Made by a program: the position numbers and the translations under genes | NCBI GenBank assembly: GCA_036258175.1 | Contig: DATAEE010000027.1 | Span: 2,779 to 66,778 of the forward strand | Direction of reading: 5' to 3' | Length of the DNA stretch: 64,000 bases | Source: Vicinamibacterales bacterium | Lineage (GTDB): Bacteria; Acidobacteriota; Vicinamibacteria; Vicinamibacterales; 2-12-FULL-66-21 | Part shown: positions 1-64,000 of the stretch, piece after piece | Numbering within the stretch: position 1 is the first letter of the stretch | Layout of the letters: every line of letters starts with the position of its first letter | Notes under the pieces: model-generated | Databases searched by the model: none | What the model saw: only the letters and a program-made list of their open reading frames with translations | What the model was told of the DNA's origin: nothing

Positions 1-495
1 CTCCATGATCACGACAGTCTTACCGACGCCGGCGCCGCCGAACGCGCCGACCTTCCCGCCCTTCAAAAAGGGACAGATCAGATCGATGACCTTGATGCCT
101 GTGGAGAGCACTTCTGGCGACGTCGACTGATCGACGAGCGGTGGCGGCGGCCGATGGATCGGATAGTACTTGTCCGCTTTTACGGGCCCGCGGTCGTCCA
201 CCGGGTTGCCGGTCACGTCGAACACACGACCCATCACCCCTTCGCCGACCGGCATGGAGATCGGTCCGCCGCTGTCGGTGACCTCGACGCCACGTTTGAT
301 GCCTTCGGTGCCCGACATCGAGATCGTTCGTACCCAGCTGTCGCCGAGGTGCTGCTGCACTTCGAGCGTCAGCCTGGTCGGCTGATTGTCGACCGTGTAT
401 TCAACCGTCAGCGCGTTGTAGATGGCCGGCAGCGACGCCGGAAACTCGACGTCGACCACCGGCCCGACGACCTGAACGACTTTACCGGTATTCAT
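1..495 (-). CDS. atpD: F1 ATP synthase subunit beta, N-terminal part (gene runs off left edge)
   Basis: Own reverse-strand translation from ATG at 495: [18 protein letters not shown]...[21 protein letters not shown] (Walker A). Follows atpG in canonical order. Absent from ORF track because it is open at the window edge. Confidence 0.9.
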
Positions 496-508
496 GAGCA
501 TTCTCACC

Positions 509-567
509 GCAGCCCTGAAGGGCTGCGCTACGCGTTCGTTCGTTGCAGCCCTAAAGGGCTGCGCTAC
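509..567. repeat. Two tandem REP-like hairpin units (GCAGCCCTGAAGGGCTGCGCTAC / GCAGCCCTAAAGGGCTGCGCTAC) in the atpG-atpD spacer
   Basis: Units at 509-531 and 545-567. Each has a 7-bp stem GCAGCCC/GGGCTGC with a 4-nt loop. A third GCGCTAC tail overlaps the atpG stop. Confidence 0.7.
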
Positions 568-576
568 AGGGCCGCG

Positions 577-1443
577 CTACGACGCCTGGCCGCCGGCGAT
601 TTCCAGCAGTTCCTTGGTGATGTTGCCCTGCCGGAGCTTGTTGTATTCGAGCGACAGCTCCTTGATCAGGTCGTCCGCGCTGTCGGTCGCGCTCTTCATC
701 GACACCATGCGGGCACTTTGCTCGCTCGCTTTCGCGTTCAAGAGCATGACGTACAGGTAGATGTTCAGGTAGTGCCCGAGCAGATACGCGAGCAAGGCTT
801 CGGGGCTTGGCTCGAACACGATCTCGCCCGTGTCGGCCATCAGCGCTTCCTCCGATTCCGCTCCAGGAACTGTGAGTCCTCTGATCTCGCCGACCGGCAG
901 ATACTCGACCGAGACCGGCTCCTGCGTGAGCGTGTTGACGAACCGGGTCGTCACGATCAGGACCTGGTCTACCTCTTTCTTCAGAAAGAGGTCGCGTGCG
1001 AAGCCGGCAATCGCTCTGGCTTCGGGAAACGTCGGCGAATCGCCGTACGCGAACTCGGCGGCGAGTTGCCGCTTCGTGCGTGCGACGAATTGTGCCGCCT
1101 TCCGCCCGGCGGTGATGAAGATCGTGGACTCGACTGGAAACTGCGACGCGACTCGGAAGACGTTCGTGTTGAGCGCGCCGCACAGCCCCTTGTCCGCTGC
1201 GATCAGAATAACTGCGCGACGGCGAACGGTGCGCACCTCCAGGAGCGGATGGGCGAAGAGGCGCGCGCGCGACGTCGCGCTCCGCTGGATGCGATACAGG
1301 AGCTGCGCAAACGGCTGCGATGCGGTCGCGGCCTGCTGTGCCTTGCGCATCTTCGACGCCGCGACCATCTGCATGGCCCGGGTGATCTGCGCGGTGCCCG
1401 AGATCGATTTGATGCGCCTGCGGAGTTCGCGTGGGCTCGCCAT
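577..1443 (-). CDS. atpG: F1 ATP synthase subunit gamma
   Basis: 288 aa, MASPRELRRRIKSISGTAQITRAMQMVAASKMRKAQ... and C-terminal LIKELSLEYNKLRQGNITKELLEI, typical gamma signatures. Sits between atpA and atpD. Confidence 0.93.
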   Translation of the reverse strand: MASPRELRRRIKSISGTAQITRAMQMVAASKMRKAQQAATASQPFAQLLYRIQRSATSRARLFAHPLLEVRTVRRRAVILIAADKGLCGALNTNVFRVASQFPVESTIFITAGRKAAQFVARTKRQLAAEFAYGDSPTFPEARAIAGFARDLFLKKEVDQVLIVTTRFVNTLTQEPVSVEYLPVGEIRGLTVPGAESEEALMADTGEIVFEPSPEALLAYLLGHYLNIYLYVMLLNAKASEQSARMVSMKSATDSADDLIKELSLEYNKLRQGNITKELLEIAGGQAS

Positions 1444-1445
1444 TC

Positions 1446-2978
1446 CTATTTCCAGGTTTGCTTGAACTGGTCGGCAGCCGCTTTCAGCGCCCCGGTCAGT
1501 TCCGGGCTCAAGCTCTTTTCCGCACCGATCTTCTTGAGCAGCTCACCCTTCCGCGTGGTCAGGAAGTCGGTCCAGCCCGCCTGGAACTCCTTGATCCGCT
1601 CGACCGGCACGTCGTCCACGTACCCGTTCTGAACCGCCCAGATGACGGCGACCTGCACTTCGACCGGGATCGGACTGTACTGAGGCTGCTTGAAGAGCTC
1701 GACAATCCGCTTCCCGCGATCGATCTTGGCTTGCGTCGCCGTATCCAGTTCCGATCCGAACTGCGCGAATGCCGCCAGCTCCCTGAACTGCGCGAGGTCG
1801 CCCTTCAGCTGCCCGGCGACCTGCTTCATCGCTTTGAGCTGCGCGGCGGAGCCCACGCGCGACACGGAGATGCCGACGGAAATCGCCGGCCGGATGCCCT
1901 GATAGAAAAGATCGGTTTCCAGGAAGATTTGACCGTCCGTGATCGAGATGACGTTGGTCGGAATGTACGCCGACACGTCTCCTGACTGGGTTTCGATGAT
2001 CGGCAGCGCCGTGAGCGACCCGTTGCCGTACTTTTCCCCGACCCGCGCGGCACGCTCGAGCAGGCGGCTGTGAAGATAGAACACGTCCCCCGGATACGCT
2101 TCCCGGCCGGACGGCCGTTTCAGCACGAGCGAGACCTGACGGTAGGCGACTGCGTGCTTCGAGAGGTCGTCGTAGACGATCAGCGCGTCCATGCCGTTGT
2201 CCATGAACCATTCCCCCATCGCGGCGCCGGCAAACGGCGCGAGGTACTGGCTCGTGGCCGAATCGGCGGCGGGCGAGGCGAGGATGATGCTGTACGGCAT
2301 CGCCCCCTCCTTCTCCAACGTCCCGATAATCCTGGCGATGGTGGACTGCTTCTGGCCGATCGCCACGTAGATGCTGTAGAGAGGCCGGTAGCTGGTGTCG
2401 CCAGCCGCCTCGGCCGCCTTGTTCAAGCGCGCCTGGCTGATCATCGTATCGATGCAGATCGTCGTCTTGCCGGTTGACCGGTCGCCGATGATCAACTCGC
2501 GCTGGCCGCGGCCGATCGGGATCATCGCGTCGATTGGCATGATCCCGGTCTGGACTGGCTGACCGATGGAGCGGCGCTTGATGATCCCGGGTGCCACCTT
2601 CTCTACCGGATACGCGGCTGTCCTGGGGATCGGACCCTTGCCGTCGAGCGGCTCACCGAGCGTGTTGACGACGCGGCCGAGGAGCCCCTTGCCGACCGGA
2701 ACCTGGAGCAGCTTGCCGGTCGCGCGGACCTCGGCCCCCTCTTCGAGCCGCGTGTAGTCGCCGAGAATGATGACGCCGACTTCGGTCTCGTCGAGATTGA
2801 GCGCGAGGCCGGTGATCCCCTGGCCGAAGTCGAGCATCTCGTTCAGCATCACGTCGCCGAGGCCCTCGACCTTCGCGACGCCGTCGCCGATCTCGCGGAT
2901 GATGCCGATCGTCTGCTTGGCGGTTGCCGCCTTGGCGCCGGCGATGTGCGCTTCTATTTCCTGAACGAGGTCAGCCAT
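1446..2978 (-). CDS. atpA: F1 ATP synthase subunit alpha
   Basis: 510 aa with GDRSTGKTT Walker A and conserved alpha-subunit sequence throughout. Confidence 0.95.
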
Positions 2979-2987
2979 GTTGGTCCT

Positions 2988-3380
2988 TTACAAGCTGGAT
3001 TCGAGCGCCGCCAGCCTGGCCCGCACGCTTCCGTCGTAGACGTCGCTGGCGATCTTGATTCGCATCCCGCCGATCAGTTCCGGCTTTTCGCTGAAGGCCG
3101 TGGCCAGCGCGCCTCCGTAACGGCGCGTCAAGCTCTCCTGGACGTCCCGGCGCACATCGTCGGTCAGCGGCGTCGCGCTCTCGACGATCGCCGTGTGCCG
3201 ATCGCGCTCCAGTCTCACCAGGCGCTGAAAGTCCGAAAGCACAGCGAGCGTCCCGCGGCGCTTCGACTCGGCGATCCGGCGCGCGATCTGCCGGACGCGC
3301 GCGTCATCGAGACGTCCGTCGGCCATGGAGAGACGAAACAGTTGCCGGGCGGCCCGTTTCGACTTTCTCGTCGTCTTCAT
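2988..3380 (-). CDS. atpH: F1 ATP synthase subunit delta (OSCP), unusually short at 130 aa
   Basis: C-terminus IGGMRIKIASDVYDGSVRARLAALESSL matches the delta/OSCP end. Operon position between atpF and atpA. Confidence 0.75.
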   Translation of the reverse strand: MKTTRKSKRAARQLFRLSMADGRLDDARVRQIARRIAESKRRGTLAVLSDFQRLVRLERDRHTAIVESATPLTDDVRRDVQESLTRRYGGALATAFSEKPELIGGMRIKIASDVYDGSVRARLAALESSL

Positions 3381-3387
3381 ATTCTCG

Positions 3388-3472
3388 TGGGGCTCCGCCC
3401 CACCCCCCGGCTCGGTCGCTTGCGGGGGCCCCTAAGCCCCGCGCCGCTCCCTCGCAGGCGCGCCGTGCGCGC
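3388..3472. repeat. Dispersed structured ~85-bp repeat, copy A; fills almost all of the 92-bp atpF-atpH spacer
   Basis: Its reverse complement matches 48302-48386 with 8 mismatches in 85 by my manual alignment. Contains short dyads GGCGCGC-acg-GCGCGCC and TGGGGC-nnn-GCCCCA. Confidence 0.8.
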
Positions 3473-4015
3473 CTATTGCAGTTGCCGTACGGTTTCCTCT
3501 GTGAGACGCCGGTGATCCTCCGCCGTCAGGATCTTGCCCGTGACCGTGGCCGCGGTTTGAACGACGAGCCGGCCAACCTCGCGCTTCACTTCCGCCAGCA
3601 CGCGGGCTCGGTCCCGCTCGGCGGCCTCGCGCGCCCGAGCGAGGATGTCTTCGGCGGCAGCGATCGCTTTCTGCGTCTCTTCCACCTGGACGCGAGCGGC
3701 CGCCGCGCGGGCCTCCTCGATCAACTGCTTTCCTTCGGCGCCCGCCTTCGTCAGCACTTCATGGCGCTCGAACTCAATCCGCGCCAGCTCCGCCTTGATC
3801 TTTTCCGCATTGGCCAGACCGCTGGCGATCTGCTCCCGCCGCGCGTCGAGCATGCGGAGAATCGGTTTGTAGGCGAACAGATACAGCACGACACAGACGA
3901 TGCCGAAGCTGATCATCTGGGCGCCCAGGTGAGGCCAGTCGACGCCGAAGGTGCGCGCGACCTGCTCGATCTGTCCGCCGCTCTCCGCCGCGGCCTGCAC
4001 CGCCAGGAAATGCAT
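3473..4015 (-). CDS. atpF: Fo ATP synthase subunit b
   Basis: 180 aa: N-terminal TM (ISFGIVCVVLYLFAYKPI) followed by a long charged helix. Operon position. Confidence 0.85.
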   Translation of the reverse strand: MHFLAVQAAAESGGQIEQVARTFGVDWPHLGAQMISFGIVCVVLYLFAYKPILRMLDARREQIASGLANAEKIKAELARIEFERHEVLTKAGAEGKQLIEEARAAAARVQVEETQKAIAAAEDILARAREAAERDRARVLAEVKREVGRLVVQTAATVTGKILTAEDHRRLTEETVRQLQ

Positions 4016-4019
4016 GGCG

Positions 4020-4208
4020 CTACTGAACGAGGAACAGGGCGTAGAACACGATCGCTTCCGCGAAGGCGATGGCCAGAATCGACTGGACCATGATCTTCGT
4101 GGACGCTCCGGGGTTTCGCCCGACCGCCGCCGACGCTCCCATGCCGATCAGCCCGACGCCAATCGCGGCGCCCAACGCTGCCAGCCCTACGTGCAAACTG
4201 CCAATCAT
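4020..4208 (-). CDS. atpE: Fo ATP synthase subunit c
   Basis: 62 aa hairpin proteolipid with GRNPG loop and carboxylate in AFAEAIVFYAL. Confidence 0.9.
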   Translation of the reverse strand: MIGSLHVGLAALGAAIGVGLIGMGASAAVGRNPGASTKIMVQSILAIAFAEAIVFYALFLVQ

Positions 4209-4232
4209 GTGTAGTGTCCTTTCTGCGTTCTT

Positions 4233-5084
4233 TCAGCCGTGCGCAGGCGCGTGACCGGTTTCTTCGTGATGACAAATCAGGAGCGTGAAGACGGCAGTCA
4301 ACAGCATGAACACCATCGCCTGGACCAGACCCACCAGGAGCTCCATGAAATAGAACGGAATCGGCAGCAGCCAGCCCAGGCCCGGCACGATCGTGGCCAT
4401 GGCCTCGAGCATGTTCTCACCGGCGAAGATGTTGCCGTACAGACGAAAGCTCAACGAGACCGGCCGAAACAGAATGGAAACAATCTCCAGCAAGCCGGCC
4501 GCAAAGAACACGACGATCATCAGAATCTTCAGGACGCCCTCGGTTTCCCCCTTCGGAGCGAAGAGCTCCTTGGCAACGCCGCGTGCCCCGACTTCCTGGA
4601 ACGCCCAGACGATCCAGCACGCGAAGAAAATCAGCGCCATCGCCAGCGTGAGATTGAGATCGGCATTGGCGCCGCGAAACAGCGGCTGATCGATCCTGAA
4701 ACCGTGCTCTGTCTGATGCCCCCACCCGATCGTCCCGACGCCGGGCACGAGGCCGATCCAGTTGCAGGCAAGGATGAAGATGAAGATGGTCGCGAAAAAC
4801 CAGAACGTCCGGTCGACGAGGTGGCGGCCGATGATGCTCTCCAGAAGGCCGTAGAGGCTTTCCACGAGCCACTCGAAAAAGTTCTGCACCCCGCTCGGCA
4901 CCTGGGTCATCTTCCGCGTCGCCATTTGCGCGAAGACGATGAGGCCGACCGCCACGATCCATGTGACGACCATCGAGTTCGTGATGGGAAACCCGAAGAC
5001 GCGCCCGATCTCGACCGCCTTCTGCGGCAGGCCGTGCTCCACGGGTTCGGCGAGAGCAAAGCAGACGACGGCGGGGATGGTCAT
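4233..5084 (-). CDS. atpB: Fo ATP synthase subunit a
   Basis: 283 aa polytopic protein with LSFRLYGNIFAGE (essential Arg motif). First gene of the operon; no atpI seen. Confidence 0.9.
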   Translation of the reverse strand: MTIPAVVCFALAEPVEHGLPQKAVEIGRVFGFPITNSMVVTWIVAVGLIVFAQMATRKMTQVPSGVQNFFEWLVESLYGLLESIIGRHLVDRTFWFFATIFIFILACNWIGLVPGVGTIGWGHQTEHGFRIDQPLFRGANADLNLTLAMALIFFACWIVWAFQEVGARGVAKELFAPKGETEGVLKILMIVVFFAAGLLEIVSILFRPVSLSFRLYGNIFAGENMLEAMATIVPGLGWLLPIPFYFMELLVGLVQAMVFMLLTAVFTLLICHHEETGHAPAHG

Positions 5085-5108
5085 TTGCGGTGTGTGTGTC
5101 CCCGGGAC

Positions 5109-5124
5109 AGCACGGGGCGTGCCA
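5109..5124 (-). promoter_or_regulatory. Candidate sigma-54 (-24/-12) promoter in front of atpB
   Basis: Minus strand reads TGGCACGCCCCGTGCT. GG and GC are 12 nt apart as in TGGCACG-N4-TTGCW. The GC lies 26 nt upstream of the atpB ATG (5084). Confidence 0.4.
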
Positions 5125-5218
5125 CAAGTCGATCGGGCTCTGCGGTTCGCGAAAGTCTGATTTCAAAAGCGCTTGACCCGCGAGCGGCGGCGCGCGACGC
5201 TACTAGCCCTCGGGAGCC

Positions 5219-5253
5219 CTCCGGTATGCCGGACGTTCTCCGCGATGCCGGAG
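5219..5253. promoter_or_regulatory. Tandem dyad sites (putative EBP upstream activating sequence, cluster S1)
   Basis: CTCCGGTATGCCGGAC (5219-5234) and CTCCGCGATGCCGGAG (5238-5253), 19 bp centre to centre. The same motif recurs at 7902, 19090, 24491 and 28628. Confidence 0.55.
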
Positions 5254-5293
5254 CCGACGGGACACTCTGGACGCAGATGCCGTGTAACACCGG

Positions 5294-5309
5294 TGGTACG
5301 CCTGCTGCA
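5294..5309 (+). promoter_or_regulatory. Candidate sigma-54 promoter for the 5354-7872 operon
   Basis: TGGTACGCCTGCTGCA with correct GG/GC spacing. 45 nt upstream of ATG 5354 and 69 bp from the centre of dyad 5219-5234. Confidence 0.5.
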
Positions 5310-5353
5310 AGATGCCGTGTCCACGTGAGCCATCCCGCGAGAGAGAGGATGCG

Positions 5354-5926
5354 ATGATGCTCGGAGAAAGAGCGACGACCGGTTTGATTTCGTTGGCGAT
5401 GCTGTCGGTGGTGGTGTCTTCCGCCTACGCCCAGACGGGTTCCGAGACGTTCACCGCCACGGCGGCGGTCAAGACGGCCGGTTCGGCTGCGGCAAGCGCA
5501 CCGGTGACGATTACGGTTACTCGCAAGATGCCACAGAGCGAAGCCGACAAGCTGCTCGCCGCCTTCAAGTCCGGCGGCGCCGCAGAGTTGCGGAAGGCGC
5601 TCGTTGGCGTTCCGCCCACGGGTTCCGTCCAACTCGGTGCCGGAAAACCGACGCAAACCCGGATGACGATCGAGCGAACCACCGACAAGGGCCGGCTCCT
5701 GACGATCGTGACCGACACCCCCATCCTCTTTCTGGGCGCCGGCGTCACGGGCGCCAAGCCCAAAGAGGGCTACGACTTCGCCATCATCGACCTCGAAGTG
5801 GACGCCAAGGGGGCCGGTTCGGGAACACTCGCGCCCGCAGCCAAGGTCACGGTGAAAGAGGGCGTGTTCGTGGTGGAGGACTATGCGTCCGAGCTCGTCA
5901 AGCTGACCGGCGTCGCGAGGAAGTGA
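5354..5926 (+). CDS. Secreted hypothetical protein (~190 aa)
   Basis: Start chosen at MMLGERATTGLISLAMLSVVVSSAYAQ (signal peptide) after the GAGAGAGGA RBS. No family recognised. Confidence 0.65.
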   Translation: MMLGERATTGLISLAMLSVVVSSAYAQTGSETFTATAAVKTAGSAAASAPVTITVTRKMPQSEADKLLAAFKSGGAAELRKALVGVPPTGSVQLGAGKPTQTRMTIERTTDKGRLLTIVTDTPILFLGAGVTGAKPKEGYDFAIIDLEVDAKGAGSGTLAPAAKVTVKEGVFVVEDYASELVKLTGVARK

Positions 5927-7872
5927 GTTCCGGGGAAGTGAGCCCATTGGCGCGTGAGACCATCGACACGACGCGAACGTCTCAGCTGGCCGTCGAGGCC
6001 TCGCCGAGCGGCGTCCTGCTCGTGACTTCGGACGGAACGATCGTCCTGGTCAATCGCGAGCTGGAGCGACAGTTCGGCTACGTGCGGGACGAACTGGTCG
6101 GCCAGTCCGTCAACCTGCTGTTGCCGGAGGATGACGCTCTCGCGCGTGTCATTGAAACCGAGTCCGTCGTCGAGGGGCGTGAGATTCACGGACGCCGCAA
6201 AGACGGCTCCCTCATCCCGGTCGAAATCGAGCTCACGCCGCTGCATGAGGCAGGCCGTGTGCTCGTGCTGGCGTCGGTCGTCGACATCACCGAGCGACAG
6301 CAGGTCGAAGACATCCATCGGAAGGCGCTCGAGAATCAGCTCGCGTTCGAGCGGCTCGTTGCGGAGCTCTCCGCACGATTCATCGACATTCACCCGGAGC
6401 AGATCGAATCGTCGATTCAGGATGGCCTGCGCCGGATCGTCGAATCGTTTGACCTCGACCGGGGCCTCTTTTACGCAATCGAACCGGACGGCGTGTTTTC
6501 TGACATCACGAGTTGGACGGGCCCGGATATCCCGAGCATCCCGCGGCGGGTGTCCGCGAAGGAACGCTTTCCGTTTACCCTCGAGCGGATCCTGTCGGGG
6601 GACGTCGTGTCGTTCTCGACGCTTGGCGAAATTCCAGACGAGCGAGACCGGGAATCGTTCCGAGCGCTCGGAACGAAATCGGCCGTCATCGTATCCATGT
6701 CAGTGGCAGGACGAGTGGCCGGGGCCGTCGGTTTCAGCACGGTGCGCGCCGAGCGGACGTGGGCGCCGCCGGTCGTGCACCGGTTCAAAGTCATCGCAAG
6801 CGTCTTCGCCCAGGTCATGTCGCGGCGCCAGAGTGAAGCCACCCTCCGAAACGCCCTGGCCGAAGTGGAGCGTCTGAAGGAAGACCTCCAGGTCGAGAAC
6901 GTGCACCTGCGGCGCGAAGTGCGCGAATGGTCAGGACCTGCGCCGATCGTCGGGCAGAGTGCGGCGATCCGGCAGGTGCTGGAGCAAATCGAGCAGGTGG
7001 CCGCGACAGATTCGACGGTCCTGCTGCTCGGCGAAACGGGAACCGGCAAAGAGCTGTTCGCGACGCAGATCCACGAACTCGGTCCGCGCCGCGACCGACC
7101 GATGGTGCGTACGAATTGCGCGGCGATTCCATCGACGCTCATCGAGAGCGAGTTGTTCGGCCGGGAAAAGGGAGCGTTTACCGGGGCGCTGGCCCGGCAG
7201 GTCGGCCGGTTCGAGCTCGCAAGCGGGTCGACGATTTTTCTTGACGAGATTGGAGACCTGCCGTCCGACGTGCAGGTGAAGCTGCTGCGTGTTCTGGAGG
7301 AGGGAACCATCGAGCGGCTCGGAAGCCCGCATCCGATCAAGGTCAACACTCGAATCATCGCGGCGACGCACCGGAACCTGGAGCGGCGCGTAGCTGAAGG
7401 GGCGTTCCGAAGCGACCTCTACTACCGGCTCAACGTCTTCCCCATTCGCGTGCCGCCGCTGCGGGAACGCGTGGACGATATTCAGATGCTGGCCTGGCGC
7501 TTCGTCGAGGAATTCTCGCGGACCTTTGGCAGACACGTGGAGGAGATCACGCCCGAAAGTCTGAGCGCGCTCAGGCACTATCCGTGGCCGGGCAACATCC
7601 GGGAACTGCGCAACGTCGTCGAGCGCGCGATGATCACGGCTTCGGGTCCTCGCCTGACCATCGCCCCGCCGCTCCTGTCGCCGGCCGCCGCGCGGCGAAG
7701 TCCCAAACTCGTGGACGTGGAGACCGAGCACATCCGCGGAGTACTGGAGAGTACCGGCTGGCGAATCCGCGGCCCCGGCGGCGCCGCGGACCGGCTCGGG
7801 CTCAAGCCCACGACGCTCGAAACGCGGATGGCAAAGCTCGGGCTCAAACGTCCGGGAACACAGCCCCACTAA
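5923..7872 (+). CDS. Sigma-54-dependent transcriptional activator, PAS-GAF-AAA+-HTH (EBP1)
   Basis: GETGTGKE Walker [25 protein letters not shown]-terminal [30 protein letters not shown]. The GTG start overlaps the upstream stop (GTGA). Confidence 0.9.
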   Translation: MSSGEVSPLARETIDTTRTSQLAVEASPSGVLLVTSDGTIVLVNRELERQFGYVRDELVGQSVNLLLPEDDALARVIETESVVEGREIHGRRKDGSLIPVEIELTPLHEAGRVLVLASVVDITERQQVEDIHRKALENQLAFERLVAELSARFIDIHPEQIESSIQDGLRRIVESFDLDRGLFYAIEPDGVFSDITSWTGPDIPSIPRRVSAKERFPFTLERILSGDVVSFSTLGEIPDERDRESFRALGTKSAVIVSMSVAGRVAGAVGFSTVRAERTWAPPVVHRFKVIASVFAQVMSRRQSEATLRNALAEVERLKEDLQVENVHLRREVREWSGPAPIVGQSAAIRQVLEQIEQVAATDSTVLLLGETGTGKELFATQIHELGPRRDRPMVRTNCAAIPSTLIESELFGREKGAFTGALARQVGRFELASGSTIFLDEIGDLPSDVQVKLLRVLEEGTIERLGSPHPIKVNTRIIAATHRNLERRVAEGAFRSDLYYRLNVFPIRVPPLRERVDDIQMLAWRFVEEFSRTFGRHVEEITPESLSALRHYPWPGNIRELRNVVERAMITASGPRLTIAPPLLSPAAARRSPKLVDVETEHIRGVLESTGWRIRGPGGAADRLGLKPTTLETRMAKLGLKRPGTQPH

Positions 7873-7901
7873 GCCCCATAGCGCAGTCGCGTTCTGCCAG
7901 C

Positions 7902-7936
7902 CTCCGGCATGCCGGGGAGCCTCTGCGATTCCGGGG
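7902..7936. promoter_or_regulatory. Tandem dyad sites (cluster S5) just after the EBP1 stop
   Basis: CTCCGGCATGCCGGGG (7902-7917) and CTCTGCGATTCCGGGG (7921-7936), 19-bp phasing. 26/35 identical to the 5219-5253 module. Confidence 0.5.
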
Positions 7937-8035
7937 GGGATGGTCGCATCGGCCCGCTCCGGTCGAGCCACGGAGAAGCAGCCAAGGTATTCATCCGGCT
8001 GCAGTAACGGGTCGCGGCGCTGATAGCTGACGGCG

Positions 8036-8051
8036 TGGAACGACTGCTGCT
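8036..8051 (+). promoter_or_regulatory. Candidate sigma-54 promoter for the 8052-15685 operon
   Basis: TGGAACGACTGCTGCT with correct GG/GC spacing; -12 region CTGCT as at 5294 and 28703. It abuts ATG 8052, so using it would imply the ATG 8064 start and an almost leaderless mRNA. Confidence 0.35.
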
Positions 8052-8390
8052 ATGCGGGATGGCATGGTGAGGCTGGCCGTGGCGCTGAGAGGGTCGGCGC
8101 GCCACGCTCAGGAGCTCGTCGAAACCTTCCGCTTCCTGATCGTGAGCACCCGGCTCGAACCAGGCTGTCTGGGTTGCTCCGCGTGGGCGGACCCGGACTC
8201 GACCGTTCACTACGTCGAGGAATGGACGACCGAACCCGAGATGCGGCGCCGCGTGCAGTCCGCGAACTTCACATCACTTCTGGCGGTGCTCGAAGCCGCA
8301 CGCGAGCCGCCGCGCATCCAGTTTCAGTTCGTTTCGACCACGCGCGGGCTCGACTACGTGGAGGAAGTCAGGCGCGACTCCGTGAGCTGA
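8052..8390 (+). CDS. ABM (antibiotic biosynthesis monooxygenase-like) domain protein
   Basis: Pattern ...LEPGCLGCSAWADPD..VHYVEEWTTEPEMRRRVQS..F fits the ABM fold. Alternative start ATG 8064 (MVRLAV). Confidence 0.55.
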   Translation: MRDGMVRLAVALRGSARHAQELVETFRFLIVSTRLEPGCLGCSAWADPDSTVHYVEEWTTEPEMRRRVQSANFTSLLAVLEAAREPPRIQFQFVSTTRGLDYVEEVRRDSVS

Positions 8391-8400
8391 CGGCGACCCG

Positions 8401-9174
8401 ATGAAGCTAAAACAGTACGAGAAAACGCTGCGGAAACTGCAGGTGCAGCTCTGCCACCTCCAGGAATGGGTCAAACAGAAAGGCCTGCGCGTCGTCGTCG
8501 TGTTCGAAGGACGGGACGGCGCCGGCAAGGGAGGCACGATCCGGGCCCTTACCGAACGGGTGAGCCCGCGTGTGTTCAGGGTCGTGGCCCTGCCGGCCCC
8601 GTCGGATCGCGAGAAGTCGCAGGTGTACATGCAGCGCTACCTGCAGCACTTCCCCGCCGCCGGCGAAATCGTCATCTTCGATCGGAGCTGGTACAACCGC
8701 GCCGGCGTCGAGTACGTCATGGGATTCTGCTCTGAGACCGAGCATCGGCGGTTTCTGGAGCTCTGTCCTCAGATCGAAAAGTTCATGGTGGACGGCGGCA
8801 TCATCCTGATCAAGCTGTGGCTGGAAGTGAGCAACAAGGAGCAGCAGCGGCGCTTCGAGGCGCGGATCAAGGATCCGGTGCGCCAGTGGAAGCTGAGCCC
8901 GATGGACTTACCGTCGCGAAAGCGCTGGTACGACTACTCCCGCGCGCGCGACATGATGTTGAAGAAGACCGATACGCGCTACGCTCCCTGGTACATCGTC
9001 CGGTCGGACGACAAGCGGGCGGCGCGTCTCAATACGATTTCCCATCTGCTGTCACGAATCCCGTACAAGAAGCTGCCTCGCGAGAAGATCAAGCTCCCGG
9101 GGCGGTCGTCCAAGCGCGCGTACGACGACGACGCGTCAATCAAACGCCGGCGTTTCGTCCGCGAGCGGTATTGA
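8401..9174 (+). CDS. ppk2: Polyphosphate kinase 2, single-domain
   Basis: VVVVFEGRDGAGKGGTI Walker A, FDRSWYNRAGVE, WKLSPMD, APWYIVRSDDK: canonical PPK2 motifs. Confidence 0.9.
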   Translation: MKLKQYEKTLRKLQVQLCHLQEWVKQKGLRVVVVFEGRDGAGKGGTIRALTERVSPRVFRVVALPAPSDREKSQVYMQRYLQHFPAAGEIVIFDRSWYNRAGVEYVMGFCSETEHRRFLELCPQIEKFMVDGGIILIKLWLEVSNKEQQRRFEARIKDPVRQWKLSPMDLPSRKRWYDYSRARDMMLKKTDTRYAPWYIVRSDDKRAARLNTISHLLSRIPYKKLPREKIKLPGRSSKRAYDDDASIKRRRFVRERY

Positions 9175-9179
9175 ATGCC

Positions 9180-10322
9180 ATGAAGACGCTCGTTATCGTT
9201 GCCGCCACAGTACTCGTCATCGCGCAATCCACGAAGGCGCCGAAGCCGGAGGAGCTCGACCGTCTGCTTGCGCCGGTCGCGCTGTATCCCGATGCGCTCC
9301 TGGCGCAGATGCTGCTCTGCACCTCGAACCCCGGCAAAGTGGGCACGCTCAACGAATGGCTCGCCAGCAACAGCACGCTGAAAGGCACCGAACTGCAGGA
9401 AGCCGCCACGAACGCTGGGTTCGAGCCGAGCTTCGCCGCCCTCGCCCTCTTTCCTCAGGTCGTGGAGTTCATGGCCGGCCAGCCCGATTGGACGGCGAAG
9501 CTTGGACAGGCCTTCGCCGCGGATCGCAAAGCGGTGTTCGCCAGCATCCAGCAGTTGAGAGCGCAAGCGAGCAAAGCCGGCAACCTGAAGGACACGCCAC
9601 AGCAGGACGTGGAGACCCGCACGACCTCGAGCGGAGAGCAGGTGATCGTGATCGAGCCGGCGAATCCGCAAATCGTGTACGTCCCGCAATACAACCCCCA
9701 GGTCGTCTACACGCAGCCGACCACATCCACCGTGGTCGTCCAGGACGACGATGACGACGATGCGGCGCTCGCGGGCGTGATTGGTTTTACGGCCGGCATT
9801 GCGATTGGCGCGGCCATCGACAACGACTACTACTACGGGCCCTACGGGTGGCATGGCGGCGGCTACATGTATAACGACGCCTGGGACGACTACTACGACG
9901 CGCGCGAAGACGCGCGCGAGGACTGGCAGGACCATCGCGAGGACCTGAACGAGGATCGGAGCGACCGACGCGAGGACCTTGCCGACGAGCGCGGTGAGCG
10001 GGCGGGTACGGCGCAGGAACAACGTACTGAACGCCAGCAGACCCGGCAGGAGAACCCGCAGACGCAGGCGCAGCGCGAGCAGCGCCGGACCGAAGCGCAG
10101 GGCAAGGCGGAGCAGGCCCGGAGCTCGGGCGCGAGCGCGAGCGGCGCGAGCACGAGTCAGGCATCCCGGGGGTACAGTGGCAGTCAGGCAGCCACGCAGC
10201 GCAGCTCCGGATCGGACGCGTTCTCCGGCTACTCGAGTGGAAAATCCACGCGCGCGTCCAGCTCGCGCGGCCAGAGCAGCAGGAGCGGCGGCTCGCGCGG
10301 TGGAGGAGGGAGGCGCCGATGA
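9180..10322 (+). CDS. DUF3300 family secreted protein with poly-Asp / Tyr-Gly-rich / RGG C-terminal extension
   Basis: LAPVALYPDALLAQML...LFPQVV motif typical of DUF3300. Start at MKTLVIVAATVLVIAQ (signal). Tail ...VQDDDDDD...YYYGPYGWHGGGY...SRGGGGRRR. Confidence 0.75.
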   Translation: MKTLVIVAATVLVIAQSTKAPKPEELDRLLAPVALYPDALLAQMLLCTSNPGKVGTLNEWLASNSTLKGTELQEAATNAGFEPSFAALALFPQVVEFMAGQPDWTAKLGQAFAADRKAVFASIQQLRAQASKAGNLKDTPQQDVETRTTSSGEQVIVIEPANPQIVYVPQYNPQVVYTQPTTSTVVVQDDDDDDAALAGVIGFTAGIAIGAAIDNDYYYGPYGWHGGGYMYNDAWDDYYDAREDAREDWQDHREDLNEDRSDRREDLADERGERAGTAQEQRTERQQTRQENPQTQAQREQRRTEAQGKAEQARSSGASASGASTSQASRGYSGSQAATQRSSGSDAFSGYSSGKSTRASSSRGQSSRSGGSRGGGGRRR

Positions 10323-11245
10323 CTCGCAAGACAGCGTCGGCTATCGCGTACGCGTTGACCGCCGCTCTTTCATGCGCAGCGTGCTCCTGGTCGACGCCGC
10401 AGCAGCGCACGTTTCGCGCGCCGGAAGATGCCGTGCGGGCGTTGACCGAGACGACGAAGGCAGGCAACGTCGACGAGCTCGTCGCCATCTTCGGCGCCGA
10501 CGGCAAGGAGCTCGTCGCGTCGTCCGATCCGGCAACCGCGCGCAAGAACCGCGAAGTATTCACGGCGGCGATGGCCGAGCGGTGGCGGCTCGAAGACCAG
10601 GGGTCCGGTGGCAAGGTGCTCGTCATCGGCAACGAGGACTGGCCGTTCCCGGTCCCGCTCGTGAAGGATGGCAACAACTGGCGCTTCGACACTGCGGCCG
10701 GAAAAGAAGAAGTGCTGACGCGCCGGATCGGCCGCAACGAGCTCGCCGTTATCCAGGTCTGCCGGACATACGGCAACGCTCAACGGATCTATGCGCACTC
10801 CGGACACGACGGCAAGCCCGCCGGCCTCTATGCGAAAACGTTCGCCAGCGACCAGGGTAAACAGAACGGCCTGTACTGGCCCGCGTCGCATGGCCAGAAG
10901 CGCAGTCCACTCGGCGACCTCGTCGCGCAGGCAGCCGCAGAAGGCCGATCGGTTGGCGGCGGGGCCGCCCAGCCCTCGCCGTTTTACGGCTACTACTTCA
11001 AGATCCTGACGGCACAAGGACCGGCGTCGCCCGGCGGCGCAAAGGATTACATCTCCAACGGTGAGTTGTCAGGCGGGTTCGCGCTGGTCGCGTGGCCCGC
11101 TCAGTACGATGTCACAGGAATCATGACGTTCATCGTCAATCACGATGGCGTCCTTCACGAGCAGGCTCTGGGACCAGACACCGACAAAGTGGCCAGGACG
11201 ATGACCGCTTACAATCCTGACGCGTCCTGGAGCCCTGTTCAGTAA
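10319..11245 (+). CDS. DUF2950 family protein
   Basis: WPFPVPLVKDGNNWRFD, GYYFKILTAQG, GGFALVAWPAQYDVTGIMTFIVNHDGV: DUF2950 hallmarks. Classical partner of DUF3300. 4-nt overlap with the upstream gene. Confidence 0.8.
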   Translation: MTRKTASAIAYALTAALSCAACSWSTPQQRTFRAPEDAVRALTETTKAGNVDELVAIFGADGKELVASSDPATARKNREVFTAAMAERWRLEDQGSGGKVLVIGNEDWPFPVPLVKDGNNWRFDTAAGKEEVLTRRIGRNELAVIQVCRTYGNAQRIYAHSGHDGKPAGLYAKTFASDQGKQNGLYWPASHGQKRSPLGDLVAQAAAEGRSVGGGAAQPSPFYGYYFKILTAQGPASPGGAKDYISNGELSGGFALVAWPAQYDVTGIMTFIVNHDGVLHEQALGPDTDKVARTMTAYNPDASWSPVQ

Positions 11246-11273
11246 CAGCAGAGCTACAACACGGCGGTGACCG

Positions 11274-14063
11274 ATGGCGAGTACCGACCAGCAGTCTGGC
11301 GCGGAGTCCCAGCGCCTTGCCGACGCGCGTGACGGCCGCGCGCTCTGGCGAAAATGGGGGCCCTACCTCAGCGAGCGGCAATGGGGAACCGTTCGCGAGG
11401 ATTACAGCGAGTCGGGCGACGCGTGGAATCACTTCAGCCACGATCAGGCCCGTGCACGCGCCTATCGGTGGGGGGAGGACGGCCTCGCCGGGATATCGGA
11501 CAACAAACAGCTGCTCTGCTTCGCGCTGGCCCTCTGGAATGGCAAAGATCCCATCATCAAAGAACGTCTCTTCGGTCTGACGAACAGCGAGGGGAATCAC
11601 GGCGAGGACGTGAAGGAGTACTACTTCTATCTCGACTCGACGCCCACGCACTCGTACATGAAGTATCTGTACAAGTACCCTCAGTTGGCGTACCCGTACG
11701 ACCAGATCGTCCTGAAAAACCGCCAGCGGGATCGACACGCGCTCGAGTACGAGCTTCTCGACACCGGCGTGTTCGATCAGGACCGGTACTTCGACGTGTT
11801 CGTCGAGTACGCCAAGGCCGCACCTGAAGACATTTTGATCCAGATCACGGTCGCAAACCGCGGGCCCGAGCCGGCCACGCTTCACGTCCTGCCAACCATC
11901 TGGTTTCGCAACACGTGGTCGTGGGGCGGAGACGTTCCCAAGCCATCGCTGAAGCAGATCGATGCCGGCAGCATCGAGGCCTCCCATCCGGATCTGGGAG
12001 GAAGAGTCCTTGATGCGGACGGCGCGCCGGCCTGGCTCTTCACTGAAAACGAAACGAACGTCGAGCGGCTCGTCCACGTCCCCAACCGCACGCCCTATGT
12101 GAAGGATGCGATCAACAGCTACTTCGTGCAGGGCCGGCGGAATGCGGTGAACCCTGAAAAGACCGGGACGAAAGCTGCGGCCCAGTATCAGGTGACGGTC
12201 GGCGCGGGCGCCTCAGAAGTCGTGCGCCTGCGCTTTTCCGATGTGGGCCCGACTGGCGCGCCGAAGAGCGGGCGCGGCGACCGGTTTGGCGCAGCGTTCG
12301 ACGCGATCATGACCACCCGCCGGCGCGAGGCCGACGAGTTCTACGCGTCGGTCATCCCGTCGTCGCTCGGCGCCGATGCCGCCAACGTGATGCGACAGGC
12401 GCTGGCGGGGATGCTCTGGTCGAAGCAGTACTACAACTACGACGTCGACCGCTGGCTCTCCGAGAGGGGCTCGGATCCGTTCAAGGCCCGGCGGCGCGCG
12501 GCGCCCCGCAACGATCGCTGGCATCACATGCAGAACGCGGACGTGATCTCGATGCCGGACAAGTGGGAGTACCCGTGGTACGCGGCGTGGGACCTGGCCT
12601 TTCACATCCTCGCGCTCACGCTCGTCGACGAAGACTTCGGCAAGCAGCAGCTTGACCTCATGCTGCAGGAACGTTATCTCCATCCCAGCGGACAGATTCC
12701 CGCATACGAGTGGAACTTCGGCGACGTCAATCCGCCCGTGCACGCCTGGGCGACGATCTTCACCTACCGCCTGGAGCAGGGCCGGCACGGCCGGGGCGAT
12801 CTCGAATGGCTCGAGCGGTCGTTCCACAAGCTGTTGCTGAACTTCACCTGGTGGGTGAATCGGAAAGACCGCTCCGGCAACAACGTCTTCGACGGCGGCT
12901 TCCTTGGTCTCGACAACATCGGCGTCTTCGACCGGAGCGCGCCGCTGCCCACCGGCGGCAACCTGGAACAGGCGGACGGCACCGCGTGGATGGCGCTCTT
13001 CTGCCAGAACATGCTCGAGATCTCAGCGCAACTGGCGCTCGAAAAGCCCGCCTATGGCGACATGTGTCTCAAGTTCGTCGAACACTACCTCTGGATCGCC
13101 TCGTCGATGATCCACGCCGGCGACGATGTCGGGATGTGGGACGAGGAGGATGGGTTCTTCTACGACGTGCTGAGGCTGCCGGATGGTCGGGCGCAACGTC
13201 TGAAGGTGCGCTCGATGGTGGGGCTGCTCCCCTTCTGTGCCGTGACGGTGTTCGACGGAGAGCTCCTGAAAAAGTACCCGGAGCTCGCTCCCCGTTTCCG
13301 CCGGTTCCTCGACGCGCGCCCGGAGCTGACGGCGTTGATCCAGGATCCCGGAACGCGCGGAGAGCGGGACCGCCGGCTCGCCGCGATTCTGAACGAAGCG
13401 AACCTGCGTCGCGTGCTGGCGAGGATGCTCGACGAGAACGAGTTCCTCAGCCCATACGGCATCCGTTCGATCTCCCGCTATCACGAAAAACATCCGTACG
13501 TCTTCCGCCTCGGGGACCAGGAGTACCGGGTTTCCTACCTGCCGGCGGAATCGGACACCGGGATGTTCGGCGGTAACTCCAATTGGCGCGGTCCGATCTG
13601 GATGCCGGTCAACGGGCTGATTGTCCGCGCGCTGCTTCAGTACTACGCTTACTACGGAGACAGCTTCACCGTGGAGTGTCCAACCGGCTCCGGACGCCGC
13701 ATGACGCTCTACGAGGTCGCGGAGGAGATCTCCCGGCGTCTCGGCAACATCTTCCTGCGAGACAAGGACGGACGCCGGGCGGTCTACGGCGCAACCCGGA
13801 AGTTCCAGGAAGATCCGCACTGGCGCGATCTGATCCTGTTCTACGAGTACTTCCACGGTGACAACGGCGCCGGACTTGGGGCCAGCCACCAGACCGGCTG
13901 GACGGGCATCGTCGCGCGCACGATGCAGTTGTTTGCCACGACGACGGCCGAGCAGGTTGTCGAACTGGGCAAGGCCGCAACTGCAACGGACCATCGAAAG
14001 GATTCCAGGCGGCCGGGCGTGAACGCGCCGGACCGAGTCGAGGCGCCGCCGGTCGCCAGGTGA
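11274..14063 (+). CDS. GH63-like / MGH1-like glycoside hydrolase (glucosidase family), 929 aa
   Basis: N-terminus WRKWGPYLSERQWGTVREDYS...RAYRWGEDGLAG and the (alpha/alpha)6-type C-terminal half (WEYPWYAAWDLAFH, NWRGPIWMPVN) recall the bacterial GH63-like family. Family call made from memory. Confidence 0.65.
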   Translation: MASTDQQSGAESQRLADARDGRALWRKWGPYLSERQWGTVREDYSESGDAWNHFSHDQARARAYRWGEDGLAGISDNKQLLCFALALWNGKDPIIKERLFGLTNSEGNHGEDVKEYYFYLDSTPTHSYMKYLYKYPQLAYPYDQIVLKNRQRDRHALEYELLDTGVFDQDRYFDVFVEYAKAAPEDILIQITVANRGPEPATLHVLPTIWFRNTWSWGGDVPKPSLKQIDAGSIEASHPDLGGRVLDADGAPAWLFTENETNVERLVHVPNRTPYVKDAINSYFVQGRRNAVNPEKTGTKAAAQYQVTVGAGASEVVRLRFSDVGPTGAPKSGRGDRFGAAFDAIMTTRRREADEFYASVIPSSLGADAANVMRQALAGMLWSKQYYNYDVDRWLSERGSDPFKARRRAAPRNDRWHHMQNADVISMPDKWEYPWYAAWDLAFHILALTLVDEDFGKQQLDLMLQERYLHPSGQIPAYEWNFGDVNPPVHAWATIFTYRLEQGRHGRGDLEWLERSFHKLLLNFTWWVNRKDRSGNNVFDGGFLGLDNIGVFDRSAPLPTGGNLEQADGTAWMALFCQNMLEISAQLALEKPAYGDMCLKFVEHYLWIASSMIHAGDDVGMWDEEDGFFYDVLRLPDGRAQRLKVRSMVGLLPFCAVTVFDGELLKKYPELAPRFRRFLDARPELTALIQDPGTRGERDRRLAAILNEANLRRVLARMLDENEFLSPYGIRSISRYHEKHPYVFRLGDQEYRVSYLPAESDTGMFGGNSNWRGPIWMPVNGLIVRALLQYYAYYGDSFTVECPTGSGRRMTLYEVAEEISRRLGNIFLRDKDGRRAVYGATRKFQEDPHWRDLILFYEYFHGDNGAGLGASHQTGWTGIVARTMQLFATTTAEQVVELGKAATATDHRKDSRRPGVNAPDRVEAPPVAR

Positions 14064-15685
14064 GTCGCGTGAGGGTTCTCGGCGCCTGCGTCTTCGCGCT
14101 CGTCCTCAGCGCTCCCCTTGCGCCTGGACAAACGCTGCCCGGTGCGGCGTCGTCACCGCCGGCTGCTCCTGCACAAGCTCCGAGCGATCCTCTCAATCGA
14201 GACACGCCGCGAGGAACCGTTCAAGGATTCCTGAGCGCCGCGCGGCAGGGTCAGAGCGATCTCGCGAGCCAATATCTGAATACGTCCCTGACAGGCCAGG
14301 CCGCGGCCGACCTCGCCCAGCAGCTGTTCGTCGTGCTCGACGCGCGCCTGCAAACCAGCATTAGACGACTGAGCGATGCGCCCGAGGGTTCCCGCGCCAA
14401 TCCGCTGCGGCCCAATCAGGAGGTCGTCGGCGTGATCGAGAGCGGCGGCGGAAACGAGGAAATCGTGGTCGTCCGGATCGAGCGTGGCTCGAGCGGCCCG
14501 ATCTGGCTGTTCTCCGAGCGGACGCTGAGTCTGGTTCCCACGCTGTATGAGGAGATCACCCTTCGATGGACTGAGCGTATTCTGCCGCGGTTTCTCACGG
14601 CTAGACGAATCGGAGGCGTACGGCTCTTCGAGTGGCTCACCGTTCTCCTGGGCCTGCCGCTCTTCTACGTCGTGACGGCACTCCTGAACCGGGTCCTAAC
14701 GCCGCTGATTCGCGGATCGTGGCGCCGGATTTTCCGCCAGTCCGACCTGTTCGCCGGCAACGTCCTTCCCGCGCCGGTTCGCCTCCTGCTCCTGGCGTTC
14801 GCGATTCGCTGGGTCCTGGCTACGCTGCCGCTGTCGCTTCTCGTGCGCCAGGTCTGGTCCAACGCCGCGAGCCTGATCAACGTCGCCGCCGTCGTGTGGC
14901 TGCTGGTACTCCTGAACGGCGAAATCGAGCAGTTCATTCGCCGCCGCTTCCCCCGGGCGAACGTCTCGGCCGGCGCGTCCCTGCTTCGCCTGTTGCGCAG
15001 GGTGTTCGACCTGCTCGTGATCTTCGTGGGCATGATGGCTGTGCTTCGCCGGTTCGGTGTGGACCCGACGCCGGCCCTCGCCGGGCTGGGGGTCGGAGGC
15101 ATCGCGGTCGCCCTCGCGGCGCAGAAAACGCTGGAAAATCTCGTCGCGGGCGCGTCGCTGCTCTTCGACCAGGCGGTGCGCGTCGGGGACTTCATGAAGA
15201 TGGGGGACATCGCCGGCACCATCGACCACATCGGCCTGCGATCGACCCGCATCCGCACGCTCGATCGAACGATCGTGATCGTCCCCAACAGCCAGATCGC
15301 CAACGCCAGCCTCGAAACGATCTCCGCGCGCGACAAATTCTGGTTCCACCCTGTCGTGGGCCTCCGGTACGAAACGACCCCCGAGCAGCTTCGCGCCGTC
15401 GTCGATGGCATCCGCGGGCTGCTCGAGAAACATCGGTCCATCGATCGTGAATCGGTACGCGTGCGGTTCTTCCGGCTTGGAGCGTTCTCTCTGGACGTCG
15501 ATGTCTTCGCGTATCTCTACGCCCGCGACTGGAACCACTTCCTCGAGATTCAGGAGCAGCTTCTTTTCGGCGTGACCGAGATCGTCAGCCGAGCGGGGAC
15601 AGAGATCGCGTTCCCGTCGCAGACGATGTACGTCGCCAACGCGCCGGCCGCCGCGCCAACCGCCGACTCTGTTCCTGGTCGGTAG
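14060..15685 (+). CDS. Mechanosensitive ion channel (MscS family) with N-terminal signal and periplasmic region
   Basis: VRVGDFMKMGDIAGTIDHIGLRSTRIRTLDRTIVIVPNSQIAN is the MscS beta-domain signature. The GTG start overlaps the upstream stop. Confidence 0.85.
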   Translation: MSRVRVLGACVFALVLSAPLAPGQTLPGAASSPPAAPAQAPSDPLNRDTPRGTVQGFLSAARQGQSDLASQYLNTSLTGQAAADLAQQLFVVLDARLQTSIRRLSDAPEGSRANPLRPNQEVVGVIESGGGNEEIVVVRIERGSSGPIWLFSERTLSLVPTLYEEITLRWTERILPRFLTARRIGGVRLFEWLTVLLGLPLFYVVTALLNRVLTPLIRGSWRRIFRQSDLFAGNVLPAPVRLLLLAFAIRWVLATLPLSLLVRQVWSNAASLINVAAVVWLLVLLNGEIEQFIRRRFPRANVSAGASLLRLLRRVFDLLVIFVGMMAVLRRFGVDPTPALAGLGVGGIAVALAAQKTLENLVAGASLLFDQAVRVGDFMKMGDIAGTIDHIGLRSTRIRTLDRTIVIVPNSQIANASLETISARDKFWFHPVVGLRYETTPEQLRAVVDGIRGLLEKHRSIDRESVRVRFFRLGAFSLDVDVFAYLYARDWNHFLEIQEQLLFGVTEIVSRAGTEIAFPSQTMYVANAPAAAPTADSVPGR

Positions 15686-15709
15686 ACACGCTCGAACAGA
15701 ATGGTGAAA

Positions 15710-15735
15710 GCTTTCCTTCCCGATGGAAAGGAAGC
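15710..15735. terminator. Imperfect hairpin between convergent genes (bidirectional terminator candidate)
   Basis: GCTTTCCTTCC-cgat-GGAAAGGAAGC: 11-bp stem with one mismatch and one wobble. Confidence 0.45.
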
Positions 15736-15738
15736 GTC

Positions 15739-17157
15739 TCAGGGGCTCTGTGGTGCCAGCGGGTGGGGCCCAAAATTGCCGCCAAGCGCGAGATGGAGGT
15801 TGACGCGCTGCACGCGCTGTTCTGCCTGGACCCTGACGAGCGCTGATTGCGATGCGTTCAGCGCCAGCTGACGCTGCGTCACGAAGCGCAGATCGGTGCT
15901 GCCGACCTTGAACTGGTTCTGCACCACCTCGAGCGCCCGCCGGTTGTCGGCGAGCGTCTCAGTGAGAATCGTCTCGCGCTCGCGCGCGGCAATCTCCGCG
16001 GACAGGGCGTTCTCGACCTCGCCGAAGGCCCGAAGGCCGACCGCCGCATACGCGGCGACGGCTTGCTTCTGCTCGGCGGTCCGGATCTCGACCTGCGTCT
16101 TGAGCGCGCCACCTCTGAACACCGGCATGAGAAGGTTCGCGCCGAGGTTCCAGACAGGATTGTCACGGTCCTGAAGGACGAACAGATCGCTCGAGACGGT
16201 GCTGACGCCGGTCGTCAGGGCGATAGCGGGCAGCCGCGCCGCTTTTGCCTCGTGCACGCGGTTGAACGCCGCGGCAATGCGCCGTTCGGCCGCAATCACG
16301 TCCGGCCGGCGTTCGAGCAGCTCGGAGGGAAGGCCCGACGGGACGGCGTCGGGCTGGCCCGGCAACTGCGGAGCGACCGCCGCCGCGGCCGCGGGATAAC
16401 GGCCGAGAAGAATCTCCAGCGCGCGAATCGCCTGCTCGCGCGACAGCTCGATCTGCCGCAACACATCACGATTGGTTCCCTGTGCCGCCCGGGCGATGTA
16501 GACGTCTTCGTCGTTCCCCACGCCGATGCGCACCCGATCCTGTGCGAGGCGCACGAGCTCGTCCCCCTGACGAAGCGTCTCGCGTGCCACGTTCGCTTGC
16601 AGCCCCGCCTCGGTGGCCAGGAACCAGCTCTTCGCGACGAGCGCCGCGAGCGATTGACGGGCGAATTCGTAGTCGGCCTGGGCCGAACGGGCATCGGCGG
16701 CGGCCGCCGCGCGGCCGTACCGCACCCGGCCCCAGAGATCGAGCTCCCAGGACACCGTGAACGCCGCGCCCTGCAGGCCTGAGTTGTCGCCGGACATCTT
16801 GCCGCCGCCTCGCGCGAGAATATCCGCCGACGGATACAGCCTCGCTCCCGCGAGCCTGGCAAAGAGAACCGCCTGCTCGACGCGGGCCGCAGCCACGCGG
16901 AGGTCCGCATTGTTCGTCAGCGCTTCGACGACCGCTTCGGTCAGCTGATCGTCGCGGAACCCGGCGAGCCAGTTGTCGGGGACCAGCCCGGTTGCGGCGC
17001 CGGAGGCGGTCCACAAGTCGGGCATCTTGACCGTCGGCAGCGCTTCCTTCTGGATCTCCGCGGCATCGGGCGGCTTCTTCAGGATGCACGCCGACGTCGT
17101 CAGCACCAGCAGGACCGCGAGAGGAACCCCGAGACGACGAGCGGACCGGATGTCCAT
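15739..17157 (-). CDS. Efflux outer-membrane factor lipoprotein (NodT/OprM family)
   Basis: 472 aa, lipobox LTTSAC, two TolC-like repeats (ARAAQGTNRDVLRQIELSREQA...). Confidence 0.85.
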   Translation of the reverse strand: MDIRSARRLGVPLAVLLVLTTSACILKKPPDAAEIQKEALPTVKMPDLWTASGAATGLVPDNWLAGFRDDQLTEAVVEALTNNADLRVAAARVEQAVLFARLAGARLYPSADILARGGGKMSGDNSGLQGAAFTVSWELDLWGRVRYGRAAAAADARSAQADYEFARQSLAALVAKSWFLATEAGLQANVARETLRQGDELVRLAQDRVRIGVGNDEDVYIARAAQGTNRDVLRQIELSREQAIRALEILLGRYPAAAAAVAPQLPGQPDAVPSGLPSELLERRPDVIAAERRIAAAFNRVHEAKAARLPAIALTTGVSTVSSDLFVLQDRDNPVWNLGANLLMPVFRGGALKTQVEIRTAEQKQAVAAYAAVGLRAFGEVENALSAEIAARERETILTETLADNRRALEVVQNQFKVGSTDLRFVTQRQLALNASQSALVRVQAEQRVQRVNLHLALGGNFGPHPLAPQSP

Positions 17158-18431
17158 CAGTGACCCAGGCTGATGCTGTGCTTGATGATGATGTAGTCGA
17201 GATACGACGCCACGCGCAGAAGGACCTTCCGGATGATGTGGAGTATCGCGAGATGCTCCGTGTAGAGCGCGGCCGACCCGCGGGCGCCGGCGGCTCGAAA
17301 CAGCGGACGGTCTTCCTCGCCGACGACGAGCTTCACCGGGAAGCGTCCCGGCGGCGGCACGAAGTTCGTTTTCGGCAGGTCGCCCGAGGCCTGCGCCTGC
17401 CCCTGGCCCTGGGCCCAGATGATGGAGTCGACGTGAGCCTTGATGACGTGGCCGGGGTAGGTATCCAACGTGATCTCGGCCTCGTTGCCCGCCTCGACCT
17501 GATGCAGCTCGTTCTGGCCGAACATCGCGAAGATCTGGTACTCGTCGTCCACGAAGGTCATCACCTCGTTGAACGGCATGCCGGCCACGAAGAACCCCGG
17601 GCGAAGCATCACGTTCACCATCGTCCCGTTGCCAGGCGCGACGACCGTCGTCTGCGACAGCTCCCAGCGCGCGGTCTCGAGCTGCGCTCGGGTGGTATTG
17701 ACCTGCGCCTGTGACACCTCCACCTGGGCCCGCGCGGTCGCGACCTGCGCCTTGACTTCCGCGACGGCCGCAAGATCTCCGTTGTGGCGGCCGGAGAGCT
17801 TCTCTCTGACCTGCTGCTCCGCCGCACGGGCCGCGGCGAGCCTGCCGGTAAGCTCGTCGACGTCGGTCTGTGCGCGCTCCAGATCGAAGCGGCTGCCTGC
17901 GCCGGTCGCGACCAGCTCCGTGTTCTGTTTCACACGCGTCCGCGCCAGCGCGAGCGAGGCGTTGACCGAGCCGACCTCGCTGGTGGCCTGATTCAGCTGC
18001 TCACCGAGCTGCCGTTCGGACGAGTGAGCATCGGCCAGCTTCGCCTGCGTTTCGGCAAGCCGCTGCCTGTCGGCCCCGACCTTCGCCTCCTCCGACGCCA
18101 GCAGCGCCTCGAGCGACTGGACCTCGTTGCGATACGGGGTCGGGTCGATTTTGAAAAGCACGTCTCCCTTTTTCACGGGCCGGTTGTTCTCGACCGGGAC
18201 CTCGATCACCCGTCCTCTCACCTGCGAGACGATGGGCACGACGTACTTCACGACGACAACGTCGCTCGTCGTCGGCGCAAAGATGTTCAGCATGAGAAGC
18301 ATTACCACGATGGCGACCACGGGGAAGATCGCGACGCCGACCTTCCAGGGCGTGGTCCAGGGGAGCAGCTTCAGCTTGATGAAGACCAGCCAGACGAAAA
18401 ATGCATAGACCCCAAGCAGCAGTATTTCCAT
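17157..18431 (-). CDS. HlyD-family periplasmic adaptor (EmrA/YiaV-like)
   Basis: 424 aa: N-terminal TM, long coiled coil, lipoyl/beta-barrel segments (VKKGDVLFKIDPTPY). Confidence 0.85.
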   Translation of the reverse strand: MEILLLGVYAFFVWLVFIKLKLLPWTTPWKVGVAIFPVVAIVVMLLMLNIFAPTTSDVVVVKYVVPIVSQVRGRVIEVPVENNRPVKKGDVLFKIDPTPYRNEVQSLEALLASEEAKVGADRQRLAETQAKLADAHSSERQLGEQLNQATSEVGSVNASLALARTRVKQNTELVATGAGSRFDLERAQTDVDELTGRLAAARAAEQQVREKLSGRHNGDLAAVAEVKAQVATARAQVEVSQAQVNTTRAQLETARWELSQTTVVAPGNGTMVNVMLRPGFFVAGMPFNEVMTFVDDEYQIFAMFGQNELHQVEAGNEAEITLDTYPGHVIKAHVDSIIWAQGQGQAQASGDLPKTNFVPPPGRFPVKLVVGEEDRPLFRAAGARGSAALYTEHLAILHIIRKVLLRVASYLDYIIIKHSISLGH

Positions 18432-18992
18432 TTAACGCGCCTCGGTGTCGGCGAACTTCGCCTCCAGCGCCTCGAGATCGGCGCGGAGAACCTTGAGTTC
18501 CGACGCGGGGACCCGTCCTTCCAGCCGCGCCAGCCTCTCGACCAGGGCGGCTTCTTTCTCGTCACCCGGGTACGCCTCCCCGCCATGGACGTCCCTGTCG
18601 GTCCCGTAGGCCATCTTGTGTAAAACGGGCTTCGTATAGGCCCAGACCCAGGCGAGCGGCCAGAGCAGCCCGCCGAACACCAGCGACAGGAGGCACAACG
18701 TCCGGATTGCTTCGAACTGCGGGTGGTGCCGCTTGTGGGCAATCTGCTCGGGCAGAATGTGGACCAGCCAGAACAGCACAATGAGCACAACCGGGACGAC
18801 GAAGAGGACGACCAGGGCGAGCACCGTGGCGAGCGTGTCCTCTACCGCCGGCGGGAGGAACGAGGCGTGCGCCTCACGGGGCACGGCCACGAGCAGGAGA
18901 GCGATTGACAGGCCGGTGATCACTCGGGTGATCGTGCGCATGATTGGCCCCGCAACTAGACGGCTGACTGGCTCGTGCACAGCACTCGCCAT
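18432..18992 (-). CDS. DUF3302 (YiaW-like) inner-membrane protein
   Basis: ILPEQIAHKRHHPQFEAIRTLCLLSLVFGGLLWPLAWVWAY is the DUF3302 core. The true start may be ATG 18941 (MRTITRV...). Confidence 0.75.
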   Translation of the reverse strand: MASAVHEPVSRLVAGPIMRTITRVITGLSIALLLVAVPREAHASFLPPAVEDTLATVLALVVLFVVPVVLIVLFWLVHILPEQIAHKRHHPQFEAIRTLCLLSLVFGGLLWPLAWVWAYTKPVLHKMAYGTDRDVHGGEAYPGDEKEAALVERLARLEGRVPASELKVLRADLEALEAKFADTEAR

Positions 18993-18996
18993 GCCA
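18981..18996 (-). promoter_or_regulatory. Candidate sigma-54 promoter for the DUF3302-HlyD-OMF operon
   Basis: Minus strand reads TGGCATGGCGAGTGCT with correct GG/GC spacing. Overlaps the first ATG (18992). -12 box GTGCT is identical to the atpB candidate. Confidence 0.4.
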
Positions 18997-19070
18997 TAAC
19001 CACCACCGCCCGGGGAGACCGGAAACCGTCGACTTCACCGACGTCGAGCCGTTCCCCGACGTAACCGGGC

Positions 19071-19106
19071 CTCCGACATTGCGGGCGTTCTCCGGTATAC
19101 CGGAGA
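19071..19106. promoter_or_regulatory. Dyad cluster S2: perfect 18-bp palindrome plus a weak phased partner
   Basis: TCTCCGGTATACCGGAGA (19089-19106). Weak partner CTCCGACATTGCGGGC (19071-19086) 19 bp away. Lies between the DUF3302 operon and EBP2. Confidence 0.55.
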
Positions 19107-19140
19107 GCTCCACCGTGGGGTAACCCTTGACGCCTTCGAT

Positions 19141-21057
19141 TTGCCTTCGGCTAGACTGGGCTCAGTGCGAATCGCGCAGGATGAAAGCCTGATTCGTCTC
19201 GCGGCGGAGGCCCTGCCTCACGGTGTCGTCGTCGTGGCGTCCGACGGCACTATCGCCCTCGTCAGTCGGGAGCTCGAACGGCAATTCGGCTATTCCCGCG
19301 AAGAGTTGATCGGACGGCCGCTCGAGATACTCCTGTCGGAGGCTTGGCGGACCGCTCACGGGGAGCCCCGCGAAGGCCTCGGGCGCCGCCGCGACGGCTC
19401 CGAGTTCCCCGTCGAGATCCGGCTGAGCCCATTACAGGTCGAGGGCGGCACGCTGCTACTGGCCTCGGTAGTCGACATTTCGTCGCGCAAACAGCGCGAC
19501 GCGGCCAACCGCGCGGCGCTCGAAGAGCAGTTCGAGTTCGAACGGCTGGTCGCCTATCTAACTGTCCAGTTCATCGATCTACCGGTTGATCGCGTCAATG
19601 ACACGATTCGCACGGCGCTCGGCCTGATCGCCGAGGCGCTCGATCTGGACCGGTGCACGTTCTACGAGATCGCCGCGGACGGCACGCTGACCGTTCCCGT
19701 GAGCTGGGAGCGAGAGGGGATCCCCGCTGTACCCTCCCCGATGCTGGCAAAGGAACGCTTGCCGTGGGCATTCGAGCAGGTGTTTTCGGGCATTCCCGTC
19801 ACGTTTTCTCATGTCGACGAGATCCCGAGTGGCGAAGACCGCGCGAGCTACGCCGTTCTGGGCGTCAAATCCACGGTGACGGTGCCACTCTCAGTCGAGG
19901 GTCAAGTCGTTGGCGGCGTGGCGTTCAACATGATGCGCAGCGAGCGCAGATGGTCCCCCGAAACGGTTCATCGCCTCTGCGTGATCGGCGCCGCGTTCGG
20001 CAACGTGCTGACACGCCGCCGCAGCGACGAGGCGTTGGCCTCGGCACTCGCGGAGGTGAAGCACCTGAGCGCCCGGCTGCAGGCGGAAAACGTCTACCTG
20101 CGGCGTGAAGTCAATGACCGGCTCGGCGCCAACATCGTCGTCGGACAAAGTGAAGCTATCGGTCGAGTACTGGATCAGGTCAAGCACGTGGCGGCGACCG
20201 ACTCCACGGTGTTATTGCTCGGCGAAACCGGCACCGGCAAGGAGGTCTTCGCGACGCAGATTCACGAGCTGAGCGCCCGGCACAACCACGTCATGGTCCG
20301 CGTCAACTGCTCTGCGATTCCTGCGACGCTTATCGAGAGCGAATTGTTCGGCCGGGAGAAAGGTGCCTTTACCGGCGCCCTCGCGCGGCAAATCGGGCGC
20401 TTCGAGCTGGCGAATCACTCGACCATCTTCCTCGACGAGATCGGCGAGTTGCCGCCGGAGGTTCAGGTCAAGCTGCTCCGCGTGATCGAGGAGCGGCACA
20501 TCGAGCGCCTCGGAAGCCCGAACGCCATCCATGTGGATGTGCGGATCATCGCCGCGACGCACCGGGATCTCGAGCGGGAGATCGCCGAAGCGGCGTTTCG
20601 TGAGGACCTCTTCTACCGGCTGAATGTGTTCCCGGTCCGGGTCCCTCCCCTGCGGGACCGCGTCGAGGACATTCCGCTGCTGGTCTGGCGCTTCGTCGAC
20701 GAGTTCTCGAAGGCGTTCGGAAAGAGAATCGACGTCATCTCGCGCGAAAACATGACGGCTTTGCAGCAATATGCGTGGCCGGGCAACATACGCGAGCTGC
20801 GCAATGCCGTCGAGCGCGCGATGATCGTCGCGACCGGTCCACGCCTGACCATCGCGCCGCCGACCCAGACCGCCGCCACGGCAAGGCGCAGTACGCGGCT
20901 CGCCGATGTCGAAAAAGAGCATATCCGCAGCGTGCTGGACGGCACGGGGTGGCGCATTCGGGGCCCGGGCGGAGCGGCGGATCGCCTTGGCCTCAGGCCG
21001 ACGACGCTCGAAACGCGTCTGGCCAAGCTGGGACTGAGACGTCCCAAGCAGTTATAG
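19141..21057 (+). CDS. Sigma-54-dependent transcriptional activator, PAS-GAF-AAA+-HTH (EBP2)
   Basis: Paralog of 5923 and 24558: [44 protein letters not shown]. Start uncertain (TTG 19141 or GTG 19165). Confidence 0.9.
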
Positions 21058-21945
21058 AAAGTGGGTGCGGCGCGGCCAGAAAGCTCGCGCCGGAGACTCC
21101 TGCCGCCGGAATAGTGCGACCGCCACCAGCATCAACGGGATTTCCGTCAGCGCGTAGGTCGTCGCAAAGCGGGCGAACTCAACCCGGCCGAGCAGCGTCA
21201 CCGCAATCGCGATCGCGACGCCTATGTTCCGGGTGCCAAATTCGGCTGCGAGCGTGAACCGATCACGTCTGTCTGGCGTGAGCGGTACAGCAGTCAGCCA
21301 GCCGGCGGCCATCGAGGCCAGCACGAATGCCGCCGCCAGTGGGACCGTCGTCGTCAGGCCAGCCGCGAATAAGCCAGGGTCGGCCGCGATCACGAGCAGG
21401 AACACGATGCCGATGCCGATGAAAGACGCTCGTCGGAGCGCGGGTCCATACCGCTCCGCACTGCCTGGCACCCGGCGTCGCATCCACATACCGAGTGCCA
21501 CCGGCAGACCAAGCAACAGCACGACCTGGGCAATCAGCACCGGAACCGGCGCCGACAACGGGAAGGGGCGGGCAAGTGCCAACGCAATGCCGGCGCCCAC
21601 TAGCGGAATCGTCAGGAAGCCCGCCATGCAGGACAGGCCGGTCAGCGTGACCGACAGCGCGGTCGATGCCCTCGCCAGGTAGCTCCACGTCGTCGAAATA
21701 CCGCCGATCGGACACGCCGCGATGAGCAGCACGCTCGCGGTGATTTCCGGGCCGGATCCGAATAACCACGTGAGGGCGACCGCGAGCGGCGGAAGGAGTA
21801 CGAGCGGCGCGACGAGACCGGTGAGAACGACGGCAGGCTGGCGGCGAACGCGAGCGAAGTCGTTGGGCGTCAGGTCCAACCCGACGGCGGCGAGCAGGAT
21901 GAACGCCGTCGCCGGGGCCGCGATGCTGACGAGCGCGAAGACCAT
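21052..21945 (-). CDS. Bile acid:sodium symporter (BASS/SBF-like) family transporter
   Basis: 297 aa polytopic: [33 protein letters not shown]. Confidence 0.75.
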
Positions 21946-24312
21946 TTACCGGCGTACGGTCAGCTGAACGCCGATCTGCCGGGTATCGCCCGGACGCCCG
22001 CCAATCGCGGGTGGCGGCGAGCTGAACGTGCCGGTGATGTAGTCCTCGTTCGTCAGGTTCCGGGCGTACGCGCCGATCGAGAGCCCGCGGCCGCGAGTCT
22101 CGAGCTCGGCGCTCAGTTCAAGAAGGCCGTACGGACGCTGGCGCTGGATGGCGTCGTTGAACGGCGTAAAAAAGACTGTGCTCTGCCAGCGGGAATCGCC
22201 GCGAAGCGACAAAAGGCCGGCGCGACGCACGTCGGTCGTCCATTCGAGCCAGATACGCCCGGACCATTCAGGCGCGTTCGTCAGCCGATGGCCGGCGACG
22301 TCGGTGGTGACGCCACCTGCACCAACCGCCAAGTATTGGTCGTAGGTGGCATCGAGCCACGCGACGTGCCCTCCGCCGTGGAGCGACGGACCAAGCTGCA
22401 TTTCCGCTTCCAGTTCGAGACCACTGATCGTCGCGGCGGCCGCATTGGAAATATCGATGACCCCGGGTCGAAAGGTACTCATGACTTGGAGATCCGTATA
22501 GTCGGTGTGAAAAACGGCGACGCTCGTCCTCGCCCGTCCGTTGGCGAGGCTCGCTTTCACTCCGCCTTCATAGCTCCAGGCCCACTCGGGCGCGTACCCG
22601 CGCCCGGCCTCCGGTGACGCGAGGTTGAAGCCGCCGCTCTTGAACCCGCGCGTGGCGGATACATAGGCGAACGTGGACCGTCCCACTTGCACGTCGAGTC
22701 CAACTTTCGGCGTCCACGCGGTATGCGAGATGTCATCTGTGTACGTATACGTCGCGCCCGCCACGGGGAACGGCGGATGGTCGAAGGTGTACAGTCCGCC
22801 CGCGTTGTCGATCGTCTTCCGCTCGCGCGTGTAGCGGAGGCCGCCGGTCAGCGACACGCGCGATGTGAGATCCAGCGTGGCCTGGCTGAAACCTGCCAAT
22901 GAGTTGGCGGCGACCTCCGGCAGGAGGCGGTTCTCCAGCCGCTGCGCGCCGAGCGCGACGAACGTCGGCTGGCGATCGAACTCGTCCAGCACGAACACTC
23001 CAGCGATCCACGACAGCCGTCCCCGCTGCTGCGAGATCGTGAGCTCCTCTGACAGCTGATGCTGCATCTCGCGAGGGTGAGAGATCGCCAGATTCAGCTC
23101 GGTAATGTCTGCGTCCACGATGAAGTCGTAATCCAGCTTCCGGAATGCAGTCAGGCTGGTCAGGACCGTGTCGGGCGCCAGATGCATCGTGAACCGGGCC
23201 GCGCCGCCGTACTGAAGGTTCCGGCCCTCTGCAAGCGTCGACGTGCGCACTTCGTGAAGATCGGCGGGGTTGTCGATCTGGAACCCCGGCTTCACCGCGA
23301 GCACCTTGGCATAGACGAGCGGCGCCGGGTCGCGGTGGGTCAGATCGGCCGACAGAAGCAGGTTGGTCTGCCGGTTGAAGACGACGTGCAGCTTGGCGCG
23401 GGCGGCGGTGACGTCCTCGGCGCCAAGAGGATGGTCCGGATGATTCAAGTCGCGGACGAAGCCTTCGCGTACTCCACGTAAGAACGACACGCTGCCCAGA
23501 AGCCTGTCCCGAACGATCGGACCGCTCACCCGCGCCTCGGCCCGGACCAGGTCGGAGCTCCCGACATCCAGTCGGGCGGAAGCCTCCATCTCGTTCGTTG
23601 GCGGCTTCGTGACGACGTTCAGTGCGCCACCCACGGCGTTACGTCCATAGAGCGTGCCCTGCGGGCCTCGAAGCACTTCGACCCGATCGAGGTCCATGAA
23701 GTCGGCGAGCACCATCGCCGGGCGCGCGAGGTAGACGCCATCGACATACACGGCCGAACTCGGATCGGATCCCGCAAACACCGCATTCGTTCCGATCCCG
23801 CGAATCGTGAGCTGCGCGAAACCGGTGTTCTGCGAAAACGTGACCGACGGCGCCCGACCAGCAAGCTGCTCGACGGTTTGAAGCTGCACGCGTCGCAGGT
23901 CGGATGCTGGCAGCACGCTCACCGCCATCGGCGTCGTCAGTGCGTCGCGCTCTCCGGTCTTGCCCGCCGTCACGATCGCCTGCTCGAGAAACTGGATCGA
24001 TAGCGTTATCGGAAGACTGACCGTCGCATCGGCGCCGAGTCGAAACGTCCGGCGCGCCGGCAGAAACCCCGTCAGGGACGCGGTGAGCTCGTACTCACCG
24101 TCTGGGAGACCCGCGAAGCGATAGTCGCCGGTGGGGCCGGTCTCGGTGATGGCGCCGACCGGTCCGCGGAGACTCACGGTCACACCCACGAGCACGGCAC
24201 CCGTGGAGTCCGTAACCCGACCGCTGACTTGTGCCGCAGGTTGACCGGCCGCGGCCGATAGATTGGCAAAAAGGAGACACGCGAGCCAACCGCCGGCCGG
24301 CTGGAGAGGCAT
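21946..24312 (-). CDS. TonB-dependent receptor with N-terminal carboxypeptidase-regulatory-like domain
   Basis: Start set at MPLQPAGGWLACLLFANLSAAAG (signal). SGRVTDSTGAVLVGVTVSL...GDYRFAGLPDGEYEL, plug (VEVLRGPQGTLYGRNAVGGALNV) and barrel ending in aromatic-rich strands. Confidence 0.85.
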   Translation of the reverse strand: MPLQPAGGWLACLLFANLSAAAGQPAAQVSGRVTDSTGAVLVGVTVSLRGPVGAITETGPTGDYRFAGLPDGEYELTASLTGFLPARRTFRLGADATVSLPITLSIQFLEQAIVTAGKTGERDALTTPMAVSVLPASDLRRVQLQTVEQLAGRAPSVTFSQNTGFAQLTIRGIGTNAVFAGSDPSSAVYVDGVYLARPAMVLADFMDLDRVEVLRGPQGTLYGRNAVGGALNVVTKPPTNEMEASARLDVGSSDLVRAEARVSGPIVRDRLLGSVSFLRGVREGFVRDLNHPDHPLGAEDVTAARAKLHVVFNRQTNLLLSADLTHRDPAPLVYAKVLAVKPGFQIDNPADLHEVRTSTLAEGRNLQYGGAARFTMHLAPDTVLTSLTAFRKLDYDFIVDADITELNLAISHPREMQHQLSEELTISQQRGRLSWIAGVFVLDEFDRQPTFVALGAQRLENRLLPEVAANSLAGFSQATLDLTSRVSLTGGLRYTRERKTIDNAGGLYTFDHPPFPVAGATYTYTDDISHTAWTPKVGLDVQVGRSTFAYVSATRGFKSGGFNLASPEAGRGYAPEWAWSYEGGVKASLANGRARTSVAVFHTDYTDLQVMSTFRPGVIDISNAAAATISGLELEAEMQLGPSLHGGGHVAWLDATYDQYLAVGAGGVTTDVAGHRLTNAPEWSGRIWLEWTTDVRRAGLLSLRGDSRWQSTVFFTPFNDAIQRQRPYGLLELSAELETRGRGLSIGAYARNLTNEDYITGTFSSPPPAIGGRPGDTRQIGVQLTVRR

Positions 24313-24470
24313 GGTGGGGCGGCTGAGTGTACCGGCCAGTGTGCGAGCCCAGTATTGGACCTTAGGCCTATACCGCTCGCCATCCGATGGGAGTACAAAT
24401 GTCTGTCGAACGCAACACGTAAGCTCATGGTGCGGTTGGGCTAAGGCTCCATCCGCCAATTCTCGCAGGC

Positions 24471-24523
24471 ATCCGGTAATTCACATGACGGTCCGGAATG
24501 CCGGAGCTGAAAAATTTCCGGAG
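24471..24523. promoter_or_regulatory. Dyad cluster S3 between the TonB receptor and EBP3
   Basis: Full site GTCCGGAATGCCGGAG (24491-24506), flanked by half sites TCCGGTAAT (24472) and TTCCGGAG (24516-24523) at about 17-20 bp phasing. Confidence 0.5.
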
Positions 24524-24557
24524 TTTTCGTTGAGGGGCTTGCAGGCTGCGATATAGA

Positions 24558-26537
24558 GTGAAGCCAAACCAGACAATCACTATGGCCGAACGAGCGAGGC
24601 CCCTCTCCGAGACCGGGCCCAGGTGGCCCGTCACGGACGATCAGGGTCTGTTTCGTCTCGCAGCGGAGTCGCTGCCGAGCGGCATCGTTGTCGTCGCGCC
24701 GGACGGAACCATCGTGCTCGTCAGTCACCAGCTCGAATTGCAGTTCGGATATTTCCGCGAAGAACTGATCGGGCAATCTGTCGACATTCTCGTGCCCGAA
24801 GAATCTCGCGCAGGGACCGGTGAGCCGCAGTCAGCACGCGGCCGCAACCTGCACGGGCGGCGCAAAGATGGGAGCGTCTTCCCGGCTGAGATCGGGCGGA
24901 CCCGGCTCGAAACCGACGAGGGCGTTTTCGTTCTCTGGTCTGTCGTCGACCTCAGTGCCCGGCTCGACGTCGAAAATGCTTCCAGGCAGGGGATCGAACG
25001 GGAGCTCGAGTTCGAGCGGCTCATCGCGGAGCTGTCCTACAAGTTCATCAACCTGCCGCCCGATGAAGTCGTCGAGGCCATTCGCGACGCGCTGCGACGC
25101 ATCGGCGAGGCACTCGAGATCGAACGGTGCTCGTTCTTTCGGGTTCAGCCGGACGGCGAGCTGCTCGCACCGATCAGCTGGGCGCGGGCCGGCATCGCGC
25201 AGCCACCCGTCGTGACGGCGGCCAGGGAGCACTTTCCCTGGGCCGTCGACAATATCCAGAGCGGCCGCATGTTCTGCTTTTCCACGACCGCGGAAGTGCC
25301 GAGCGACGTGGACCGCGCGGGGTACGAGGGATACGGCATTCGCTCATCCGTGACGGTCCCGATCCGCGTGGCCGGCCGCGTCGTGGGCGCGCTCGGGTTC
25401 AACATGGTTGAGCGGGAACGCGTATGGTCGCCGGAGACCCTTCATCGCCTCACGGTGTTGGCCACCATCTTCGGAAACGTCCTCGCGCGCCTGGAAGGGG
25501 ACACAGAGTTGCGTCAAGCGATCTCCGACGTCGAATGTCTTCGCGAGCGCCTGGATGCGGAAAACAGGTACCTCCGCCGCGAGGTTCAGGAGCGGCTTGG
25601 GACCGGGGCCATCATCGGTCAGAGCGCGGCGGTCCGCCGTGTGCTCGAACAGATCCGCCAGGTGGCGAGCACCGACTCGACCGTGCTGCTGCTCGGCGAG
25701 ACCGGCACGGGAAAGGAGCTTTTTGCGACGCAGATCCACGAGCTCAGCGGACGGCGCGATCGGGCGATGGTGCGCGTGAATTGCGCGGCGATTCCCGCGA
25801 CGCTCATGGAAAGTGAATTGTTCGGTCGCGAGAAGGGGGCGTACACCGGCGCGCTCGCCCGGCAGATCGGCCGCTTCGAGCTCGCCAACCATTCGACGAT
25901 CTTCCTCGACGAGATCGGCGACCTTCCGCCGGACGTCCAGGTCAAACTGCTGCGCGTGCTGGAGGAGCGGCAGATCGAGCGCCTTGGCAGCCCCAGGAGC
26001 ATCAACGTGGACGTGCGGATCATCGCGGCCACGCATCGGGATCTCGACAAGCGAATCCTCGATGAAGCGTTCCGGGAGGACCTCTACTATCGGCTCAACG
26101 TCTTCCCGATCCGCGTGCCGCCGCTTCGTGAGCGCGTTGAGGACATCCCGCTGCTCGTCTGGCGATTCGTCGAGGAGTTCTCCAAGTCGTTTGGCAAGCG
26201 GATCGACGCGATCCCGAACGAGAACATGGCGGCGCTGCAGCGGTACGCGTGGCCAGGGAATATCCGCGAGCTTCGCAACGTCGTCGAACGCGCGATGATC
26301 GTCGCGATCGGCACCCGGCTGACGATTCCACTTACAGCGTCGGAGACGCGTCCGGCAACAAAACCGCGCACCACCACGCTGGCGGATCTCGAGAAGGCGC
26401 ACATCCGCCTCGTGCTGGAAAACACCGGCTGGCGCATCCGGGGTGCGGGCGGCGCCGCCGAGCAGCTGGGTCTCAAGCCGACGACGCTCGAAACGCGAAT
26501 GGCGAAGCTGGGCCTGGCGCGCCTCCGGCCAAACTAA
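24558..26537 (+). CDS. Sigma-54-dependent transcriptional activator, PAS-GAF-AAA+-HTH (EBP3), GAYTGA variant
   Basis: GETGTGKE; loop reads GAYTGA (25836-25853); GWRIRGAGGAAEQLGLKPTTLETRMAKLGL. Possible start at ATG 24582. Confidence 0.9.
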   Translation: MKPNQTITMAERARPLSETGPRWPVTDDQGLFRLAAESLPSGIVVVAPDGTIVLVSHQLELQFGYFREELIGQSVDILVPEESRAGTGEPQSARGRNLHGRRKDGSVFPAEIGRTRLETDEGVFVLWSVVDLSARLDVENASRQGIERELEFERLIAELSYKFINLPPDEVVEAIRDALRRIGEALEIERCSFFRVQPDGELLAPISWARAGIAQPPVVTAAREHFPWAVDNIQSGRMFCFSTTAEVPSDVDRAGYEGYGIRSSVTVPIRVAGRVVGALGFNMVERERVWSPETLHRLTVLATIFGNVLARLEGDTELRQAISDVECLRERLDAENRYLRREVQERLGTGAIIGQSAAVRRVLEQIRQVASTDSTVLLLGETGTGKELFATQIHELSGRRDRAMVRVNCAAIPATLMESELFGREKGAYTGALARQIGRFELANHSTIFLDEIGDLPPDVQVKLLRVLEERQIERLGSPRSINVDVRIIAATHRDLDKRILDEAFREDLYYRLNVFPIRVPPLRERVEDIPLLVWRFVEEFSKSFGKRIDAIPNENMAALQRYAWPGNIRELRNVVERAMIVAIGTRLTIPLTASETRPATKPRTTTLADLEKAHIRLVLENTGWRIRGAGGAAEQLGLKPTTLETRMAKLGLARLRPN

Positions 26538-26554
26538 ACGAACGCTGCTTGGGA

Positions 26555-26584
26555 GGTAGGGGCGGTTCGCGAACCGCCCCTACC
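26555..26584. terminator. Perfect 30-nt palindrome between convergent genes
   Basis: GGTAGGGGCGGTTCG/CGAACCGCCCCTACC, between the stops at 26537 and 26591. Confidence 0.6.
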
Positions 26585-26590
26585 CGACTC

Positions 26591-27394
26591 CTACGGCCGC
26601 ACCTTGATCGCTGACGTGAGCTGAAACTGCAGCCGCGTTTCGGCCGGGATCTTCAAGTGCTCTTCGCCGCTGGCGGCAACGGCTGCCCCGCCGGCGGCGC
26701 CGACGGCCGCGCCGATGGCGGCACCCGAGCCACCTCCCGCGATGCCACCCACGATGGCGCCGAGACCGGCGCCTCCACCGACCTTGCGCGCGGTCTTTTT
26801 ACCTTCCCCTTTGCCCTTGGTCTCGACGTAGGCGGTGGCGACCTGATAGACCGTTCCGCCAAACGCGACGGAGTTCATCTTCAGCGAAATCTTGTCGCTG
26901 CCCTTCATCGTCCCCGACTGCTCGACGGCGGCGGCCTGCAGGACGGCAGACGCGCCGCGCGGGATCACGGTCGCGCCGCCGATGATCACCGGATCGTCAA
27001 CGATCGCCTTGAACGACTGGCCGGCCTGGGACGCGTCCACATCGATGCCCTGGGTCAGCCGGACGTTCAGCGTCGTGCCGGCCGGCACGGTCACCGGGGG
27101 CTTCTGCGGTGGCGCGGCCGGCTTCGGCGCAGGCGCCGGCTTCTCCGCGGCCGCGGGCTTCGCCGCCGGTTGTGCCGGCTTCCGCGCCGAGAACTCGAGG
27201 GCGACGGCGTCCTCGAGCCGAACCTCGGACACTTGTCCGTCGTCGAGGAGGACGCGGACGGCCTTGCTGTCGCCGCCGATGAACATTCCTTCGATGACCT
27301 TGCCGGATCGCAGCCGGACGCGGTCGGCCGACAGCGACGCGCCGGTCGCCAGCACGAGCATCGCGGCAATCCACCACGCACTTCGCCTATTCAT
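26591..27394 (-). CDS. Secreted protein with Pro/Ala linker and C-terminal glycine-zipper
   Basis: Start at MNRRSAWWIAAMLVLATGASLSA. Contains AKPAAAEKPAPAPKPAAPPQKPP and GGGAGLGAIVGGIAGGGSGAAIGAAVGAAGGAAV. Confidence 0.65.
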   Translation of the reverse strand: MNRRSAWWIAAMLVLATGASLSADRVRLRSGKVIEGMFIGGDSKAVRVLLDDGQVSEVRLEDAVALEFSARKPAQPAAKPAAAEKPAPAPKPAAPPQKPPVTVPAGTTLNVRLTQGIDVDASQAGQSFKAIVDDPVIIGGATVIPRGASAVLQAAAVEQSGTMKGSDKISLKMNSVAFGGTVYQVATAYVETKGKGEGKKTARKVGGGAGLGAIVGGIAGGGSGAAIGAAVGAAGGAAVAASGEEHLKIPAETRLQFQLTSAIKVRP

Positions 27395-27914
27395 CGTTGT
27401 CTCTCTCTTTCGTGACCGGGGCGACGGGGAGCGAGGCCGCAATCTTCAGATCGATGATGAGCTGGAGCTGGTGTTCCACCTGCAGAAAGCGCAGCGCCGT
27501 TCGCGGCGAAAGCGCCGTTTTGACGCGCTCGAAACACTTCGCCCTGACCGCCTGCCGCTTGGCCTCGAGATCGAGCGCCTTGCTCGCGAGCTTGTCGGCC
27601 ATCTCATCAGTCAGCTTGTCGTAGTTGCGCGCGTACTCCTCTATCAGCGCGACCCGCTCGTCACCGAGTTTCGACATTTCGAGATCGTACTCGCGATAGA
27701 TTGGCCAGAAGGCCTTGTCTTCCTCGTCGGTGAAGCCCATGACCTCCGTGAGGATCGCGACCTTCTGCGCCTGCACGTCGCTGCGAAGCAGTTCGGCGTA
27801 CGCGCTGAGATTGAGCGATTCGCTGTCCTGCGGCTTCGGCTGTGCAGTCTGCGCATCCGTGGCCAGGCCACTCATCGCGAGCAGGCAGAGCGCGACGATC
27901 GATACTCGAGTCAC
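27387..27914 (-). CDS. Secreted all-helical hypothetical protein
   Basis: GTG start after an AAGGAGG RBS. Signal MTRVSIVALCLLAMSGLATDAQ. 8-nt overlap with the downstream gene. Confidence 0.65.
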   Translation of the reverse strand: MTRVSIVALCLLAMSGLATDAQTAQPKPQDSESLNLSAYAELLRSDVQAQKVAILTEVMGFTDEEDKAFWPIYREYDLEMSKLGDERVALIEEYARNYDKLTDEMADKLASKALDLEAKRQAVRAKCFERVKTALSPRTALRFLQVEHQLQLIIDLKIAASLPVAPVTKERDNDE

Positions 27915-27950
27915 GTTGGTGACCTCCTTGAAGCGAGCCTTACGATCGAC

Positions 27951-28499
27951 CTACGTCTGCTGCTTCGGCGGGTAGTTCTTGAAGATCTTCTTCATCGCAT
28001 CATTGATGCTCTTGTCGCGCTTCTCGGGACTGGCCTGCGTCTTGACCTCCTTCGTGGCCATCCCGCGCCACGCCAGCTTCGACTGCTTCGCGTCGGCGAT
28101 GTCGATGACAAGCGTCCCGATCAGGATGTCCCGCACCTGCGTCGTTGACGTACCCATGCCACCGCCCCACCCCCAGCCATACGGGCCGTAGCCGCCGCCG
28201 TAGCCGCTGCTGTATGTCGAGATGTCCTTCTGCTTGTCGAACGCGATGTGATAGACGACGAACACGTCGGGGTCCGATTCGGCCTTCGTGAGTCCCTTCG
28301 CGGCGAGCTGCGCGTCGATGGCCGCCACGATGCGGTCGTCGACCAGCGGCTGCCCGACCTTTGTGCCTTCCTTGTGCGCGTACGTCTTGAAGCCGGCGAA
28401 GTTCGCGGACTTGTCGTAGTCGTAGCTGACCTTCTGCGCGAAGACGAGCGTCGGTGAGAGGAGAGCGGCAATAGCCAGGGTCACGAGTTTCCTCTGCAT
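27951..28499 (-). CDS. DUF4136 domain lipoprotein-like protein
   Basis: Start at MQRKLVTLAIAALLSPTLVFAQ. Contains VDDRIVAAIDAQLAAKGL..PDVFVVYH...TLVIDIADAKQSKLAWRG...INDAMKKIFKNYP. Paralog at 62281. Confidence 0.7.
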   Translation of the reverse strand: MQRKLVTLAIAALLSPTLVFAQKVSYDYDKSANFAGFKTYAHKEGTKVGQPLVDDRIVAAIDAQLAAKGLTKAESDPDVFVVYHIAFDKQKDISTYSSGYGGGYGPYGWGWGGGMGTSTTQVRDILIGTLVIDIADAKQSKLAWRGMATKEVKTQASPEKRDKSINDAMKKIFKNYPPKQQT

Positions 28500-28548
28500 G
28501 CGTCTTTCCTTTCGTTCGAATGTTGCTTCGACAGGCGCCGGTGGGGGC

Positions 28549-28564
28549 TGCAATTGTCAAGCCG
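28549..28564 (-). promoter_or_regulatory. Candidate sigma-54 promoter for the DUF4136 operon (or a sigma-70 -35 box)
   Basis: Minus strand reads CGGCTTGACAATTGCA: perfect TTGCA -12, GGC at -24, correct spacing. About 50 nt upstream of ATG 28499. Also contains TTGACA. Confidence 0.35.
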
Positions 28565-28627
28565 CGCGGGGCCACCCGTTACGATGGTTCGGAATAGCGG
28601 TTCGCGCAATGGGACCTAGGGTGTAGG

Positions 28628-28683
28628 CCCCGGCATTTCGGAGGAACTCCGTTCGGGCGGAGGAATACCGTTGAAATCCGGAG
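28628..28683. promoter_or_regulatory. Dyad cluster S4: three phased sites between divergent operons
   Basis: CCCCGGCATTTCGGAG (28628), CTCCGTTCGGGCGGAG (28647), CCGTTGAAATCCGGAG (28668). Spacing 19 and 21 bp. Confidence 0.5.
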
Positions 28684-28702
28684 CAAACGGCCGCGGCGCC
28701 CC

Positions 28703-28718
28703 CGGCACGGTGACTGCT
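28703..28718 (+). promoter_or_regulatory. Candidate sigma-54 promoter for the 28782-32554 genes
   Basis: CGGCACGGTGACTGCT: GGCACG-N4-CTGCT with correct spacing. 64 nt upstream of ATG 28782 and 69 bp from the centre of dyad 28628-28643. Confidence 0.5.
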
Positions 28719-28781
28719 CTTGCAGCAGGGCGGAGGTATAGTGTCCCTTACGCCCAAGTGCCGCCGGAAAGGAATTAGACG

Positions 28782-31184
28782 ATGACCCAGGGGAAACCGG
28801 GACGGCCAGTCGTGGCCATGCTCGCCGCACTCAGTTTGCTCGTCCAATCGCCAGCGCCGCTCGTCGCCGATCAGACGGCCGCAAAGCCGGCTTCGCAAGC
28901 ACCGCCGACTTCCGCCCAGCCAGCGACCCCGGCCGCAGCACAGCCGTCCGCGAAAACCGCCGCCGCCGCGCCGGCGCCCGTCGACGGTGGTTGGCCGCGT
29001 GTCTATAACGTTCCGAGCGGCGGCAGCCTGTTGATGTATCAGCCGCAGATCGCCAGTTGGGACAAGCAAGCCCACGTTGTGGCGTTCAGCGCCGTGTCCT
29101 ATCGCACGAAGACGGCGGAGAAGCCGCTCGTCGGCACGATCAAACTCGAAGCGGATACGAAGACCGCGATTGAGGAGCGGCTCGTCAGACTCCAGAACAT
29201 GAAGATCGCGGAAGCGAACTTTCAAAACCTGCCGAAGGAACAGGTACGCGAGATCGTCGCCGAAATCGACAAGGCGGTTCCCGACGACGACCGCGTGATC
29301 GCGCTGGATCGAGTCCTCGCAAACGTGGACAAGAGCGCGATCATTCCGAAGAACGTCGAAGGCATCAAGGCCGATCCGCCGACGATCTTTTTCAGCAAGA
29401 CGCCTGCAGTGATCGTGAATCTCGACGGCGAGCCCGTCTGGAGCCCGATCAAAGAAAACGATCTGAAATTCGCCGTGAATACGAACTGGGATCTGTTTCA
29501 ACACGGCCCGACCGCCACGTTGTATCTTCGGAACGACGACTCATGGTTGAAGGCCCGGGACCTGAAGGGGCCCTGGTCCCCTGCCGGAACGCTCCCCGAC
29601 AGCTTCAAGAAGCTGCCGGCTGAAGAAAACTGGAAGGAAGTCAAAGCGAGTCTGCCCGGCAGATCGATCAGCGCGTCGGCCGTACCAAAGGTCTTCGTCA
29701 GTAATCAGCCGGCCGAGCTCATTCTGCTCAGCGGCGAACCGAACTACCTCCTCGTGCAGGGCACCGATCTCCTGTGGGTGAGCAACACGGACAGCGACGT
29801 GTTCCGCATGGGGAAGGCCGGAAAGGTCTATTACCTCGTGGCCGGCCGCTGGTTTTCGGCGCCGGACTTCACGGGACCATGGACGTTCGCGACGCCGTCG
29901 CTTCCGGCCGACTTCAAGAAGATTCCGCTCGAGCACGACCGGTCGCGCGTGCTGGCATCGGTGCCGGGCACCGATCAAGCCGCGGAAGCCGTCCTGATCG
30001 CCCAGGTGCCGCAGACCGCGCGCGTCAACAAGAAAGAACTGAAGGCTCCCGAGGTCGCGTTCCAGGGCGACCCGCAGTTCACACCGATCGAAAAGACCAC
30101 CGTGCAGCGGGCAGTGAACACCGACAAGGACGTCTTCAAGGTCGGCGATCTGTACTACATGTGCTACCAGGGCGTGTGGTTCGAGAGCAAGGCCTCCTCC
30201 GGTCCATGGTCAGTGGCGGAGTCGGTACCTGAAGCGATCTACCAGATCCCAGTCAGCTCACCGGCACATCACGTGACGTATGTCACCGTCGAAGACGACG
30301 ATGACGACGACTGGGTCGTGTATGCGGCCGCGGCCGGCTATACAGGCATGATGGTCGCGTGGGGCTGCACGGTCTGGGGTTCGGGTTATTACTATCCGCC
30401 CTACATCGGCTGGGGCGGCTACTATCCTTATTACTACCCGCATTTCCCGACTTACGGTTACTCCGCCTGGTACAACCCCTGGACCGGTGCATACGGACGC
30501 AGCGCAAGAGTCTACGGTCCGTACGGCGGCGCGGGAGTAGGAGCGCGGTACAACCCGCGCACCGGAACGTACTCCCGGGGCGCGGCGGCATGGGGACCGT
30601 ACGGCGCGCGCGGCGTCGCCCAGGCATATAACCCCCGCACGGGCGCGTACGCACAAACGCGTCAGGGTTCGAACGTGTACGGCAGCTGGGGCTCGACCTC
30701 CGTGCAGCGCGGCGACGACTGGGCGAAGACCAATCGCTACACGAACAACAGAACCGGCAACACCACGCGGACCGTTCGAACGGACGACGGTGGAGCCGTC
30801 ACCCGGCGCGGCTCCGACGGCGGCTTCGTCGGCGCCGGCAGCGAGGGCAACATCTACGCGGGAAAGGACGGGAACGCATACCGGCGACAGGACGGAACCT
30901 GGCAGAAATACGATAACGGCGGATGGCAGAACACAGACAAGCAGCCCAGCGGTGAGCGGCCGCAGCCAACCACCGGCCAGGAACGAACAGGCGCTTCGAA
31001 CCGCAGCAGCAGCATCGATCAGAGCACGCGGGATCAACTCGATCGCGACGCCGCCGCGCGCCGCGAGGGGGCGACCCGTACGCAGAACTACGGCAACTAT
31101 CGGAGCGGTTCCGGCTCGCCCAGCACCTATCGCGGCGGCGGCTCTCGCGGCGGCGGACGCGGCGGCGGAGGACGGCGACGGTAG
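28782..31184 (+). CDS. Large secreted repeat protein (800 aa) with poly-Asp / Tyr-Gly-rich / RGG tail
   Basis: Signal plus Pro/Ala-rich linker. Three W..x..GPW..A...P.....IP repeats. VEDDDDDD, YYYPPYIGWGGYYPYYYP, three YNP(R/W)TG repeats, ends GGGSRGGGRGGGGRRR. Confidence 0.75.
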   Translation: MTQGKPGRPVVAMLAALSLLVQSPAPLVADQTAAKPASQAPPTSAQPATPAAAQPSAKTAAAAPAPVDGGWPRVYNVPSGGSLLMYQPQIASWDKQAHVVAFSAVSYRTKTAEKPLVGTIKLEADTKTAIEERLVRLQNMKIAEANFQNLPKEQVREIVAEIDKAVPDDDRVIALDRVLANVDKSAIIPKNVEGIKADPPTIFFSKTPAVIVNLDGEPVWSPIKENDLKFAVNTNWDLFQHGPTATLYLRNDDSWLKARDLKGPWSPAGTLPDSFKKLPAEENWKEVKASLPGRSISASAVPKVFVSNQPAELILLSGEPNYLLVQGTDLLWVSNTDSDVFRMGKAGKVYYLVAGRWFSAPDFTGPWTFATPSLPADFKKIPLEHDRSRVLASVPGTDQAAEAVLIAQVPQTARVNKKELKAPEVAFQGDPQFTPIEKTTVQRAVNTDKDVFKVGDLYYMCYQGVWFESKASSGPWSVAESVPEAIYQIPVSSPAHHVTYVTVEDDDDDDWVVYAAAAGYTGMMVAWGCTVWGSGYYYPPYIGWGGYYPYYYPHFPTYGYSAWYNPWTGAYGRSARVYGPYGGAGVGARYNPRTGTYSRGAAAWGPYGARGVAQAYNPRTGAYAQTRQGSNVYGSWGSTSVQRGDDWAKTNRYTNNRTGNTTRTVRTDDGGAVTRRGSDGGFVGAGSEGNIYAGKDGNAYRRQDGTWQKYDNGGWQNTDKQPSGERPQPTTGQERTGASNRSSSIDQSTRDQLDRDAAARREGATRTQNYGNYRSGSGSPSTYRGGGSRGGGRGGGGRRR

Positions 31185-31253
31185 CCCGGTGCAGATTGCT
31201 AAATGTGGAACTCCCTGAGTGGACTGAAAGAGATTGCGGTAAAGTAGCGCGCC

Positions 31254-31880
31254 ATGCGCAAGTACGTCAGCGAGTTCATCGGGACGTTTTTCCTGCTTTT
31301 GACGATCGGGTGCACCGGCATCGCGGCAGGACCGGGTGTGATCGCCCCGCTCGCCATCGGTTCGGTATTGATGGTCATGATCTACGCGGGCGGCCACGTG
31401 TCGGGGGCGCACTACAACCCGGCGGTCACCCTCGGCGTCTTCCTGCGGGGGCGATGCCCGGCCGGAGATGTCGCGCCGTACATGGGCGCCCAGATCGCGG
31501 GCGCCATCGCCGCCGCGGCGGTCGTGATGTTCCTCAAGGGGAACGAGCCCGTCGCGCCGTTCGACGCTCCCGTCGCGCCCGCCCTGGTGGCGGAATTCCT
31601 GTTCACGTTTGCGCTCGTCTACGTGATCCTGAACGTCGCGACGGCGAAGGCGACCTCCGGCAACTCGTACTTTGGCCTCGCGATCGGCTTCACGGTCCTC
31701 GCCGGAGCATTCGCCGTAGGAAACGTGTCCGGCGGAGCCTTCAACCCTGCGGTCGCGATCGGAGCCTCGATCCTGCGCCTTCTGCCCTGGTCGAACATCT
31801 GGATCTATCTCGTCGCCGACCTGCTCGGAGGGGCGGCGGCAGCGTTCGTGTTCACGTCGGTGAACCCGAACGACCGATAG
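31254..31880 (+). CDS. MIP-family channel (aquaporin-like)
   Basis: Two NPA boxes (HYNPAVTLG, AFNPAVAIG), six TM segments, 208 aa. Confidence 0.9.
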   Translation: MRKYVSEFIGTFFLLLTIGCTGIAAGPGVIAPLAIGSVLMVMIYAGGHVSGAHYNPAVTLGVFLRGRCPAGDVAPYMGAQIAGAIAAAAVVMFLKGNEPVAPFDAPVAPALVAEFLFTFALVYVILNVATAKATSGNSYFGLAIGFTVLAGAFAVGNVSGGAFNPAVAIGASILRLLPWSNIWIYLVADLLGGAAAAFVFTSVNPNDR

Positions 31881-31915
31881 CCGGATTGTGTAGACCGTCC
31901 ACCCGAAGATAATGT

Positions 31916-32554
31916 GTGTCCATGACTCGACTTGCCTTGTCCGCTCTTCTCGCGTTCGGCCTGACGGCTTCGGAGGCCTCCGCCCAGTGGATCAAGAACA
32001 TGGCAAAGCGTTCCGGAGCAGGCGGATCGGTCGGAGGGATTTTCACGACTGACGACGACGTCAACGTCGGCCCCGCCTTTGGATTCAACTTCGGCCTCGC
32101 GCCCAAGCCAGGGCTCGGACCGACGCTGGGCTTCGGATGGTACCAAGGCGACCTGACGCTGTCCGACGTCTCCGGCGACACGGAGATCGGGCGCCTCCGG
32201 GTTCGTCCCATCATGGCGGGCATCGGGTACACGTGGGTGACGGGCCGAGTGGCCACCGGCGTGTCGCTGAACGCCGGCGTCAGCATCAACTCGATCCGGC
32301 TGAATGATCAGTACCGCAACTTCTTCGGACCCGGCACCGAGGTCACAGTCGACGCGAGCAACAGCTTCTGTGTCCGGCCTCAGATAAAGGTCGAATACGC
32401 GGTAGGGCGGAAAGTCGGCATCTTCTCGAGCGCCGGCTTCTTCTTCACCGAGTTCGACAACGTTATCGATACACCGGTCGGCCGCTTCGAGAACACGTGG
32501 GACGCGAGCAGCTTCAACGTGTTCGTGGGCGTGATGGTCTACCCGTTCAAGTGA
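31916..32554 (+). CDS. Small outer-membrane beta-barrel protein
   Basis: Signal LALSALLAFGLTASEASAQ, alternating-hydrophobic strands, C-terminal VGVMVYPFK. Confidence 0.65.
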   Translation: MSMTRLALSALLAFGLTASEASAQWIKNMAKRSGAGGSVGGIFTTDDDVNVGPAFGFNFGLAPKPGLGPTLGFGWYQGDLTLSDVSGDTEIGRLRVRPIMAGIGYTWVTGRVATGVSLNAGVSINSIRLNDQYRNFFGPGTEVTVDASNSFCVRPQIKVEYAVGRKVGIFSSAGFFFTEFDNVIDTPVGRFENTWDASSFNVFVGVMVYPFK

Positions 32555-33134
32555 GTCCGGCGCGCCGCAGCGCGTCGGCGTAGCTCTCCGGGGTGTTGCA
32601 CGTCCTGAAGCTTTCAAGATCGGGATCGACCTCCCGCAGCTCATCGGGCTGGACGCGCCGCACACGAACGTGGTCGAGCAGGTCTCGCGCGCGCAGCGCA
32701 CGCTTCGCGACGAGCGCCTCGATGACGGGCGCAATCGAGCGCGCATAGACCGCGGTCGTCATCATCGGATAGGCGTCGATCACCGGCACCGCGGCGTCGT
32801 ACCCCGCGCTCAGATCCAGGAGCCGCCCGATCAGCGCCGGACGGAGGAACGGCAGGTCGCACGCCGTCAGAAACGCCCTGTCGGCCCTCACATGACGCAG
32901 GCCGACCATCAGGCCGGCGAGCGGTCCGAGGCCTTCCGCCGGATCGCGCACGGCTTCGAAGCCCGCAGGAAGCGTTTGTCCCTCCCGCGCTACCAGCACC
33001 ACGTCGTCAGCCGCCTCGCGAACGATTCGCACGACCCGACCGAGAAGCGTTTCACTGCCGAACAGAAGCGACGCTTTGTCGCGTCCCATTCGCGTCGAGC
33101 GTCCGCCGCAGAGCACGATGGCCGAGTGAGTCAC
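32547..33134 (-). CDS. mobA: Molybdenum cofactor guanylyltransferase
   Basis: AIVLCGGRSTRMGRDKA...GPLAGL...ACDLPFL motifs. Confidence 0.85.
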   Translation of the reverse strand: MTHSAIVLCGGRSTRMGRDKASLLFGSETLLGRVVRIVREAADDVVLVAREGQTLPAGFEAVRDPAEGLGPLAGLMVGLRHVRADRAFLTACDLPFLRPALIGRLLDLSAGYDAAVPVIDAYPMMTTAVYARSIAPVIEALVAKRALRARDLLDHVRVRRVQPDELREVDPDLESFRTCNTPESYADALRRAGLT

Positions 33135-33151
33135 GACTATAATTCTGCGCC

Positions 33152-33631
33152 TTGATCATCATTCTCATGGGGGTTTCCGGATCGGGCAAGACGACGGTCG
33201 GGAAACTCCTCGCGAGCGAGCTGGGATGGGAATTCCTTGAAGCGGACGACTTTCATCCGCCCGCAAACATCGAGAAAATGCAGCGAGGCATACCGCTCGA
33301 CGACACGGATCGCGATCCGTGGCTTGATGCAATCGCGAAGGCGCTCGAAGCGCGGGTGCGGTCCGGCACGAACGCGGTGCTCGCCTGCTCGGCGCTCAAG
33401 CAGGCGCATCGCAAGCGTCTCCGCGTGAGTCCCGACGTTCGCTTCGTTTACCTGAAAGGATCGTTCGAAGAGATCGAGGAGCGGCTTCGCGATCGACGCG
33501 GACACTTCTTCTCACCGGATCTGCTCGAGAGCCAGTTCGAGGCGCTCGAAGAGCCACGCGACGCGCTCGTCGTGAACGTCTCGGACCCACCCGAGACGAT
33601 CGTCCGTCAGATCATGCGTACGCTGGAATAG
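33152..33631 (+). CDS. gntK: Gluconokinase
   Basis: [13 protein letters not shown]...[27 protein letters not shown]...ACSALK. TTG 33152 or ATG 33167 start. Confidence 0.85.
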
Positions 33632-35015
33632 TCGTCCTGTGAGGGGTGTTCCACCCGCCGACTTCCTTAGCCAGCGCCTCCGCTTCGGGCGGACCCCAAG
33701 TGCCGGGATCGTACTCGTGCAAGCGACCGCCGTCGCGGATGACAGGATCGACGATGGCCCATGCCGCTTCGACGACGTCCTGCCGCGCGAAGAGCGTGGC
33801 GTCGCCGGCGATTGCGTCGCCGAGCAGGCGCTCGTAGGCTTCCATCCGTCCTTCGCTCCCCTGCTCCGGCAATCGCACGACCGACAGCTCGACCGGCTCG
33901 CCTGTCATTCCCTCGCCGGGAGTCTTCGCCCGCGCCCCTACCGCGATCTCGACCTCGGGGCTCACACGGAAGCGCACGTAGTTTCCGAGCGGCGGCGTCG
34001 GCTCTTTGAACACGACGAGCGGCGGGTTTCGCAGCTCGACGATCACTTCTGTCGCGGTAATCGCGAGGCGTTTGCCCGCCCGAACGTAGAACGGCACCCC
34101 TTCCCAGCGCCACGAATCGACATGCAGCCGCAGCGCCGCGTAAGCAGGTACCGATGAGTCTTTCGCGACGTTCGGTTCGCTTCGGTAGCCGCGGTACTGA
34201 CCGATGATGATCTGGTCGGGCCTGAGCGGCCGTACCGTGCGCAGCACCTTGACCTGCTCGTCGTGGATTGCCTCGGCGTTCATCCCGGCCGGCGCTTCCA
34301 TCGCGAGATAGGTCACGATCTGCAGGAGGTGATTCTGGATGACGTCCCGGATGACACCCATCTCTTCGTACAGCTTGCCGCGACCTTCCACCCCGAACCG
34401 CTCGGCCATCGTAATCTGCACGTTCTCGACGTAGTGTCTGTTCCAGATCGGCTCGAGGAACGCGTTCGAGAAGCGGAAGTACAGAATGTTCTGCACCGCT
34501 TCCTTGCCCAGGTAGTGATCGATGCGGAAGATCGCTTCCTCCGGAAAGACCTCGTGCAGCGTCTCGTTGAGCGCACGTGCGGACGCGAAATCCCGCCCGA
34601 ACGGTTTCTCCACGATGACTCGCGCGCCGTGTGTGCATCCAGCCTCCTTGAGCTGGCGCACCACGACCGGGAACATGCTCGGCGGGATCGCGAGGTAGTG
34701 CGCCGGTCGCGCCGCGTTGCCGAGCTCCTGCCGCAGCCGCTGGAAGGTCTTCGGATCGTTGTAGTCGCCGTCGACGTAGTGGAGGCAATCGGCGAGCTTC
34801 GGGAAGGCGTCTCGATCAACGCCGCCGCCGTGCTCGGCGACGCTCGCCTTCGCCCGCTCGATCAGGTCGTCTCGCGTCCAGCCGGATCGGCCGACGCCGA
34901 CGATCTCGAAATCGAGACGCCCACGGCGCGCCATCGCCTGGAACGCGGGAAAGATCTTCTTGTAGGCCAGGTCGCCCGAGGCACCGAAGAAGACGAGGGC
35001 GTCAGATCTATTCAT
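33612..35015 (-). CDS. zwf: Glucose-6-phosphate dehydrogenase
   Basis: [25 protein letters not shown], 467 aa. Confidence 0.93.
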
Positions 35016-35037
35016 ACAGTCTCGTCCGTCAGCCGGA

Positions 35038-36048
35038 TCAACGTTTCTCCGTGTGGCCCCCGAACCCGAAGCGCATCGCTGACAGCACCTGGTTCGCGAA
35101 CAGGTCGTGGCCGCGGGACGCGAAGCGCTCGAAGAGCGCCGCGGTCAGCACGTGCGCCGGCACGCCCTCATCGTTCGCGGCCTGCACCGTCCACCGGCCT
35201 TCGCCCGAGTCGGCAACCGTGCCGCCGAACTTCTCCAGCGTGGGATCGGCGGCCAGCGCCTGCGCCGTCAGGTCGAGGAGCCATGAACTGATGACGCTTC
35301 CCCGCCGCCAGACCTCCGTCACGTCCGCCAGATCGAAATCGTACTGGTAGTGTTCCGGGTGCCTCAGCGGCGCGGTCTCCGCGTCTTTCTCGTGGGTCGC
35401 CTTGCCGATGTCCGCGCGTTTCAGAATGTTCAGGCCTTCCGCGAACGCCGCCATCAGGCCGTACTCGATCCCGTTATGGATCATCTTCACGAAGTGCCCG
35501 GCGCCCGAGGGGCCGCAGTGGAGATACCCGTGCTCGGCCGTGCTCTGCCGTTCCTCGCGCCCGGGTGTGCGCGCGATGTGACCCGGGCCCGGAGCGAGCG
35601 TCCTGAAGATCGGGTCTAGCCGTGCTACCACTTCCTTCTCGCCGCCAATCATCAGGCAATAGCCGCGCTCGAGTCCCCAGACGCCACCGCTCGTGCCCAT
35701 GTCAACGTAGTGCATGCTGCGCGCCTTCAGCCGCTGCGCGCGGGCGATGTCGTCCTGATAGTGGGAGTTTCCGCCGTCGATGAAGGTATCGCCGCCGGCA
35801 GCGAGAGGCACCAGCTCATCGAGCGTGCCATCCACGATCGCGGCCGGCACCATGAGACAGATCGCCCGCGGTGGTGTGAGCTTGGCGACGAAGTCGGCGA
35901 GCGTCGATCCGCCCACCGCCCCTTCCTTGACGAGCGCATCGACCGCCGCCGCCGACCGGTCATAGACCACGCACGCATGGCCCCCGCGCATCAGGCGGCG
36001 GACCATGTTTCCACCCATTCGGCCGAGGCCGATCATGCCGAGCTGCAT
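35038..36048 (-). CDS. gnd: 6-phosphogluconate dehydrogenase, decarboxylating (short GntZ/YqeC-like form)
   Basis: [15 protein letters not shown] Rossmann N-terminus; [14 protein letters not shown]. The ORF track extends to TTG 36057. Confidence 0.85.
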
Positions 36049-36078
36049 TCGTGACAAGCCCCCAAAAGGGGAACTATG

Positions 36079-36676
36079 TCACAGCCGTCGATCGCCGGAA
36101 AGGGACGCGGGCGCGACGCCGATCTGCTCCAGCACGCGCGCGACGATGCGATCGCACCGCGAGGCGTGGAATTGAAACGCTTCGGAGGTGGCGGCGCCGG
36201 CGCGCGCGTACAGCTCATCGCGGAGCAGCCCGCGCGCGCGGTGCAGGCGGGTCTTGACGGTATCCTCGTTGATCTCCAGGCACTCGGCTGTGTCCGTCCA
36301 CCGCCGCCTCGAGCATCCGTCCGACCTCGCTCGCGAACGCCTGGTGCTCGGGATCCGGTAGCCGCGACGGAGGCTCAACCATCTTCGTGTCGATCGGCTG
36401 GTTTTCATCCGCCGGCCGGCGGCGGCGCGCACGCGCGAGCGCTTCGTGGACGGCGATCTTCGTCAGCCACGTCGCGAACCGCGCACGTTCCGCGAACTGA
36501 TCCAGGTGAAAGAACGCGTTCACGTATGCCTGCTGGATCGCATCCTCGATCTCGTTCGAGTTGCCCATGATCGAGCGCACGACCCGATAGAGCCGCTGGT
36601 TGTACCGGCGCATCAGCACTTCGAACCGCGCCGTATCACCTGCACGGACGAGTCGGAGCAGCTCTTCATCAGACAT
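36079..36676 (-). pseudogene. ECF sigma-70 family factor disrupted by an internal out-of-frame deletion
   Basis: Region 2 (YNQRLYRVVRSIMGN..DAIQQAYVNAF...FATWLTKIAVHEA) is in the frame of ORF 36215-36727. Region 4.2 (TAECLEINEDTVKTRLHRARGLLR) is in the frame of ORF 36079-36432. About 20 codons of region 4.1 are missing at about 36293-36299. Confidence 0.7.
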
Positions 36677-36716
36677 ACAGATAAAGAGTAGGCGAGAGGC
36701 AAAAAGGTTCCCAGGC

Positions 36717-36743
36717 CGCAGATTCACGCAGATGAACGCAGAT
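36717..36743. repeat. Three CGCAGAT direct repeats with exact 10-bp period
   Basis: CGCAGATtcaCGCAGATgaaCGCAGAT, in the spacer between the divergent sigma and cytochrome genes. Confidence 0.6.
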
Positions 36744-36796
36744 CTCGCTTGTCACCTCGGTACTCCGGCGCACTCTATAGAAAAAGGAGGGGGTTC

Positions 36797-38125
36797 ATGC
36801 GCTGTTCCGTGATGCTCGTGCTGGCAGCCGCCGCATGCGGCTGGGCCTTGTCGCTCGCTAGTGCCGCGACCTCGCGCGATGACGACCATCGGTCAAGGAC
36901 ACACGACGATCAGCTGTTCGTCCAATCGGCGCGCATGCTGCGCGACGGACGAAAGACGTTCCGGTTCGACACGTTCGGCGACGAAGCATTCTGGGGCGGC
37001 ACGATCAGGCTGCACGAGGCGATCGCCGGCGCGAAGCTCGGCGGCGTGGGGCCTGGCGTCAGCCCGAAGGCCGCGCTGGGCATCGGCCTCAAAGTCGATC
37101 TCGAAAAGCTGCCGCGCGAACTCGTGCGCAGCCTCCCTCGCGGAGATGTCAACCTCGACGACCCTGCCACGCCGCTCGCCCTGCTCCGGCTCAATGCCGT
37201 CGTCGGCGTAACTGGGTTTTTCGACGGAGGGCGGCTCACCTCGATCGGCATTCAGTGCGCGCTCTGCCACTCGACGGTCGACAACGCCTTCGCGTCCGGC
37301 ATCGGCCGCCGGCTCGACGGTTGGGCGAATCGCGATCTAACGTAGGGGGTCTCGTCGCGCTCGCTCCCCAGTTGCAGCCGGTGGCCGACGTTCTGGGCGT
37401 GGATGTGGCGACGGTGAGGAAAGTGCTCGCCGCCTGGGAGCCCGGAAAATTCGACGCCGAGCTGCTCCTCGACGGCAAGGGATTCAGGCCCGATGGAAAG
37501 ACCGCCGCCACGCTGATCCCTCCGGCCTTCGGCCTGGCCGGCGTGAATCTGCACACCTGGACCGGCTGGGGCGGCGTGAGCCACTGGAATGCCTTCGTCG
37601 CCAACATCGAAATGCACGGGTCGGGCATCTTCTACGACCCGCGGCTGGACGACGCGTCGCAGTTCCCGCTCGCCGCACGAAACGGCTTCGGGAACATCCG
37701 CAACTCTCCGGATCGCATCACGCCACAGCTCGGCGCATTGCAGTTCTACTAGCTCGGCGTTGCAGGCACCCCCGGCGCCGTCGCACCTGTTCGACTCGGA
37801 ACTGGCGAGGCGAGGCAAGGATCTGTTCAACGGCCGGGCGCAGTGCTCAACCTGCCACGTGCCGCCGCTCTTCACCGAGCCCGGGTGGAACATGCACACG
37901 GCTGAAGAGATCGGCATCGATCGGTTCCAGGCGGATCGCGCGCCGGATTGGCGCTACCGGACGTCCCCGTTGAAGGGCCTCTGGACGTACATGAAGGGCG
38001 GCTTCTATCACGACGGCCGGTTCGCGACGCTTCGCGCCGTCGTCGACCACTACGACAGCCTGCTCGCGCTCGGCCTTTCGGATCAGCAGAAGCGCGAGCT
38101 GATCGAGTACTTGAAGTCGCTGTGA
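36797..38125 (+). pseudogene. Di-haem cytochrome c family protein interrupted by two compensating frameshifts
   Basis: Signal MRCSVMLVLAAAACGWALSLASA after an AAGGAGG RBS; CALCHS and CSTCHV haem motifs. The reading frame switches near 37336-37345 (stop TAG 37343) and returns near 37747-37752 (stop TAG 37750). Pieces are ORFs 36749-37345, 37255-37752 and 37589-38125. Confidence 0.7.
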
Positions 38126-38129
38126 CGGC

Positions 38130-38498
38130 CTAACGTCGCCCATCGAGAGCGAGGCGCACGTCGCAGAGCAGCACGTCTTCGCTGATCGGCTTCCGGAGAA
38201 AGGCGAGCGCGCCTTTCTCCAGCGCCCGATCTCGCATCTGGTCCGTGCCGTAGGCGCTCATGAAGATGATCGGAATGCGCGGGTTGAGCACCGCCAGCTC
38301 GCGCTGCAGGTCGAGCCCGCTCATCCCTGGCAACCGTACATCGAGGATGAGGCAGCCGGTCTCGTGATCGCCCTGCCGAAGGTACTCCTCCGCCGAACCG
38401 AACGTATCCGCCTCGAGTCCCGCCGACTGCAATAACCGCCGGAGCGCCCGTCGAATCGACTCGTCGTCATCCACGATCGTGACGAGTACTTCGCCCAT
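38130..38498 (-). CDS. Single-domain response regulator (CheY-like)
   Basis: MGEVLVTIVDDDESIRR...CLILDVRLPGMSGLDL...IIFMSAYG...FLRKP. GGAGAAGGA RBS. Confidence 0.85.
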   Translation of the reverse strand: MGEVLVTIVDDDESIRRALRRLLQSAGLEADTFGSAEEYLRQGDHETGCLILDVRLPGMSGLDLQRELAVLNPRIPIIFMSAYGTDQMRDRALEKGALAFLRKPISEDVLLCDVRLALDGRR

Positions 38499-38590
38499 TC
38501 CTTCTCCCGTCTCCGAGCCCACAGATGACGAGCGCCGGCGCCGCCGATGCCGCGACTTTAGCAGTCGGCAGGGCGGACGGGAATTGGACC

Positions 38591-39229
38591 TTAGTCTGAT
38601 CTGGCCTGTAGGATGCGCGACGGCGGAGGCAGGTGGTCCGCCATCCGTACGAGTTCCGCCAGCGAGCCGGCGTGCATCTTCTGCATCACCTGCGCCCGGT
38701 GGACTTTGACGGTTTTCTCCGAAATCCCGAGCTCGGCGGCGACCTGCTTGTTCAGGAGTCCTGTCACGACCAGGCGCATGACCTGCCGCTCCCGGGGGGT
38801 CAGGTCGTCGTACCGTCGGCGCAGCCCCGTCGCCTCCAATCGCTTGCGGAGCGCCTCGCGGTCGCGGTCGAGCGCCTTGCGAATCGCCTCGAGGAGCTCC
38901 TGCTCCCGGACCGGTTTGGTCAGGAATTCGGATGCGCCGGCTTTCATGGCGCGAACGGTCACGGGGATGTCCCCGTGACCCGTGAGGAAAATGATCGGCA
39001 GCGGCCGCTCGAACCCGGCCAGCTCCCGCTGCAGTTCGAGGCCGCTCGTGCCCGGCAGCCGCAAATCGAGGATGAGGCACTGCGGGCCGTCGACGCGAGA
39101 CGCGCGGAGAAAGTCGTCCGCCGTCCCGAACGTCTGACAGGCAAACCCCACCGATCCCAGCAACCGCTTCAGCGCGGTTCTGACGGACGCGTCATCGTCG
39201 ACGACGTAGACCGTCTGTTCATCAGGCAC
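38591..39229 (-). CDS. FixJ/NarL-type response regulator (REC + LuxR HTH)
   Basis: VYVVDDDASVR..LILDLRLPGTSGLEL..IFLTGHGD..TKP; LTPRERQVMRLVVTGLLNKQVAAELGISEKTVKVHR. GTG start overlaps the kinase stop by 8 nt. Confidence 0.88.
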   Translation of the reverse strand: MPDEQTVYVVDDDASVRTALKRLLGSVGFACQTFGTADDFLRASRVDGPQCLILDLRLPGTSGLELQRELAGFERPLPIIFLTGHGDIPVTVRAMKAGASEFLTKPVREQELLEAIRKALDRDREALRKRLEATGLRRRYDDLTPRERQVMRLVVTGLLNKQVAAELGISEKTVKVHRAQVMQKMHAGSLAELVRMADHLPPPSRILQARSD

Positions 39230-41636
39230 TCGGCACCCCCTCAGCCGGAAGGACGATATGGAACGTTGCGCCGCCGGTCGGATTGGGGACGGCCCAGAGC
39301 CGTCCGCCATGGGCCAGAACGATCGAGCGGGTGATGGCGAGACCCATGCCCATCCCCTCGGGTTTCGTCGTGAAAAACGGGTCGAAGATGCGCTCCGCCT
39401 CGCGCGGGTCGAGGCCGGTACCCGTATCGGACACGGCGACGAGCACGTCGCTCATCTCGCGCCAGGTCCGCAGGTGCAAGTGGCGCTCCCGGTCGACGTC
39501 GCGCATCGCATCCAGGCCGTTTACGATCAAGTTGAAGATAACCTGCTGAAGCTGGATGCGATCTCCCATCACGCCCGGGAGGTTGCCGGCGAGATCGGTC
39601 GAGCACCGAACGTGCTGTCGATCGGCGCGGCTCTGGGTGAGCGCGACCACTTCGCGAATGATCTGGTTGAGATCGATGGCCGTGTGCTCGACAGGGGTGT
39701 GCCGGAACAACTCGCGGGTCCGGCGAATGACTTCGCTCGCGCGATTACTGTCGGCGACGACATCCGTCAATGCGTCGCGGACGTCCCCGAGCTCGGCACC
39801 GCGTCCTTCGATCCAATGCATGCAGGCGTTCGCGTTCGCGACGATGGCGCACAGCGGCTGATCGATTTCGTGGGCGATCGACGCCGCGAGCTCGCCCAGT
39901 GCGGACATGCGGCTCATGCGCGCCAGCTCCATCTGCGCCCGGTGAAGCGCCTCTTCCGCCTCTTTGCGTTCCGTGATGTCGGTGGCGGTGCCGCTGGCGC
40001 GAACTGGCCGGGCGTCCACGCGCTGCACGATCGCACCTCTGGCCACAAACCACCTGGTGCTGCCGTCCTTGTGGAACACGCGGCACTCGAGCTCGACGGA
40101 CGGCACGCGGCCGTCCACGTGAGCTTTCATCCGCCTGCGGGCCTGCTCGAGATCAGACGGATGAAACAGGCGCACCCATTCGACCGCAAATCGGCCAGGC
40201 CCCCGCGGGTCGAGGCCAAGGTCGGTGTAGATCGACGCATCAACATAGACCTGATTCGTCTGCAGATCCCAGTCCCACACGCCGACGCGTGCCGCCGACG
40301 TCGCGAGCGCGTAGCGGCGTTCGCTGTCCCGAAGCCGCTCCTCGGCGCGTGTCCGCTCCGTGACGTCCTGCACGATCGAAAGCCGCTTGTCGCCATCGCA
40401 GCGCACAACGCGCGCCTGGTACGTGCGCTCCTCACCCTGAATGGGAAGCACATACTGCACGACCGATGGGTTGTGCTCGCTCGCAGTCGCGAACGCGGTG
40501 GCAAACTCCGCGGCGAGCGGCGGCGGAAGGACATCTTCGATCCGCTTGCCGAGGAAGTGGTCCGGCGACACGAGCAGCTTGCCCGGGTCCTGGGCGTGGT
40601 AGTCCAGGTACACACCGTCGGCTGTCTGCAGGAACATGAGATCCGGAATCGCATTGAGAATGGCGCTGTTGCGCGCTTGACTCTCCCGTAGCGCGGAATC
40701 CCATCGCGTCCGCGCCTCGCTCAACGCAGCGAGCAGCAGCAGCGGAATCGACGCAACGATCAGAAACACCTGGAGGGAGATGACGCTCGACACGGGCGTC
40801 GCGTTGACGAACGGCCCAACGCCGTCGCGCGCATTGGGAATCCACTGGAGCGCGACGACCGTCAGCGCTGCGGACAACCCGAACGGACCGAAGCGGACTG
40901 CGGCCCACAACAGCAGCGGGAGCGGCAGATACAGCAGCGCGGGAAGGCCGATGCTTCCCGCGGGGATCCAGCTGAAGGCGATCGCGTGTACGAGGAGCAA
41001 CCCTGCCAGCAGACCGCAGAACTCGAGCGCCCGCCCTGGACGTCGCCGCAGCTCGGCGATCGCCGCAGGCGCCAGGAAAATCACCGGTGCGAGCATTAAC
41101 GTCGTGGTCACGTTCGACAGGACGCGCGCGCGATAGGCCGACCAGAAGTTGGGCGCCCACCCGAGATTCATGTACAGGAACGCAGGCGCGAAGGAGGCCG
41201 CGATCGGCGCCGCAACGGCCGCAGCCACGAAGACGGCGGCGCCGCGCAGATCGGTTAAGTGCGGTTTCGAGCCCGCACAGAGCCGCATGATCCAGGCGGC
41301 CAGCAGCGCCTGAGAGGCGTTGCCCACGAAGCTGACCGCTTGCGCGCCGAGCACGAGGCCATTCTGCGTGTGGGCCGCCATGTGGCCGGTGAGGGCGGCC
41401 GCGAGCGCCGGGATCCAGAAGCTCGTTGGCAGCAGCAGCAAAACGGCCAGAAGAATCGCGTTCGGCGGCCAGAGGAAACCGATGCCGCTCTGAGGGAGCC
41501 GGAGCGCAAAGCCTGCGTGCGTAGCGAGATAGATGGAGACCGCGACGGAAAGGATCGTCCCGAGGACGCGCAGACGCACTCGGACCGAAGCCGCGTCCGC
41601 GGATCCGTAGGGGGCCCGGATTGCGACATCGCTCAC
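39222..41636 (-). CDS. Sensor histidine kinase: MASE1-like membrane domain, two PAS, HisKA, HATPase
   Basis: N-terminal about 300 aa polytopic (GFLWPPNAILLAVLLL). PAS segments. H-box LAASIAHEIDQPL. G-boxes DTGTGL, GMGMGLAI. Confidence 0.88.
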   Translation of the reverse strand: MSDVAIRAPYGSADAASVRVRLRVLGTILSVAVSIYLATHAGFALRLPQSGIGFLWPPNAILLAVLLLLPTSFWIPALAAALTGHMAAHTQNGLVLGAQAVSFVGNASQALLAAWIMRLCAGSKPHLTDLRGAAVFVAAAVAAPIAASFAPAFLYMNLGWAPNFWSAYRARVLSNVTTTLMLAPVIFLAPAAIAELRRRPGRALEFCGLLAGLLLVHAIAFSWIPAGSIGLPALLYLPLPLLLWAAVRFGPFGLSAALTVVALQWIPNARDGVGPFVNATPVSSVISLQVFLIVASIPLLLLAALSEARTRWDSALRESQARNSAILNAIPDLMFLQTADGVYLDYHAQDPGKLLVSPDHFLGKRIEDVLPPPLAAEFATAFATASEHNPSVVQYVLPIQGEERTYQARVVRCDGDKRLSIVQDVTERTRAEERLRDSERRYALATSAARVGVWDWDLQTNQVYVDASIYTDLGLDPRGPGRFAVEWVRLFHPSDLEQARRRMKAHVDGRVPSVELECRVFHKDGSTRWFVARGAIVQRVDARPVRASGTATDITERKEAEEALHRAQMELARMSRMSALGELAASIAHEIDQPLCAIVANANACMHWIEGRGAELGDVRDALTDVVADSNRASEVIRRTRELFRHTPVEHTAIDLNQIIREVVALTQSRADRQHVRCSTDLAGNLPGVMGDRIQLQQVIFNLIVNGLDAMRDVDRERHLHLRTWREMSDVLVAVSDTGTGLDPREAERIFDPFFTTKPEGMGMGLAITRSIVLAHGGRLWAVPNPTGGATFHIVLPAEGVPSA

Positions 41637-41805
41637 GCCCGTTTTGCTCCAACGAGCCTGCCGCCTCCGCCGCTCGCAGGCCGGACGGGTGCAGAGCCTC
41701 TCACCGTGACTTCAGAACGTCAGTCCATTCTATATCGCGCGGTCAGCCTCGCGGATTCGTCAAGTACCCGGTTGTGCCGGGCGGTGTTTGCGGTAGCATC
41801 AGCGC

Positions 41806-42195
41806 GTGACCACACACTATGACGATCGCCGCCAAGTTTTGGATCGCCGCCGCGCCGCGCGGGGCGGACGGCGGGATGGCGACCGGCCAGGGGCCGCTCC
41901 CCTGGTTCTCGTGGCCGACGACGATGCGGGTAGTGCCGCGCGGTCGGAAGCTATCCTTTGCCGGCTCCGATTCGCGGTGGCGCCGGCGGCGAGCGTCGAG
42001 GAAGCCGTTCGAGTGATGCGCGCGCTACGGCCCGAAGTTGTCGTCGCCCGGCTTCGAGACAACGAACGGTTGAAGTACGAAATGCGTAAGGATCCCATCA
42101 CGGCCGATATACCGGTTGTCGAAATAAACGACGGTGCGGCCGAACCTGAACACTTTGTCGAGGAAGTGCGGGCTGCTCTAAGGCCGCCGCCCTAA
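41806..42195 (+). CDS. Receiver-like domain protein with Arg-rich N-terminus, apparently lacking the phospho-acceptor Asp
   Basis: LVLVADDDAGS acidic pocket is present, but the expected D position reads PEVVVARL. N-terminus DRRQVLDRRRAARGGRRDGDR. Confidence 0.5.
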   Translation: MTTHYDDRRQVLDRRRAARGGRRDGDRPGAAPLVLVADDDAGSAARSEAILCRLRFAVAPAASVEEAVRVMRALRPEVVVARLRDNERLKYEMRKDPITADIPVVEINDGAAEPEHFVEEVRAALRPPP

Positions 42196-42265
42196 CTTTG
42201 CGATAACAAAGGGGTTCGTGCTACTCTGACCGGGTAGCGCCGGCTCCCCGGCCGAAACAGCTGCA

Positions 42266-43336
42266 GTGAGCAGACCCAACCCGCTCGAGGTGAACCTCGG
42301 GCTCGTGCCGCGCGCGCGTGTCGATATCGTCGATCCGCGGCCCTCGCTTTCGGCCGCCGACCGCGTGGCCCTCAAGCCCTTTTCCCGGTGTCTTTACTGG
42401 TCCAGCCACACCACTGCGGGGTTCCTCGAACGGGCCCTCGCCGCGCGGCTGATGCGACGGAAAGCCACTGTCGGGTATCTCGACGCGTTCCGCGCCCTGT
42501 TCCCCGAAGACGGCGGCTACGAGCACGATCGCCTGGACCAGCGCACTGAGCTGGCGCCCGAGCAGCGTCTCATCGAACCGAGGAACGCCGACTCGCACCT
42601 CGCCTTCATCGCCGCCGGGCTGCGCACCTGCGTCAGCTTCCCGAATCGGGCCAACGAGCCGGTGCGCTTCGTCGACCTCGACGGTATGCACGCCGGCCAA
42701 CCGCGTCAGCGCCTGACCCGGATCATCGGTTATCAGCGGGAAGAGGAGATCGAGCGCATCCGGATTGAGGTGCCGGTCTCGGCGCATCCGGTCGACTCGA
42801 TCAACCTGAAGGATCCCAGGCTGGGCATCTACGAGCAGCTGAACGCTCTCATCGAGCGGCACGACCTGACGAAAGGGCGTCTCAGGATGGCGCTCGATCA
42901 CGGGGAGCGCCACGCGGGGTTGACGGTCAACGAGTACGAAACGCTGCTCATGCGCTACGACCTCGCCGAGGTGCTGCGGAACCCGCTGCGGTTCGCCGCG
43001 CAGCAGGCGCGGAACGCGCTGAAGGACCCGCGCTCGGTGCCCGTCAAGACGCTCGGCTACGCGAAATACGATCTCGTCCGCGTGGTCAACCAGGTGGTCG
43101 ACGCGCTCGGCCTGCGCGAGTCGGTCGTCGAGCGCTTGGTCTCGCGCGCGCTAGCCGCGCCGGCGGCGCGGTTCCTGCGCATGAAGCGCCGGGTGGACCT
43201 GCTCGTCTCGGACACCAACGGTGACGGCCACGCCAGGCTCATCGAGGGGACCTATCAGAGCCCGATCCTCGTCCAGTGGCACCGCGCGCCGCATCAGGCC
43301 CGCTTCCTGGACGTCACGCTCACACGCCTGCTGTGA
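42266..43336 (+). CDS. Expanded YjbQ/UPF0047-like protein (356 aa)
   Basis: SSHTTAGFLE, GGYEHD, NADSHLAFIAAGL in the N-terminal half. A second HAGLTVNEYE and the terminal GTYQSPILVQWH motif in the C-terminal half. Confidence 0.55.
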   Translation: MSRPNPLEVNLGLVPRARVDIVDPRPSLSAADRVALKPFSRCLYWSSHTTAGFLERALAARLMRRKATVGYLDAFRALFPEDGGYEHDRLDQRTELAPEQRLIEPRNADSHLAFIAAGLRTCVSFPNRANEPVRFVDLDGMHAGQPRQRLTRIIGYQREEEIERIRIEVPVSAHPVDSINLKDPRLGIYEQLNALIERHDLTKGRLRMALDHGERHAGLTVNEYETLLMRYDLAEVLRNPLRFAAQQARNALKDPRSVPVKTLGYAKYDLVRVVNQVVDALGLRESVVERLVSRALAAPAARFLRMKRRVDLLVSDTNGDGHARLIEGTYQSPILVQWHRAPHQARFLDVTLTRLL

Positions 43337-43617
43337 CCGACGAGGAACGCGACGAAATTCTCCGGCTGCTCGCGAGCTATGACGACATGACGCGCGCGAT
43401 CATGACGCTCGTCAAGCTCGTACACGCCGCGCCCGACATCGAGCTGGACACGAAGCACGCGAGCCTGGTCGCGGAGGTCGCCGCGCTGGCGCCCGTGTGG
43501 CGTAGCCACGCCGCGACCGCGCGCGCGAAGCTTCTGCTGGAGCGACGCCAGAGAGCCGCAGATCCGCCGTCGGACGCCTACCACGGCGTCGAGCGGCGGC
43601 GATCTTGGGAAGAATGA
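43333..43617 (+). CDS. Small helical hypothetical protein (94 aa)
   Basis: GTG overlaps the upstream stop (GTGA). VTDEERDEILRLLASYDDMTRAIMTLVKL... Confidence 0.45.
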   Translation: MTDEERDEILRLLASYDDMTRAIMTLVKLVHAAPDIELDTKHASLVAEVAALAPVWRSHAATARAKLLLERRQRAADPPSDAYHGVERRRSWEE

Positions 43618-43618
43618 C

Positions 43619-43646
43619 GTAGGCCCGACCTGAAGGTCGGGCCTAC
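43619..43646. terminator. REP-like hairpin / bidirectional terminator
   Basis: GTAGGCCCGACC-tgaa-GGTCGGGCCTAC: 12-bp perfect stem. Overlaps the stop of the minus-strand gene. Confidence 0.6.
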
Positions 43647-44134
43647 GGTGTCGTCTTGCGGGTTTCGAAATCCACGGGATTCAACGGCACGTCCCAGTGC
43701 GCGTCGAGAATCTCGAACCGCCGCGCCTCTTCCTTCCTGAACTTCGCCTGGTCGGGATACAGCTTCTTGACGATCTCTTCCTCGGACGGCCCCGGCGCCG
43801 GTTCGCGCGCGACGAGCTCCACGGCGAACGTCCAGTCGGCGCGTCCATCGCCGTGATAGCGCGGCGCGTAGGTGCGGACGGCCGAATAGGCCCCGCCCTG
43901 CATCCGCGCCTTCAGCACGGGATAGTGATTGCGCTGAAAGAGATCGAGAAACTCGTCCTGGTGACCCCACTTCACTTTGTAGAAGTACCAGGTTGTGACT
44001 TCGCGGGCCTGAGAACCCTGGGTTCCAGAGGTTCCAGAGGTTCCAGGGGTTCCAGGGGTTCCAGGGGTTCTTGGGTTCCCTGATGTTCCAATCGTTCCGG
44101 CGAAGAGCATGGCTGCGAGCGCGAAGTAGCGCAT
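43643..44134 (-). CDS. Secreted hypothetical protein with a Gly-Thr-Pro/Ser repeat linker
   Basis: Start at MRYFALAAMLFAG (signal), then GNPRTPGTPGTPGTSGTSGTQGS, then a compact alpha/beta-looking domain (TTWYFYKVKWGHQDEF...). Confidence 0.65.
   Translation of the reverse strand: MRYFALAAMLFAGTIGTSGNPRTPGTPGTPGTSGTSGTQGSQAREVTTWYFYKVKWGHQDEFLDLFQRNHYPVLKARMQGGAYSAVRTYAPRYHGDGRADWTFAVELVAREPAPGPSEEEIVKKLYPDQAKFRKEEARRFEILDAHWDVPLNPVDFETRKTTP
44021..44074. repeat. Six tandem 9-bp units (GGTTCCAGR) inside a CDS
   Basis: ggttccaga x2, ggttccagg x3, ggttcttgg. In frame; encodes the GTP/GTS repeats on the minus strand. Confidence 0.85.
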
Positions 44135-44290
44135 GGTGGCGGCTCCGTGACACGGCATACTCTCACACCTTGCCCTCGCACAGTTTCAAGCCGGCTTCGA
44201 CGAGCGGGGCGAGACCGCGAGGCCTCCGCGGCAATGGGGGCCACGTGCGCTCGCGTCCTTCATCCTCAATCTGTTTCAGTTCTGCCGCGG

Positions 44291-44362
44291 TCAGCCCGCG
44301 CGCCTCGAGGCGCAGCCGGCCAGCAACCCGAGGAACGCCGCCAGGGCTGCACGGTTTGCCAT
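44291..44362 (-). other. 23-codon ORF with a lipobox, 5 nt after the ADOP stop; may be the head of a frameshifted small lipoprotein
   Basis: MANRAALAAFLGLLAGCASRRAG*. A different frame continues ...LTAAELKQIEDEGRERTWPPLP...CEGKV to 44163. Confidence 0.3.
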
Positions 44363-44367
44363 GCGAG

Positions 44368-47001
44368 CTACTCGTGCCGCAGCGCGGTGACCGGGTCGAG
44401 CCGCGTCGCGCGTCGCGCCGGCCACAAGCAAGCCGCAAGCGCGACTGCAACCAGTAGCACCGCAATCGAGGCGAGGGTTGCTGGATCGGTGGTGCTCGTC
44501 TGCATCAGGAAGCTTTGCAGCAGTCTCCCGATGACGAGCGCGCCGCCAAAGCCGGCCACCAGCCCTGCTCCAAGTGGAAGAAGCGCCTGTCGGACGAACA
44601 GCCGTACGACGTCGCCTCTCTGTGCGCCGAGCGCCATGCGGACGCCGATCTCCTGCGTGCGCTGCCTCACCGAGTACGCGGTCATTGCGTAGAGTCCGAC
44701 GGCCGACACGGCGAGCGCGACAGCGGCAAAGACGGCGAACATCAAGCCAAAGACGCGATGCGCCCAGCGCGACTGCCCCTCCAGCACGCGCAGAGAAATG
44801 ATGCCGGACACCGCCAGCTCGGGATCCAGCGCCTGGACTTCCTGCCGGACGAGTGCGGCAAGGCCCTCTGGCGCTGGGCCGCGCACAAGCAGCGTCGCGA
44901 AGGGTCGAAGGTCCGCACGCATCGGGACGTAGGCGACCGGATCGAGCTCCTGCAGATCGACCGGCTGCTGCTGACGGATCGACGGCGACACGCCGACGAT
45001 GGTCAGCCACGGAGGTTGGGCACCCGCGGCGACAGGGTCTGACAGTCGGATGCGCCGGCCGAGCGGCTCCTCGTTCGGGAAGTGCAGTCCGGCGAGGCGT
45101 TCATTCACGATGACGGTCTCCTGCCCGGGCGTACCGTCAAGCGCGGTGAACGCCCGCCCTCGCAGCAGCGGCACACCCAACGCCTCGAAGTACTCAGGAC
45201 CGATCGCAACGAAGGACACGTTCGGCGTGGTCCCGTCTTTCGGCGGAGGACGTCCGTCAACGGTCAGCGTACGGCGGCGGGCTCCCGCGAACGGCACATT
45301 ACTTGTGAGCGAGGCAGATGCGATCGGCCCTATTCCCTGCAGCCGCTCCATCAGACGGTCGTAGAAGACCGTCCACTGCTCTCGCGGGTATCTCTGAACC
45401 GGCAGCGTCACACCCATCGCCACAACGTGCGAGCCGTCCACGACCTCGTCTGCCCGATGGAGCGCGAGAAAGCTCCGCATCATGAGGCCAGCACCCGCCA
45501 GCAGCACGAGCGTGAACGCGAGCTCTATGCCAATAAGCCCGCGCATCCAGCGCCGGGATCGGGCGCTCCCGAACGCGGTCCGGCCGGATTCCTTCAGGAC
45601 GTCGTACACGCCGCTCCTGGACAGGTGGAGCGCCGGCACGAGCCCGAAGATCAACCCGCTGCCCAGACACGCGGCCGCCATGAAACCAATCACTCGTGTA
45701 TCCATCGTCCACTGGATGTTGTATGGAAAGTTGATTCCGTGAACGTGACTCACGAAGGCGCGCAGACCGACGAACGCGAGCACGAAGCCCAGAATGCCGG
45801 CGACGATGAGCAGCAGCGCGCTCTCGACGAGCAGCTGCCGGACGATCCGCCACCTGGTCGCGCCGAGCGACGCCCGCATCGCCATCTCCCGCTGCCGGAA
45901 TGCCGCCCGCGCGAGCAACAGGTTCGCGATATTCGCGCACGCGATCAACAGCACGAACCCGACGGCGCCGAGGAGCGCCGCGAAAATCCTTCGTCCGGCG
46001 CTGCTGTCGACAAATGGCGTGACCGTCGCGCCCAGCTCCTTGTTCGTGTCTGGAAACGCAGCGGCGAGACGCTTCGCTACTGCTGTCAACTCCGTCTGCG
46101 CCTCGGGTAGCTCCTTCCGGATAGCGAGACGTGCGAAGACGCTCAGCGTCCTGGCGTCGCGCTTCTGTCTCGCCAGGCCGGGCATGTGCGCGAGGGGCTG
46201 CCAGATATCGGATACGACGGGGAATCTGAACCCCTCCGGCATGACGCCGACGACCACCGCCGGCACACCGTTGACGCGAATCGTCCGGCCGACGACGGCG
46301 GGGTCGTTGCTGTAGCGTCCATTCCAGACGCGATAGCCGAGAATGACGACCGGCGGAGCCTCCGGACGATCGTCCTCGGGACGAAAATCCCGGCCGAGCA
46401 TCGGGCGATCGCCGACCAGCCGGAAGGCGTTCCACGACAGATACGAGCCAGAGAAGCGATCGGGCGCGGCAGTCTCGTCGGCGACGATCAGCTGCGTGTC
46501 GCTATAGGCGGCGACGCCGTCGAACACCGTTGTCGACGCGCGCCAGTCCTCGAAATCCGCGAACGACACGGGCAGCGACCGCCCGGCCGCGTTGCGGCTG
46601 TTCAGACGCACGACGCGATCCGGCTCGTCGACGGGCAGCCCTCGCGACAACGCGTTCACGACGGTGAACACGGTGCCATTGACCCCAATCCCGAGCGCCA
46701 GCGTCGTGACCGCTACGAGCGTAAACGCGCGGTCCTTCAACAACAGACGCGCGGCGAAGCGCAGATCCTGGCCGACGTCCTGGAGCCAGGACGGGATCCA
46801 CACGTCGCGCGCCCGCTCGCGCGCCAGCAGGACATTGCCGAGCGCGCGGCGTGACTGGAGCGCAGCCTCGGCCGGCGTCAGGCCGCGGCGCTCCAGCTCT
46901 TCTTCCTTCAGCTCGCGATGATGCTCGATCTCTTCAGCGAGGTCGGCCTCGAGTCGCCGCCGGCGAACGACATACCACGCGCGGCGAAGGAACTCGCGCA
47001 T
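44368..47001 (-). CDS. ADOP-family duplicated FtsX/MacB-type permease (877 aa)
   Basis: N-terminal MREFLRRAWYVVRRRRLEADLAEEIEHHRE...; two MacB_PCD + FtsX modules; no ATPase gene nearby; PadR immediately upstream. Confidence 0.88.
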   Translation of the reverse strand: MREFLRRAWYVVRRRRLEADLAEEIEHHRELKEEELERRGLTPAEAALQSRRALGNVLLARERARDVWIPSWLQDVGQDLRFAARLLLKDRAFTLVAVTTLALGIGVNGTVFTVVNALSRGLPVDEPDRVVRLNSRNAAGRSLPVSFADFEDWRASTTVFDGVAAYSDTQLIVADETAAPDRFSGSYLSWNAFRLVGDRPMLGRDFRPEDDRPEAPPVVILGYRVWNGRYSNDPAVVGRTIRVNGVPAVVVGVMPEGFRFPVVSDIWQPLAHMPGLARQKRDARTLSVFARLAIRKELPEAQTELTAVAKRLAAAFPDTNKELGATVTPFVDSSAGRRIFAALLGAVGFVLLIACANIANLLLARAAFRQREMAMRASLGATRWRIVRQLLVESALLLIVAGILGFVLAFVGLRAFVSHVHGINFPYNIQWTMDTRVIGFMAAACLGSGLIFGLVPALHLSRSGVYDVLKESGRTAFGSARSRRWMRGLIGIELAFTLVLLAGAGLMMRSFLALHRADEVVDGSHVVAMGVTLPVQRYPREQWTVFYDRLMERLQGIGPIASASLTSNVPFAGARRRTLTVDGRPPPKDGTTPNVSFVAIGPEYFEALGVPLLRGRAFTALDGTPGQETVIVNERLAGLHFPNEEPLGRRIRLSDPVAAGAQPPWLTIVGVSPSIRQQQPVDLQELDPVAYVPMRADLRPFATLLVRGPAPEGLAALVRQEVQALDPELAVSGIISLRVLEGQSRWAHRVFGLMFAVFAAVALAVSAVGLYAMTAYSVRQRTQEIGVRMALGAQRGDVVRLFVRQALLPLGAGLVAGFGGALVIGRLLQSFLMQTSTTDPATLASIAVLLVAVALAACLWPARRATRLDPVTALRHE

Positions 47002-47005
47002 CGCC

Positions 47006-47341
47006 TCAGGCCGTATCCAGAACTTTGTGGATGGCGAGGATGAGCCGATCGAACTCCTTTCGTTCGACCGCGAGCTGCTTGCGGCCGGCGGCGGTGACCG
47101 TGTAGTAGCGCGCGCGTCGATTGTTTTCCGACGCGCCCCACTCAGCCTTGACCCAGCCTTTCAGGAGCAGCCGCTGCAGCGCAGGATAGAGGGAGCTCTC
47201 ACCTACCTGCAGCACGTCTTCGGACACGACCTGGATGTGCTGCGCGATGCCGTATCCGTGCTTCGAGCCGGGTCCGAGCGCCTTGAGGATCAGCAACTCG
47301 AGCGTGCCGGGCAACAGATCGGCCGCCTCGGTCCTTCCCAT
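47006..47341 (-). CDS. PadR family transcriptional regulator
   Basis: LELLILKALGPGSKHGYGIAQHI...GESSLYPALQRLLLKGWV...RRARYYTVTAAGRKQL. Confidence 0.9.
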   Translation of the reverse strand: MGRTEAADLLPGTLELLILKALGPGSKHGYGIAQHIQVVSEDVLQVGESSLYPALQRLLLKGWVKAEWGASENNRRARYYTVTAAGRKQLAVERKEFDRLILAIHKVLDTA

Positions 47342-47546
47342 CGTCTGCCGATGGGAGGATGGATCAACGCGGCGGTCGTGTCAAGCGATCAGCTTTTTCA
47401 GAACTCTTCAGCCGTCGCTCACGACCTGGCCACGCACTCTCCGTACCGGTCGGGTTGAGGATCGGGACGATGACCCCGATCGGTCGCAAATAAACAATCG
47501 ATCTCACGTCGGTCAGGGATTGAACCGATAAGAAAATATTGCAGAG

Positions 47547-48160
47547 GTGCACATGCGTGTAGCGACAGCGACCCTGGTTGGTTTCCTGCTCGCATCCGGA
47601 TCGGCGGCGGGGCAGGACGTCACGGGTGGCGTCAAGGGAGGCGTGAACTTCGCGAGTCTCGTGTTCGACAGCGACGTCGCCGACCTCAACCTGGACAGCC
47701 GGGTTGGCCTTGTCGCGGGCGGATTCGTGACGTGGCCGGTCAGTCCCCGGTTCGACATTCAGCCCGAAGCGCTCGTCCGCGTGAAGGGCGCCTCGTTCAG
47801 CGAATTTGGCGCCGACGCCGACATCGAGATCACCTACCTCGAGATCCCGATCCTGTTTCGCTATGGGTCGCCGATCTCTTCGGGGACATCGCTCAACTGT
47901 TCGGCGGGCCATCGCTCGCCTTCAAACTGAACGCCGAGGCAACCGGCGAGTTCCTGGACGTATCCGAAGACCAGGATATCGACGACGACGTGGAGAGCTT
48001 CGACTTCGGTCTCGTTCTCGGCGCCGGCATCGACGCGAGCCGCCTGACGTTCGACGGCCGCTACACGTGGGGACTGACCAGCATCGCCAACACGCCGGTC
48101 GAGGACGACGTCCAGGTCAAGAACCGGACGTTTTCACTGATGATCGGCTTCCGCATCTGA
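47547..48160 (+). pseudogene. Outer-membrane beta-barrel (OmpA-like barrel/porin family) gene with a frameshift
   Basis: The signal plus first strands are in ORF 47547-47930; the remainder (LFGGPSLAFKLNAEA...TFSLMIGFRI) is in ORF 47732-48160. The frames meet at the GGG run 47865-47867. Confidence 0.65.
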
Positions 48161-48260
48161 AGCCACGGATTACGCGGATCTAAAACAAGTCACGAATTAC
48201 GCGGATTCTCGACCTACTGTCGCCGGAGTATCATCCTCCCTTCTAGACCCCCGGCCGGGC

Positions 48261-48386
48261 CGACCGAGAGCCGGGGTATGGGGCAGAGCCCCGGTCCCGG
48301 GGCGCGCACGGCGCGCCCGCGAGGGAGCGGAGCGGGGCGTAGGGGTCCCCGCGAGCGACCGAGCCGGGGAATGGGGCAGAGCCCCA
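48261..48386. repeat. Dispersed structured repeat: partial copy (48261-48292) plus full copy B (48301-48386)
   Basis: Copy B matches the reverse complement of 3388-3473 at about 91% identity. The partial copy repeats the CGACCGAG..CCGGGG.ATGGGGCAGAGCCCC end. Confidence 0.8.
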
Positions 48387-48411
48387 TCTAAAAAAGAAAG
48401 GGAGGGTCGCC

Positions 48412-49455
48412 ATGCGGACACGGACGCTCGCGATGCTGTTCGTCTGTTTCAGCCTGGCATGTGGCGGCGGGTCGTCAAGTCCGCGACCGGCGCAGCAGGG
48501 TCCGCCCGCGCGCGTCAAGATCGGCCTTCTGATGGACGACGTCGCGCAGGAACGGTGGCAGCGCGACCGGGACATCTTCATTGCGCGCGCAAAGGAGCTG
48601 CGAGCCGAAACGGTCGTCCGCGCGGCGGACAACGATCAGGCCAAGCAGCTCCAGCAGGCCGAAGAGCTGCTGAAAGAGGGGGTGAAGGTCCTGGTGGTCG
48701 TTCCGCACGATGCCGAGAAAGCAGCGGCGATCGTCGAGATCGCCAAGAAACAGAACGTGCCCGTGATCAGCTACGACCGTTTAATCCGCAATGCGGACGT
48801 CGATCTCTACGTCTCCTTCGACAACGTCAAGGTCGGCGAGATGCAGGCGCGATACCTGCTGGACCGCGCGCCGAGAGGCAACTATCTCCTCATCGGCGGC
48901 GCGCCGACCGACAACAACGCCAAGCTGCTCCGCGAGGGGCAGATGAAGGTGCTGGAGCCCGCGATCAAGCGCGGCGACGTCAAGATCGTAGGCGACTACT
49001 GGGCCGACAACTGGGAAGCGGCGCCGGCCGAGCAACACACGGAGGCGACGCTCAAGAAGGTCCGCAACAACCTCGCCGCCGTCGTCGCGTCGAATGACGT
49101 CACGGCGGGTGGCGTCGTCCGCGCCCTCCAAAAACACAACCTCGCCGGCAAGGTGCTCGTGTCCGGCCAGGATGCGGAGCTTCCCGCCGTTCAACGACTG
49201 GTGGCTGGAACGCAGGCGATGACCGTGTACAAGCGCATTACGCCGCTCGCACGGACGGCAGCACGTTCCGCCGTCGACCTCGCCGACGGCGACAAGGTGG
49301 ACGGCACATCGACCGTCAACAACGGCCGCAAGGACGTCCCAGCGCTCTTGCTCGACGGCATGCCCGTCGACAAGGAAAACGTCGAACAGACGGTCGTCGC
49401 CGACGGGTTTCACAAGAAGGAAGAGGTATTCGGGGCAGGGACACCTAAACCCTAG
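48412..49455 (+). CDS. Periplasmic sugar-binding lipoprotein (XylF/RbsB-like ABC substrate-binding protein), orphan
   Basis: Lipobox FSLACGG. KIGLLMDD..ERWQRDRD, VISYDRLI, GGAPTDNNA, VVASNDVTAGG, VSGQDAE. No permease or ATPase adjacent. Confidence 0.8.
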   Translation: MRTRTLAMLFVCFSLACGGGSSSPRPAQQGPPARVKIGLLMDDVAQERWQRDRDIFIARAKELRAETVVRAADNDQAKQLQQAEELLKEGVKVLVVVPHDAEKAAAIVEIAKKQNVPVISYDRLIRNADVDLYVSFDNVKVGEMQARYLLDRAPRGNYLLIGGAPTDNNAKLLREGQMKVLEPAIKRGDVKIVGDYWADNWEAAPAEQHTEATLKKVRNNLAAVVASNDVTAGGVVRALQKHNLAGKVLVSGQDAELPAVQRLVAGTQAMTVYKRITPLARTAARSAVDLADGDKVDGTSTVNNGRKDVPALLLDGMPVDKENVEQTVVADGFHKKEEVFGAGTPKP

Positions 49456-49514
49456 CCCACTGTTGATTGTTGAATGCTGATTGCCCAATTCATTCAGCAG
49501 TCAGCACGCCGCAT

Positions 49515-50201
49515 TCAGCATTGAGGTAGTTTCTCGACCAGCTCGTTCAGCGAGCCAATGCGCTCGCACGGATATTCCGTATAAAGGTTGAACGGGTCGA
49601 GGAGCATCGCTCGAATACCGGCCGCCCGGGCGCCGACGATGTCGACGTGGTAGATGTCGCCGACGTGGAGCGTGCTCTCGCGGCGGGCGCCGAGCCGTTC
49701 GAGCGTGTGCTCGAAGATGCGCGGGTCCGGCTTCTCGACACCTATCTCCGCTGAATCGATCACGCAGTCGACGCACTGCGCCAGGCCGAGCCGTTCGAAC
49801 TTCGCGCAGAGTGTGCCGTTGGCGTTGGACACGACGGCAATCTGAAGCCCCATCCGCCGCACGCGTTCGAGGGCTGGCACGACGTCGGCTGGAATGGTTT
49901 CCCACAGATTGTGCTGGGAATGGTACGCGCGCAGCTCGTCCAGCGCGGCATCGCGCTGAGCGCTGGGTGGGATGCCCGCCGCTTCGAAGACGAGGTCGAA
50001 ATACCGGCGGCCGCGCTTTTCGTCCGGGGCGGAACCAATGAGTGTCGGCTCATCGATCTGTTTGCGGATGCGCGGCTCACGCGCCGCGAGCGCCTCGGGC
50101 GTGGCCAGCAGGCCGTGTCCGGCCAGCACGGCGCTGACGCGACCCCAGTTCGGGAACACGATCACGCCGCCGGCGTCGAGAAACAGCGTCTTGATGTGCA
50201 T
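49515..50201 (-). CDS. HAD-superfamily hydrolase
   Basis: Start at MHIKTLFLDAGGVIV (DxG motif I variant). VVSNANG, KPDPRIF, VGDIYHVDIVGA. ATGA overlap with the upstream gene. Confidence 0.8.
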   Translation of the reverse strand: MHIKTLFLDAGGVIVFPNWGRVSAVLAGHGLLATPEALAAREPRIRKQIDEPTLIGSAPDEKRGRRYFDLVFEAAGIPPSAQRDAALDELRAYHSQHNLWETIPADVVPALERVRRMGLQIAVVSNANGTLCAKFERLGLAQCVDCVIDSAEIGVEKPDPRIFEHTLERLGARRESTLHVGDIYHVDIVGARAAGIRAMLLDPFNLYTEYPCERIGSLNELVEKLPQC

Positions 50202-51541
50202 CAGCGCCCCTGGCTCCTGATGACCGTGCCGCCCTTCATGACGAACGTCACGCGGTTCAGCACTCCGATGTCCGTCAGCGGGTCGCCGTCCACGGCGATG
50301 ACGTCGGCGAACCGGCCCGGCTCCAGCGACCCCACACGATCGCCCCACCCCAGCAGCTCGGCAGCGTTGACTGTCGCGGCACGAATCACGTCAGCAGGAC
50401 GGATGCCAGTTCGCGCCAGCGCATCCAGCATGACCTTGGCGGCCTCGCCTCGCGTTTTGCCCCGATAGCGCATCCACATGTCCGATCCGGCGGCGATCTT
50501 CACGCCGGCTTTCGCCGCCCGTTGAACGAGCTTCGCGTGGTTCGCGGTAAACGCCGCGATCTGCTTCTCGATGCCCGCCTTCTCGGCGTCGGTCCACGCG
50601 CGCGGCGCCACGTAGACGTCACGAAGCGCCTCAGCAGTCCAGGCGATTGGCACGAGCGTGATGCCTTTCTCTTGCATGCTCGTCAGCATGGCATCGGTCG
50701 CCTCGTCGCCGTGTTCGATGGAATCCACTCCCCCATCGATCGCCGCCTGGATGCCGGCGGCGCTCGTCGCGTGCGCCGCGACCCGGATTCGCGCGCGGTG
50801 GGCGGCGGTGACAATCGCCGCGATTTCCTCCTGGTCCAGCACCCGAGGACCATCGTCCGCGACGATCTTGATCACGTCCACGCCCGCCCCGAGCAGGCTG
50901 CCGACCGCTCGCCGCGCTTCGTCAGCGCCGCTTATCGGGATGAACTCCTCGTCGAGGATCGCGCTCTGATCATGGAGGCGAAGCGCGACCGCCTGGCCGC
51001 CGGGCGGCGTGACCTTGCGCCCCGAAGCGAGCACGCGCGGCCCCGGAACCCATCCCGCATCGATCGCGTCCTTCAGCGCGACGTCGCCATCGACGCCGGA
51101 GTGGCCGACGTTTCGCACAGTCGTGAAGCCGGCCTCCAGCATTTCGCGGGCATTCGCCGCGCCGATGAGGGCGCGTCGGGCCGGACCGAGCTGCGTGATC
51201 GAGATGATGATGTTCGCGCCGGCCCCGAACTGCTCGTCCATCCGCGCGAGCAGATGCGCGTGGCAATCGATGAGCCCCGGCATGACAATCGCCGTCCCAA
51301 GGTCGATCGTCGTCGCTCCGGCCGGCGCCTCGGATGTTATGTCGGCTGCGGGACCGGCCTGTGCGATCCGGCCATCCGCGACGAGCAGCGCATGGTTGGT
51401 CCGGTAGGTGCCCGTTTTGACGTCCAGCATGCGGGCTGCCTTGATTACCGTTGCGGTCGCCCCGGCTGGAGCCGGTGTCTGGCCGCCAGTAGCGGTGAGT
51501 GTCGTCGCGAAAACCCCGATGAGCGAAGTGAGACGGCTCAT
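50201..51541 (-). CDS. Secreted amidohydrolase family protein
   Basis: Start at MSRLTSLIGVFATTLTATGG. PGLIDCHAHL metal motif; AAHATS; IEHGD; GSDM; GRFADVIAVDGDPL. Confidence 0.8.
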   Translation of the reverse strand: MSRLTSLIGVFATTLTATGGQTPAPAGATATVIKAARMLDVKTGTYRTNHALLVADGRIAQAGPAADITSEAPAGATTIDLGTAIVMPGLIDCHAHLLARMDEQFGAGANIIISITQLGPARRALIGAANAREMLEAGFTTVRNVGHSGVDGDVALKDAIDAGWVPGPRVLASGRKVTPPGGQAVALRLHDQSAILDEEFIPISGADEARRAVGSLLGAGVDVIKIVADDGPRVLDQEEIAAIVTAAHRARIRVAAHATSAAGIQAAIDGGVDSIEHGDEATDAMLTSMQEKGITLVPIAWTAEALRDVYVAPRAWTDAEKAGIEKQIAAFTANHAKLVQRAAKAGVKIAAGSDMWMRYRGKTRGEAAKVMLDALARTGIRPADVIRAATVNAAELLGWGDRVGSLEPGRFADVIAVDGDPLTDIGVLNRVTFVMKGGTVIRSQGR

Positions 51542-51592
51542 GACGAGAATCATATTCGGTCGGATTGCGATCCGGTTTACCATCGGACGCGA

Positions 51593-52252
51593 ATGGACCT
51601 CGTCCTCCTCGGTGCGCCCGGGTCGGGCAAAGGCACCCAGGCTGACCACCTCCAGCGCGAGATCGGGCTGACTCACATCGCCTCGGGCGATTTGTTCCGT
51701 CACCATCTGCAGCAGAAGACCGACCTCGGGATTCAGGCCGGCGAGTTCATGACGCGCGGCGCGCTCGTGCCAGATCCGATCACGATTGCGATGCTGCGCG
51801 ACCGGATCACTCAGCCGGATACAACGAAGGGCGTTCTCCTCGACGGATTCCCACGGACGATGGAGCAGGCGATCGCACTCAACGAGATGATGTCCGGCCT
51901 CGGGCGGGACATCGACGCCGTGCTGTATGTCGAGGTGCCGGACGAGGAGCTGGTGGAGCGCTTGTCGGGACGGCTTATCTGCCGCGAGTGCCAGGTTCCG
52001 TTTCACCGGACGGCGAATCCGTTCCGGACTTGCCCGCAAGGCCGGTGCACCGGCGAGCATCTCTATCAACGCGCGGACGACACCCCCGACACCGTGCGCG
52101 CCCGTCTCGTCACGTATCACAAGCAGACCGCGCCCGTCATCGATTACTACCGGTTGATCAATCTGCTGATCACCGTGCCCGGCACCGGCGCGGTCGACGA
52201 GGTCAAACGCGCGACGCTCGACGCCGTCAGGCGCCTTGCCAAGGAGAGCTGA
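51593..52252 (+). CDS. adk: Adenylate kinase (Cys-containing lid)
   Basis: MDLVLLGAPGSGKGTQA, LLDGFPRT, lid RLICRECQVPFH...CPQGRC. Confidence 0.93.
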   Translation: MDLVLLGAPGSGKGTQADHLQREIGLTHIASGDLFRHHLQQKTDLGIQAGEFMTRGALVPDPITIAMLRDRITQPDTTKGVLLDGFPRTMEQAIALNEMMSGLGRDIDAVLYVEVPDEELVERLSGRLICRECQVPFHRTANPFRTCPQGRCTGEHLYQRADDTPDTVRARLVTYHKQTAPVIDYYRLINLLITVPGTGAVDEVKRATLDAVRRLAKES

Positions 52253-53793
52253 TGTTCGAAGCTGCCGAACTCGGTCAGGAGATCCCGAAAGACAAATACA
52301 AGGCGAGTGTTCCCACGCTCCGCACCGAACTGCTCGAGGTGCAGCGACAGCTGACGGCCGCCCGCTTCCCCGTCATCGTCATCTTCGGCGGCGTGGACGG
52401 CGCCGGGAAGGGCGAGACCGTCAACCTGTTGAACGAGTGGATGGATCCGCGATGGATCGTCACGCGTGCGTACGGTGAGCCGTCCGATGAGGAGAGCGAG
52501 CGCCCTGAATACTGGCGCTACTGGCGGGACCTCCCGCGCAAGGGCCGCATCGGTCTATTCCTGAGCTCCTGGTACTCACGGCCGCTGCTGGATCGGGTGT
52601 ATCGGCGTATCGGCCGCGCCGCGTTCGACAAGGAGCTCGACCGGATCGCGGCCTTCGAACGAACGTTGACCGACGACGGGGCGCTGATCCTCAAGTTCTG
52701 GATGCATCTCGGCAAGCGCGCGCAGAAGAAACTCCTGCGGAAGCTGGAGAGAGATCCCCTCACCAGCTGGCGTGTAACGAAGTTGCAGTGGCAGCACTGG
52801 CGCATGTACGGCAAGTTTGTGGCCGCGGCGGAGCGCGCATTGCAGCGAACGAGCACGGTCGACGCGCCGTGGACGATCGTGGAAGGGGCCGACGAAGCCT
52901 ATCGAAGCCTTACGGTCGCGACGACGATACGGAATGCGGTTCGACAGGCGCTCGAGCAGAAGCGCGGGGAGGCGCCAACGCTGAAGCTCGTCGGTGGATC
53001 GGGAAAATCCATCCGCGCCAGAGAGACGGCTTCACGACCCCAGGCGGCGACTGCGGCGCGACTCTCGGGGACCGCGCCTGGACCCACGATCCTCAGCAAT
53101 CTCGATATGTCGCAGACGATCCCCAAGAAGAAGTTCGCGACCGAGCTCGAGAAGTATCAGGGGCGGCTGAATCGCCTGCAGCGGAAGGCCCTCGCGAAGG
53201 GTGTCTCGACAATCATGGTGTTCGAGGGCTGGGACGCTGCCGGGAAGGGCGGGGCGATCCGGCGCGTCACCGGCGCCCTGGACGCGCGATCGTACCAGGT
53301 CATCCCGATTGCGGCCCCTACCGACGAGGAGCGGGCGCAGCATTATCTCTGGCGGTTCTGGCGCCATCTCTCGCGCGCGGGGCGGCTCACCATCTTCGAT
53401 CGCAGCTGGTACGGCCGCGTGCTCGTGGAGCGGGTCGAAGGCTTCGCGGCGGAGCAGGAATGGAAGCGCGCCTACTCCGAGATCGGCGAGTTCGAAGAAG
53501 ACCTAGTCGAGTACGGGATCGTCCTGGTCAAGTACTGGGTGCACATCACGCAGGACGAGCAGCTCCGCCGCTTCAAGGAGCGCGAGAAAGCGGACTACAA
53601 GCAGTGGAAGCTGACCGACGAGGACTGGCGCAACCGCGCGAAGTGGGCGGACTACGAGCGCGCGGTCAACGAGATGGTGGAGCGGACCAGTACCCGGCTC
53701 GCGCCGTGGACGCTGGTTGAAGGCAACGACAAGTACTTCGCGAGACTGAAGGTCTTAAAGACGGCCTGCGACGCGCTCGAGGCTGCGGTGTAG
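52252..53793 (+). CDS. Two-domain PPK2 (polyphosphate:AMP phosphotransferase type)
   Basis: Two PPK2 modules: IFGGVDGAGKGETV... and VFEGWDAAGKGGAI..FDRSWYGRVLVE..WKLTDEDW. The ATG shares one base with the adk stop (TGATG). Confidence 0.85.
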   Translation: MFEAAELGQEIPKDKYKASVPTLRTELLEVQRQLTAARFPVIVIFGGVDGAGKGETVNLLNEWMDPRWIVTRAYGEPSDEESERPEYWRYWRDLPRKGRIGLFLSSWYSRPLLDRVYRRIGRAAFDKELDRIAAFERTLTDDGALILKFWMHLGKRAQKKLLRKLERDPLTSWRVTKLQWQHWRMYGKFVAAAERALQRTSTVDAPWTIVEGADEAYRSLTVATTIRNAVRQALEQKRGEAPTLKLVGGSGKSIRARETASRPQAATAARLSGTAPGPTILSNLDMSQTIPKKKFATELEKYQGRLNRLQRKALAKGVSTIMVFEGWDAAGKGGAIRRVTGALDARSYQVIPIAAPTDEERAQHYLWRFWRHLSRAGRLTIFDRSWYGRVLVERVEGFAAEQEWKRAYSEIGEFEEDLVEYGIVLVKYWVHITQDEQLRRFKEREKADYKQWKLTDEDWRNRAKWADYERAVNEMVERTSTRLAPWTLVEGNDKYFARLKVLKTACDALEAAV

Positions 53794-53804
53794 TCACGCA
53801 GGCG

Positions 53805-54383
53805 CTAGCGCCGTTCGCCGAGCGCTCGATCAATTTGCGGCACGAGCTCATCGTACATTTGGAGCAGCTGGGGCTCCCACAGCACGATGTCGCCGTAGTA
53901 GGAGGTCAAGCCCTCAAAGTTCTCTTCCATGGGGCGCAGGTAGATCGCCTGCATGATGCCTCCCGTCATTCCCAGATACGTCCGCTGCAGGCCGTAGGCG
54001 CGAGACAGTCCAAGAGCGAGGTCCGGGTCGATGTGTGCGAGCGCCTGCGTGGCCAGCGCAAGGTCCCACGCGGTCTGCTCGAAGAACACCGGCTGCAGTC
54101 CCCGGATCTGGATGTTCTCCGCTGTGCGCTTCTTCGGATCCGCTGCGAAGTAGGCTCTCAACTCCTTCAGCAGCCCGGCGTGATAGTCCTTCACGCCCTC
54201 GACAGCCTTGCGGTTCCTGAGAATCTCCGATCGGAAGCCGCGCAGCGATGCCTCCGCCAGTTCACGGTCGCGGGCACGCTCGCGCCACTGCTCGGCCATC
54301 AGCGCAAGGAACACCCCGAGGCTGATGAGAACCACCTCGAGGACGATCTTCAGCAGCCAACCGGACCTGGACGCCTTGTCCAT
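53805..54383 (-). CDS. Single-pass membrane hypothetical protein
   Basis: N-terminal TM LLKIVLEVVLISLGVFLALMA followed by a helical soluble domain. Last gene of the minus-strand cluster. Confidence 0.6.
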   Translation of the reverse strand: MDKASRSGWLLKIVLEVVLISLGVFLALMAEQWRERARDRELAEASLRGFRSEILRNRKAVEGVKDYHAGLLKELRAYFAADPKKRTAENIQIRGLQPVFFEQTAWDLALATQALAHIDPDLALGLSRAYGLQRTYLGMTGGIMQAIYLRPMEENFEGLTSYYGDIVLWEPQLLQMYDELVPQIDRALGERR

Positions 54384-54414
54384 GCGGGACGGATTCTATC
54401 CCGCAGCCGTCGGA

Positions 54415-56283
54415 TTAGGGCAACCGGAACGCCGCCATTTCCTCGCCGTTACGAACCAGGAGGACGTTGCCGACGAGCACGGGATGGTTCCAGGTCTTGC
54501 CCTCGATGGCCTTGAACCGCGCAACCTCGGTGAACTGATCGGGAGTGGCCTTCACGAGCGCGAGCTCGCCTTCTTCCGACACCACCAGCAGCAGATCCTG
54601 TTCGGCAAGCAGAATCATCTGCCCGTTGCCGTAGCGTCCGCCCTTCCACTTGCGCGCGCCGTCCTGAAGATCGATGCACGAGAGGATGCTGCCATCGAAA
54701 CCGAACGCGAGTCCCTTGTGGACCACGAAGTCGTTGAAGTACGGCTTCAACCCGCGCGAGTTCCAGCGCTCCTGGAGCGTCCATCCGTCAGATCCGTGGG
54801 CGACCGCAACGCGGCGTATCCCGCCGCTACCCATTCCGTCGCCGTGAGCTAGAAGCACGTCGCCGTCCGCAGTTCGAGCCGGCTGCACGATGCTGACGCT
54901 CGGCTCCCCTGAATGCTCCCAGAGGACCTTGCCGTCGGCCGGCGCGACGCTCGTCGTGCGACGTCCGCGCAGCAGCAACACCTGGTCGACGCCGTCAATC
55001 GTCATCAGATGCGGCGAGCTGTAACCGGCACCCTCGGGTGGACCTATCCACCGCTGCTTGCCCGTGAGAGCGTCGTAAGCGATCAGGCGGCCGGAAACAG
55101 CGACGATGACCGTGTGGCCGACCACCAGCGGCGAGCCGGCAAAACCCCACATCGGGATTTCCTCGTCCGTGTCGGCCGCCGCATTTCGCGACCAGATCCG
55201 GGCGCCGCTGCTGGCGTCCAGCGCGTTGACGACACCTGTCGCACCCATCGTGTAGACGCGGCCGCCGCTGAGAGTGGGCGTCGCGCGCGGGCCGGCGCCG
55301 GCGTTGGACTCCCAGAACCGTATCGGGTCGCGGTGTCTCCACACCGGCTTGCCCGAGGCCGCGTTGTAGGCGGCGACGATTTCATCCGGACCGCGCTGCT
55401 CCTGTGTGTAAATCAAGTCGCCGGAGACCGCGAAGGACGACCAACCCGGACCGATCGGCCGTCGCCACATCTCGACCGGCGGCGATTGAGACCAGTCGGT
55501 CTTGATTCTCACACCGGGGATGACACTGTTGCGTCCGGGACCTCGGAAGCCCGGCCAGGTGGCTCGGGTCACAACGGCTGCCGGCGCAGGCGGTTCGATC
55601 TTCGCTGGCGCTGCGACGGCCGGCGCAACTGGCGCCGGCTTGGCGGAATCTTTCGTATCGACAGGCGGCTCGGCGGTTTTCTCCGCCGGAGTGTCGACCG
55701 GTGGCGGAGCCGGCGGTGGCGCCTTGGGTTCCTCGTCCGCCTGAGCGAGCAGTCGTTCTTCGGGAGTCGCCGTCCATCGCCAGTGGAAATCTGAACCGAC
55801 GCCCCTGATGCCGTCGGTGCGCAACAGCGTGAATGCCGCACACGTGATCACGGTGGCGGCCGCCATCGAAACGCGTCGCGGTGCGACGGTCAGGCGGCGG
55901 GTACTCACGGCCCACACGACCAACGCGAGGGTCAGCACCGGGAAGGCGTAGACCGGGAGCATCCTTCCCATCATGCCGCCCGCAATGGACGGGTGAACGA
56001 CACGCTCTGTCACGGCAAGCGCAACGGTCGCCAGGACGATGGCGCCTATGCGCTCGACCCAGGGCGCGCGGCTGAAGAACAGCCACCACAGAACGATCGC
56101 CAGCGCGCCAAGCATTCCTCCCATCACCCCCAGCATCGCGATCGACAAACCGAAGATCGTGGCCTCGCCCGCGACGATGGGGAGGACAAACCGTGCGATC
56201 GCGACGAAGATCCCGAGGACTGCTCCGGGCCACAGGCGAAGAGGCTTGCGGGGCTTTGGGTTGTCGGTCTGTATGTTGGACAT
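54415..56283 (-). CDS. Membrane-anchored PQQ-like beta-propeller repeat protein (paralog B)
   Basis: About 5 N-terminal TMs, a Pro/Ala linker, then WPGFRGPGRNS... propeller repeats. The C-terminal ~85 aa are about 85-90% identical to 57327-59102. Confidence 0.75.
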   Translation of the reverse strand: MSNIQTDNPKPRKPLRLWPGAVLGIFVAIARFVLPIVAGEATIFGLSIAMLGVMGGMLGALAIVLWWLFFSRAPWVERIGAIVLATVALAVTERVVHPSIAGGMMGRMLPVYAFPVLTLALVVWAVSTRRLTVAPRRVSMAAATVITCAAFTLLRTDGIRGVGSDFHWRWTATPEERLLAQADEEPKAPPPAPPPVDTPAEKTAEPPVDTKDSAKPAPVAPAVAAPAKIEPPAPAAVVTRATWPGFRGPGRNSVIPGVRIKTDWSQSPPVEMWRRPIGPGWSSFAVSGDLIYTQEQRGPDEIVAAYNAASGKPVWRHRDPIRFWESNAGAGPRATPTLSGGRVYTMGATGVVNALDASSGARIWSRNAAADTDEEIPMWGFAGSPLVVGHTVIVAVSGRLIAYDALTGKQRWIGPPEGAGYSSPHLMTIDGVDQVLLLRGRRTTSVAPADGKVLWEHSGEPSVSIVQPARTADGDVLLAHGDGMGSGGIRRVAVAHGSDGWTLQERWNSRGLKPYFNDFVVHKGLAFGFDGSILSCIDLQDGARKWKGGRYGNGQMILLAEQDLLLVVSEEGELALVKATPDQFTEVARFKAIEGKTWNHPVLVGNVLLVRNGEEMAAFRLP

Positions 56284-56301
56284 AACCTTATGGAAGCACT
56301 G

Positions 56302-57330
56302 TCAGGCAGCGCCGATGCTGCGCAGGATGACCTCGTCCGCCGTCGGTTGCGCCTTGATATAACCGAGCTCGCTCGCGTCGGATCCACTCAATGACGATCC
56401 ACTCAATGCCGCCATCGTCGCCTGCGCCATCAAAGATACGCGCAGTTTCATCGTGCTGGTCGCTTTCTTCAATGGCTCGACGTCGGAGCCCAATGAAAAC
56501 TCGTCGAGCAGGCGGAGCGCGTACTCGCGCAGCTGAGACACTTCGTTGAGGCTCACCACCTGTTCGGCCGTTCGGCGAAGTCCCCAGACCTCATGCAGCC
56601 GGTGGAGCCGAGCGAGATACACCTCGGCAAGAAACAGATGAAACCAGCATCGTTGATAGTCCGACGTGCAGTGCAGCGCGTCATCGTTCGAGACGATGAC
56701 ATAGCGGCCGCGAGGTACCCGGTGACCCACGAAGGTCACCGCCGACGTGTCAGACAGCCGCATCGTTCCAGTGAATCTCCATGGCCCGATTCGGACCGAA
56801 TCGGCCCGCAGGTCGGCGGCACACAGGACGGTATCGCTGCTGTCCGCGAGCGGCGCCTTGAAGAGGACGAGATCGGCGACTGTCGCGAGCGACATGTATT
56901 CAAAGGTTCCATCCAGCCGAACGCCGTCCGCGTTGTGACGTGCCACGACCGAATGGTCGGCCTGGCGTGTGCGTTCGCTCCCTGCATTGGCCAGGATCAG
57001 CGAGCGGTTCCTGATCGTTCGCAGGAGAATCGCGCGCTGAAATCTCGCGACGCTCATCAGTGGCAGCGGAACGCACTGCAGCGCACAAAGCGGATAGAGG
57101 TGCATCGCCACGGCGATGCCCAGCGGCAGGCAATTCGCACCGAGAAGCCTGGCCGTTGTGGCCGCCGATTTGAAGACGATCGAAGGACGTCCTGACGGCG
57201 CCGGATACATCTGCAGTTGCGGGCAGAGTCGTTCGAACCCGTGTCGGTACGCTTCGCGCGCGGCACTTTGATCATCCGCACGGTTGACGCCCTCGACGAG
57301 CTCCGCGATAAGGTCGATCATCGGCGTCAC
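56302..57330 (-). CDS. Hypothetical cytoplasmic protein, possibly a divergent acyl-CoA dehydrogenase-like fold
   Basis: Middle segment ...NADGVRLDGTFEYMSLATVADLVLFKAP...CAADLRADSVRIGPWRFTGTMRLSDTSAVTFVGHRVP resembles the ACAD beta-barrel domain. No cofactor motif recognised. GTGA overlap with the upstream gene. Confidence 0.35.
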   Translation of the reverse strand: MTPMIDLIAELVEGVNRADDQSAAREAYRHGFERLCPQLQMYPAPSGRPSIVFKSAATTARLLGANCLPLGIAVAMHLYPLCALQCVPLPLMSVARFQRAILLRTIRNRSLILANAGSERTRQADHSVVARHNADGVRLDGTFEYMSLATVADLVLFKAPLADSSDTVLCAADLRADSVRIGPWRFTGTMRLSDTSAVTFVGHRVPRGRYVIVSNDDALHCTSDYQRCWFHLFLAEVYLARLHRLHEVWGLRRTAEQVVSLNEVSQLREYALRLLDEFSLGSDVEPLKKATSTMKLRVSLMAQATMAALSGSSLSGSDASELGYIKAQPTADEVILRSIGAA

Positions 57331-59102
57331 TGGCTTGCGCGCGTCAGCCGGAACGCGGCCATCTCCTCGCCGTTGCGGACCAGCAGGACATTGCCCACCA
57401 GCACAGGATGGTTCCAGGTCTTGCCGTGGATCGCTGGAACGCGCGCCAGCTCGGTAAATTGATCCGGTGTTGCCTTGACGAGCGCGAGCTCACCCTCGTC
57501 CGACAACACGAGCAGGAGGTCCTGCTCCGGTAGCAGGATGAGCTGTCCGTTGCCGTAGCGTCCGCCCTTCCACTTGCGTGCGCCGTCCTGAAGATCGATG
57601 CATGCGAGGATGCGGCCATCGAAGCCGAAGGCATGTCCCTCGTGCACGACAAAATCATTGAAATACGGCTTCAGCCCGGTGGAGGTCCAGCGCTCTTCGA
57701 CCGTCCATCCTGCCGCTCCGTGCTCGACCGCGAGGCGGCGTGTGCCGCTGTCCGAGCTTGCGGAGATCAGAAGGCCACCGTCCGGCGTCATGGCCGGCTG
57801 CACGATCGGGAGTCCTCTCCAGCGATGCTCCCAGAGCAGCTTGCCGTCGGCTGGTGAGAAGCTGCGCGCGCCCTCGCCACCCATCAGCACCACCTGCGCG
57901 ATCCCGTCGATCGTCGCCAGCTGCGGCGAGCTGTAGCTCCCGGCGCCGGTGGGGCCGAGCCATCGCGGCTTACCGGTCGCGAGGTCATAGCCAATGAGCC
58001 TGCCGTACACCGCGGCGATGAGGACGTCGCCAACGACCAGCGGCGAGCTCGAGAAACCCCAGTACGGAACCTCGACCTCGGTGTCGGCTGCCGCGTTCCG
58101 CGACCAGAGGACGGCGCCGTCACGATCGTCGAGCGCGTTCGCTATTCCCGTCGCGCCAAACGTGTAGACGCGACCGTCGCTGAGGGTTGGCGTGCCGCGC
58201 GGGCCGGCGCCTGCATTCGCTTCGAAGAACCGGACCGGATCGCGGTGGACCCACACGGGCGCGCCGGTGCTCGCTCTGTAACACGCGACGACCTCGTCGT
58301 CGCCCCGCTGCTCCTGGGTGTAAATCAAATCGCCGCGAACGGCGAACGATGACCACCCCGGTCCGATCGAACGGCGCCACATCTCGACCGGCGGCGAGGC
58401 GGACCAATCGGTCGCGATGCGGATGCCGCGCGTCAGTCCATCGCGGTCCGGCCCACGAAAGCCAGGCCATTCGACCCTGGCCGGCACTGCTGCGGGCGGC
58501 GACGTGAGAACGGCGGGCGCCGTTCGCACAACATCGACAGGCTGCTCCTTTGGAGGCGCCGCAGTTGGCATAGCGGGCGGAGGCGCGGGCGTCTCGCTCG
58601 TTACGGCCTGCGTGAGGAGCCGCTCCTCGGAGCTCTTCGCCCATCGCCAGCGGAACATCGCGTAGTGATCGCCGCTGATACCGTCCATCCGGACGAGCGT
58701 CCAGACTCCGCAAGCAAACAAAATGATGGCGGCCATCCCTGCGCGCCGGGTGCCCTCAGACAGCCGGCGTGTCACTGCCGTGCCGGCGACCAATGCAACA
58801 GACATCGCCGGCACGACGTAAGCGACGAGCCAGAACGGCCCCATCGACTCATGCCTGAGCATCCACGCTGCCCCGACGCCCGCGACCATGAGGAGAAGGG
58901 TTCCCAGGCGCTCCGACCAGCGCACCCGGCTGAAGAACGTCCACCACACGAGGATGAGCGCGGCGATGCCGAGCATCCACTGCATTCCGAGTGCAAAGCC
59001 GGCGAATCCGGGAACGACGGCTTTCACGCCGAATCGGGCGATGCACAACAGCACCACCGCGATCAGGCCCGGCCACAGCCGAATGGGCTTACGGGAAGTC
59101 AT
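57327..59102 (-). CDS. Membrane-anchored PQQ-like beta-propeller repeat protein (paralog A)
   Basis: Same architecture as 54415-56283; WPGFRGPDRDG..., ends NHPVLVGNVLLVRNGEEMAAFRL. Confidence 0.75.
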   Translation of the reverse strand: MTSRKPIRLWPGLIAVVLLCIARFGVKAVVPGFAGFALGMQWMLGIAALILVWWTFFSRVRWSERLGTLLLMVAGVGAAWMLRHESMGPFWLVAYVVPAMSVALVAGTAVTRRLSEGTRRAGMAAIILFACGVWTLVRMDGISGDHYAMFRWRWAKSSEERLLTQAVTSETPAPPPAMPTAAPPKEQPVDVVRTAPAVLTSPPAAVPARVEWPGFRGPDRDGLTRGIRIATDWSASPPVEMWRRSIGPGWSSFAVRGDLIYTQEQRGDDEVVACYRASTGAPVWVHRDPVRFFEANAGAGPRGTPTLSDGRVYTFGATGIANALDDRDGAVLWSRNAAADTEVEVPYWGFSSSPLVVGDVLIAAVYGRLIGYDLATGKPRWLGPTGAGSYSSPQLATIDGIAQVVLMGGEGARSFSPADGKLLWEHRWRGLPIVQPAMTPDGGLLISASSDSGTRRLAVEHGAAGWTVEERWTSTGLKPYFNDFVVHEGHAFGFDGRILACIDLQDGARKWKGGRYGNGQLILLPEQDLLLVLSDEGELALVKATPDQFTELARVPAIHGKTWNHPVLVGNVLLVRNGEEMAAFRLTRASQ

Positions 59103-59110
59103 TGGATGGG

Positions 59111-61747
59111 CTACTCCGACCGCAGCGCCTGGAGCACGTCGACGCGCGACGCGCGGGCGGCGGGCATCAGCGAAGCGATGACGGCTGCGCCGACGAGCAC
59201 AGTGGCTGCAGCGACGATCGGCAACGGACCGGGAAGGCGCACGTTCTCCACGTAGCTGGTCACGATTCCGCCGAACGCATAGCCTCCGGCCGCGCCCGCC
59301 AGGATCCCGCCTGCGACCATCACCAGTCCTTCCGACAGGACGCGCATCAACAGCGCGCGCGGCGACGAGCCGACGGCCAGCCGCACGCCGAACTCGCGGG
59401 TGCGAGCGCTAACCGAGAACGCCAGCACGCCTCCGACGCCGACGACGGCGATCAACAACGCGACGCCGGCGAAACCCGTCAAGACGAAGGCGTTCAGCCG
59501 CTCCGGCGCGAGCACTTCCGCGCGCACGTCCTCGAGCGTCGCGGCGCGCTCGACCGGCTGCTCAGCTGACATGCTGCGGATTACACGAGTGATGGGTGGC
59601 ACCAGCGCGTACGGATCGTCAGACGCGTGCACGAACAACCGGCCCGCGAAGCGCATCTGATAGACCGGGTGATAGATCGTGAGCGCCGGCCCCGGCACCA
59701 CGTTCTCGTCGTCCACATCCGCCACGACGCCGACGATGCGCCTCGGCTGCGGTTTTCCGAAGAGGGATTCGGTCCACCACAGTTTCCGGTTGACCGCCTC
59801 CCCGTTGGGGAACACCCGCTTCGCGACGCTCTCGCTGATGATCGCGACGGGCTCATCTCCGGCGCGATCCTCATCCGTGAAATCGCGCCCGGCGACGAAG
59901 GGCACGCCGAGTACCGCGAAGAAGCGCGGCGCCACGATACGGAGGCGCGCGTGCGGATTCTCCTCGCCGTCCGCGGGCGTGTAGCCCTCAGCGGTGAACT
60001 GGAGCCGCGGAAAGGTCCCGGCGTCGCGCCACGGAACGAAGCTCCCGAGCGAGACGCCTTCGACGCCTGGCAGCTCGTCGATCCGTCGTGTCATCTCGCG
60101 ATGGAAGTCCATCTCCTTTGCGTCCGACGCGGCAAGGGCCGCCATCGGAACATCGAACGCAAGCACTTGCCGCATGTCGTAGCCCGTGTTCGTCGTCTGC
60201 AGCGCGACCAGCGCTGCGAGCAGCGTGCCCGCCGCCGCAAGGAGCACGAACGAAAACGCGATCTGGACCGTCGCGAAGGCCCGCAGACGGCGATTGGTCC
60301 CAGGCGTTATCCGTACGCCGCCGCTCGTCCCTCGACTTTGCTCAGGGCGTCCCGAGCGATAGTCGAGGGACGGCAGCCGCGGGATGTAGGCCAGCAGCAC
60401 GGCGGCAGCCATCGCCAGCCCTGCGCCCACCGCGAGCAGGCTCGAATCGACCGTAACCTCGAGCGCGCGCACGGAGAAGCGCGCTGCAAACTGCGCGACC
60501 ACGCTGACGAGCGGGCGCGCAATCAGGACGCCAAGAACCGCGCCGGCCCCGCACAGCACGAGGCTCTCGGCGAGCAGCGTGCGCCGCAGAGCGCCGCGGC
60601 TCCCGCCAAGCGCGGCGCGTACCGCAAGCTCCCCTTCGCGGCGCACGGAGCGCGCCAGAATCAGGTTCGCCACGTTCGAGCAGGCGATGATGAAAACCAC
60701 CCCCGCGGCCGCGAGCAGCACGAGCAGGATGGTCCGCGCCGGCGCCGCAATCTGCTCGCGCAGACGTGTAACGCTCACGCGGCCGTCGGCCCGAGCCGAG
60801 TACGCCTCCGGGTGCTCGCGCATCATCGCGGCGTGTGCCGCGGCGACGTCGGCGTGCGCATCTTCGACCGACGCCCCGGGCGCGAGCCGGCCAAACAGCT
60901 CCGTCATCCGGTGGGTGCGGTCGGTCACCATCGTCGCGCCGAGATGATGAGGGCTGGTCACGACGTTCGCGATGATCTCGGTGTCGGCGGGATATGGCAC
61001 CGATGGCTCGAGCACGCCGACGACCGTCGCCGAGATCCGTCCCAGCCGGATGGTCTTTCCGACGATCGACGGGTCGCTCTTCAGCGACGTCGTCCAGAAC
61101 CTGTGGGTCAGGACGACTACGGCGGCCGCCTTGGGTCCGTCATCCGACGCATTAAGCAGACGCCCGAGCACCGGCCGGAGGCCCATCACGTCGAAGTACG
61201 AGCCCCCGACGACGCCCGCCTGGACGATGCGTGGCTCGCCAAACCCGATCAGGTTGAAATCGATCGTCGAGAAATCTCCCCAGGAGGCGATCGTGGTGAC
61301 GCGTGACTTCAGGTCCTGAATCTCGGGCACCGAGAAGAGCGTGTTTGTTGTGCCGAGCCCGGGCGCGCTCTGCCGGATGTAGACCAGGCGGTCTTCGCCG
61401 CGATTGACGAGCGGCCGCAGCAGCACGCCGCGGACGACGCTAAAGATGGCGGCGTTGGCGCCGATACCGAGCGCAAGCGTCACGATGACGGTGGCCGACA
61501 TGCCTTTGGCGCGGCGGAGCGAGCGCATGGCGACCCGCATTTCCTGCCCGAGGGCAGCGGCTGCGTCGAACCAGCGGGTGTACCAGACGCGCCGCATCGA
61601 ATCGCGCACCGCGGGGATGTAGCCGAGCTCGTTCAGTGCGGCCAGCCGCGCAGCTTTTGGATCTTCGCCGCGCTCGACTCGTTCCTTGATGCTCAGAGCC
61701 AGGTGGCCGCGGATCTCGTCGTCGAGCTCGCGCTCGTCGGGGCGCAT
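59111..61747 (-). CDS. ADOP-family duplicated FtsX/MacB-type permease (878 aa)
   Basis: MRPDERELDDEIRGHLALSIKERVERGEDPKAAR...; two periplasmic-domain + FtsX modules; PadR 4 nt upstream. Confidence 0.88.
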   Translation of the reverse strand: MRPDERELDDEIRGHLALSIKERVERGEDPKAARLAALNELGYIPAVRDSMRRVWYTRWFDAAAALGQEMRVAMRSLRRAKGMSATVIVTLALGIGANAAIFSVVRGVLLRPLVNRGEDRLVYIRQSAPGLGTTNTLFSVPEIQDLKSRVTTIASWGDFSTIDFNLIGFGEPRIVQAGVVGGSYFDVMGLRPVLGRLLNASDDGPKAAAVVVLTHRFWTTSLKSDPSIVGKTIRLGRISATVVGVLEPSVPYPADTEIIANVVTSPHHLGATMVTDRTHRMTELFGRLAPGASVEDAHADVAAAHAAMMREHPEAYSARADGRVSVTRLREQIAAPARTILLVLLAAAGVVFIIACSNVANLILARSVRREGELAVRAALGGSRGALRRTLLAESLVLCGAGAVLGVLIARPLVSVVAQFAARFSVRALEVTVDSSLLAVGAGLAMAAAVLLAYIPRLPSLDYRSGRPEQSRGTSGGVRITPGTNRRLRAFATVQIAFSFVLLAAAGTLLAALVALQTTNTGYDMRQVLAFDVPMAALAASDAKEMDFHREMTRRIDELPGVEGVSLGSFVPWRDAGTFPRLQFTAEGYTPADGEENPHARLRIVAPRFFAVLGVPFVAGRDFTDEDRAGDEPVAIISESVAKRVFPNGEAVNRKLWWTESLFGKPQPRRIVGVVADVDDENVVPGPALTIYHPVYQMRFAGRLFVHASDDPYALVPPITRVIRSMSAEQPVERAATLEDVRAEVLAPERLNAFVLTGFAGVALLIAVVGVGGVLAFSVSARTREFGVRLAVGSSPRALLMRVLSEGLVMVAGGILAGAAGGYAFGGIVTSYVENVRLPGPLPIVAAATVLVGAAVIASLMPAARASRVDVLQALRSE

Positions 61748-61751
61748 TGCG

Positions 61752-62111
61752 CTACTCCTCCCCTGCCTGCGCCGGGTTCATGATCCGGCCGATGGCGCGA
61801 ACGAGCTGCGACCACCGGTCCGCTTCGCGAGACAACTGCGCTTTTCCTGTGGCGGTGAGCCGGTAGTACTTCGCACGCTGATTCGCTTCACTGACGGCCC
61901 ATTCGGACTTCAGCCAGCCCCGCTTTTCGAGGCGGTGCAAGGCCGGGTACAGCGAGCCGGTTTCGACCTTGAGGAGATCCTCCGACTGCGTGCGAATGGC
62001 CTGGCCGATGCCATGGCCGTGCTGCGGACCCCACTGGAGGGTACGGAGAACGAGCATGTCGAGCGTGCCCTGCAGCAGCTCCAGGCGCTGATCGTCGGGT
62101 GTTCTGGCCAT
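61752..62111 (-). CDS. PadR family transcriptional regulator
   Basis: Start at MARTPDDQRLELLQGTLDMLVLRTL..GPQHGHGIGQAI...GSLYPALHRLEKRGWL..RAKYYRLTATGKAQL. Confidence 0.9.
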   Translation of the reverse strand: MARTPDDQRLELLQGTLDMLVLRTLQWGPQHGHGIGQAIRTQSEDLLKVETGSLYPALHRLEKRGWLKSEWAVSEANQRAKYYRLTATGKAQLSREADRWSQLVRAIGRIMNPAQAGEE

Positions 62112-62115
62112 GGTT

Positions 62116-62150
62116 GTAGACAGTCTACGGCTTAGACGTAGACCGTCTAC
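62116..62150. promoter_or_regulatory. Two 13-bp palindromes GTAGAC-N-GTCTAC, 22 bp apart, just upstream of the PadR ATG (candidate operator)
   Basis: GTAGACAGTCTAC (62116-62128) and GTAGACCGTCTAC (62138-62150), with a TAGAC half-site between them. Confidence 0.5.
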
Positions 62151-62280
62151 AGCGTGTTCCTGCCACCCTGACATTTCCTTGACGTTCAGTTCCACGCCCG
62201 AACGGCGCTCCAACGCGGGCGTCCTAACTAATAAAGGACGCCGACGCGCCTACCCGTCGGGCTCCTCGGAGGTAACAGTC

Positions 62281-62865
62281 GTGCTGGGCAAACTTTCTCT
62301 CTCATCCTTACTTGTTGTGGCGTTTCCGCTCGTCGCGCTGGCGGACGTGCGCGCCGACCTCGACCGCCACAAGGACTTCGGGCAGTACCGAACGTTTAAT
62401 GTCGAGGTCGGTGCTCTGGTTCGGCCCGACGGTTCGGTCGATGAAACGAACACGCTCGCCGAGAATCGTATCCGCAACGCCGTGACGAGCGAGCTCCTCG
62501 CGCGTGGCCTCGAGCCGACCGACGAAAGCCCGAGCCTGATCGTCCACGTCTCCGGACGCGACTCGGAACGCGTCTCGCTGATCAGCACCGCACCGGTTTA
62601 TCCGCGCTATTATTGGCGGCGGCGCTTTGCCTACTGGGGTGGTCCGTATCGCTACGGTTACTGGGGAGCGCCGTACTACGGTGACGTCTGGACGCGCCGC
62701 TATCTCGAGGGCGCTCTAACGGTTGATGTCATCGATCATCGGACCGGCGACCTCGTTTACCGCGCACGGGTCACTGACGAAGTCGGGAAGGACCTGGACA
62801 AGCAGGTTGCGAAGTCAATCGACAAGGCGTTCAAGAAGTTCCCAGTGAAGGAACTCGAGCGGTAA
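62281..62865 (+). CDS. DUF4136 domain protein (second paralog)
   Basis: GTG after a GGAGG RBS. Signal LSLSSLLVVAFPLVALA. ..IRNAVTSELLARGL..PSLIVHV...GALTVDVIDHRTGDLVYR...KSIDKAFKKFP. Confidence 0.7.
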   Translation: MLGKLSLSSLLVVAFPLVALADVRADLDRHKDFGQYRTFNVEVGALVRPDGSVDETNTLAENRIRNAVTSELLARGLEPTDESPSLIVHVSGRDSERVSLISTAPVYPRYYWRRRFAYWGGPYRYGYWGAPYYGDVWTRRYLEGALTVDVIDHRTGDLVYRARVTDEVGKDLDKQVAKSIDKAFKKFPVKELER

Positions 62866-62873
62866 CAGGCGTT

Positions 62874-62909
62874 GGAGCTCACCTGGGCTGTCATTCCCAG
62901 GTGAGCTCC
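62874..62909 (+). terminator. Strong hairpin terminator
   Basis: GGAGCTCACCTGGG-ctgtcatt-CCCAGGTGAGCTCC: 14-bp perfect stem, 9 nt after the stop. Confidence 0.65.
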
Positions 62910-63003
62910 GAGTTGCAGCATCCCAGAATGTGGCACGACGCTTTAGCGTCGTCGGACCACGTGGCACGACCCTTAGGGTCTTCCGTCGTCCGTTAGGGTA
63001 AGC

Positions 63004-63201
63004 TTGCGACCGGTGCTCGACCGACGTCACTTTCTCGGCTCCGCTGCTGCCACCGCGGCTTTCTTTGCCATGCCAGACCCACACAACGGTGCGCGCGTGT
63101 ATCGCACCGCCGGTGCGGGTCGCGGGCCAAAGACCACCAAGTACCAGTTCGCGGATTACCCGCACGAGCTCGGCGTCGAAGAGCGCTGCAGCTGCGCTTG
63201 A
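63004..63201 (+). CDS. Small ORF (65 aa) with a twin-arginine-type signal; possibly a gene remnant
   Basis: ...LDRRHFLGSAAATAAFFAMP..., then only about 40 further residues. Confidence 0.3.
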   Translation: MRPVLDRRHFLGSAAATAAFFAMPDPHNGARVYRTAGAGRGPKTTKYQFADYPHELGVEERCSCA

Positions 63202-63231
63202 CACGCGTCCCACTCGAAGGGGGTCGTCGCC

Positions 63232-64000
63232 ATGAGACCAAGATCCAGCAGGACCAAGACCACAGCTGTATCGACTGATGGTCGGCCGCTGGCTGCTGCT
63301 CCGCCGTTTCGGCCCTTCTCGTCGCTGGTCCGCATCGATGTCGACGCCCGGTCGCATGCAGGGCTCGTGCGCACGAACAACGAGGATCAGTTCTTCGTAA
63401 CCAAGGCGACACGCTCGCTGGAGACGATGTTGACCAGCCTCCCCGCCGGCGACGTGCCCGAGCGCGCGGACGAAGTCAATTACCTGATGGTCGTCGCCGA
63501 TGGGATGGGCGGCCACGCCGCCGGCGAGATTGCGAGCCGGCTGGCCATCAGCACCATGGTGACCCTGGCCCTGCAGGTGCCAGACTGGATCTTCACGGTG
63601 GACGAAGAAAACGCGCCCGAGATGAAGAGGCGCGCCCGTAGAGTCGTGCAGCAGGTTGGTTCGATACTGATCGAACGCGGTCGTCAGGACGCCGCGTTGC
63701 GCGGAATGGGATCGACGCTGACCGGCGCGCGAAGCTGCGGCCGCGATCTGCTGATCGTCCACGTCGGTGACTCGCGCGCGTATCTGTTCCGGGCGGGCCG
63801 CCTGCATCGCCTCACCAAGGACCACACGTATGCGCAAATGCTGGCCGACACGGGCCGGCTCCCGCCCGGCGACGTCACAGCCTCGCGCCTGCGTCACATC
63901 CTCACTAACGCGCTCGGCGGTTCCGCCGCGACCGTCGATGTCGACGTCGATCTGCTGCGCCTCAACGACGGCGATCGGCTGCTGCTCTGCAGCGATGGAC
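63232..64000 (+). CDS. PP2C-family Ser/Thr protein phosphatase (3' end outside window)
   Basis: Own translation from ATG 63232 after GAAGGGGG: ...RSHAGLVRTNNEDQF...VVADGMGGHAAGEIAS...GSTLTGA...VHVGDSRAYL...LTKDHT...LLLCSDG. Not in the ORF track because it is open-ended. Confidence 0.85.
   Translation, partial: MRPRSSRTKTTAVSTDGRPLAAAPPFRPFSSLVRIDVDARSHAGLVRTNNEDQFFVTKATRSLETMLTSLPAGDVPERADEVNYLMVVADGMGGHAAGEIASRLAISTMVTLALQVPDWIFTVDEENAPEMKRRARRVVQQVGSILIERGRQDAALRGMGSTLTGARSCGRDLLIVHVGDSRAYLFRAGRLHRLTKDHTYAQMLADTGRLPPGDVTASRLRHILTNALGGSAATVDVDVDLLRLNDGDRLLLCSDG

Follow-up and report, generated by a model that had tools for sequence, protein, structure and literature searches.

The ATP synthase operon

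The window (the whole 64,000-nucleotide stretch of DNA that was analysed) begins with an atp operon read on the minus strand from position 5084 to position 1. It encodes subunits a, c, b, delta, alpha and gamma and the start of subunit beta of a standard F1Fo ATP synthase. The gene of the beta subunit follows that of gamma in the relatives, and that of epsilon lies outside the window.

4233..5084, minus strand: atpB, F0 subunit a (PF00119, E 1.4e-44; TIGR01131 above its cut-off)
4020..4208, minus strand: atpE, subunit c (weak NCBIfam subunit-C matches; PF00137 in the public gene calls on identical contigs)
3473..4015, minus strand: atpF, subunit b (PF00430)
2988..3380, minus strand: atpH, delta/OSCP subunit, short form (PF00213, profile positions 54-172)
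1446..2978, minus strand: atpA, subunit alpha (PF00006, PF00306, PF02874)
577..1443, minus strand: atpG, subunit gamma (PF00231)
1..501, minus strand: atpD, N-terminal part of subunit beta, running off the window (PF02874 and the start of PF00006)

An alternate (N-type) F1F0 ATPase was considered and rejected. Such an enzyme is recognized by the gene order atpD-C-Q-R-B-E-F-A-G, the lack of a delta subunit and a subunit a matching the alternate-ATPase model, whereas here delta is present (PF00213), atpB is the first gene behind the promoter and TIGR03306 gives 47.8 bits against a cut-off of 302. The operon could still encode a second, condition-specific ATPase, with the everyday enzyme elsewhere under ordinary control, so that the link with sigma-54 discussed below would be less remarkable. 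Only 64 kb of the genome are visible, two or three rotary ATPases are present in some bacteria, e.g. Pelobacter carbinolicus (PMC3543383), and one distant metagenome-assembled genome (MAG) gave two copies (L059 and L061). However, the full standard F-type gene set with delta is found, and subunit a passes the standard cut-off and fails the alternate-ATPase model. Furthermore, both synteny and 79-92% identity of AtpA are retained from one acidobacterial class to another, which fits a vertically inherited enzyme, and a single locus per Vicinamibacteria-type MAG was observed among the top 80 genome loci. By taking into account these data, a second ATPase is considered improbable.

The divergent operon and the activators

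Across a short intergenic region the neighbouring genes are read in the opposite direction.

5354..5926, plus strand: small secreted protein (190 residues, signal-peptide-like N-terminus), first gene of the divergent operon
5923..7872, plus strand: EBP1, a sigma-54 activator with PAS, GAF, AAA+ (GAFTGA) and HTH_8 domains (PF00158, E 1e-69)
8401..9174, plus strand: polyphosphate kinase 2, PPK2 (PF03976, E 1.7e-95; TIGR03707 above its cut-off)

Homologues of the small secreted protein, 60-79% identical, occupy the same position in 30 relatives. It has no meaningful match in PDB, Pfam or NCBIfam, and its single-sequence AlphaFold model (pLDDT 33) was unusable. PPK2 is syntenic with atpB in the relatives.

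EBP1 is one of three activator paralogues in the window (EBP1, EBP2 and EBP3), all with PF00158 E-values of approximately 1e-69, a near-identical helix-turn-helix and a GAFTGA loop, which reads GAYTGA in EBP3. The best-scoring named NCBIfam models for the three proteins are FhlA and NifA, but assignment to the FhlA, NifA or NorR families was rejected, the best scores being 361-383 bits against cut-offs of 830, 529 and 476, respectively. As judged from these profile comparisons they are unnamed PAS-GAF activators. The solved PAS domains closest to that of EBP1 are those of FixL (E 8e-11) and DosP. Haem-PAS oxygen sensing of the FixL/DosP type, which relies on a proximal histidine of the F-alpha helix as haem ligand, was nevertheless discarded for EBP1, in which the six-residue segment bearing this histidine, PYRHEH, aligns to a gap. 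An EBP1 homologue lies within the divergent operon in 20/39 relatives; half of them have no activator gene beside the operon, which counts against the sigma-54 reading. No RpoN-box peptide was found when the window, which covers only 64 kb of the genome, and the fetched loci were translated in all six frames, so that the presence of sigma-54 itself is inferred from that of its activators.

Proposed promoter elements and activator-site dyads

The features on which the argument rests are the following; dyads have no strand.

5085..5098, minus strand: predicted 14-nt leader of atpB, its start inferred at approximately 5097-5099 from the usual sigma-54 geometry (12 nt past the GC)
5109..5124, minus strand: P_atp, putative sigma-54 -24/-12 element TGGCACGCCCCGTGCT, with GG at 5123-5122 and GC at 5111-5110
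5220..5233: atp-proximal dyad TCCGGTATGCCGGA of the class TCCG-N6-CGGA, centre 5226.5, 104 bp from the P_atp GG
5239..5252: second dyad TCCGCGATGCCGGA, its centre 19 bp from that of the first
5294..5309, plus strand: divergent sigma-54 -24/-12 element TGGTACGCCTGCTGCA, predicted to drive the small protein, the activator and beyond
7901..7918: dyad-like sequence CTCCGGCATGCCGGGGAG, ahead of the third promoter
8036..8051, plus strand: third -24/-12-like element TGGAACGACTGCTGCT, ahead of an ABM-domain open reading frame and PPK2
18981..18996, minus strand: sister promoter TGGCATGGCGAGTGCT of the DUF3302-HlyD-OEP operon, its GG 103 bp from the dyad TCCGGTATACCGGA at 19091-19104

The sequence TGGCACGCCCCGTGCT agrees with 11 of the 12 specified positions of TGGCACG-N4-TTGCW on the atpB strand, and 26 nt separate the C of its -12 GC (5110) from the A of the atpB ATG (5084). 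An earlier note, made from the DNA sequence alone, had described precisely this, namely a near-consensus -24/-12 element at 5124-5109 of the minus strand, 26 nt from the ATG, and had pointed to a (GT)5 run at 5090-5099. Both descriptions are correct, the run being (AC)5 in the mRNA sense. The GG and GC doublets are exactly 10 nt apart, a spacing that is invariant across 60 unique homologous promoters. Some properties of the element count against a sigma-54 promoter: the -12 box is GTGCT instead of the textbook TTGCW, the motif holds a partial palindrome (GCACG-N3-CGTGC) that could suggest a hairpin or the operator of a dimeric regulator, and the implied leader is very short (approx. 14 nt in the window, roughly 5-16 nt in the relatives). 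The leader in the window also lacks a Shine-Dalgarno sequence. In the relatives the C of the -12 box is mostly 16-28 nt from the start codon and many have GGAG-like sites; the (GT)5 run and the missing ribosome-binding site are peculiar to the window, neither being conserved.

With respect to the dyads, the earlier note had given the first as 5219-5234 and 104 bp from the P_atp GG. Its place and distance stand, and its extent was one base too wide on each side. The second dyad had been overlooked; its distance is 123 bp to the P_atp GG and 50 bp to the GG of the divergent promoter. With respect to P_atp, both dyads fall within the range of approximately 70-150 bp expected of upstream activator sites. 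The divergent element TGGTACGCCTGCTGCA was found where it had been reported, with its GG 69 bp from the first dyad centre, and the same 69-bp spacing does recur at 28703, where the site is also 50 bp from a second dyad. The parallel drawn with the DUF3302 operon holds for the 103-bp distance and the shared GTGCT -12 box, with the dyad now read as 19091-19104 in place of 19090-19105. In the window TCCG-N6-CGGA is enriched (11 occurrences against 4.3 expected, a number reached in 0/100 shuffles), and the three exact copies of TCCGG-N4-CCGGA are all intergenic, each beside a sigma-54 activator gene.

The P_atp sequence does not stand out in the same way. The exact pattern TGGCAC-N6-TGC occurs once against 0.52 expected per window, at least one copy being present in 38/100 shuffles, and with one mismatch 18 occurrences compare with 16.7 expected. 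The caution of the earlier note that the match may be due to chance in GC-rich DNA was therefore well placed as long as the window alone is considered: there the match is not significant. The significance of P_atp derives from its conservation in other genomes and not from the statistics of the window.

Conservation in relatives and metagenomes

The comparison set consisted of the 43 nearest relatives, Vicinamibacteria-type Acidobacteriota with AtpB 75-86% identical to that of the window, and the background was formed by the top 80 genome loci (1.86 Mb, both strands), all 80 from MAGs. A cultured carrier of the locus was not found by protein search, the best 120 matches being all metagenome or MAG sequences. 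The pattern TGGCAYG-N4-GTGCT was present directly upstream of atpB, on the atpB strand, in 39/43 relatives. It gave no match elsewhere in the 1.86 Mb, the only three 'extra' matches also being at atpB. The sequence around P_atp cannot be aligned among the relatives, with divergence in the flanks and in the N4 spacer alike. The mean information content is 1.8 bits at the specified positions, 0.65 bits in the spacer and 0.16 bits in the flanking columns, a contrast that is in part due to the motif having been used as the anchor. However, 6-mer enrichment in the 300 nt upstream of atpB, carried out without a prior motif, returned the two P_atp boxes as top words (GTGGCA in 29/42 regions versus 2.8 in controls; CGTGCT in 31/42 versus 6.0), followed by dyad words and the -12 word of the divergent promoter. 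Where AtpB carries an N-terminal extension the element is found upstream of the extended reading frame, i.e. it tracks the gene start.

The tandem TCCG-N6-CGGA dyads, 19-20 bp apart and approximately 100 bp upstream, are present in 35/40 sequences, the distance from the GG to the nearer dyad centre being 102-110 bp in 22 of these 35. On their far side the relatives have YGGYACR-N4-CTGCA at the place of the divergent promoter, followed by a leader of approximately 35-45 nt with GAGAGG and then ATG; in most of them it is approximately 114 bp from the same dyad, the 69-bp spacing being specific to the window. In relatives with PPK2 as the immediate neighbour, a TGGAAC-type element, like TGGAACGACTGCTGCT in the window, is the divergent partner of P_atp. 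Among contigs encoding an identical AtpB, 13 changes were counted in the 270-nt intergenic region and none in either promoter core or either dyad. The earlier note had proposed to look in related genomes for the -24/-12 element and the dyads upstream of atpB. The outcome is clearly positive, and with both the tandem dyads and the far-side -24/-12 element conserved, its idea of one activator region common to two divergent sigma-54 promoters holds, by comparative sequence, across the clade.

A metagenome scan for a dyad followed after 72-102 nt by the promoter, and blind to the downstream gene, yielded 33 matches. Of these, 26 are directly upstream of atpB, three upstream of DUF3302-HlyD genes and one in front of an MscS-like channel, where a homologue of the activator is encoded divergently. 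Over approximately 40 species and these 26 further metagenome contigs, the elements are conserved in sequence, strand and spacing and are specific for atpB. A chance match, which the frequency of the exact pattern in shuffled sequence had left open, is refuted by the occurrence at the same place in 39/43 relatives, the absence of background matches and the outcome of the blind scan, and its probability is now negligible.

The distances between dyad and promoter cluster at 72-75, 83, 91-96 and 102-110 bp. No helical phasing is claimed, because the main cluster extends over the greater part of a helical turn. When the intervening DNA was checked for IHF-like sites, only a GATTC word emerged (11/40 sequences, at approximately -41 from the promoter in nine), and the AT content barely rises, so that an IHF site is not established.

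A conserved block need not be a promoter. It has been considered that the sequence forms a hairpin in the 5' leader RNA (GGCACG-NNN-CGUGCU), or is the palindromic operator of a dimeric regulator, with transcription starting further upstream. In the window, positions 3-7 and 11-15 of P_atp are indeed reverse complements. The distance between the block and the start codon is short and fixed. At position 6 C is often replaced by T, which in RNA would preserve a G-U pair, and a compensatory T-A pair is seen in one relative (L016). However, three of the five pairs (GCA/TGC) are intrinsic to the sigma-54 consensus, and in 60 unique sequences the pairs 3-15 and 5-13 never vary and only one compensatory change is seen, as expected if base identity rather than pairing is constrained. 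T1 is invariant without a conserved partner, 25/60 sequences break the DNA palindrome at positions 6-12, and the DUF3302 sister promoter retains the boxes and not the palindrome. Folding is no better than that of shuffled sequence (z = +0.36), and neither structure would explain the dyads approximately 100 bp upstream or the link with sigma-54 activators. Thus, in the absence of covariation, hairpin and operator were rejected as the main explanation, and their likelihood is very low.

More difficult to assess is dual control, with a genuine sigma-54 promoter acting as a signal-dependent booster and basal transcription provided by an unrecognized sigma-70-type promoter in the intergenic region or by internal promoters. 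ATP synthase is normally essential and constitutively expressed, the atp operon of C. metallidurans uses RpoD promoters (PMC9045368), and sigma-70 promoters are low in information and need not be conserved in position. On the other hand, clade-wide conservation from the dyads to the start codon is restricted to the -24/-12 element, the GATTC word being limited to the minority of sequences mentioned above, and upstream read-through into atp is not possible because the neighbouring gene is divergent. A sigma-70 consensus was not matched on the atp strand of the intergenic region of the window or in the 40 intergenic regions of the window and 39 relatives. This negative result argues only weakly against dual control, because the scan is insensitive in this organism: it also found nothing in 5.8 kb elsewhere containing several gene starts. 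Dual control remains a serious possibility, with chances somewhat below even.

By weighing these alternatives, we conclude, with a probability of approximately 0.85, that 5124-5109 is a working sigma-54 promoter, conserved as the promoter of the standard F1Fo operon atpB-E-F-H-A-G-D, for which it is probably the principal one. The sigma-54 control of the atp operon put forward in the earlier note is therefore supported, so far by comparative evidence only.

Proposed mechanism

In the proposed scheme sigma-54 RNA polymerase, whose binding is inferred, would sit on the -24 GG and -12 GC of P_atp as a closed complex, waiting. The PAS-GAF-AAA+-HTH activators, namely EBP1 encoded next door and EBP2 and EBP3 with almost the same DNA-binding helix, are predicted to occupy the dyads at 5220-5233 and 5239-5252 as dimers and to assemble there into an ATPase ring. 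By looping out approximately 100 bp of non-conserved DNA, the ring would open P_atp, with transcription presumably starting near 5098, approximately 14 nt before the atpB ATG. The same dyad pair may serve the promoter at 5294-5309 and, through it, EBP1 itself together with the small secreted protein and, more distally, PPK2. Since the dyads are common to both promoters, a single signal would turn on ATP synthase along with a polyphosphate-dependent nucleotide kinase. Occupancy of the dyads, the start site, the joint activation of the two promoters and the nature of the signal are inferences.

A more radical version can be formulated, in which this is the only F1Fo operon in an abundant class of soil Acidobacteriota, is transcribed solely by sigma-54 and is activated by a family of PAS-GAF proteins jointly with PPK2, an envelope efflux-like system and an MscS-type channel. 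Gating would be all-or-none, e.g. on leaving dormancy or on rewetting, and the cell could not do without RpoN and one or more of the activators. On present sequence data this version is regarded as rather unlikely.

Comparison with known systems

A sigma-54 promoter is practically silent unless an activator spends ATP on it, and such promoters usually serve conditional functions, among them nitrogen assimilation, flagella and stress responses. A close architectural parallel is that of the E. coli hyc/hyp genes with FhlA, where divergent sigma-54 promoters also flank the activator sites in one intergenic region, the activator is a GAF-AAA+-HTH protein and the function belongs to energy metabolism. 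However, the target is formate hydrogenlyase instead of F1Fo ATP synthase, the sites differ from TCCG-N6-CGGA, and EBP1 has an additional N-terminal PAS domain and reaches 362 bits where the FhlA model requires 830. In the E. coli zraP/zraSR system a small secreted or periplasmic protein and an auto-activated activator gene are likewise expressed from sigma-54 promoters with shared inverted-repeat sites, those of ZraR. Here, in contrast, the small protein and the activator are in one operon, the partner is atp, and the sensor is a one-component PAS-GAF protein rather than a response regulator with its kinase. No similarity of the small secreted protein to ZraP could be detected.

Sigma-54 control is tied to membrane energetics also in the case of PspF and pspABCDE, with the activator gene divergent and the sites approximately 100 bp upstream. 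The Psp proteins, however, protect the proton-motive force, whereas here ATP synthase is the target, and PspF, without a sensor domain of its own, is under the control of PspA. The present locus showed no psp genes. As for NtrC at glnAp2, tandem dimer sites approximately 100-140 bp upstream nucleate an oligomer that reaches the sigma-54 polymerase by DNA looping, similar to the arrangement proposed here. NtrC, though, is a phosphorylated response regulator in nitrogen control, as opposed to a PAS-GAF sensor with an energy and envelope regulon.

That atp operons are not always plain housekeeping units has a precedent in Corynebacterium glutamicum, where the promoter upstream of atpB in the F0F1 operon atpBEFHAGDC is reported to be recognized by the alternative sigma factor SigH (PMC3917460). 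However, SigH is a sigma-70 family member that works without an ATP-dependent activator, whereas sigma-54 has no basal activity and depends on an enhancer-bound ATPase. Neither a sigma-54-dependent F-type atp operon nor a prior report of the element was found in the literature searched, and both ATP synthase and Acidobacteria go unmentioned in a cross-phylum survey of sigma-54 regulons from 2025.

Concluding remarks

The conserved arrangement indicates that in this soil acidobacterium and approximately 40 related species ATP synthase is probably switched on by a signal instead of being made constitutively, as far as can be deduced from the promoters. The promoter, the enhancer and the set of activators are precisely defined, hence the proposal is directly testable. 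If correct, it would also explain a possible essentiality of sigma-54 beyond the few groups already known. With the element present in approximately 40 species and many metagenome contigs, and atp paired with polyphosphate kinase 2 on a shared enhancer, production of the main ATP-making enzyme would be gated by a sensed signal in a widespread, uncultured, soil-dwelling lineage, which bears on how slow-growing soil oligotrophs may enter and leave low-energy states.

The probable atp promoter and its intergenic region

The earlier note had placed a -24/-12 element ahead of atpB, a (GT)5 run in its short leader and, upstream, a dyad shared with a divergent promoter, all of which are found in the sequence where it put them, the C of the -12 GC (5110) being 26 nt upstream of the atpB ATG (5084). 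The geometry of the two sigma-54-like sites that it used for comparison, those of the DUF3302 operon and at 28703, also proved right.

5090-5099: (GT)5 run
5124-5109, minus strand: -24/-12 element TGGCACGCCCCGTGCT of the putative atp promoter, sequence read directly
5220-5233: dyad TCCGGTATGCCGGA, centre 104 bp from the GG of the atp promoter
5239-5252: second dyad TCCGCGATGCCGGA, 19 bp from the first, not in the earlier note
5294-5309, plus strand: divergent -24/-12 element TGGTACGCCTGCTGCA, 69 bp from the centre of dyad 5220-5233
18996-18981: DUF3302 promoter TGGCATGGCGAGTGCT, 103 bp from dyad TCCGGTATACCGGA at 19091-19104
28630-28717: region of the 28703 promoter CGGCACGGTGACTGCT, ahead of an 800-aa protein without family match; dyad-like CCGGCATTTCGG and perfect TCCGTTCGGGCGGA, 19 bp apart, lie 69 and 50 bp from its GG, as at the divergent promoter

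Exact TGGCAC-N6-TGC occurs once in the window versus 0.52 expected (at least once in 38 of 100 shuffles), and 18 times with one mismatch versus 16.7 expected; by itself, within the window, the -24/-12 match is no proof. The dyad class TCCG-N6-CGGA is enriched (11 copies versus 4.3 expected, a number reached in none of 100 shuffles), and each of the three exact copies of TCCGG-N4-CCGGA adjoins a sigma-54 activator gene.

Conservation of the probable atp promoter in relatives

In species-representative genomes the AtpB relatives (up to 86% identity) all belong to MAGs, labelled Acidobacteriota, Vicinamibacterales or Vicinamibacteria, and the exact AtpB sequence of the window is present on 23 JGI metagenome contigs. 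The source is accordingly an uncultured acidobacterium of Vicinamibacteria type. The region upstream of atpB was searched in 80 loci (L001-L080) oriented on this gene. Of the 43 closest relatives, 39 carry the -24/-12 element, whose conservation the earlier note had left to be determined, as TGGCAYG-N4-GTGCT upstream of atpB and on its strand (the exceptions being L030, L032, L040 and L042); in the more distant L044-L080 the strict pattern is not upstream of atpB. Elsewhere in the 1.86 Mb of the 80 loci, both strands considered, there are zero matches, and three matches beyond the first anchor set are likewise at atpB. The surrounding DNA cannot be aligned among relatives and the N4 spacer varies (CCCC, AGCC, CGCC, GGGC, CACC, GGAC and others). 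When 6-mer enrichment was calculated without a prior motif for the 300 nt upstream of atpB (42 regions versus controls), GTGGCA (29 of 42 versus 2.8) and CGTGCT (31 of 42 versus 6.0) ranked highest, followed by words of the dyads and the -12 word of the divergent promoter. Among contigs with identical AtpB, the 270-nt intergenic region carries 13 changes, none of them in promoter cores or dyads.

As the motif contains GCACG-N3-CGTGC, the conserved block could also be taken for a hairpin or a palindromic operator. However, three of the five pairs of this palindrome (GCA/TGC) are already part of the sigma-54 consensus, and folding of the region is no more favourable than that of shuffled sequence (z = +0.36). 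Across 60 unique sequences pairs 3-15 and 5-13 are invariant, pair 6-12 is C-G in 34, T-G in 25 and T-A in one, and T1 is invariant without a conserved partner. Thus bases rather than pairing are constrained, as expected for an asymmetric DNA motif read by a protein, like a sigma-54 site.

The distance from the -12 C to the start codon is mostly 16-28 nt in relatives, many of which have a GGAG-like site within the short leader, and where the N-terminus of AtpB is extended the element is located before the extended ORF; the position of the element thus follows that of the operon's 5' end. Long-form AtpB (approx. 300-400 aa; L008, L014, L024, L034-L036, L038, L095, L098, L105) has an extension that resembles a signal peptide or transmembrane segment, with the putative sigma-54 promoter preceding the extended start.

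Good sigma-54-like matches, TGGCACGGCTTGTGCA and TGGCATCATCGTTGCT, were also seen upstream of atpB in L067 (approx. 172 nt) and L052/L053 (approx. 345 nt), distant MAGs labelled Verrucomicrobia and Deltaproteobacteria, and sigma-54 control of atp may reach beyond the Vicinamibacteria-type clade.

Metagenome scan blind to the downstream gene

Metagenome contigs were scanned for TCCGGNATNCCGGA, 72-102 nt and TGGCAYGNNNNGTGCT, with the downstream gene left unspecified, which yielded 33 matches.

Genes downstream of the 33 matches
atpB directly downstream: 26
DUF3302-HlyD operon: 3
MscS-like channel, with a divergent EBP1 homologue: 1
SnoaL-like lipoprotein: 1
another lipoprotein: 1
membrane protein, divergent from an ABM ORF: 1

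Given the predominance of atpB among matches obtained blindly, the composite of dyad and promoter is, on comparative sequence evidence, a real regulatory module with atpB as its principal target.

Putative enhancer, divergent promoter and synteny

The dyads, too, recur upstream of atpB in relatives, as a tandem TCCG-N6-CGGA pair spaced 19-20 bp in 35 of 40 sequences. The centre of the nearer one is 102-110 bp from the atp GG in 22 of these 35, and otherwise 72-75, 83, 91-96 or 49 bp. The DNA from dyads to atp promoter shows no conservation, as expected if it acts only as a loop. The word GATTC is present in the loop in 11 of 40 sequences, in nine of them at about -41 from the promoter (40-42 nt upstream of the -24 box in L001, L005, L010, L012, L013, L017-L019 and L031); the word might be bound by a DNA-bending protein but is not general among the relatives.

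The far side has a conserved YGGYACR-N4-CTGCA, after which come a GAGAGG-containing leader of approximately 35-45 nt and the start codon (ATG) of a small protein. This promoter is about 95 bp from the nearer dyad in most relatives versus 50 bp in the window, so that some 45 bp were lost in the latter. Copies of an 11-bp direct repeat, AGATGCCGTGT, stand on either side of the divergent promoter of the window (5276-5286 and 5311-5321); the repeat is absent from relatives, one copy is changed in strain variants L081 and L082, and it may be the scar of the rearrangement that shortened this DNA.

Three syntenic arrangements were observed: atpB facing the small protein, the activator and PPK2, as in the window; atpB facing the small protein and then PPK2; and atpB with PPK2 as its immediate divergent neighbour, with a promoter of TGGAAC type that resembles the 8036 element of the window. 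The activator gene is found in 20 of 39 relatives, and the invariant core of the three arrangements is one enhancer flanked by divergent atp and PPK2.

The atp operon

From 5084 to the window start, the minus strand encodes F0 a, c and b, delta, alpha, gamma and the start of beta. The operon is standard F1Fo, since subunit a is above the cut-off of the standard-family model TIGR01131, fails that of the alternate N-type ATPase (47.8 versus 302), and a delta subunit is present. A second ATPase encoded elsewhere is not excluded with a genome view limited to 64 kb; against it stand the standard type of the operon and an AtpA that keeps its synteny and 79-92% identity across acidobacterial classes.

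The delta (OSCP) ORF (2988-3380) is short (130 aa from ATG, at most 148 aa stop to stop) and matches only profile positions 54-172; the identical 130-aa gene call is found on independent metagenome contigs. The atpG-atpD gap (502-576, minus strand) contains two tandem stem-loop copies, GTAGCGCAGCCCTT(T/C)AGGGCTGC, with a possible role in mRNA stability or processing.

The divergent operon and the activators

5354-5926: secreted protein, 190 aa, family unknown, first gene of the divergent operon
5923-7872: EBP1, with PAS, GAF, AAA+ (GAFTGA loop) and HTH_8 domains
7901-7918: dyad-like site CTCCGGCATGCCGGGGAG, in the short gap 3' of EBP1
8036-8051: third -24/-12-like element TGGAACGACTGCTGCT, 128 bp after the dyad-like site, followed by an ABM-domain ORF, polyphosphate kinase 2 (TIGR03707, above cut-off), DUF3300 and DUF2950
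19141-21057 and 24558-26537: EBP1 paralogues EBP2 and EBP3, approx. 60% identical to EBP1

Since the ATG listed for the ABM-domain ORF (8052) directly abuts the -12 box of the third element, translation probably begins at the in-frame ATG at 8064 instead. With transcription predicted to start only about 2 nt before it, the mRNA would have almost no leader.

EBP1-3 do not reach the curated cut-off of any named activator family. As their helix-turn-helix is almost identical, the same dyad is probably read by all three, and the exact dyads at 19091-19104 and 24492-24505, immediately ahead of the genes for EBP2 and EBP3, suggest auto- or cross-regulation among the paralogues. The PAS domain of EBP1 (5923-6300) is most like the haem-binding PAS domains of FixL and DosP (E 8e-11); haem-based oxygen sensing is not supported, the six-residue segment with the haem-ligating histidine being deleted.

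Conclusions

The sigma-54 reading of the atp promoter put forward in the earlier note is strongly supported by the comparative evidence. Although neither the start site nor RpoN dependence has been shown, we estimate a probability of roughly 85%, from sequence comparison alone, that 5124-5109 is a functional sigma-54 promoter of the atp operon. An additional sigma-70 promoter cannot be excluded: scans with the sigma-70 consensus gave no match, but are insensitive in this organism.

The architecture of the atp/PPK2 locus is classical for sigma-54 and similar to that of FhlA at hyc/hyp, ZraR at zraP/zraSR and PspF at psp; the tandem dyads resemble the tandem sites of NtrC. No report of a sigma-54-dependent F-type atp operon was found in the literature searched, and a survey of sigma-54 regulons across phyla, from 2025, has no mention of ATP synthase or of Acidobacteria. 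For C. metallidurans the atp operon is described as a housekeeping unit under RpoD (PMC9045368); SigH in C. glutamicum is the nearest precedent for control of atp by an alternative sigma factor (PMC3917460).

That this is the sole promoter, or the sole ATP synthase, is not shown; the regulation is of a known kind, and it is the target, an F-type atp operon, rather than the sigma-54 architecture that is unusual and unexpected. With the signal still unknown, it may be speculated from the partners of the module (PPK2, an MscS-type channel, an efflux-like system and secreted proteins) that it responds to the energy or envelope state.

Follow-up and report, generated by a model that had tools for sequence, protein, structure and literature searches.

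In Myxococcus xanthus, the sigma-54 activator PexR (MXAN_1565) carries a GAF sensor at its N terminus and an HTH at its C terminus, and binds tandem 16-bp CACCG-n6-CGGTG boxes upstream of -24/-12 promoters (PMC12754779). The 5′ half of this box shows stronger conservation than its 3′ counterpart, each enhancer contains three repeats, repeats are also found at the regulator's own sigmaA-type promoter, and PexR targets ahpC and katB (PMC12754779). In classical enhancers (NtrC at glnAp2; NifA, TGT-N10-ACA), the dyads are situated at least 50 bp upstream of the -24/-12 element, are often paired, and act through looping (PMC12754779). VnfA1 and VnfA3 of Azotobacter vinelandii, two sigma-54 activator paralogs whose sensory domains differ, are reported to bind and co-activate the same promoters (PMC9542535).

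Within the 64,000-nt window (the whole stretch of DNA analyzed, from a soil acidobacterium), a recurrent 16-bp palindrome is very likely, as predicted from sequence, the DNA docking site of three sister sensor proteins, EBP1, EBP2, and EBP3. Judged by box and domain architecture, PexR is the closest tested analogue. Its box shares the architecture of the window dyads, a tandem 16-bp interrupted palindrome of the 5-N6-5 type with the 5′ half better conserved in both, and four of the five half-site bases are common (C-A-C-C-G vs C-T-C-C-G, differing at position 2). The repeats at the regulator's own promoter resemble clusters C and D, which lie beside EBP2 and EBP3. In contrast to EBP1-3 (PAS-GAF-AAA+-HTH), PexR has no PAS domain, and its enhancers carry three repeats, whereas two are usual in the window clusters. 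Neither ahpC nor katB was found as a neighbor of EBP1-3, and CACCG-n6-CGGTG was absent from the window, occurring only as isolated single boxes in unrelated loci. Compared with the NtrC and NifA enhancers, the window dyads have another sequence and a tight tandem spacing, 19 bp center to center. VnfA1/VnfA3 offer a tested precedent for several sensors acting on one regulon, although they differ in family, motif, and physiology (nitrogenase, metals), and their co-activation requires the accessory protein VnfZ. The product of orf190, a small protein co-transcribed with EBP1, carries a signal peptide and is probably exported, so that it is no obvious VnfZ counterpart.

Domain architecture of EBP1, EBP2, and EBP3

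The three activators are as follows.

5923..7872, plus strand: EBP1, PAS-GAF-AAA+(sigma-54 interaction, GAFTGA)-HTH_8 activator, 649 aa
19165..21057, plus strand: EBP2, PAS-GAF-AAA+-HTH_8 activator, likely start GTG 19165
24582..26537, plus strand: EBP3, PAS-GAF-AAA+(GAYTGA variant)-HTH_8 activator, likely start ATG 24582

All three matched PF00158 (E 1e-69 to 3e-70) with a GETGTGKE Walker A motif, a GAFTGA loop in EBP1 and EBP2 or GAYTGA in EBP3, and PF02954 (HTH_8) at residues of about 596-640. They therefore combine both hallmarks of enhancer-binding proteins, an AAA+ domain with Walker A and the GAFTGA loop and a Fis-type HTH, and by domain content they are bona fide sigma-54 activators. 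The PAS-GAF-AAA+-HTH activators of Acidobacteriota form a large subfamily. As the preliminary description had proposed, the sensory regions have diverged further (PAS 48-54% and GAF 42-49% identity among EBP1-3) than the HTH (77-83%), with the AAA+ domain at 72-80%. Its claim of an almost identical HTH was likewise borne out, since the recognition helix TTLETR(M/L)AKLG is common to all paralogs in all related loci; the HTH is almost invariant across the top 120 homologs.

Most databases label EBP1-3 as FhlA. The AAA+ and HTH halves do align well with FhlA, a GAF domain is present, and both HTHs belong to one general type, GAAxRLG(L/M)KxTTLxSRMKxLG(I/L); EBP1-3 differ in carrying a PAS domain. 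The label was rejected at 362-383 bits against a cut-off of 830 for the equivalog NF011958, which matches only at profile positions of about 344-688, indicating that EBP1-3 lack the N-terminal half specific to FhlA. Neither the window nor the related loci contained hyc, hyp, or fdhF genes. NifA (TIGR01817, 357-369 bits; cut-off 528.85) and NtrC (equivalog, 272-301 bits; cut-off 559) were also rejected as identities.

The dyad motif and its clusters

The full consensus of the dyad is CTCCGGnATtCCGGAG, a 16-bp palindrome with the core CTCCG-N6-CGGAG, a near-invariant central AT, and mostly paired occurrence at 19 bp. Over 32 independent sites, the base counts were C29/T32/C31/C31/G32 ... A32/T32 ... 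C29/G32/G31, and a compilation of sites across loci gave a spacing of 19 bp for the majority of tandem pairs. With at most one mismatch, CTCCGG-N4-CCGGAG occurred 6 times in the window against 0.73 ± 0.80 in shuffled sequences, none of 100 shuffles reaching 6; at up to three mismatches, the dyad was not enriched (82 vs 89 in shuffles). Five of the six stringent matches fall in spacers, whereas the remaining one (32170) falls in coding sequence, has no central AT, and appears to be due to chance. A symmetrised matrix built from the window's own sites (threshold of at least 14 bits) gave 8 matches in the window against 0.175 in shuffles, a comparison that is partly circular because the matrix was trained on these sites. 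This circularity does not affect three loci outside the training set, where 18 matches were found against 0.35 expected, 17 of them within the 14.8% of DNA that is non-coding (binomial P = 1.2e-13). An equal frequency in coding sequence had been named as evidence against the motif; none of the 8 window matches was coding, and of the 18 in the independent loci 1 was.

The sites form five clusters, none assigned a strand.

5219..5253: UAS cluster A, tandem CTCCGGTATGCCGGAC (5219-5234) and CTCCGCGATGCCGGAG (5238-5253), 19 bp apart
7902..7936: UAS cluster B, tandem CTCCGGCATGCCGGGG (7902-7917) and CTCTGCGATTCCGGGG (7921-7936)
19071..19105: UAS cluster C, CTCCGACATTGCGGGC (19071-19086) and the perfect dyad CTCCGGTATACCGGAG (19090-19105)
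24491..24523: UAS cluster D, dyad GTCCGGAATGCCGGAG (24491-24506) and the right half-site CCGGAG (24518-24523)
28628..28662: UAS cluster E, CCCCGGCATTTCGGAG (28628-28643) and CTCCGTTCGGGCGGAG (28647-28662)

The seven dyads of the preliminary description lie and read exactly as given there, the pairs 5219/5238, 7902/7921, 19071/19090, and 28628/28647 are each spaced by 19 bp, and direct comparison reproduced the 26/35 identity of the 35-bp modules at 5219 and 7902. Its weaker partner sites fared unevenly: 19071 (14.2 bits; kept in L086 and L166-L168) and 28647 (kept in L083, L167, and L168) were retained, 24508 is a right half-site only, and 24472 and 28668 are not conserved and probably arose by chance. 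All five clusters are non-coding, as had been claimed, once gene starts are corrected (orf190, ATG 5354; ABM, ATG 8064; DUF3302, ATG 18941 on the minus strand; EBP2, GTG 19165; EBP3, ATG 24582; DUF4136, ATG about 28499 on the minus strand). The clusters had further been placed beside activator genes or between -24/-12 elements; the site at 28628 does lie between divergent elements but is 2.1 kb from EBP3 and not beside an activator.

Predicted sigma-54 promoters and target genes

The following -24/-12 elements accompany the clusters.

5109..5124, minus strand: TGGCACGCCCCGTGCT, predicted driver of the F-type atp operon
5294..5309, plus strand: TGGTACGCCTGCTGCA, predicted driver of orf190 (5354-5926) and EBP1 (5923-7872)
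8036..8051, plus strand: TGGAACGACTGCTGCT, predicted driver of the ABM (8064-8390) operon extending to 15685
18981..18996, minus strand: TGGCATGGCGAGTGCT, predicted driver of the DUF3302 (start 18941), HlyD-type, and OEP genes to 15739
28549..28564, minus strand: CGGCTTGACAATTGCA, sigma-54-like, upstream of the DUF4136 gene (about 28499 to 27951)
28703..28718, plus strand: CGGCACGGTGACTGCT, predicted driver of the operon of an 800-aa secreted protein (28782-31184)

When -24/-12 sites were ranked over both strands of the entire window, five of the top eight proved to be oriented away from a cluster at a distance of 25-140 bp, where 0.07 would be expected. This answers the concern that the motif might sit in spacers unrelated to sigma-54 promoters. 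The same geometry of dyad and -24/-12 element is repeated in seven related loci. A predicted -24/-12 promoter about 50-150 bp off, as expected of a UAS, was found for clusters A, B, C, and E but not for D, and the dyads are both symmetric and conserved among orthologous promoters. The predicted elements depart from the consensus, with TGGTAC, TGGAAC, and CGGCAC at -24 and CTGC for TTGC at -12, and rpoN is absent from the window. What organizes the dyad sites is the sigma-54 promoter, often a divergent pair, rather than a nearby activator gene.

Cluster A is flanked by two divergent predicted promoters. The atp operon, in the order a subunit (4233-5084), c, b, short delta, alpha, gamma and onward, faces an element that recurs as TGGCACGnnCCGTGCT in L001, L081-L085, and L169, at about 100 bp from the dyads and regardless of the downstream gene, and the orf190-EBP1 element is kept in all orthologous loci. 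Cluster B starts 30 bp past the EBP1 stop codon and precedes an operon encoding ABM, PPK2, DUF3300, DUF2950, GH63-like, and MscS products. Cluster C sits between the DUF3302 operon, whose element is kept in L086, and EBP2. Cluster E is 2.1 kb from EBP3 and flanked by two divergent elements; CGGCnnGnCAATTGCA-type elements like that on the DUF4136 side occur 61-72 bp from the dyads in L083 and L084, and the gene for the 800-aa secreted protein is followed by genes for an MIP channel (31254-31880) and an OMP beta-barrel (31916-32554). Cluster D, between a TonB-dependent receptor gene (minus strand) and EBP3, has no convincing -24/-12 element nearby (best candidate, GGGCTTGCAGGCTGCG) and may serve autoregulation.

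Co-occurrence of dyads and activators, and the proposed regulon

Spacers were compared with about ten other Acidobacteriota contigs, whose activators are 51-90% identical. Alignments and scans showed that orthologous spacers retain tandem dyads, mostly 19 bp apart, while their flanks diverge. Cluster A is almost unchanged in L081, L082, L001, L083-L085, L087, and L169; the cluster B block is invariant in L081 and L082 and also present in L001, L083-L085, and L169; cluster C is unchanged in L086, with the tandem also found in L166-L168. Both dyads of cluster E are kept in L083, L167, and L168, the site at 28647 as CTCCGGTC(G/C)AGCGGAG. Of four comparable loci, only L166 retains the dyad of cluster D, which is missing from L169 and from L167 and L168, where EBP3 directly follows EBP2. 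When loci were sorted by the HTH signature TT(L/M)E(T/S)R(L/M/I)x(K/R)LG, 31 dyad matches of at least 14 bits were found in 119 kb of signature loci against 10 in 1338 kb around other activators, a density about 35 times higher. Eight of these 10 come from L086, whose ortholog is truncated, or from L089 and L090, next to a GAF-only relative whose helix is similar. In relatives with altered recognition helices, tandem dyads just 3′ of the genes are identical except for altered outer dinucleotides.

Taken jointly, these data make it probable, and we hold this with good confidence, that the dyad is the enhancer (UAS) of the PAS-GAF-AAA+-HTH sigma-54 activators of Acidobacteriota and that EBP1-3 share its sites. 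The shared operator suggested previously is supported by dyad conservation, spacer restriction, the tie to predicted -24/-12 elements, and tracking with the HTH, except that the element would be an enhancer (UAS) and not a repressor-type operator. We infer that EBP1-3 bind the dyads and activate through them, with the assignment of protein to site resting on co-occurrence. One activator dimer would be held on each 16-bp dyad by its Fis-type HTH, and dyads 19 bp apart would set two dimers side by side. A signal at the PAS/GAF sensory region would lead the AAA+ domains to form an active ring, which looped DNA would carry to sigma-54 RNA polymerase, bound as a closed complex to a -24/-12 promoter 50-130 bp off, and the promoter would be opened through ATP hydrolysis. 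Clusters A, E, and probably C, three of the five, are placed such that a single enhancer may serve divergent transcription units. Predicted targets include the F-type atp operon with a short delta, orf190-EBP1 (positive autoregulation), the ABM-PPK2-DUF3300-DUF2950-GH63-MscS operon, DUF3302-HlyD-OEP, DUF4136, and the operon of the 800-aa secreted protein, aquaporin-type channel, and OMP. The regulated set would thereby comprise an additional ATP synthase as well as channels and proteins of the envelope. This type of switch is familiar in bacteria, and the pairing of this dyad with these activators would be a new, well-supported example.

Because the recognition helix is common to EBP1-3, which most likely all use the dyad sites, three sensory inputs would converge on one regulon, although sequence alone cannot separate sharing of sites by three paralogs from their partitioning. 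It is conceivable, if unlikely, that each paralog acts solely at the dyads beside its own gene, giving three insulated circuits and no single three-input regulon. Discrimination could then depend on subtle differences such as the ATAC center of the C2 site or the residue (K/R/P/Q) before PTTLETR. The C2 center is indeed (T/C/G)ATAC in the window, L086, and L166-L168, while A and B sites mostly have ATG or ATT, and the residue before PTTLETR differs among paralogs, with EBP2 carrying R and L where EBP1 and EBP3 carry K and M. However, the helix TTLETR(M/L)AKLG is identical in every paralog, and ATA centers are found at cluster A as well (L085 9244, L169 9826) and ATT at C1 sites, so that center type segregates uncleanly. 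In addition, VnfA1 and VnfA3, a tested case of paralogous activators sharing one DNA-binding domain, are reported to bind the same targets (PMC9542535).

Recognition of the dyad by another transcription factor, a repressor or co-regulator encoded elsewhere, with the activators using a different sequence, appears highly improbable. Such a reading would accommodate the further conserved spacer blocks at 5157-5177 and 7983-7995, but motif density tracks the HTH signature over about 1.4 Mb of activator loci, altered recognition helices go with altered outer dinucleotides, and among blocks at an enhancer-typical distance from -24/-12 elements, conservation is highest in the dyads. No further DNA-binding gene is conserved in the neighborhood, in the window or in related loci. 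Even less credible is a role as nucleic-acid structure (REP-like palindromes, or terminating or stabilizing hairpins) rather than as protein-binding enhancers: every site can pair as a G+C-rich stem of 5-6 bp with a 4-6 nt loop, and cluster B and its equivalents lie directly 3′ of activator genes, yet the stems lack a T-run, a terminator scan of 5000-8200 was empty, four of the five clusters are upstream of promoters in divergent spacers and need not be transcribed, the right arm is often mismatched and breaks the stem, conservation extends beyond pairing to the AT in the loop and, where sites are degenerate, to their unpaired left half, both invariant, and the constant 19-bp tandem spacing fits side-by-side dimers and not hairpins.

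Tandem dyads and predicted sigma-54 promoters

Our counts indicated that the 16-bp dyad (CTCCGG-N4-CCGGAG) occurs in the window in a highly non-random manner and that the observation is real. With at most one mismatch, six matches were found, compared with 0.73 ± 0.80 in shuffled sequence, and 0 of 100 shuffles reached six. Loose matching (up to three mismatches) gave no enrichment in the window (82 matches vs 89 ± 10 in shuffles) and is uninformative; only searches with the stringent form or a matrix are informative. The seven sites quoted in the preliminary description were all found where it had placed them, and direct comparison of the 35-bp modules at 5219 and 7902 confirmed that they are identical at 26 of 35 positions. 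Five of the six stringent dyads lie in spacers (5219, 5238, 7902, 19090, and 24491), and the sixth, located within a gene at 32170 and lacking the central AT, is best taken as a chance occurrence. A symmetrised matrix trained on the window's seven sites and applied at a cut-off of at least 14 bits returned eight matches, against 0.175 in dinucleotide shuffles. All eight are non-coding, in line with the earlier description of the clusters as non-coding, and the weaker partner of the 19090 dyad, at 19071, is genuine and was picked up by the matrix. The profile over 32 independent sites reads C29 T32 C31 C31 G32 g n A32 T32 t c C29 G32 G31 a g, with the left half more conserved than the right. 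Partner dyads are spaced 19 bp apart in most pairs and 18-21 bp in a few. Because some second dyads retain just the outer pentamers (e.g., CTCCGTTCGGGCGGAG at 28647, conserved in the related loci L083, L167, and L168), the core of the dyad is CTCCG-N6-CGGAG.

The dyads form five clusters, A (5219-5253), B (7902-7936), C (19071-19105), D (24491-24523), and E (28628-28662). In the window (65% G+C), gene calls based on GC3-guided ORF choice and Pfam placed the following genes around them, EBP1, EBP2, and EBP3 being the three paralogous sigma-54 activators.

Genes around the dyad clusters
577-5084, minus strand: F-type atp operon (a subunit at 4233-5084, b, 130-aa N-terminally short delta, alpha, gamma)
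5354-5926, plus strand: orf190, the gene directly before EBP1
5923-7872, plus strand: EBP1
8064-15685, plus strand: ABM (the gene after cluster B), PPK2, DUF3300, DUF2950, GH63-like, MscS
18941-15739, minus strand: DUF3302, HlyD-type, OEP
19165-21057, plus strand: EBP2
21052-24459, minus strand: SBF and TonB-dependent receptor
24582-26537, plus strand: EBP3
about 28499-27951, minus strand: DUF4136
28782-32554, plus strand: 800-aa secreted protein, MIP channel, OMP beta-barrel

A simple weighted scan of both strands for TGGCACG-N4-TTGCW, with GG and GC required ten bases apart, returned only eight -24/-12 sites scoring at least 17.4 in the whole window. Five of these eight best sites lie 25-140 bp from a cluster and are oriented away from it, where 0.07 would be expected, which bears out the proposed tie between the dyads and sigma-54 promoters.

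Predicted -24/-12 elements
5109-5124, minus strand: atp operon
5294-5309, plus strand: orf190-EBP1
8036-8051, plus strand: ABM to MscS operon
18981-18996, minus strand: DUF3302-HlyD-OEP
28549-28564, minus strand: DUF4136
28703-28718, plus strand: 800-aa protein, MIP, OMP

Two divergent predicted sigma-54 promoters flank cluster A, and another two flank cluster E. The cassette before orf190-EBP1, in which tandem dyads are framed by a minus-strand and a plus-strand promoter, is kept in L001, L081-L085, and L169, and it persists without atp on the minus side, where a 160-aa ORF is found in L083 and MscS in L084. Cluster C, initially described as lying beside EBP2, does adjoin that gene, but the dyad-promoter association makes it primarily the enhancer of the DUF3302 efflux-type operon. 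At cluster D, no convincing -24/-12 element was detected for EBP3 or the TonB-dependent receptor gene, and other promoters appear to drive EBP2 and EBP3. The sigma-70 candidates picked by eye, TAGACT at 19152 for EBP2 (conserved in L086) and TTGAGG-N16-TATAGA at 24530-24557 for EBP3, are weak guesses. A scan with the sigma-70 consensus called neither of them, and an autoregulatory role of clusters C and D is therefore a guess.

Several features of the spacers were observed alongside. The conserved ABM start, (C)ATGGT(G/T), falls 14-15 nt past the C of the -12 GC in its predicted sigma-54 promoter (window 8049-8066; L001 8109-8126; L169 about 12730), so the ABM transcript would be leaderless or nearly so. 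The GTG of EBP2 at 19165 is 7-8 nt past the conserved TAGACT. Between enhancer and promoter, conserved non-dyad blocks occur at 7983-7995 and 5157-5177; one block, CAAGGTATTCATC, is kept in L081, L082, and L169 and shows a weak resemblance to an IHF site in reverse, and another, CTGATTTCAAAAGCGCTTGAC, is kept in L081 and L082. A DNA-bending protein or a second regulator may bind at these blocks.

Conservation of the dyads and of the activator HTH

The relatives compared were L081, L082, L001 (an Acidobacteriota MAG), and L083-L085, with activator identities of 90%, 81%, 65%, and 64-66%, respectively, together with L086 (EBP2 ortholog, 74%), L087, L166-L168 (EBP3 orthologs), and L169. Several of them are syntenic with the window over an island of approximately 30 kb carrying atp, orf190-EBP1, ABM-PPK2 with the rest of the operon, MscS, DUF3302-HlyD-OEP, EBP2, (SBF-TonB), EBP3, DUF4136, and the 800-aa protein. 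Spacer alignments of clusters A, B, C, and E revealed invariant or near-invariant tandem dyads within diverged flanking sequence, and cluster D recurred in L166 only. The independent loci L083-L085 (65.8 kb), which took no part in matrix building, gave 18 matches at the 14-bit cut-off, where shuffled sequence gave 0.35; 17 of the 18 lie outside called genes, a fraction that makes up 14.8% of this DNA (binomial P = 1.2e-13), so that the predicted excess of the motif in spacers over coding DNA holds there as well. The long contigs L166-L168 carry many split genes (activators, TonB-dependent receptor, OEP, and HlyD-type); because this fragmentation is probably due to frameshift errors of long-read assembly and not to real pseudogenes, their gene calls are untrustworthy.

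All three activators have a PAS-GAF-AAA+(sigma-54)-HTH_8 architecture with Walker A, and their sensory parts are indeed more divergent than the HTH, as had been proposed (identity: PAS, 48-54%; GAF, 42-49%; AAA+, 72-80%; HTH, 77-83%). The sigma-54 contact loop is the canonical GAFTGA in EBP1 and EBP2 and GAYTGA in EBP3 (25600-25640, residue about 420). The HTH sequence WRIRGxGGAAxRLGLKPTTLETRMAKLGL is present in every paralog of every related locus and near-invariant in the best 120 homologs (60-98% identical overall); close homologs with this HTH number at least 120 out of 7,963 sigma-54 activator matches. Since the HTH is kept in all paralogs, they cannot discriminate among sites at the sequence level. 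Insulated circuits, in which each paralog would have its own sites, could account for the conserved ATAC centre of the 19090 dyad, but the centre types show no clean segregation and the paralogs share one recognition helix, which makes such insulation improbable.

Across 168 fetched loci, 31 matches of at least 14 bits were found in 119 kb encoding an activator with TT(L/M)E(T/S)R(L/M/I)x(K/R)LG, compared with 10 in the remaining 1338 kb, where other activators are encoded. Eight of these 10 are in L086, whose contig ends within the ortholog, or in the loci L089 and L090, which encode a GAF-only relative with the helix TTLDSRIQKLGL and have two dyads directly 3' of the stop codon. Unrelated activator loci served as a negative control; they were obtained from a genome-collection scan with the three-paralog alignment seeded on generic AAA+ peptides (GETGTGKE), in which most hits were unrelated activators and L001 alone was close. 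Tandem xxCCG-N6-CGGxx dyads, 18-20 bp apart and directly 3' of the stop codon of the locus's own activator, were found in L015 (7072-7105; TGCCG-N6-CGGCA twice, 18 bp apart; helix KRTTLQSKMKKLGI), L093 (3258-3292) and L098 (5584-5618; both with CCCCG-N6-CGGGG twice, 19 bp apart; helix KPSTLESRMRKLGI), and L089 (5569-5604; outer dinucleotide CT). A different transcription factor acting on the dyads is unlikely because the dyads track the activator HTH across loci, and relatives with an altered helix show altered outer dinucleotides in otherwise identical tandem dyads just 3' of their genes. The absence of T-runs, the location of the dyads upstream of promoters, and the conservation of sequence instead of pairing are at odds with the dyads acting as hairpins, REP elements, or terminators.

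Collectively, our data support the dyad as an enhancer of sigma-54 promoters, often bidirectional, with the core CTCCG-N6-CGGAG, a central AT, and a 19-bp tandem arrangement. The preliminary reading of a shared operator thus retains its cis-regulatory core, supported by conservation and by promoter and HTH association, and is refined to a sigma-54 enhancer; from these associations, we infer that protein binds the dyads and that three sensors converge on them. By sequence, the nearest matches of the PAS domains are FixL and DosP. Heme or O2 sensing was considered but is not claimed: judged by eye, the residue at the proximal His position is R (EBP1), H (EBP2), or T (EBP3), and the helix and loop after it are far shorter. 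Among solved structures, ZraR was the sole relative of the C-terminal domain (E 0.2).

Known activators and a possible mechanism

The database label common for these proteins, "formate hydrogenlyase transcriptional activator," was rejected, with scores of 362-383 of the 830 bits required by the FhlA equivalog, confined to the AAA+/HTH half; scores for NifA, NorR, NtrC, and other equivalogs were likewise below the cut-offs. Of the systems that have been tested, M. xanthus PexR is the closest. This GAF-AAA+-HTH activator binds to tandem CACCG-n6-CGGTG repeats, activates sigma-54 promoters, and represses sigmaA-type promoters overlapped by the repeats, including that of its own gene (PMC12754779). 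The PexR box and the window dyad share the 5-N6-5 layout, with a single half-site position distinguishing them; the window system is set apart from PexR by its box sequence, its domain architecture, and its targets. This suggests a box family in which the outer bases co-vary with the helix: TG in L015, CC in L093 and L098, CT in L089, and CA in PexR.

In the proposed mechanism, an activator dimer would dock on each dyad, and two neighbouring dimers would nucleate the AAA+ ring once a signal relieves the PAS/GAF region. The ring would then reach the sigma-54 holoenzyme at -24/-12 via looping and open the promoter. EBP1 would be under positive autoregulation, since it lies within a sigma-54 operon equipped with its own enhancer. 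All three paralogs would act on the same promoters, either each by itself or in mixed rings; a tested precedent for paralogs sharing targets is provided by A. vinelandii VnfA1 and VnfA3 (PMC9542535). It is possible, if somewhat doubtful, that two to four paralogs (three here) co-occupy the tandem dyads as mixed rings and that the enhancers compute the combined inputs into an energy and ion-homeostasis programme. Such a programme would be widespread in uncultured soil Acidobacteriota, with a second F-type ATP synthase (truncated delta), PPK2, an aquaporin-type channel, and envelope proteins as its output, and the ATP synthase genes of relatives would be co-transcribed with an MscS channel and a SulP transporter. 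As a corollary, the outer dinucleotide of xxCCG-N6-CGGxx would co-vary with the recognition helix and constitute a readable specificity code for the HTH class.

Predicted regulon and its genes

Acidobacteriota rank with the most abundant bacteria of soil and have seen almost no genetic work, and their genomes encode many sigma-54 activators mislabelled FhlA in databases. Enhancer activation of sigma-54 promoters is a textbook mechanism, and this type of system is already known; what is new is a well-documented acidobacterial example. The literature searched contained no description of the dyad motif or of acidobacterial sigma-54 activators of this type, and Acidobacteria go unmentioned in a 2025 survey of sigma-54 regulons. 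The subfamily now has a defined predicted binding motif, promoter architecture, and homolog set, and its regulon is therefore predictable directly from metagenome assemblies. The first targets to be predicted are the additional ATP synthase operon, channels of the mechanosensitive and aquaporin types, polyphosphate kinase 2, and several conserved envelope proteins of unknown function. The window also offers a natural system for studying paralogous sensors converging on one enhancer, and its dyads, the PexR box, and the variants at other loci form a starting set for a recognition code of the HTH class. The system gains some importance from the family's size and ecological weight, from the apparent sigma-54 control of the extra ATP synthase, and from the hint of a specificity code.

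Taken together, the putative targets (MscS, the MIP channel, the GH63/mannosylglycerate-hydrolase-like protein, PPK2, SulP in relatives, the extra ATP synthase, and many exported unknowns) would fit, speculatively, an ion, osmotic, or energy-stress programme with an envelope component. The atp operon (577-5124, minus strand) is complete, its predicted sigma-54 promoter (5109-5124) shares enhancer A, and its 130-aa delta subunit covers OSCP profile positions 54-172. In relatives (L085 694-9153; L169 1-9766), the operon continues into MscS and a SulP/STAS transporter gene. The operon of the window has the appearance of one for an accessory ATP synthase under stress regulation.

The protein encoded by orf190, which opens the EBP1 operon, has a signal peptide and exceeds the activator in conservation, with more than 1000 close homologs, all annotated as hypothetical (the best 120 listed at 66-88% identity, apart from one identical copy). 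It matched no family in Pfam or NCBIfam, and its AF2 model (pLDDT 78), which is beta-rich with one long helix, had no significant match among PDB folds (best E 0.14, TM below 0.4). Elsewhere in the window are two pairs of MacB-like FtsX permeases (877 and 878 aa; 44368-47341 and 59111-62213, minus strand), each preceded by a small gene (a 111-aa ORF at 47006-47341 and a PadR-family regulator at 61752-62213), and a second, two-domain PPK2 (51988-53793, plus strand); these loci are without the dyad. The 800-aa secreted protein (28782-31184, plus strand) belongs to no Pfam family and ends in a long low-complexity tail, rich first in Tyr/Gly/Pro and then in Arg/Gly/Ser. The protein adjoins DUF4136 and enhancer E in relatives too (about 800 aa in L083), where it is preceded by a SpoIIAA-like gene that is absent from the window.

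Follow-up and report, generated by a model that had tools for sequence, protein, structure and literature searches.

A predicted bidirectional sigma-54 control region with a tandem enhancer between two divergent exported-protein operons in Vicinamibacterales

Introduction

The intergenic spacer at positions 28500-28781 of the 64-kb stretch of DNA that was analysed here (the window) is, with high probability, a bidirectional sigma-54 control region, in which a tandem enhancer is located between two divergent promoters. Outward-facing promoter elements of the sigma-54 type are present in this single intergenic region, and palindromes lie between them. The binding of an activator to the palindromes, the activator paralogue involved, the transcription starts and the sharing of the enhancer by both promoters are what we infer from this arrangement. 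A first-pass annotation, made from the sequence alone, had already proposed a pair of divergent sigma-54 promoters that enclose activator sites, and the proposal is now supported by comparative footprinting of 40 orthologous spacers and eight variant loci.

The intergenic spacer and the flanking operons

Direct reading of the sequence places the spacer, which is 282 bp long, between two divergent start codons, the ATG of a DUF4136 gene at 28499 on the minus strand and the ATG of a gene encoding an 800-aa protein at 28782 on the plus strand. The length of the spacer and the coordinates of its elements, as given in the first-pass annotation, agree with this reading. The same is true for the gene content, which matches the results of the domain search (DUF4136, 175-aa and Gly-zipper proteins on one side, the 800-aa, MIP and outer-membrane proteins on the other). 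The first gene of the minus operon (27951-28499, minus strand) encodes the DUF4136 protein, which carries a signal peptide (Pfam PF13590, E = 1.4e-40). It is followed by the gene for an exported 175-aa protein (27387-27914, minus strand), described as "helical" in the first-pass annotation, which belongs to no family and has no Pfam, NCBIfam or PDB sequence match, relaxed thresholds included, and which keeps its position in the orthologous loci. The third gene (26591-27394, minus strand) encodes an exported Gly-zipper protein of the YMGG-like type (PF13441, E = 7.4e-05, below the Pfam cut-off), and its position is likewise conserved. A sigma-54 activator gene at 24558-26537, which the first-pass annotation does not mention, is convergent with the Gly-zipper gene. 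Between the two converging stop codons, a perfect, G+C-rich palindrome of 30 nt can be read directly at 26555-26584; it likely acts as a two-way terminator, and it was not among the hits of a terminator scan.

On the plus strand, the first gene of the operon (28782-31184) encodes the exported 800-aa protein, whose C-terminal half is rich in Tyr, Gly and Trp and for which 71 related loci were found. This protein belongs to no family and, even with relaxed thresholds, has no sequence match in Pfam, NCBIfam or the PDB; its similarity to a DUF3300 protein encoded in the window is not significant (E = 0.12). The downstream genes encode a channel of the MIP family, aquaporin type (31254-31880, plus strand; PF00230, E = 1.3e-36), and a probable outer-membrane beta-barrel protein (31916-32554, plus strand; PF13505, E = 1.9e-4, below the Pfam cut-off). 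All six proteins of the flanking operons possess N-termini that resemble signal peptides, as read from the translations. Moreover, two soil metatranscriptomes contain about 10% of the sampled words in the form of assembled contigs, which cover the DUF4136, 800-aa and aquaporin genes in part. These contigs show that genes of the flanking operons are expressed at a low level in soil, and none of them reaches the predicted 5' end of either operon.

Comparative footprinting of the spacer

A search with the 800-aa protein as the query retrieved 71 loci, nearly all of which are labelled Acidobacteriota and many Vicinamibacterales. The divergent DUF4136 operon is kept in 40 of them. A MAFFT alignment of the 40 orthologous Vicinamibacterales spacers revealed exactly three conserved blocks, which correspond to the minus-strand promoter element, the tandem palindrome and the plus-strand promoter element. 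Within the three blocks, each column carries 1.36 bits of information on average, compared with 0.27 bits outside. The tandem palindrome and the minus-strand element are present in all 40 spacers. In both promoter blocks, GG(C) and TGC(A/T) are nearly invariant, with an information content close to 2 bits, and stand at a fixed spacing, whereas the positions between them vary. In most loci, the 800-aa gene is separated from the spacer by a gene of about 125 codons, whose product looks STAS-like by eye and which the window lacks.

Eight further loci lack DUF4136 and retain the whole module ahead of the 175-aa gene. None of the remaining 23 loci has the module beside the 175-aa operon, and in most of these neither element is found in the 1 kb that precedes the 800-aa gene. 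The association between the elements can also be followed beyond the orthologous spacers. In 1.03 Mb of examined sequence there are 27 tandem palindromes, many of them mutual orthologues and not 27 independent events, and every one of the 27 has an outward-facing sigma-54-like element within 30-140 bp; in 17 of them such elements are present on both sides, with a chance rate of about 3% per side. The orthologous loci are phylogenetically related and do not represent independent samples; however, the rest of the spacer has diverged almost to randomness, which argues against simple inheritance of the conserved blocks. The elements of the spacer are real and conserved in about 48 related genomes.

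The tandem palindromes

The central block contains two putative enhancer (UAS) sites, site A at 28628-28643 (CCCCGGCATTTCGGAG) and site B at 28647-28662 (CTCCGTTCGGGCGGAG), each of which deviates by two mismatches from the pattern CTCCGG-N4-CCGGAG. Among the orthologues, the consensus of site A is ccCGgcATtcCGGAG, that of site B is CTCCGGtc...CGGAG, and the enhancer as a whole reads CCGgcATtcCGGAGgaaCTCCGGtc...CGGAG. With two mismatches each, sites A and B are weaker in this genome than in many of the orthologues.

The first-pass annotation had described a triple dyad at 28628, 28647 and 28668, these positions being the start coordinates of 16-mers. The first two are indeed dyads, albeit imperfect ones, which lie 19 bp apart. 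The third (28668-28683, CCGTTGAAATCCGGAG) is a half-site, in which only the right half CCGGAG is present and which has 4 mismatches in 12 positions; it is absent from the list of a scan that allows up to three mismatches, and the alignment shows it to be conserved in no orthologue. It was rejected as a part of the enhancer on these two grounds, and it probably lies outside the conserved enhancer. The distances given for the first dyad are correct, as its centre at 28635.5 is 73 bp away from the GG of the minus-strand element and 69 bp away from that of the plus-strand element. On reading, the spacer of the window showed nothing that matches the E. coli IHF consensus.

The candidate activator and its paralogues

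The activator gene at 24558-26537 (plus strand), whose true start codon may be the ATG at 24582, encodes a bacterial enhancer-binding protein (bEBP) with PAS, GAF, AAA+ and HTH_8 domains (PF00158, E = 3.1e-70). The AAA+ domain is a sigma-54 interaction domain with a GAYTGA loop, and the domain search also detected AAA_lid_14, so that the protein has the domain composition of the NtrC family of bEBPs. In NCBIfam it is most similar to FhlA, the best match, and to NifA, with scores that stay below the respective cut-offs, and its matches in the PDB are FleQ, NifA and ZraR. The FhlA match reaches 383 bits (E = 3.2e-114), compared with the NCBIfam equivalog cut-off of 830, and covers only residues 321-654. 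According to this comparison, the activator is FhlA-like in its C-terminal two thirds and is no FhlA orthologue.

Two paralogues of the activator are encoded in the window, at 5923-7872 and 19141-21057. The three proteins are 59-63% identical overall, and their sigma-54 contact loops read GAYTGA or GAFTGA. In the recognition-helix region, GWRIRG.GGAA..LGLKPTTLETRMAKLGL, they do not differ from one another. Each of the three genes has a palindrome of the CTCCGG-N4-CCGGAG family beside it (at 5219/5238, 19090 or 24491). The one at 24491-24506 (GTCCGGAATGCCGGAG), which deviates from the pattern by one mismatch, lies just upstream of the activator gene at 24558-26537 and is a possible site of autoregulation. 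The window contains three activators of the GAFTGA type as well as tandem palindromes about 74-116 bp from the predicted transcription starts, to which the binding of an activator is putative. A gene for sigma-54 itself (rpoN) was not found in the annotation of the window, nor was an RpoN-box peptide found in the window or in the 71 loci; since three genes for sigma-54 activators are present, the organism presumably possesses this sigma factor.

The product of 24558-26537 is the likely candidate for binding sites A and B, in view of its gene neighbourhood and its conserved HTH, which is found in other genomes as well. The gene occupies the syntenic position in about 25 of the 40 orthologous loci. 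An alternative explanation is that the sigma-54 promoters are real and that the protein bound to the palindromes is not the neighbouring activator but one of its paralogues (encoded at 5923-7872 and 19141-21057), a mixed ring of paralogues or an unrelated regulator such as a repressor. This explanation would agree with the recognition-helix region that all three paralogues have in common, with the palindrome family, which has at least five occurrences in the window, and with about 15 of the 40 orthologous loci, in which no activator gene is found within the 6-kb flank and which speak against the neighbour as the binder. We nevertheless regard it as unlikely. The convergent arrangement of the activator and Gly-zipper genes in about 25 of 40 orthologous loci and the palindrome just upstream of the neighbouring activator gene both favour the neighbour. 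Moreover, every tandem palindrome adjoins a sigma-54-like element, which suits an activator better than an unrelated repressor.

Geometry of the module and presumed sharing of the enhancer

The centre of site A (28635.5) is located at about -97 with respect to the predicted minus-strand start and at about -93 with respect to the predicted plus-strand start; for the centre of site B (28654.5) the corresponding values are about -116 and -74. Of 39 loci, 35 have a spacing of 19 bp between the two centres and the other four have one of 20 bp. The distance from the centre of site A to the minus-strand GG falls into two classes of 59-61 and 70-76 bp (73 bp in the window), which differ by about one helical turn. 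In five loci, among them the window, the centre of site B is 50-53 bp away from the plus-strand GG; elsewhere this distance is 85-120 bp, with a mode of 103-109 bp. Its phasing is weak (circular R of 0.47 at best). In the orthologues with the long distance, the interval from site B to the plus-strand promoter contains an additional, semi-conserved element, CAAC...ACTTC, which is missing in the window.

That a single enhancer would serve both promoters is inferred from the constrained spacing and from the absence of any other conserved block in the spacer. It is conceivable that the enhancer serves one promoter only, the other one being activated from elsewhere or from solution, in which case the sharing would be apparent. 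The distance between site A and the minus-strand promoter is tightly bimodal (about 60 and 72 bp), whereas that between site B and the plus-strand promoter varies between 50 and 120 bp and is weakly phased, and both this difference and the CAAC...ACTTC element of the long-distance orthologues, which does not occur in the window, could be taken as signs of service to one side alone. However, the spacer contains no other conserved block that could be a candidate for a second enhancer, 17 of the 27 tandem palindromes are flanked by promoters on both sides, and the module with the palindromes at 5219 and 5238 has the same geometry of 69 and 50 bp to its plus-strand promoter as the module in the spacer. 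We therefore hold service to one promoter only to be improbable and retain the shared enhancer as the preferred reading. The first-pass annotation had called the layout uncommon. This part of its description does not hold, as a second, similar bidirectional module is present at 5085-5311 in the same window and the layout is not rare in the lineage.

The promoter elements

In both promoter elements, GG and GC are exactly 10 bp apart, as seen in the context of the pattern TGGCACG-N4-TTGCW that was used for comparison. The plus-strand element at 28703-28718 would drive the operon of the 800-aa, aquaporin and outer-membrane protein genes. It reads CGGCACGGTGACTGCT, as had been reported in the first-pass annotation, matches the consensus in 10 of 12 positions and is among the eight best sigma-54 matches in the 64-kb window. 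With GG at 28704-28705 and GC at 28716-28717, transcription is predicted to start near 28729, which would result in a 5' UTR of about 53 nt. The orthologue consensus of the plus promoter is cGGCACagTCcCTGCT; the motif GGCAC-N6-CTGCT is clearly visible on the plus strand in all but two of the 40 spacers, and these two carry weaker versions of it. A plus-side sigma-70 promoter composed of TTGCAG (28720) and TATAGT (28737) was rejected, as no more than 11 bp separate the two hexamers and the orthologues show no conservation of this region. The T of TGGCAC is missing from both promoters of the spacer, and the plus-strand promoter has CTGCT instead of TTGCW.

The minus-strand element at 28549-28564 would serve the operon of the DUF4136, 175-aa and Gly-zipper genes. 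Read from 28564 to 28549, its sequence is CGGCTTGACAATTGCA, in agreement with the earlier reading, and it matches the consensus in 9 of 12 positions. GG is located at 28563-28562 and GC at 28551-28550, and the transcription start is predicted near 28538, corresponding to a 5' UTR of about 39 nt. All 40 orthologous spacers contain GG-N8-TTGCA at the same place, the intervening bases being variable, and the information content is close to 2 bits at GGC and TTGCA (orthologue consensus, cGGCTcGaCaaTTGCA). The distance of the element to the DUF4136 ATG is 29-123 bp in the 40 spacers, mostly 45-54 bp.

The minus-strand element could also be regarded as the -35 box (TTGACA) of a sigma-70 promoter, without any -24/-12 element, as a perfect TTGACA can be read at 28560-28555 in the window. 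This hexamer is present in only 6 of 41 spacers, while TCGACA is found in 14 and others have TCCGCA, GCGCAG or CCACCG at this place. Moreover, there is no -10 hexamer at a distance of 16-18 bp: the window has GCGCCT, the best match averages 1.9 of 6 positions across the loci, and A2 and T6 of the -10 hexamer occur together in 1 of 41 spacers. It is instead the flanking GG(C) and TTGCA that are invariant, as in the sigma-54 pattern, and the spacing of GG and TTGCA is fixed in 41 of 41 spacers. A sigma-70 scan of the region 26400-32800 also revealed no sigma-70-like sites. The sigma-70 reading was rejected on these grounds (TTGACA is not conserved, there is no -10 and the scan is empty) and must be considered very improbable; the first-pass annotation had itself named this reading as a refuting case, and the comparison comes out in favour of its sigma-54 proposal.

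Chance expectation in the window

The window has a G+C content of 65%, and the sigma-54 scan pattern TGGCACG-N4-TTGCW has 12 scored positions. In the 64 kb, 33 matches with GG-N10-GC agree with the pattern in at least 9 of 12 positions and 8 in at least 10. For the palindrome pattern with up to three mismatches, 82 occurrences were found, compared with 89 expected from shuffled sequences. By the statistics of a single sequence, both -24/-12 matches of the spacer are unexceptional, and thus the case for function derives from the comparison with other genomes and not from the single sequence. Other top sigma-54-like matches that are intergenic and face genes are located at 5124-5109, 5294-5309, 8036-8051 and 18996-18981. 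Palindromes of the same family are present near these sites, at 5219 and 5238 (19 bp apart), at 7902 and at 19090, the last being a perfect CTCCGGTATACCGGAG. As intergenic sigma-54-like matches are each accompanied by a nearby palindrome, the prior for function is raised.

The explanation that all elements are functionless chance matches in G+C-rich DNA, to which the 33 matches with at least 9 of 12 positions and the shuffle-level frequency of palindromes with up to three mismatches might lend weight, retains hardly any probability in the face of the co-occurrence of promoter elements and palindromes and of their selective conservation at matching positions in at least 40 genomes, in which the surrounding spacer has diverged beyond recognition.

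Proposed mechanism

In the preferred reading of a shared enhancer, sigma-54 RNA polymerase would sit as a closed complex at 28564-28549 on the minus strand and at 28703-28718 on the plus strand. The palindromes at 28628-28643 and 28647-28662, being 19 bp apart, would face approximately the same side of the helix and would be occupied by dimers of a PAS-GAF-AAA+-HTH activator, most likely the product of 24558-26537. Upon the sensing of a signal by the PAS and GAF domains, the activator would assemble into an ATPase ring, which could contact either promoter by DNA looping and convert the closed into the open complex. The outcome would be the co-induction of both exported-protein operons, that is, of the genes for the DUF4136, 175-aa and Gly-zipper proteins on one side and for the 800-aa protein, the aquaporin and the outer-membrane protein on the other.

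Relation to known systems

Canonical sigma-54 promoters of the NtrC/glnAp2 type have GG and GC 10 bp apart and two dyad sites between about -75 and -120, and they are served by an AAA+ activator of the GAFTGA type. The module described here resembles this type in the spacing of GG and GC, in the two adjacent dyads and in an AAA+ activator with a GAFTGA-type loop. It differs from it in being bidirectional and in having CGGCAC or CGGCTC instead of TGGCAC as the -24 element. In addition, no more than about 74 bp lie between the predicted plus-strand start and the closest site centre in the window, a distance near the lower limit of what is usual.

Divergent arrangements have been described in enterobacteria. 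For instance, ZraR, also designated HydG, controls the divergent sigma-54 promoters of zraP and zraSR in E. coli and Salmonella (PMC4987338). Like zraP/zraSR, the spacer combines divergent sigma-54 promoters with what would be one activator, and an exported envelope protein is encoded on one side of the enterobacterial system. The AAA+ and DNA-binding domains of ZraR can be aligned with residues 352-648 of the candidate activator (PDB 1ojl, E = 5e-77). However, ZraR belongs to the response regulators, possesses a receiver domain and has a partner kinase, whereas the activator described here has PAS and GAF domains and no receiver domain. Furthermore, ZraR autoregulates its synthesis from one of the two promoters, while the activator gene described here is convergent and lies outside the divergent pair, and family searches identified no match to ZraP among the regulated proteins.

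A second example is provided by the FhlA-dependent sigma-54 operons hycA-I (STM2853-44) and hypA-E (STM2854-58), which are arranged back to back (PMC4987338). The FhlA site is a 16-bp palindrome, CATTTCGTACGAAATG, as listed in a table of the same publication (PMC4987338). The back-to-back operons, the 16-bp palindrome and the GAF sensor domain of the activator are common to both systems, whereas the palindrome described here is CTCCGG-N4-CCGGAG and the genes encode envelope proteins and not hydrogenases. By analogy with zraP/zraSR and hyc/hyp, the layout is already known from enterobacteria and the mechanism is not new. More unusual is the apparent sharing of one enhancer motif by several paralogous activators.

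Implications for Vicinamibacterales

In the first 30 kb of the window, there are three activators and at least five enhancer sites that precede six promoters of the sigma-54 type. Among these units there are two complete bidirectional modules, and one of the two faces an F-type ATP synthase operon. It is possible, though doubtful at present, that the Vicinamibacterales possess an expanded family of PAS-GAF sigma-54 activators with one recognition helix and one enhancer motif (CTCCGG-N4-CCGGAG in tandem, 19 bp apart). If this were true and the paralogues bound each other's enhancers or formed mixed rings, several sensory inputs would be integrated at shared enhancers. Such a cross-wired sigma-54 network would extend over envelope proteins, efflux and energy conversion and would be unlike the rule of one activator and one regulon that applies to model bacteria.

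The Vicinamibacterales are abundant and mostly uncultured soil Acidobacteria, whose transcription control is, to our knowledge, almost unstudied, and a literature search for sigma-54 in Acidobacteria found nothing relevant. The spacer provides a well-supported regulatory module for this order. It defines a lineage-specific sigma-54 consensus, cGGCAC-N6-CTGCT and cGGCTc-N6-TTGCA, together with an enhancer motif and a candidate activator family, and links these to conserved exported proteins, namely the DUF4136, 175-aa, Gly-zipper and Tyr/Gly-rich 800-aa proteins. The motifs could allow the prediction of sigma-54 regulons across the genomes of the Vicinamibacterales.

Further putative promoter modules in the window

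Another bidirectional module lies at 5085-5311 and follows the same design as the spacer at 28500-28781, in which two outward-facing -24/-12 elements of the sigma-54 type enclose tandem palindromes of the CTCCGG-N4-CCGGAG family. Its minus-strand element (5124-5109, TGGCACGCCCCGTGCT) agrees with the pattern TGGCACG-N4-TTGCW at 11 of 12 positions, which makes it the top match of the window, and it points towards an operon for an F-type ATP synthase. The genes of this operon, for a, B, delta, alpha, gamma and the first part of beta, run from 5084 down to 1 on the minus strand. The plus-strand element (5294-5309, TGGTACGCCTGCTGCA) faces a 204-aa ORF that is followed by the activator gene at 5923-7872, and tandem palindromes at 5219 and 5238 are located between the two elements. 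Genes for ATP synthase behind a sigma-54 promoter, such as the putative one at 5124-5109, would be unusual.

Palindromes also accompany two other -24/-12 elements. Upstream of the element at 8036-8051 (TGGAACGACTGCTGCT) there is a palindrome with one mismatch at 7902 and a weak one at 7921. This element is directed towards five successive genes (8052-15685) encoding an ABM-domain protein, a DUF3300 protein, a DUF2950 protein, a GH63-like glycoside hydrolase and an MscS-type channel. Moreover, a minus-strand element at 18996-18981 (TGGCATGGCGAGTGCT) faces a DUF3302 / HlyD-like / outer-membrane efflux operon, and the perfect palindrome at 19090-19105 (CTCCGGTATACCGGAG) is situated between this element and the 5' end of the third activator gene (19141-21057).

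Two exported proteins encoded in the window show a similar layout, namely the 800-aa protein at residues ~500-550 (30290-30420, YYYPPYIGWGGYYPY) and the DUF3300 protein at residues ~305-352 (gene at 8817-10322, YYYGPYGWHGGGYMY). In both segments, a run of at least six Asp residues precedes a hydrophobic Gly/Ala-rich stretch and a Tyr/Gly/Trp-rich segment. A BLASTP comparison of the two proteins revealed no significant similarity (E = 0.12). It is curious that the same architecture occurs in two putatively sigma-54-controlled operons.

Orthologous spacers

Most orthologous loci among those retrieved with the 800-aa protein (L001-L071; for instance L003, spacer at 5097-5767) contain a gene of ~125 aa, judged by eye to be STAS-like (MSITMENERGNVYRLEIRGTLSKKDL...), immediately 3' of the plus promoter and 5' of the 800-aa gene. 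This gene is missing from the window, whose plus promoter thus directly precedes the 800-aa gene. Loci with a long distance between enhancer and promoter (~105 bp) have in common a semi-conserved element, (G)TCAAC-~18 nt-ACTTCgG, between the second palindrome and the plus promoter. The element departs from the E. coli IHF consensus, and neither the window nor its four relatives with short spacing contain it. It could be the site of a bending protein or of a second regulator.

Other features of the window

A perfect G+C-rich palindrome of 30 nt at 26555-26584 (GGTAGGGGCGGTTCG/CGAACCGCCCCTACC), which is located between the convergent activator and Gly-zipper genes, is probably a two-way terminator; it was missed by a simple terminator scan because it has no T run. 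At two places on the minus strand (44368-47341 and 59111-62213), a PadR-family regulator gene precedes a gene for a large MacB/FtsX-type permease (877 and 878 aa); the two pairs resemble paralogous modules for efflux or export.

Paralogous activators

Three paralogous PAS-GAF sigma-54 activators are encoded within 21 kb (5923-7872, 19141-21057 and 24558-26537). Their recognition-helix regions are identical, each gene is adjoined by the same palindrome, and the HTH is unchanged in the syntenic activators of other genomes. Many loci carry two such activator genes in tandem. With one recognition helix and one palindrome for three activators, it has to be asked how they achieve specificity for their targets, or whether they cross-regulate.
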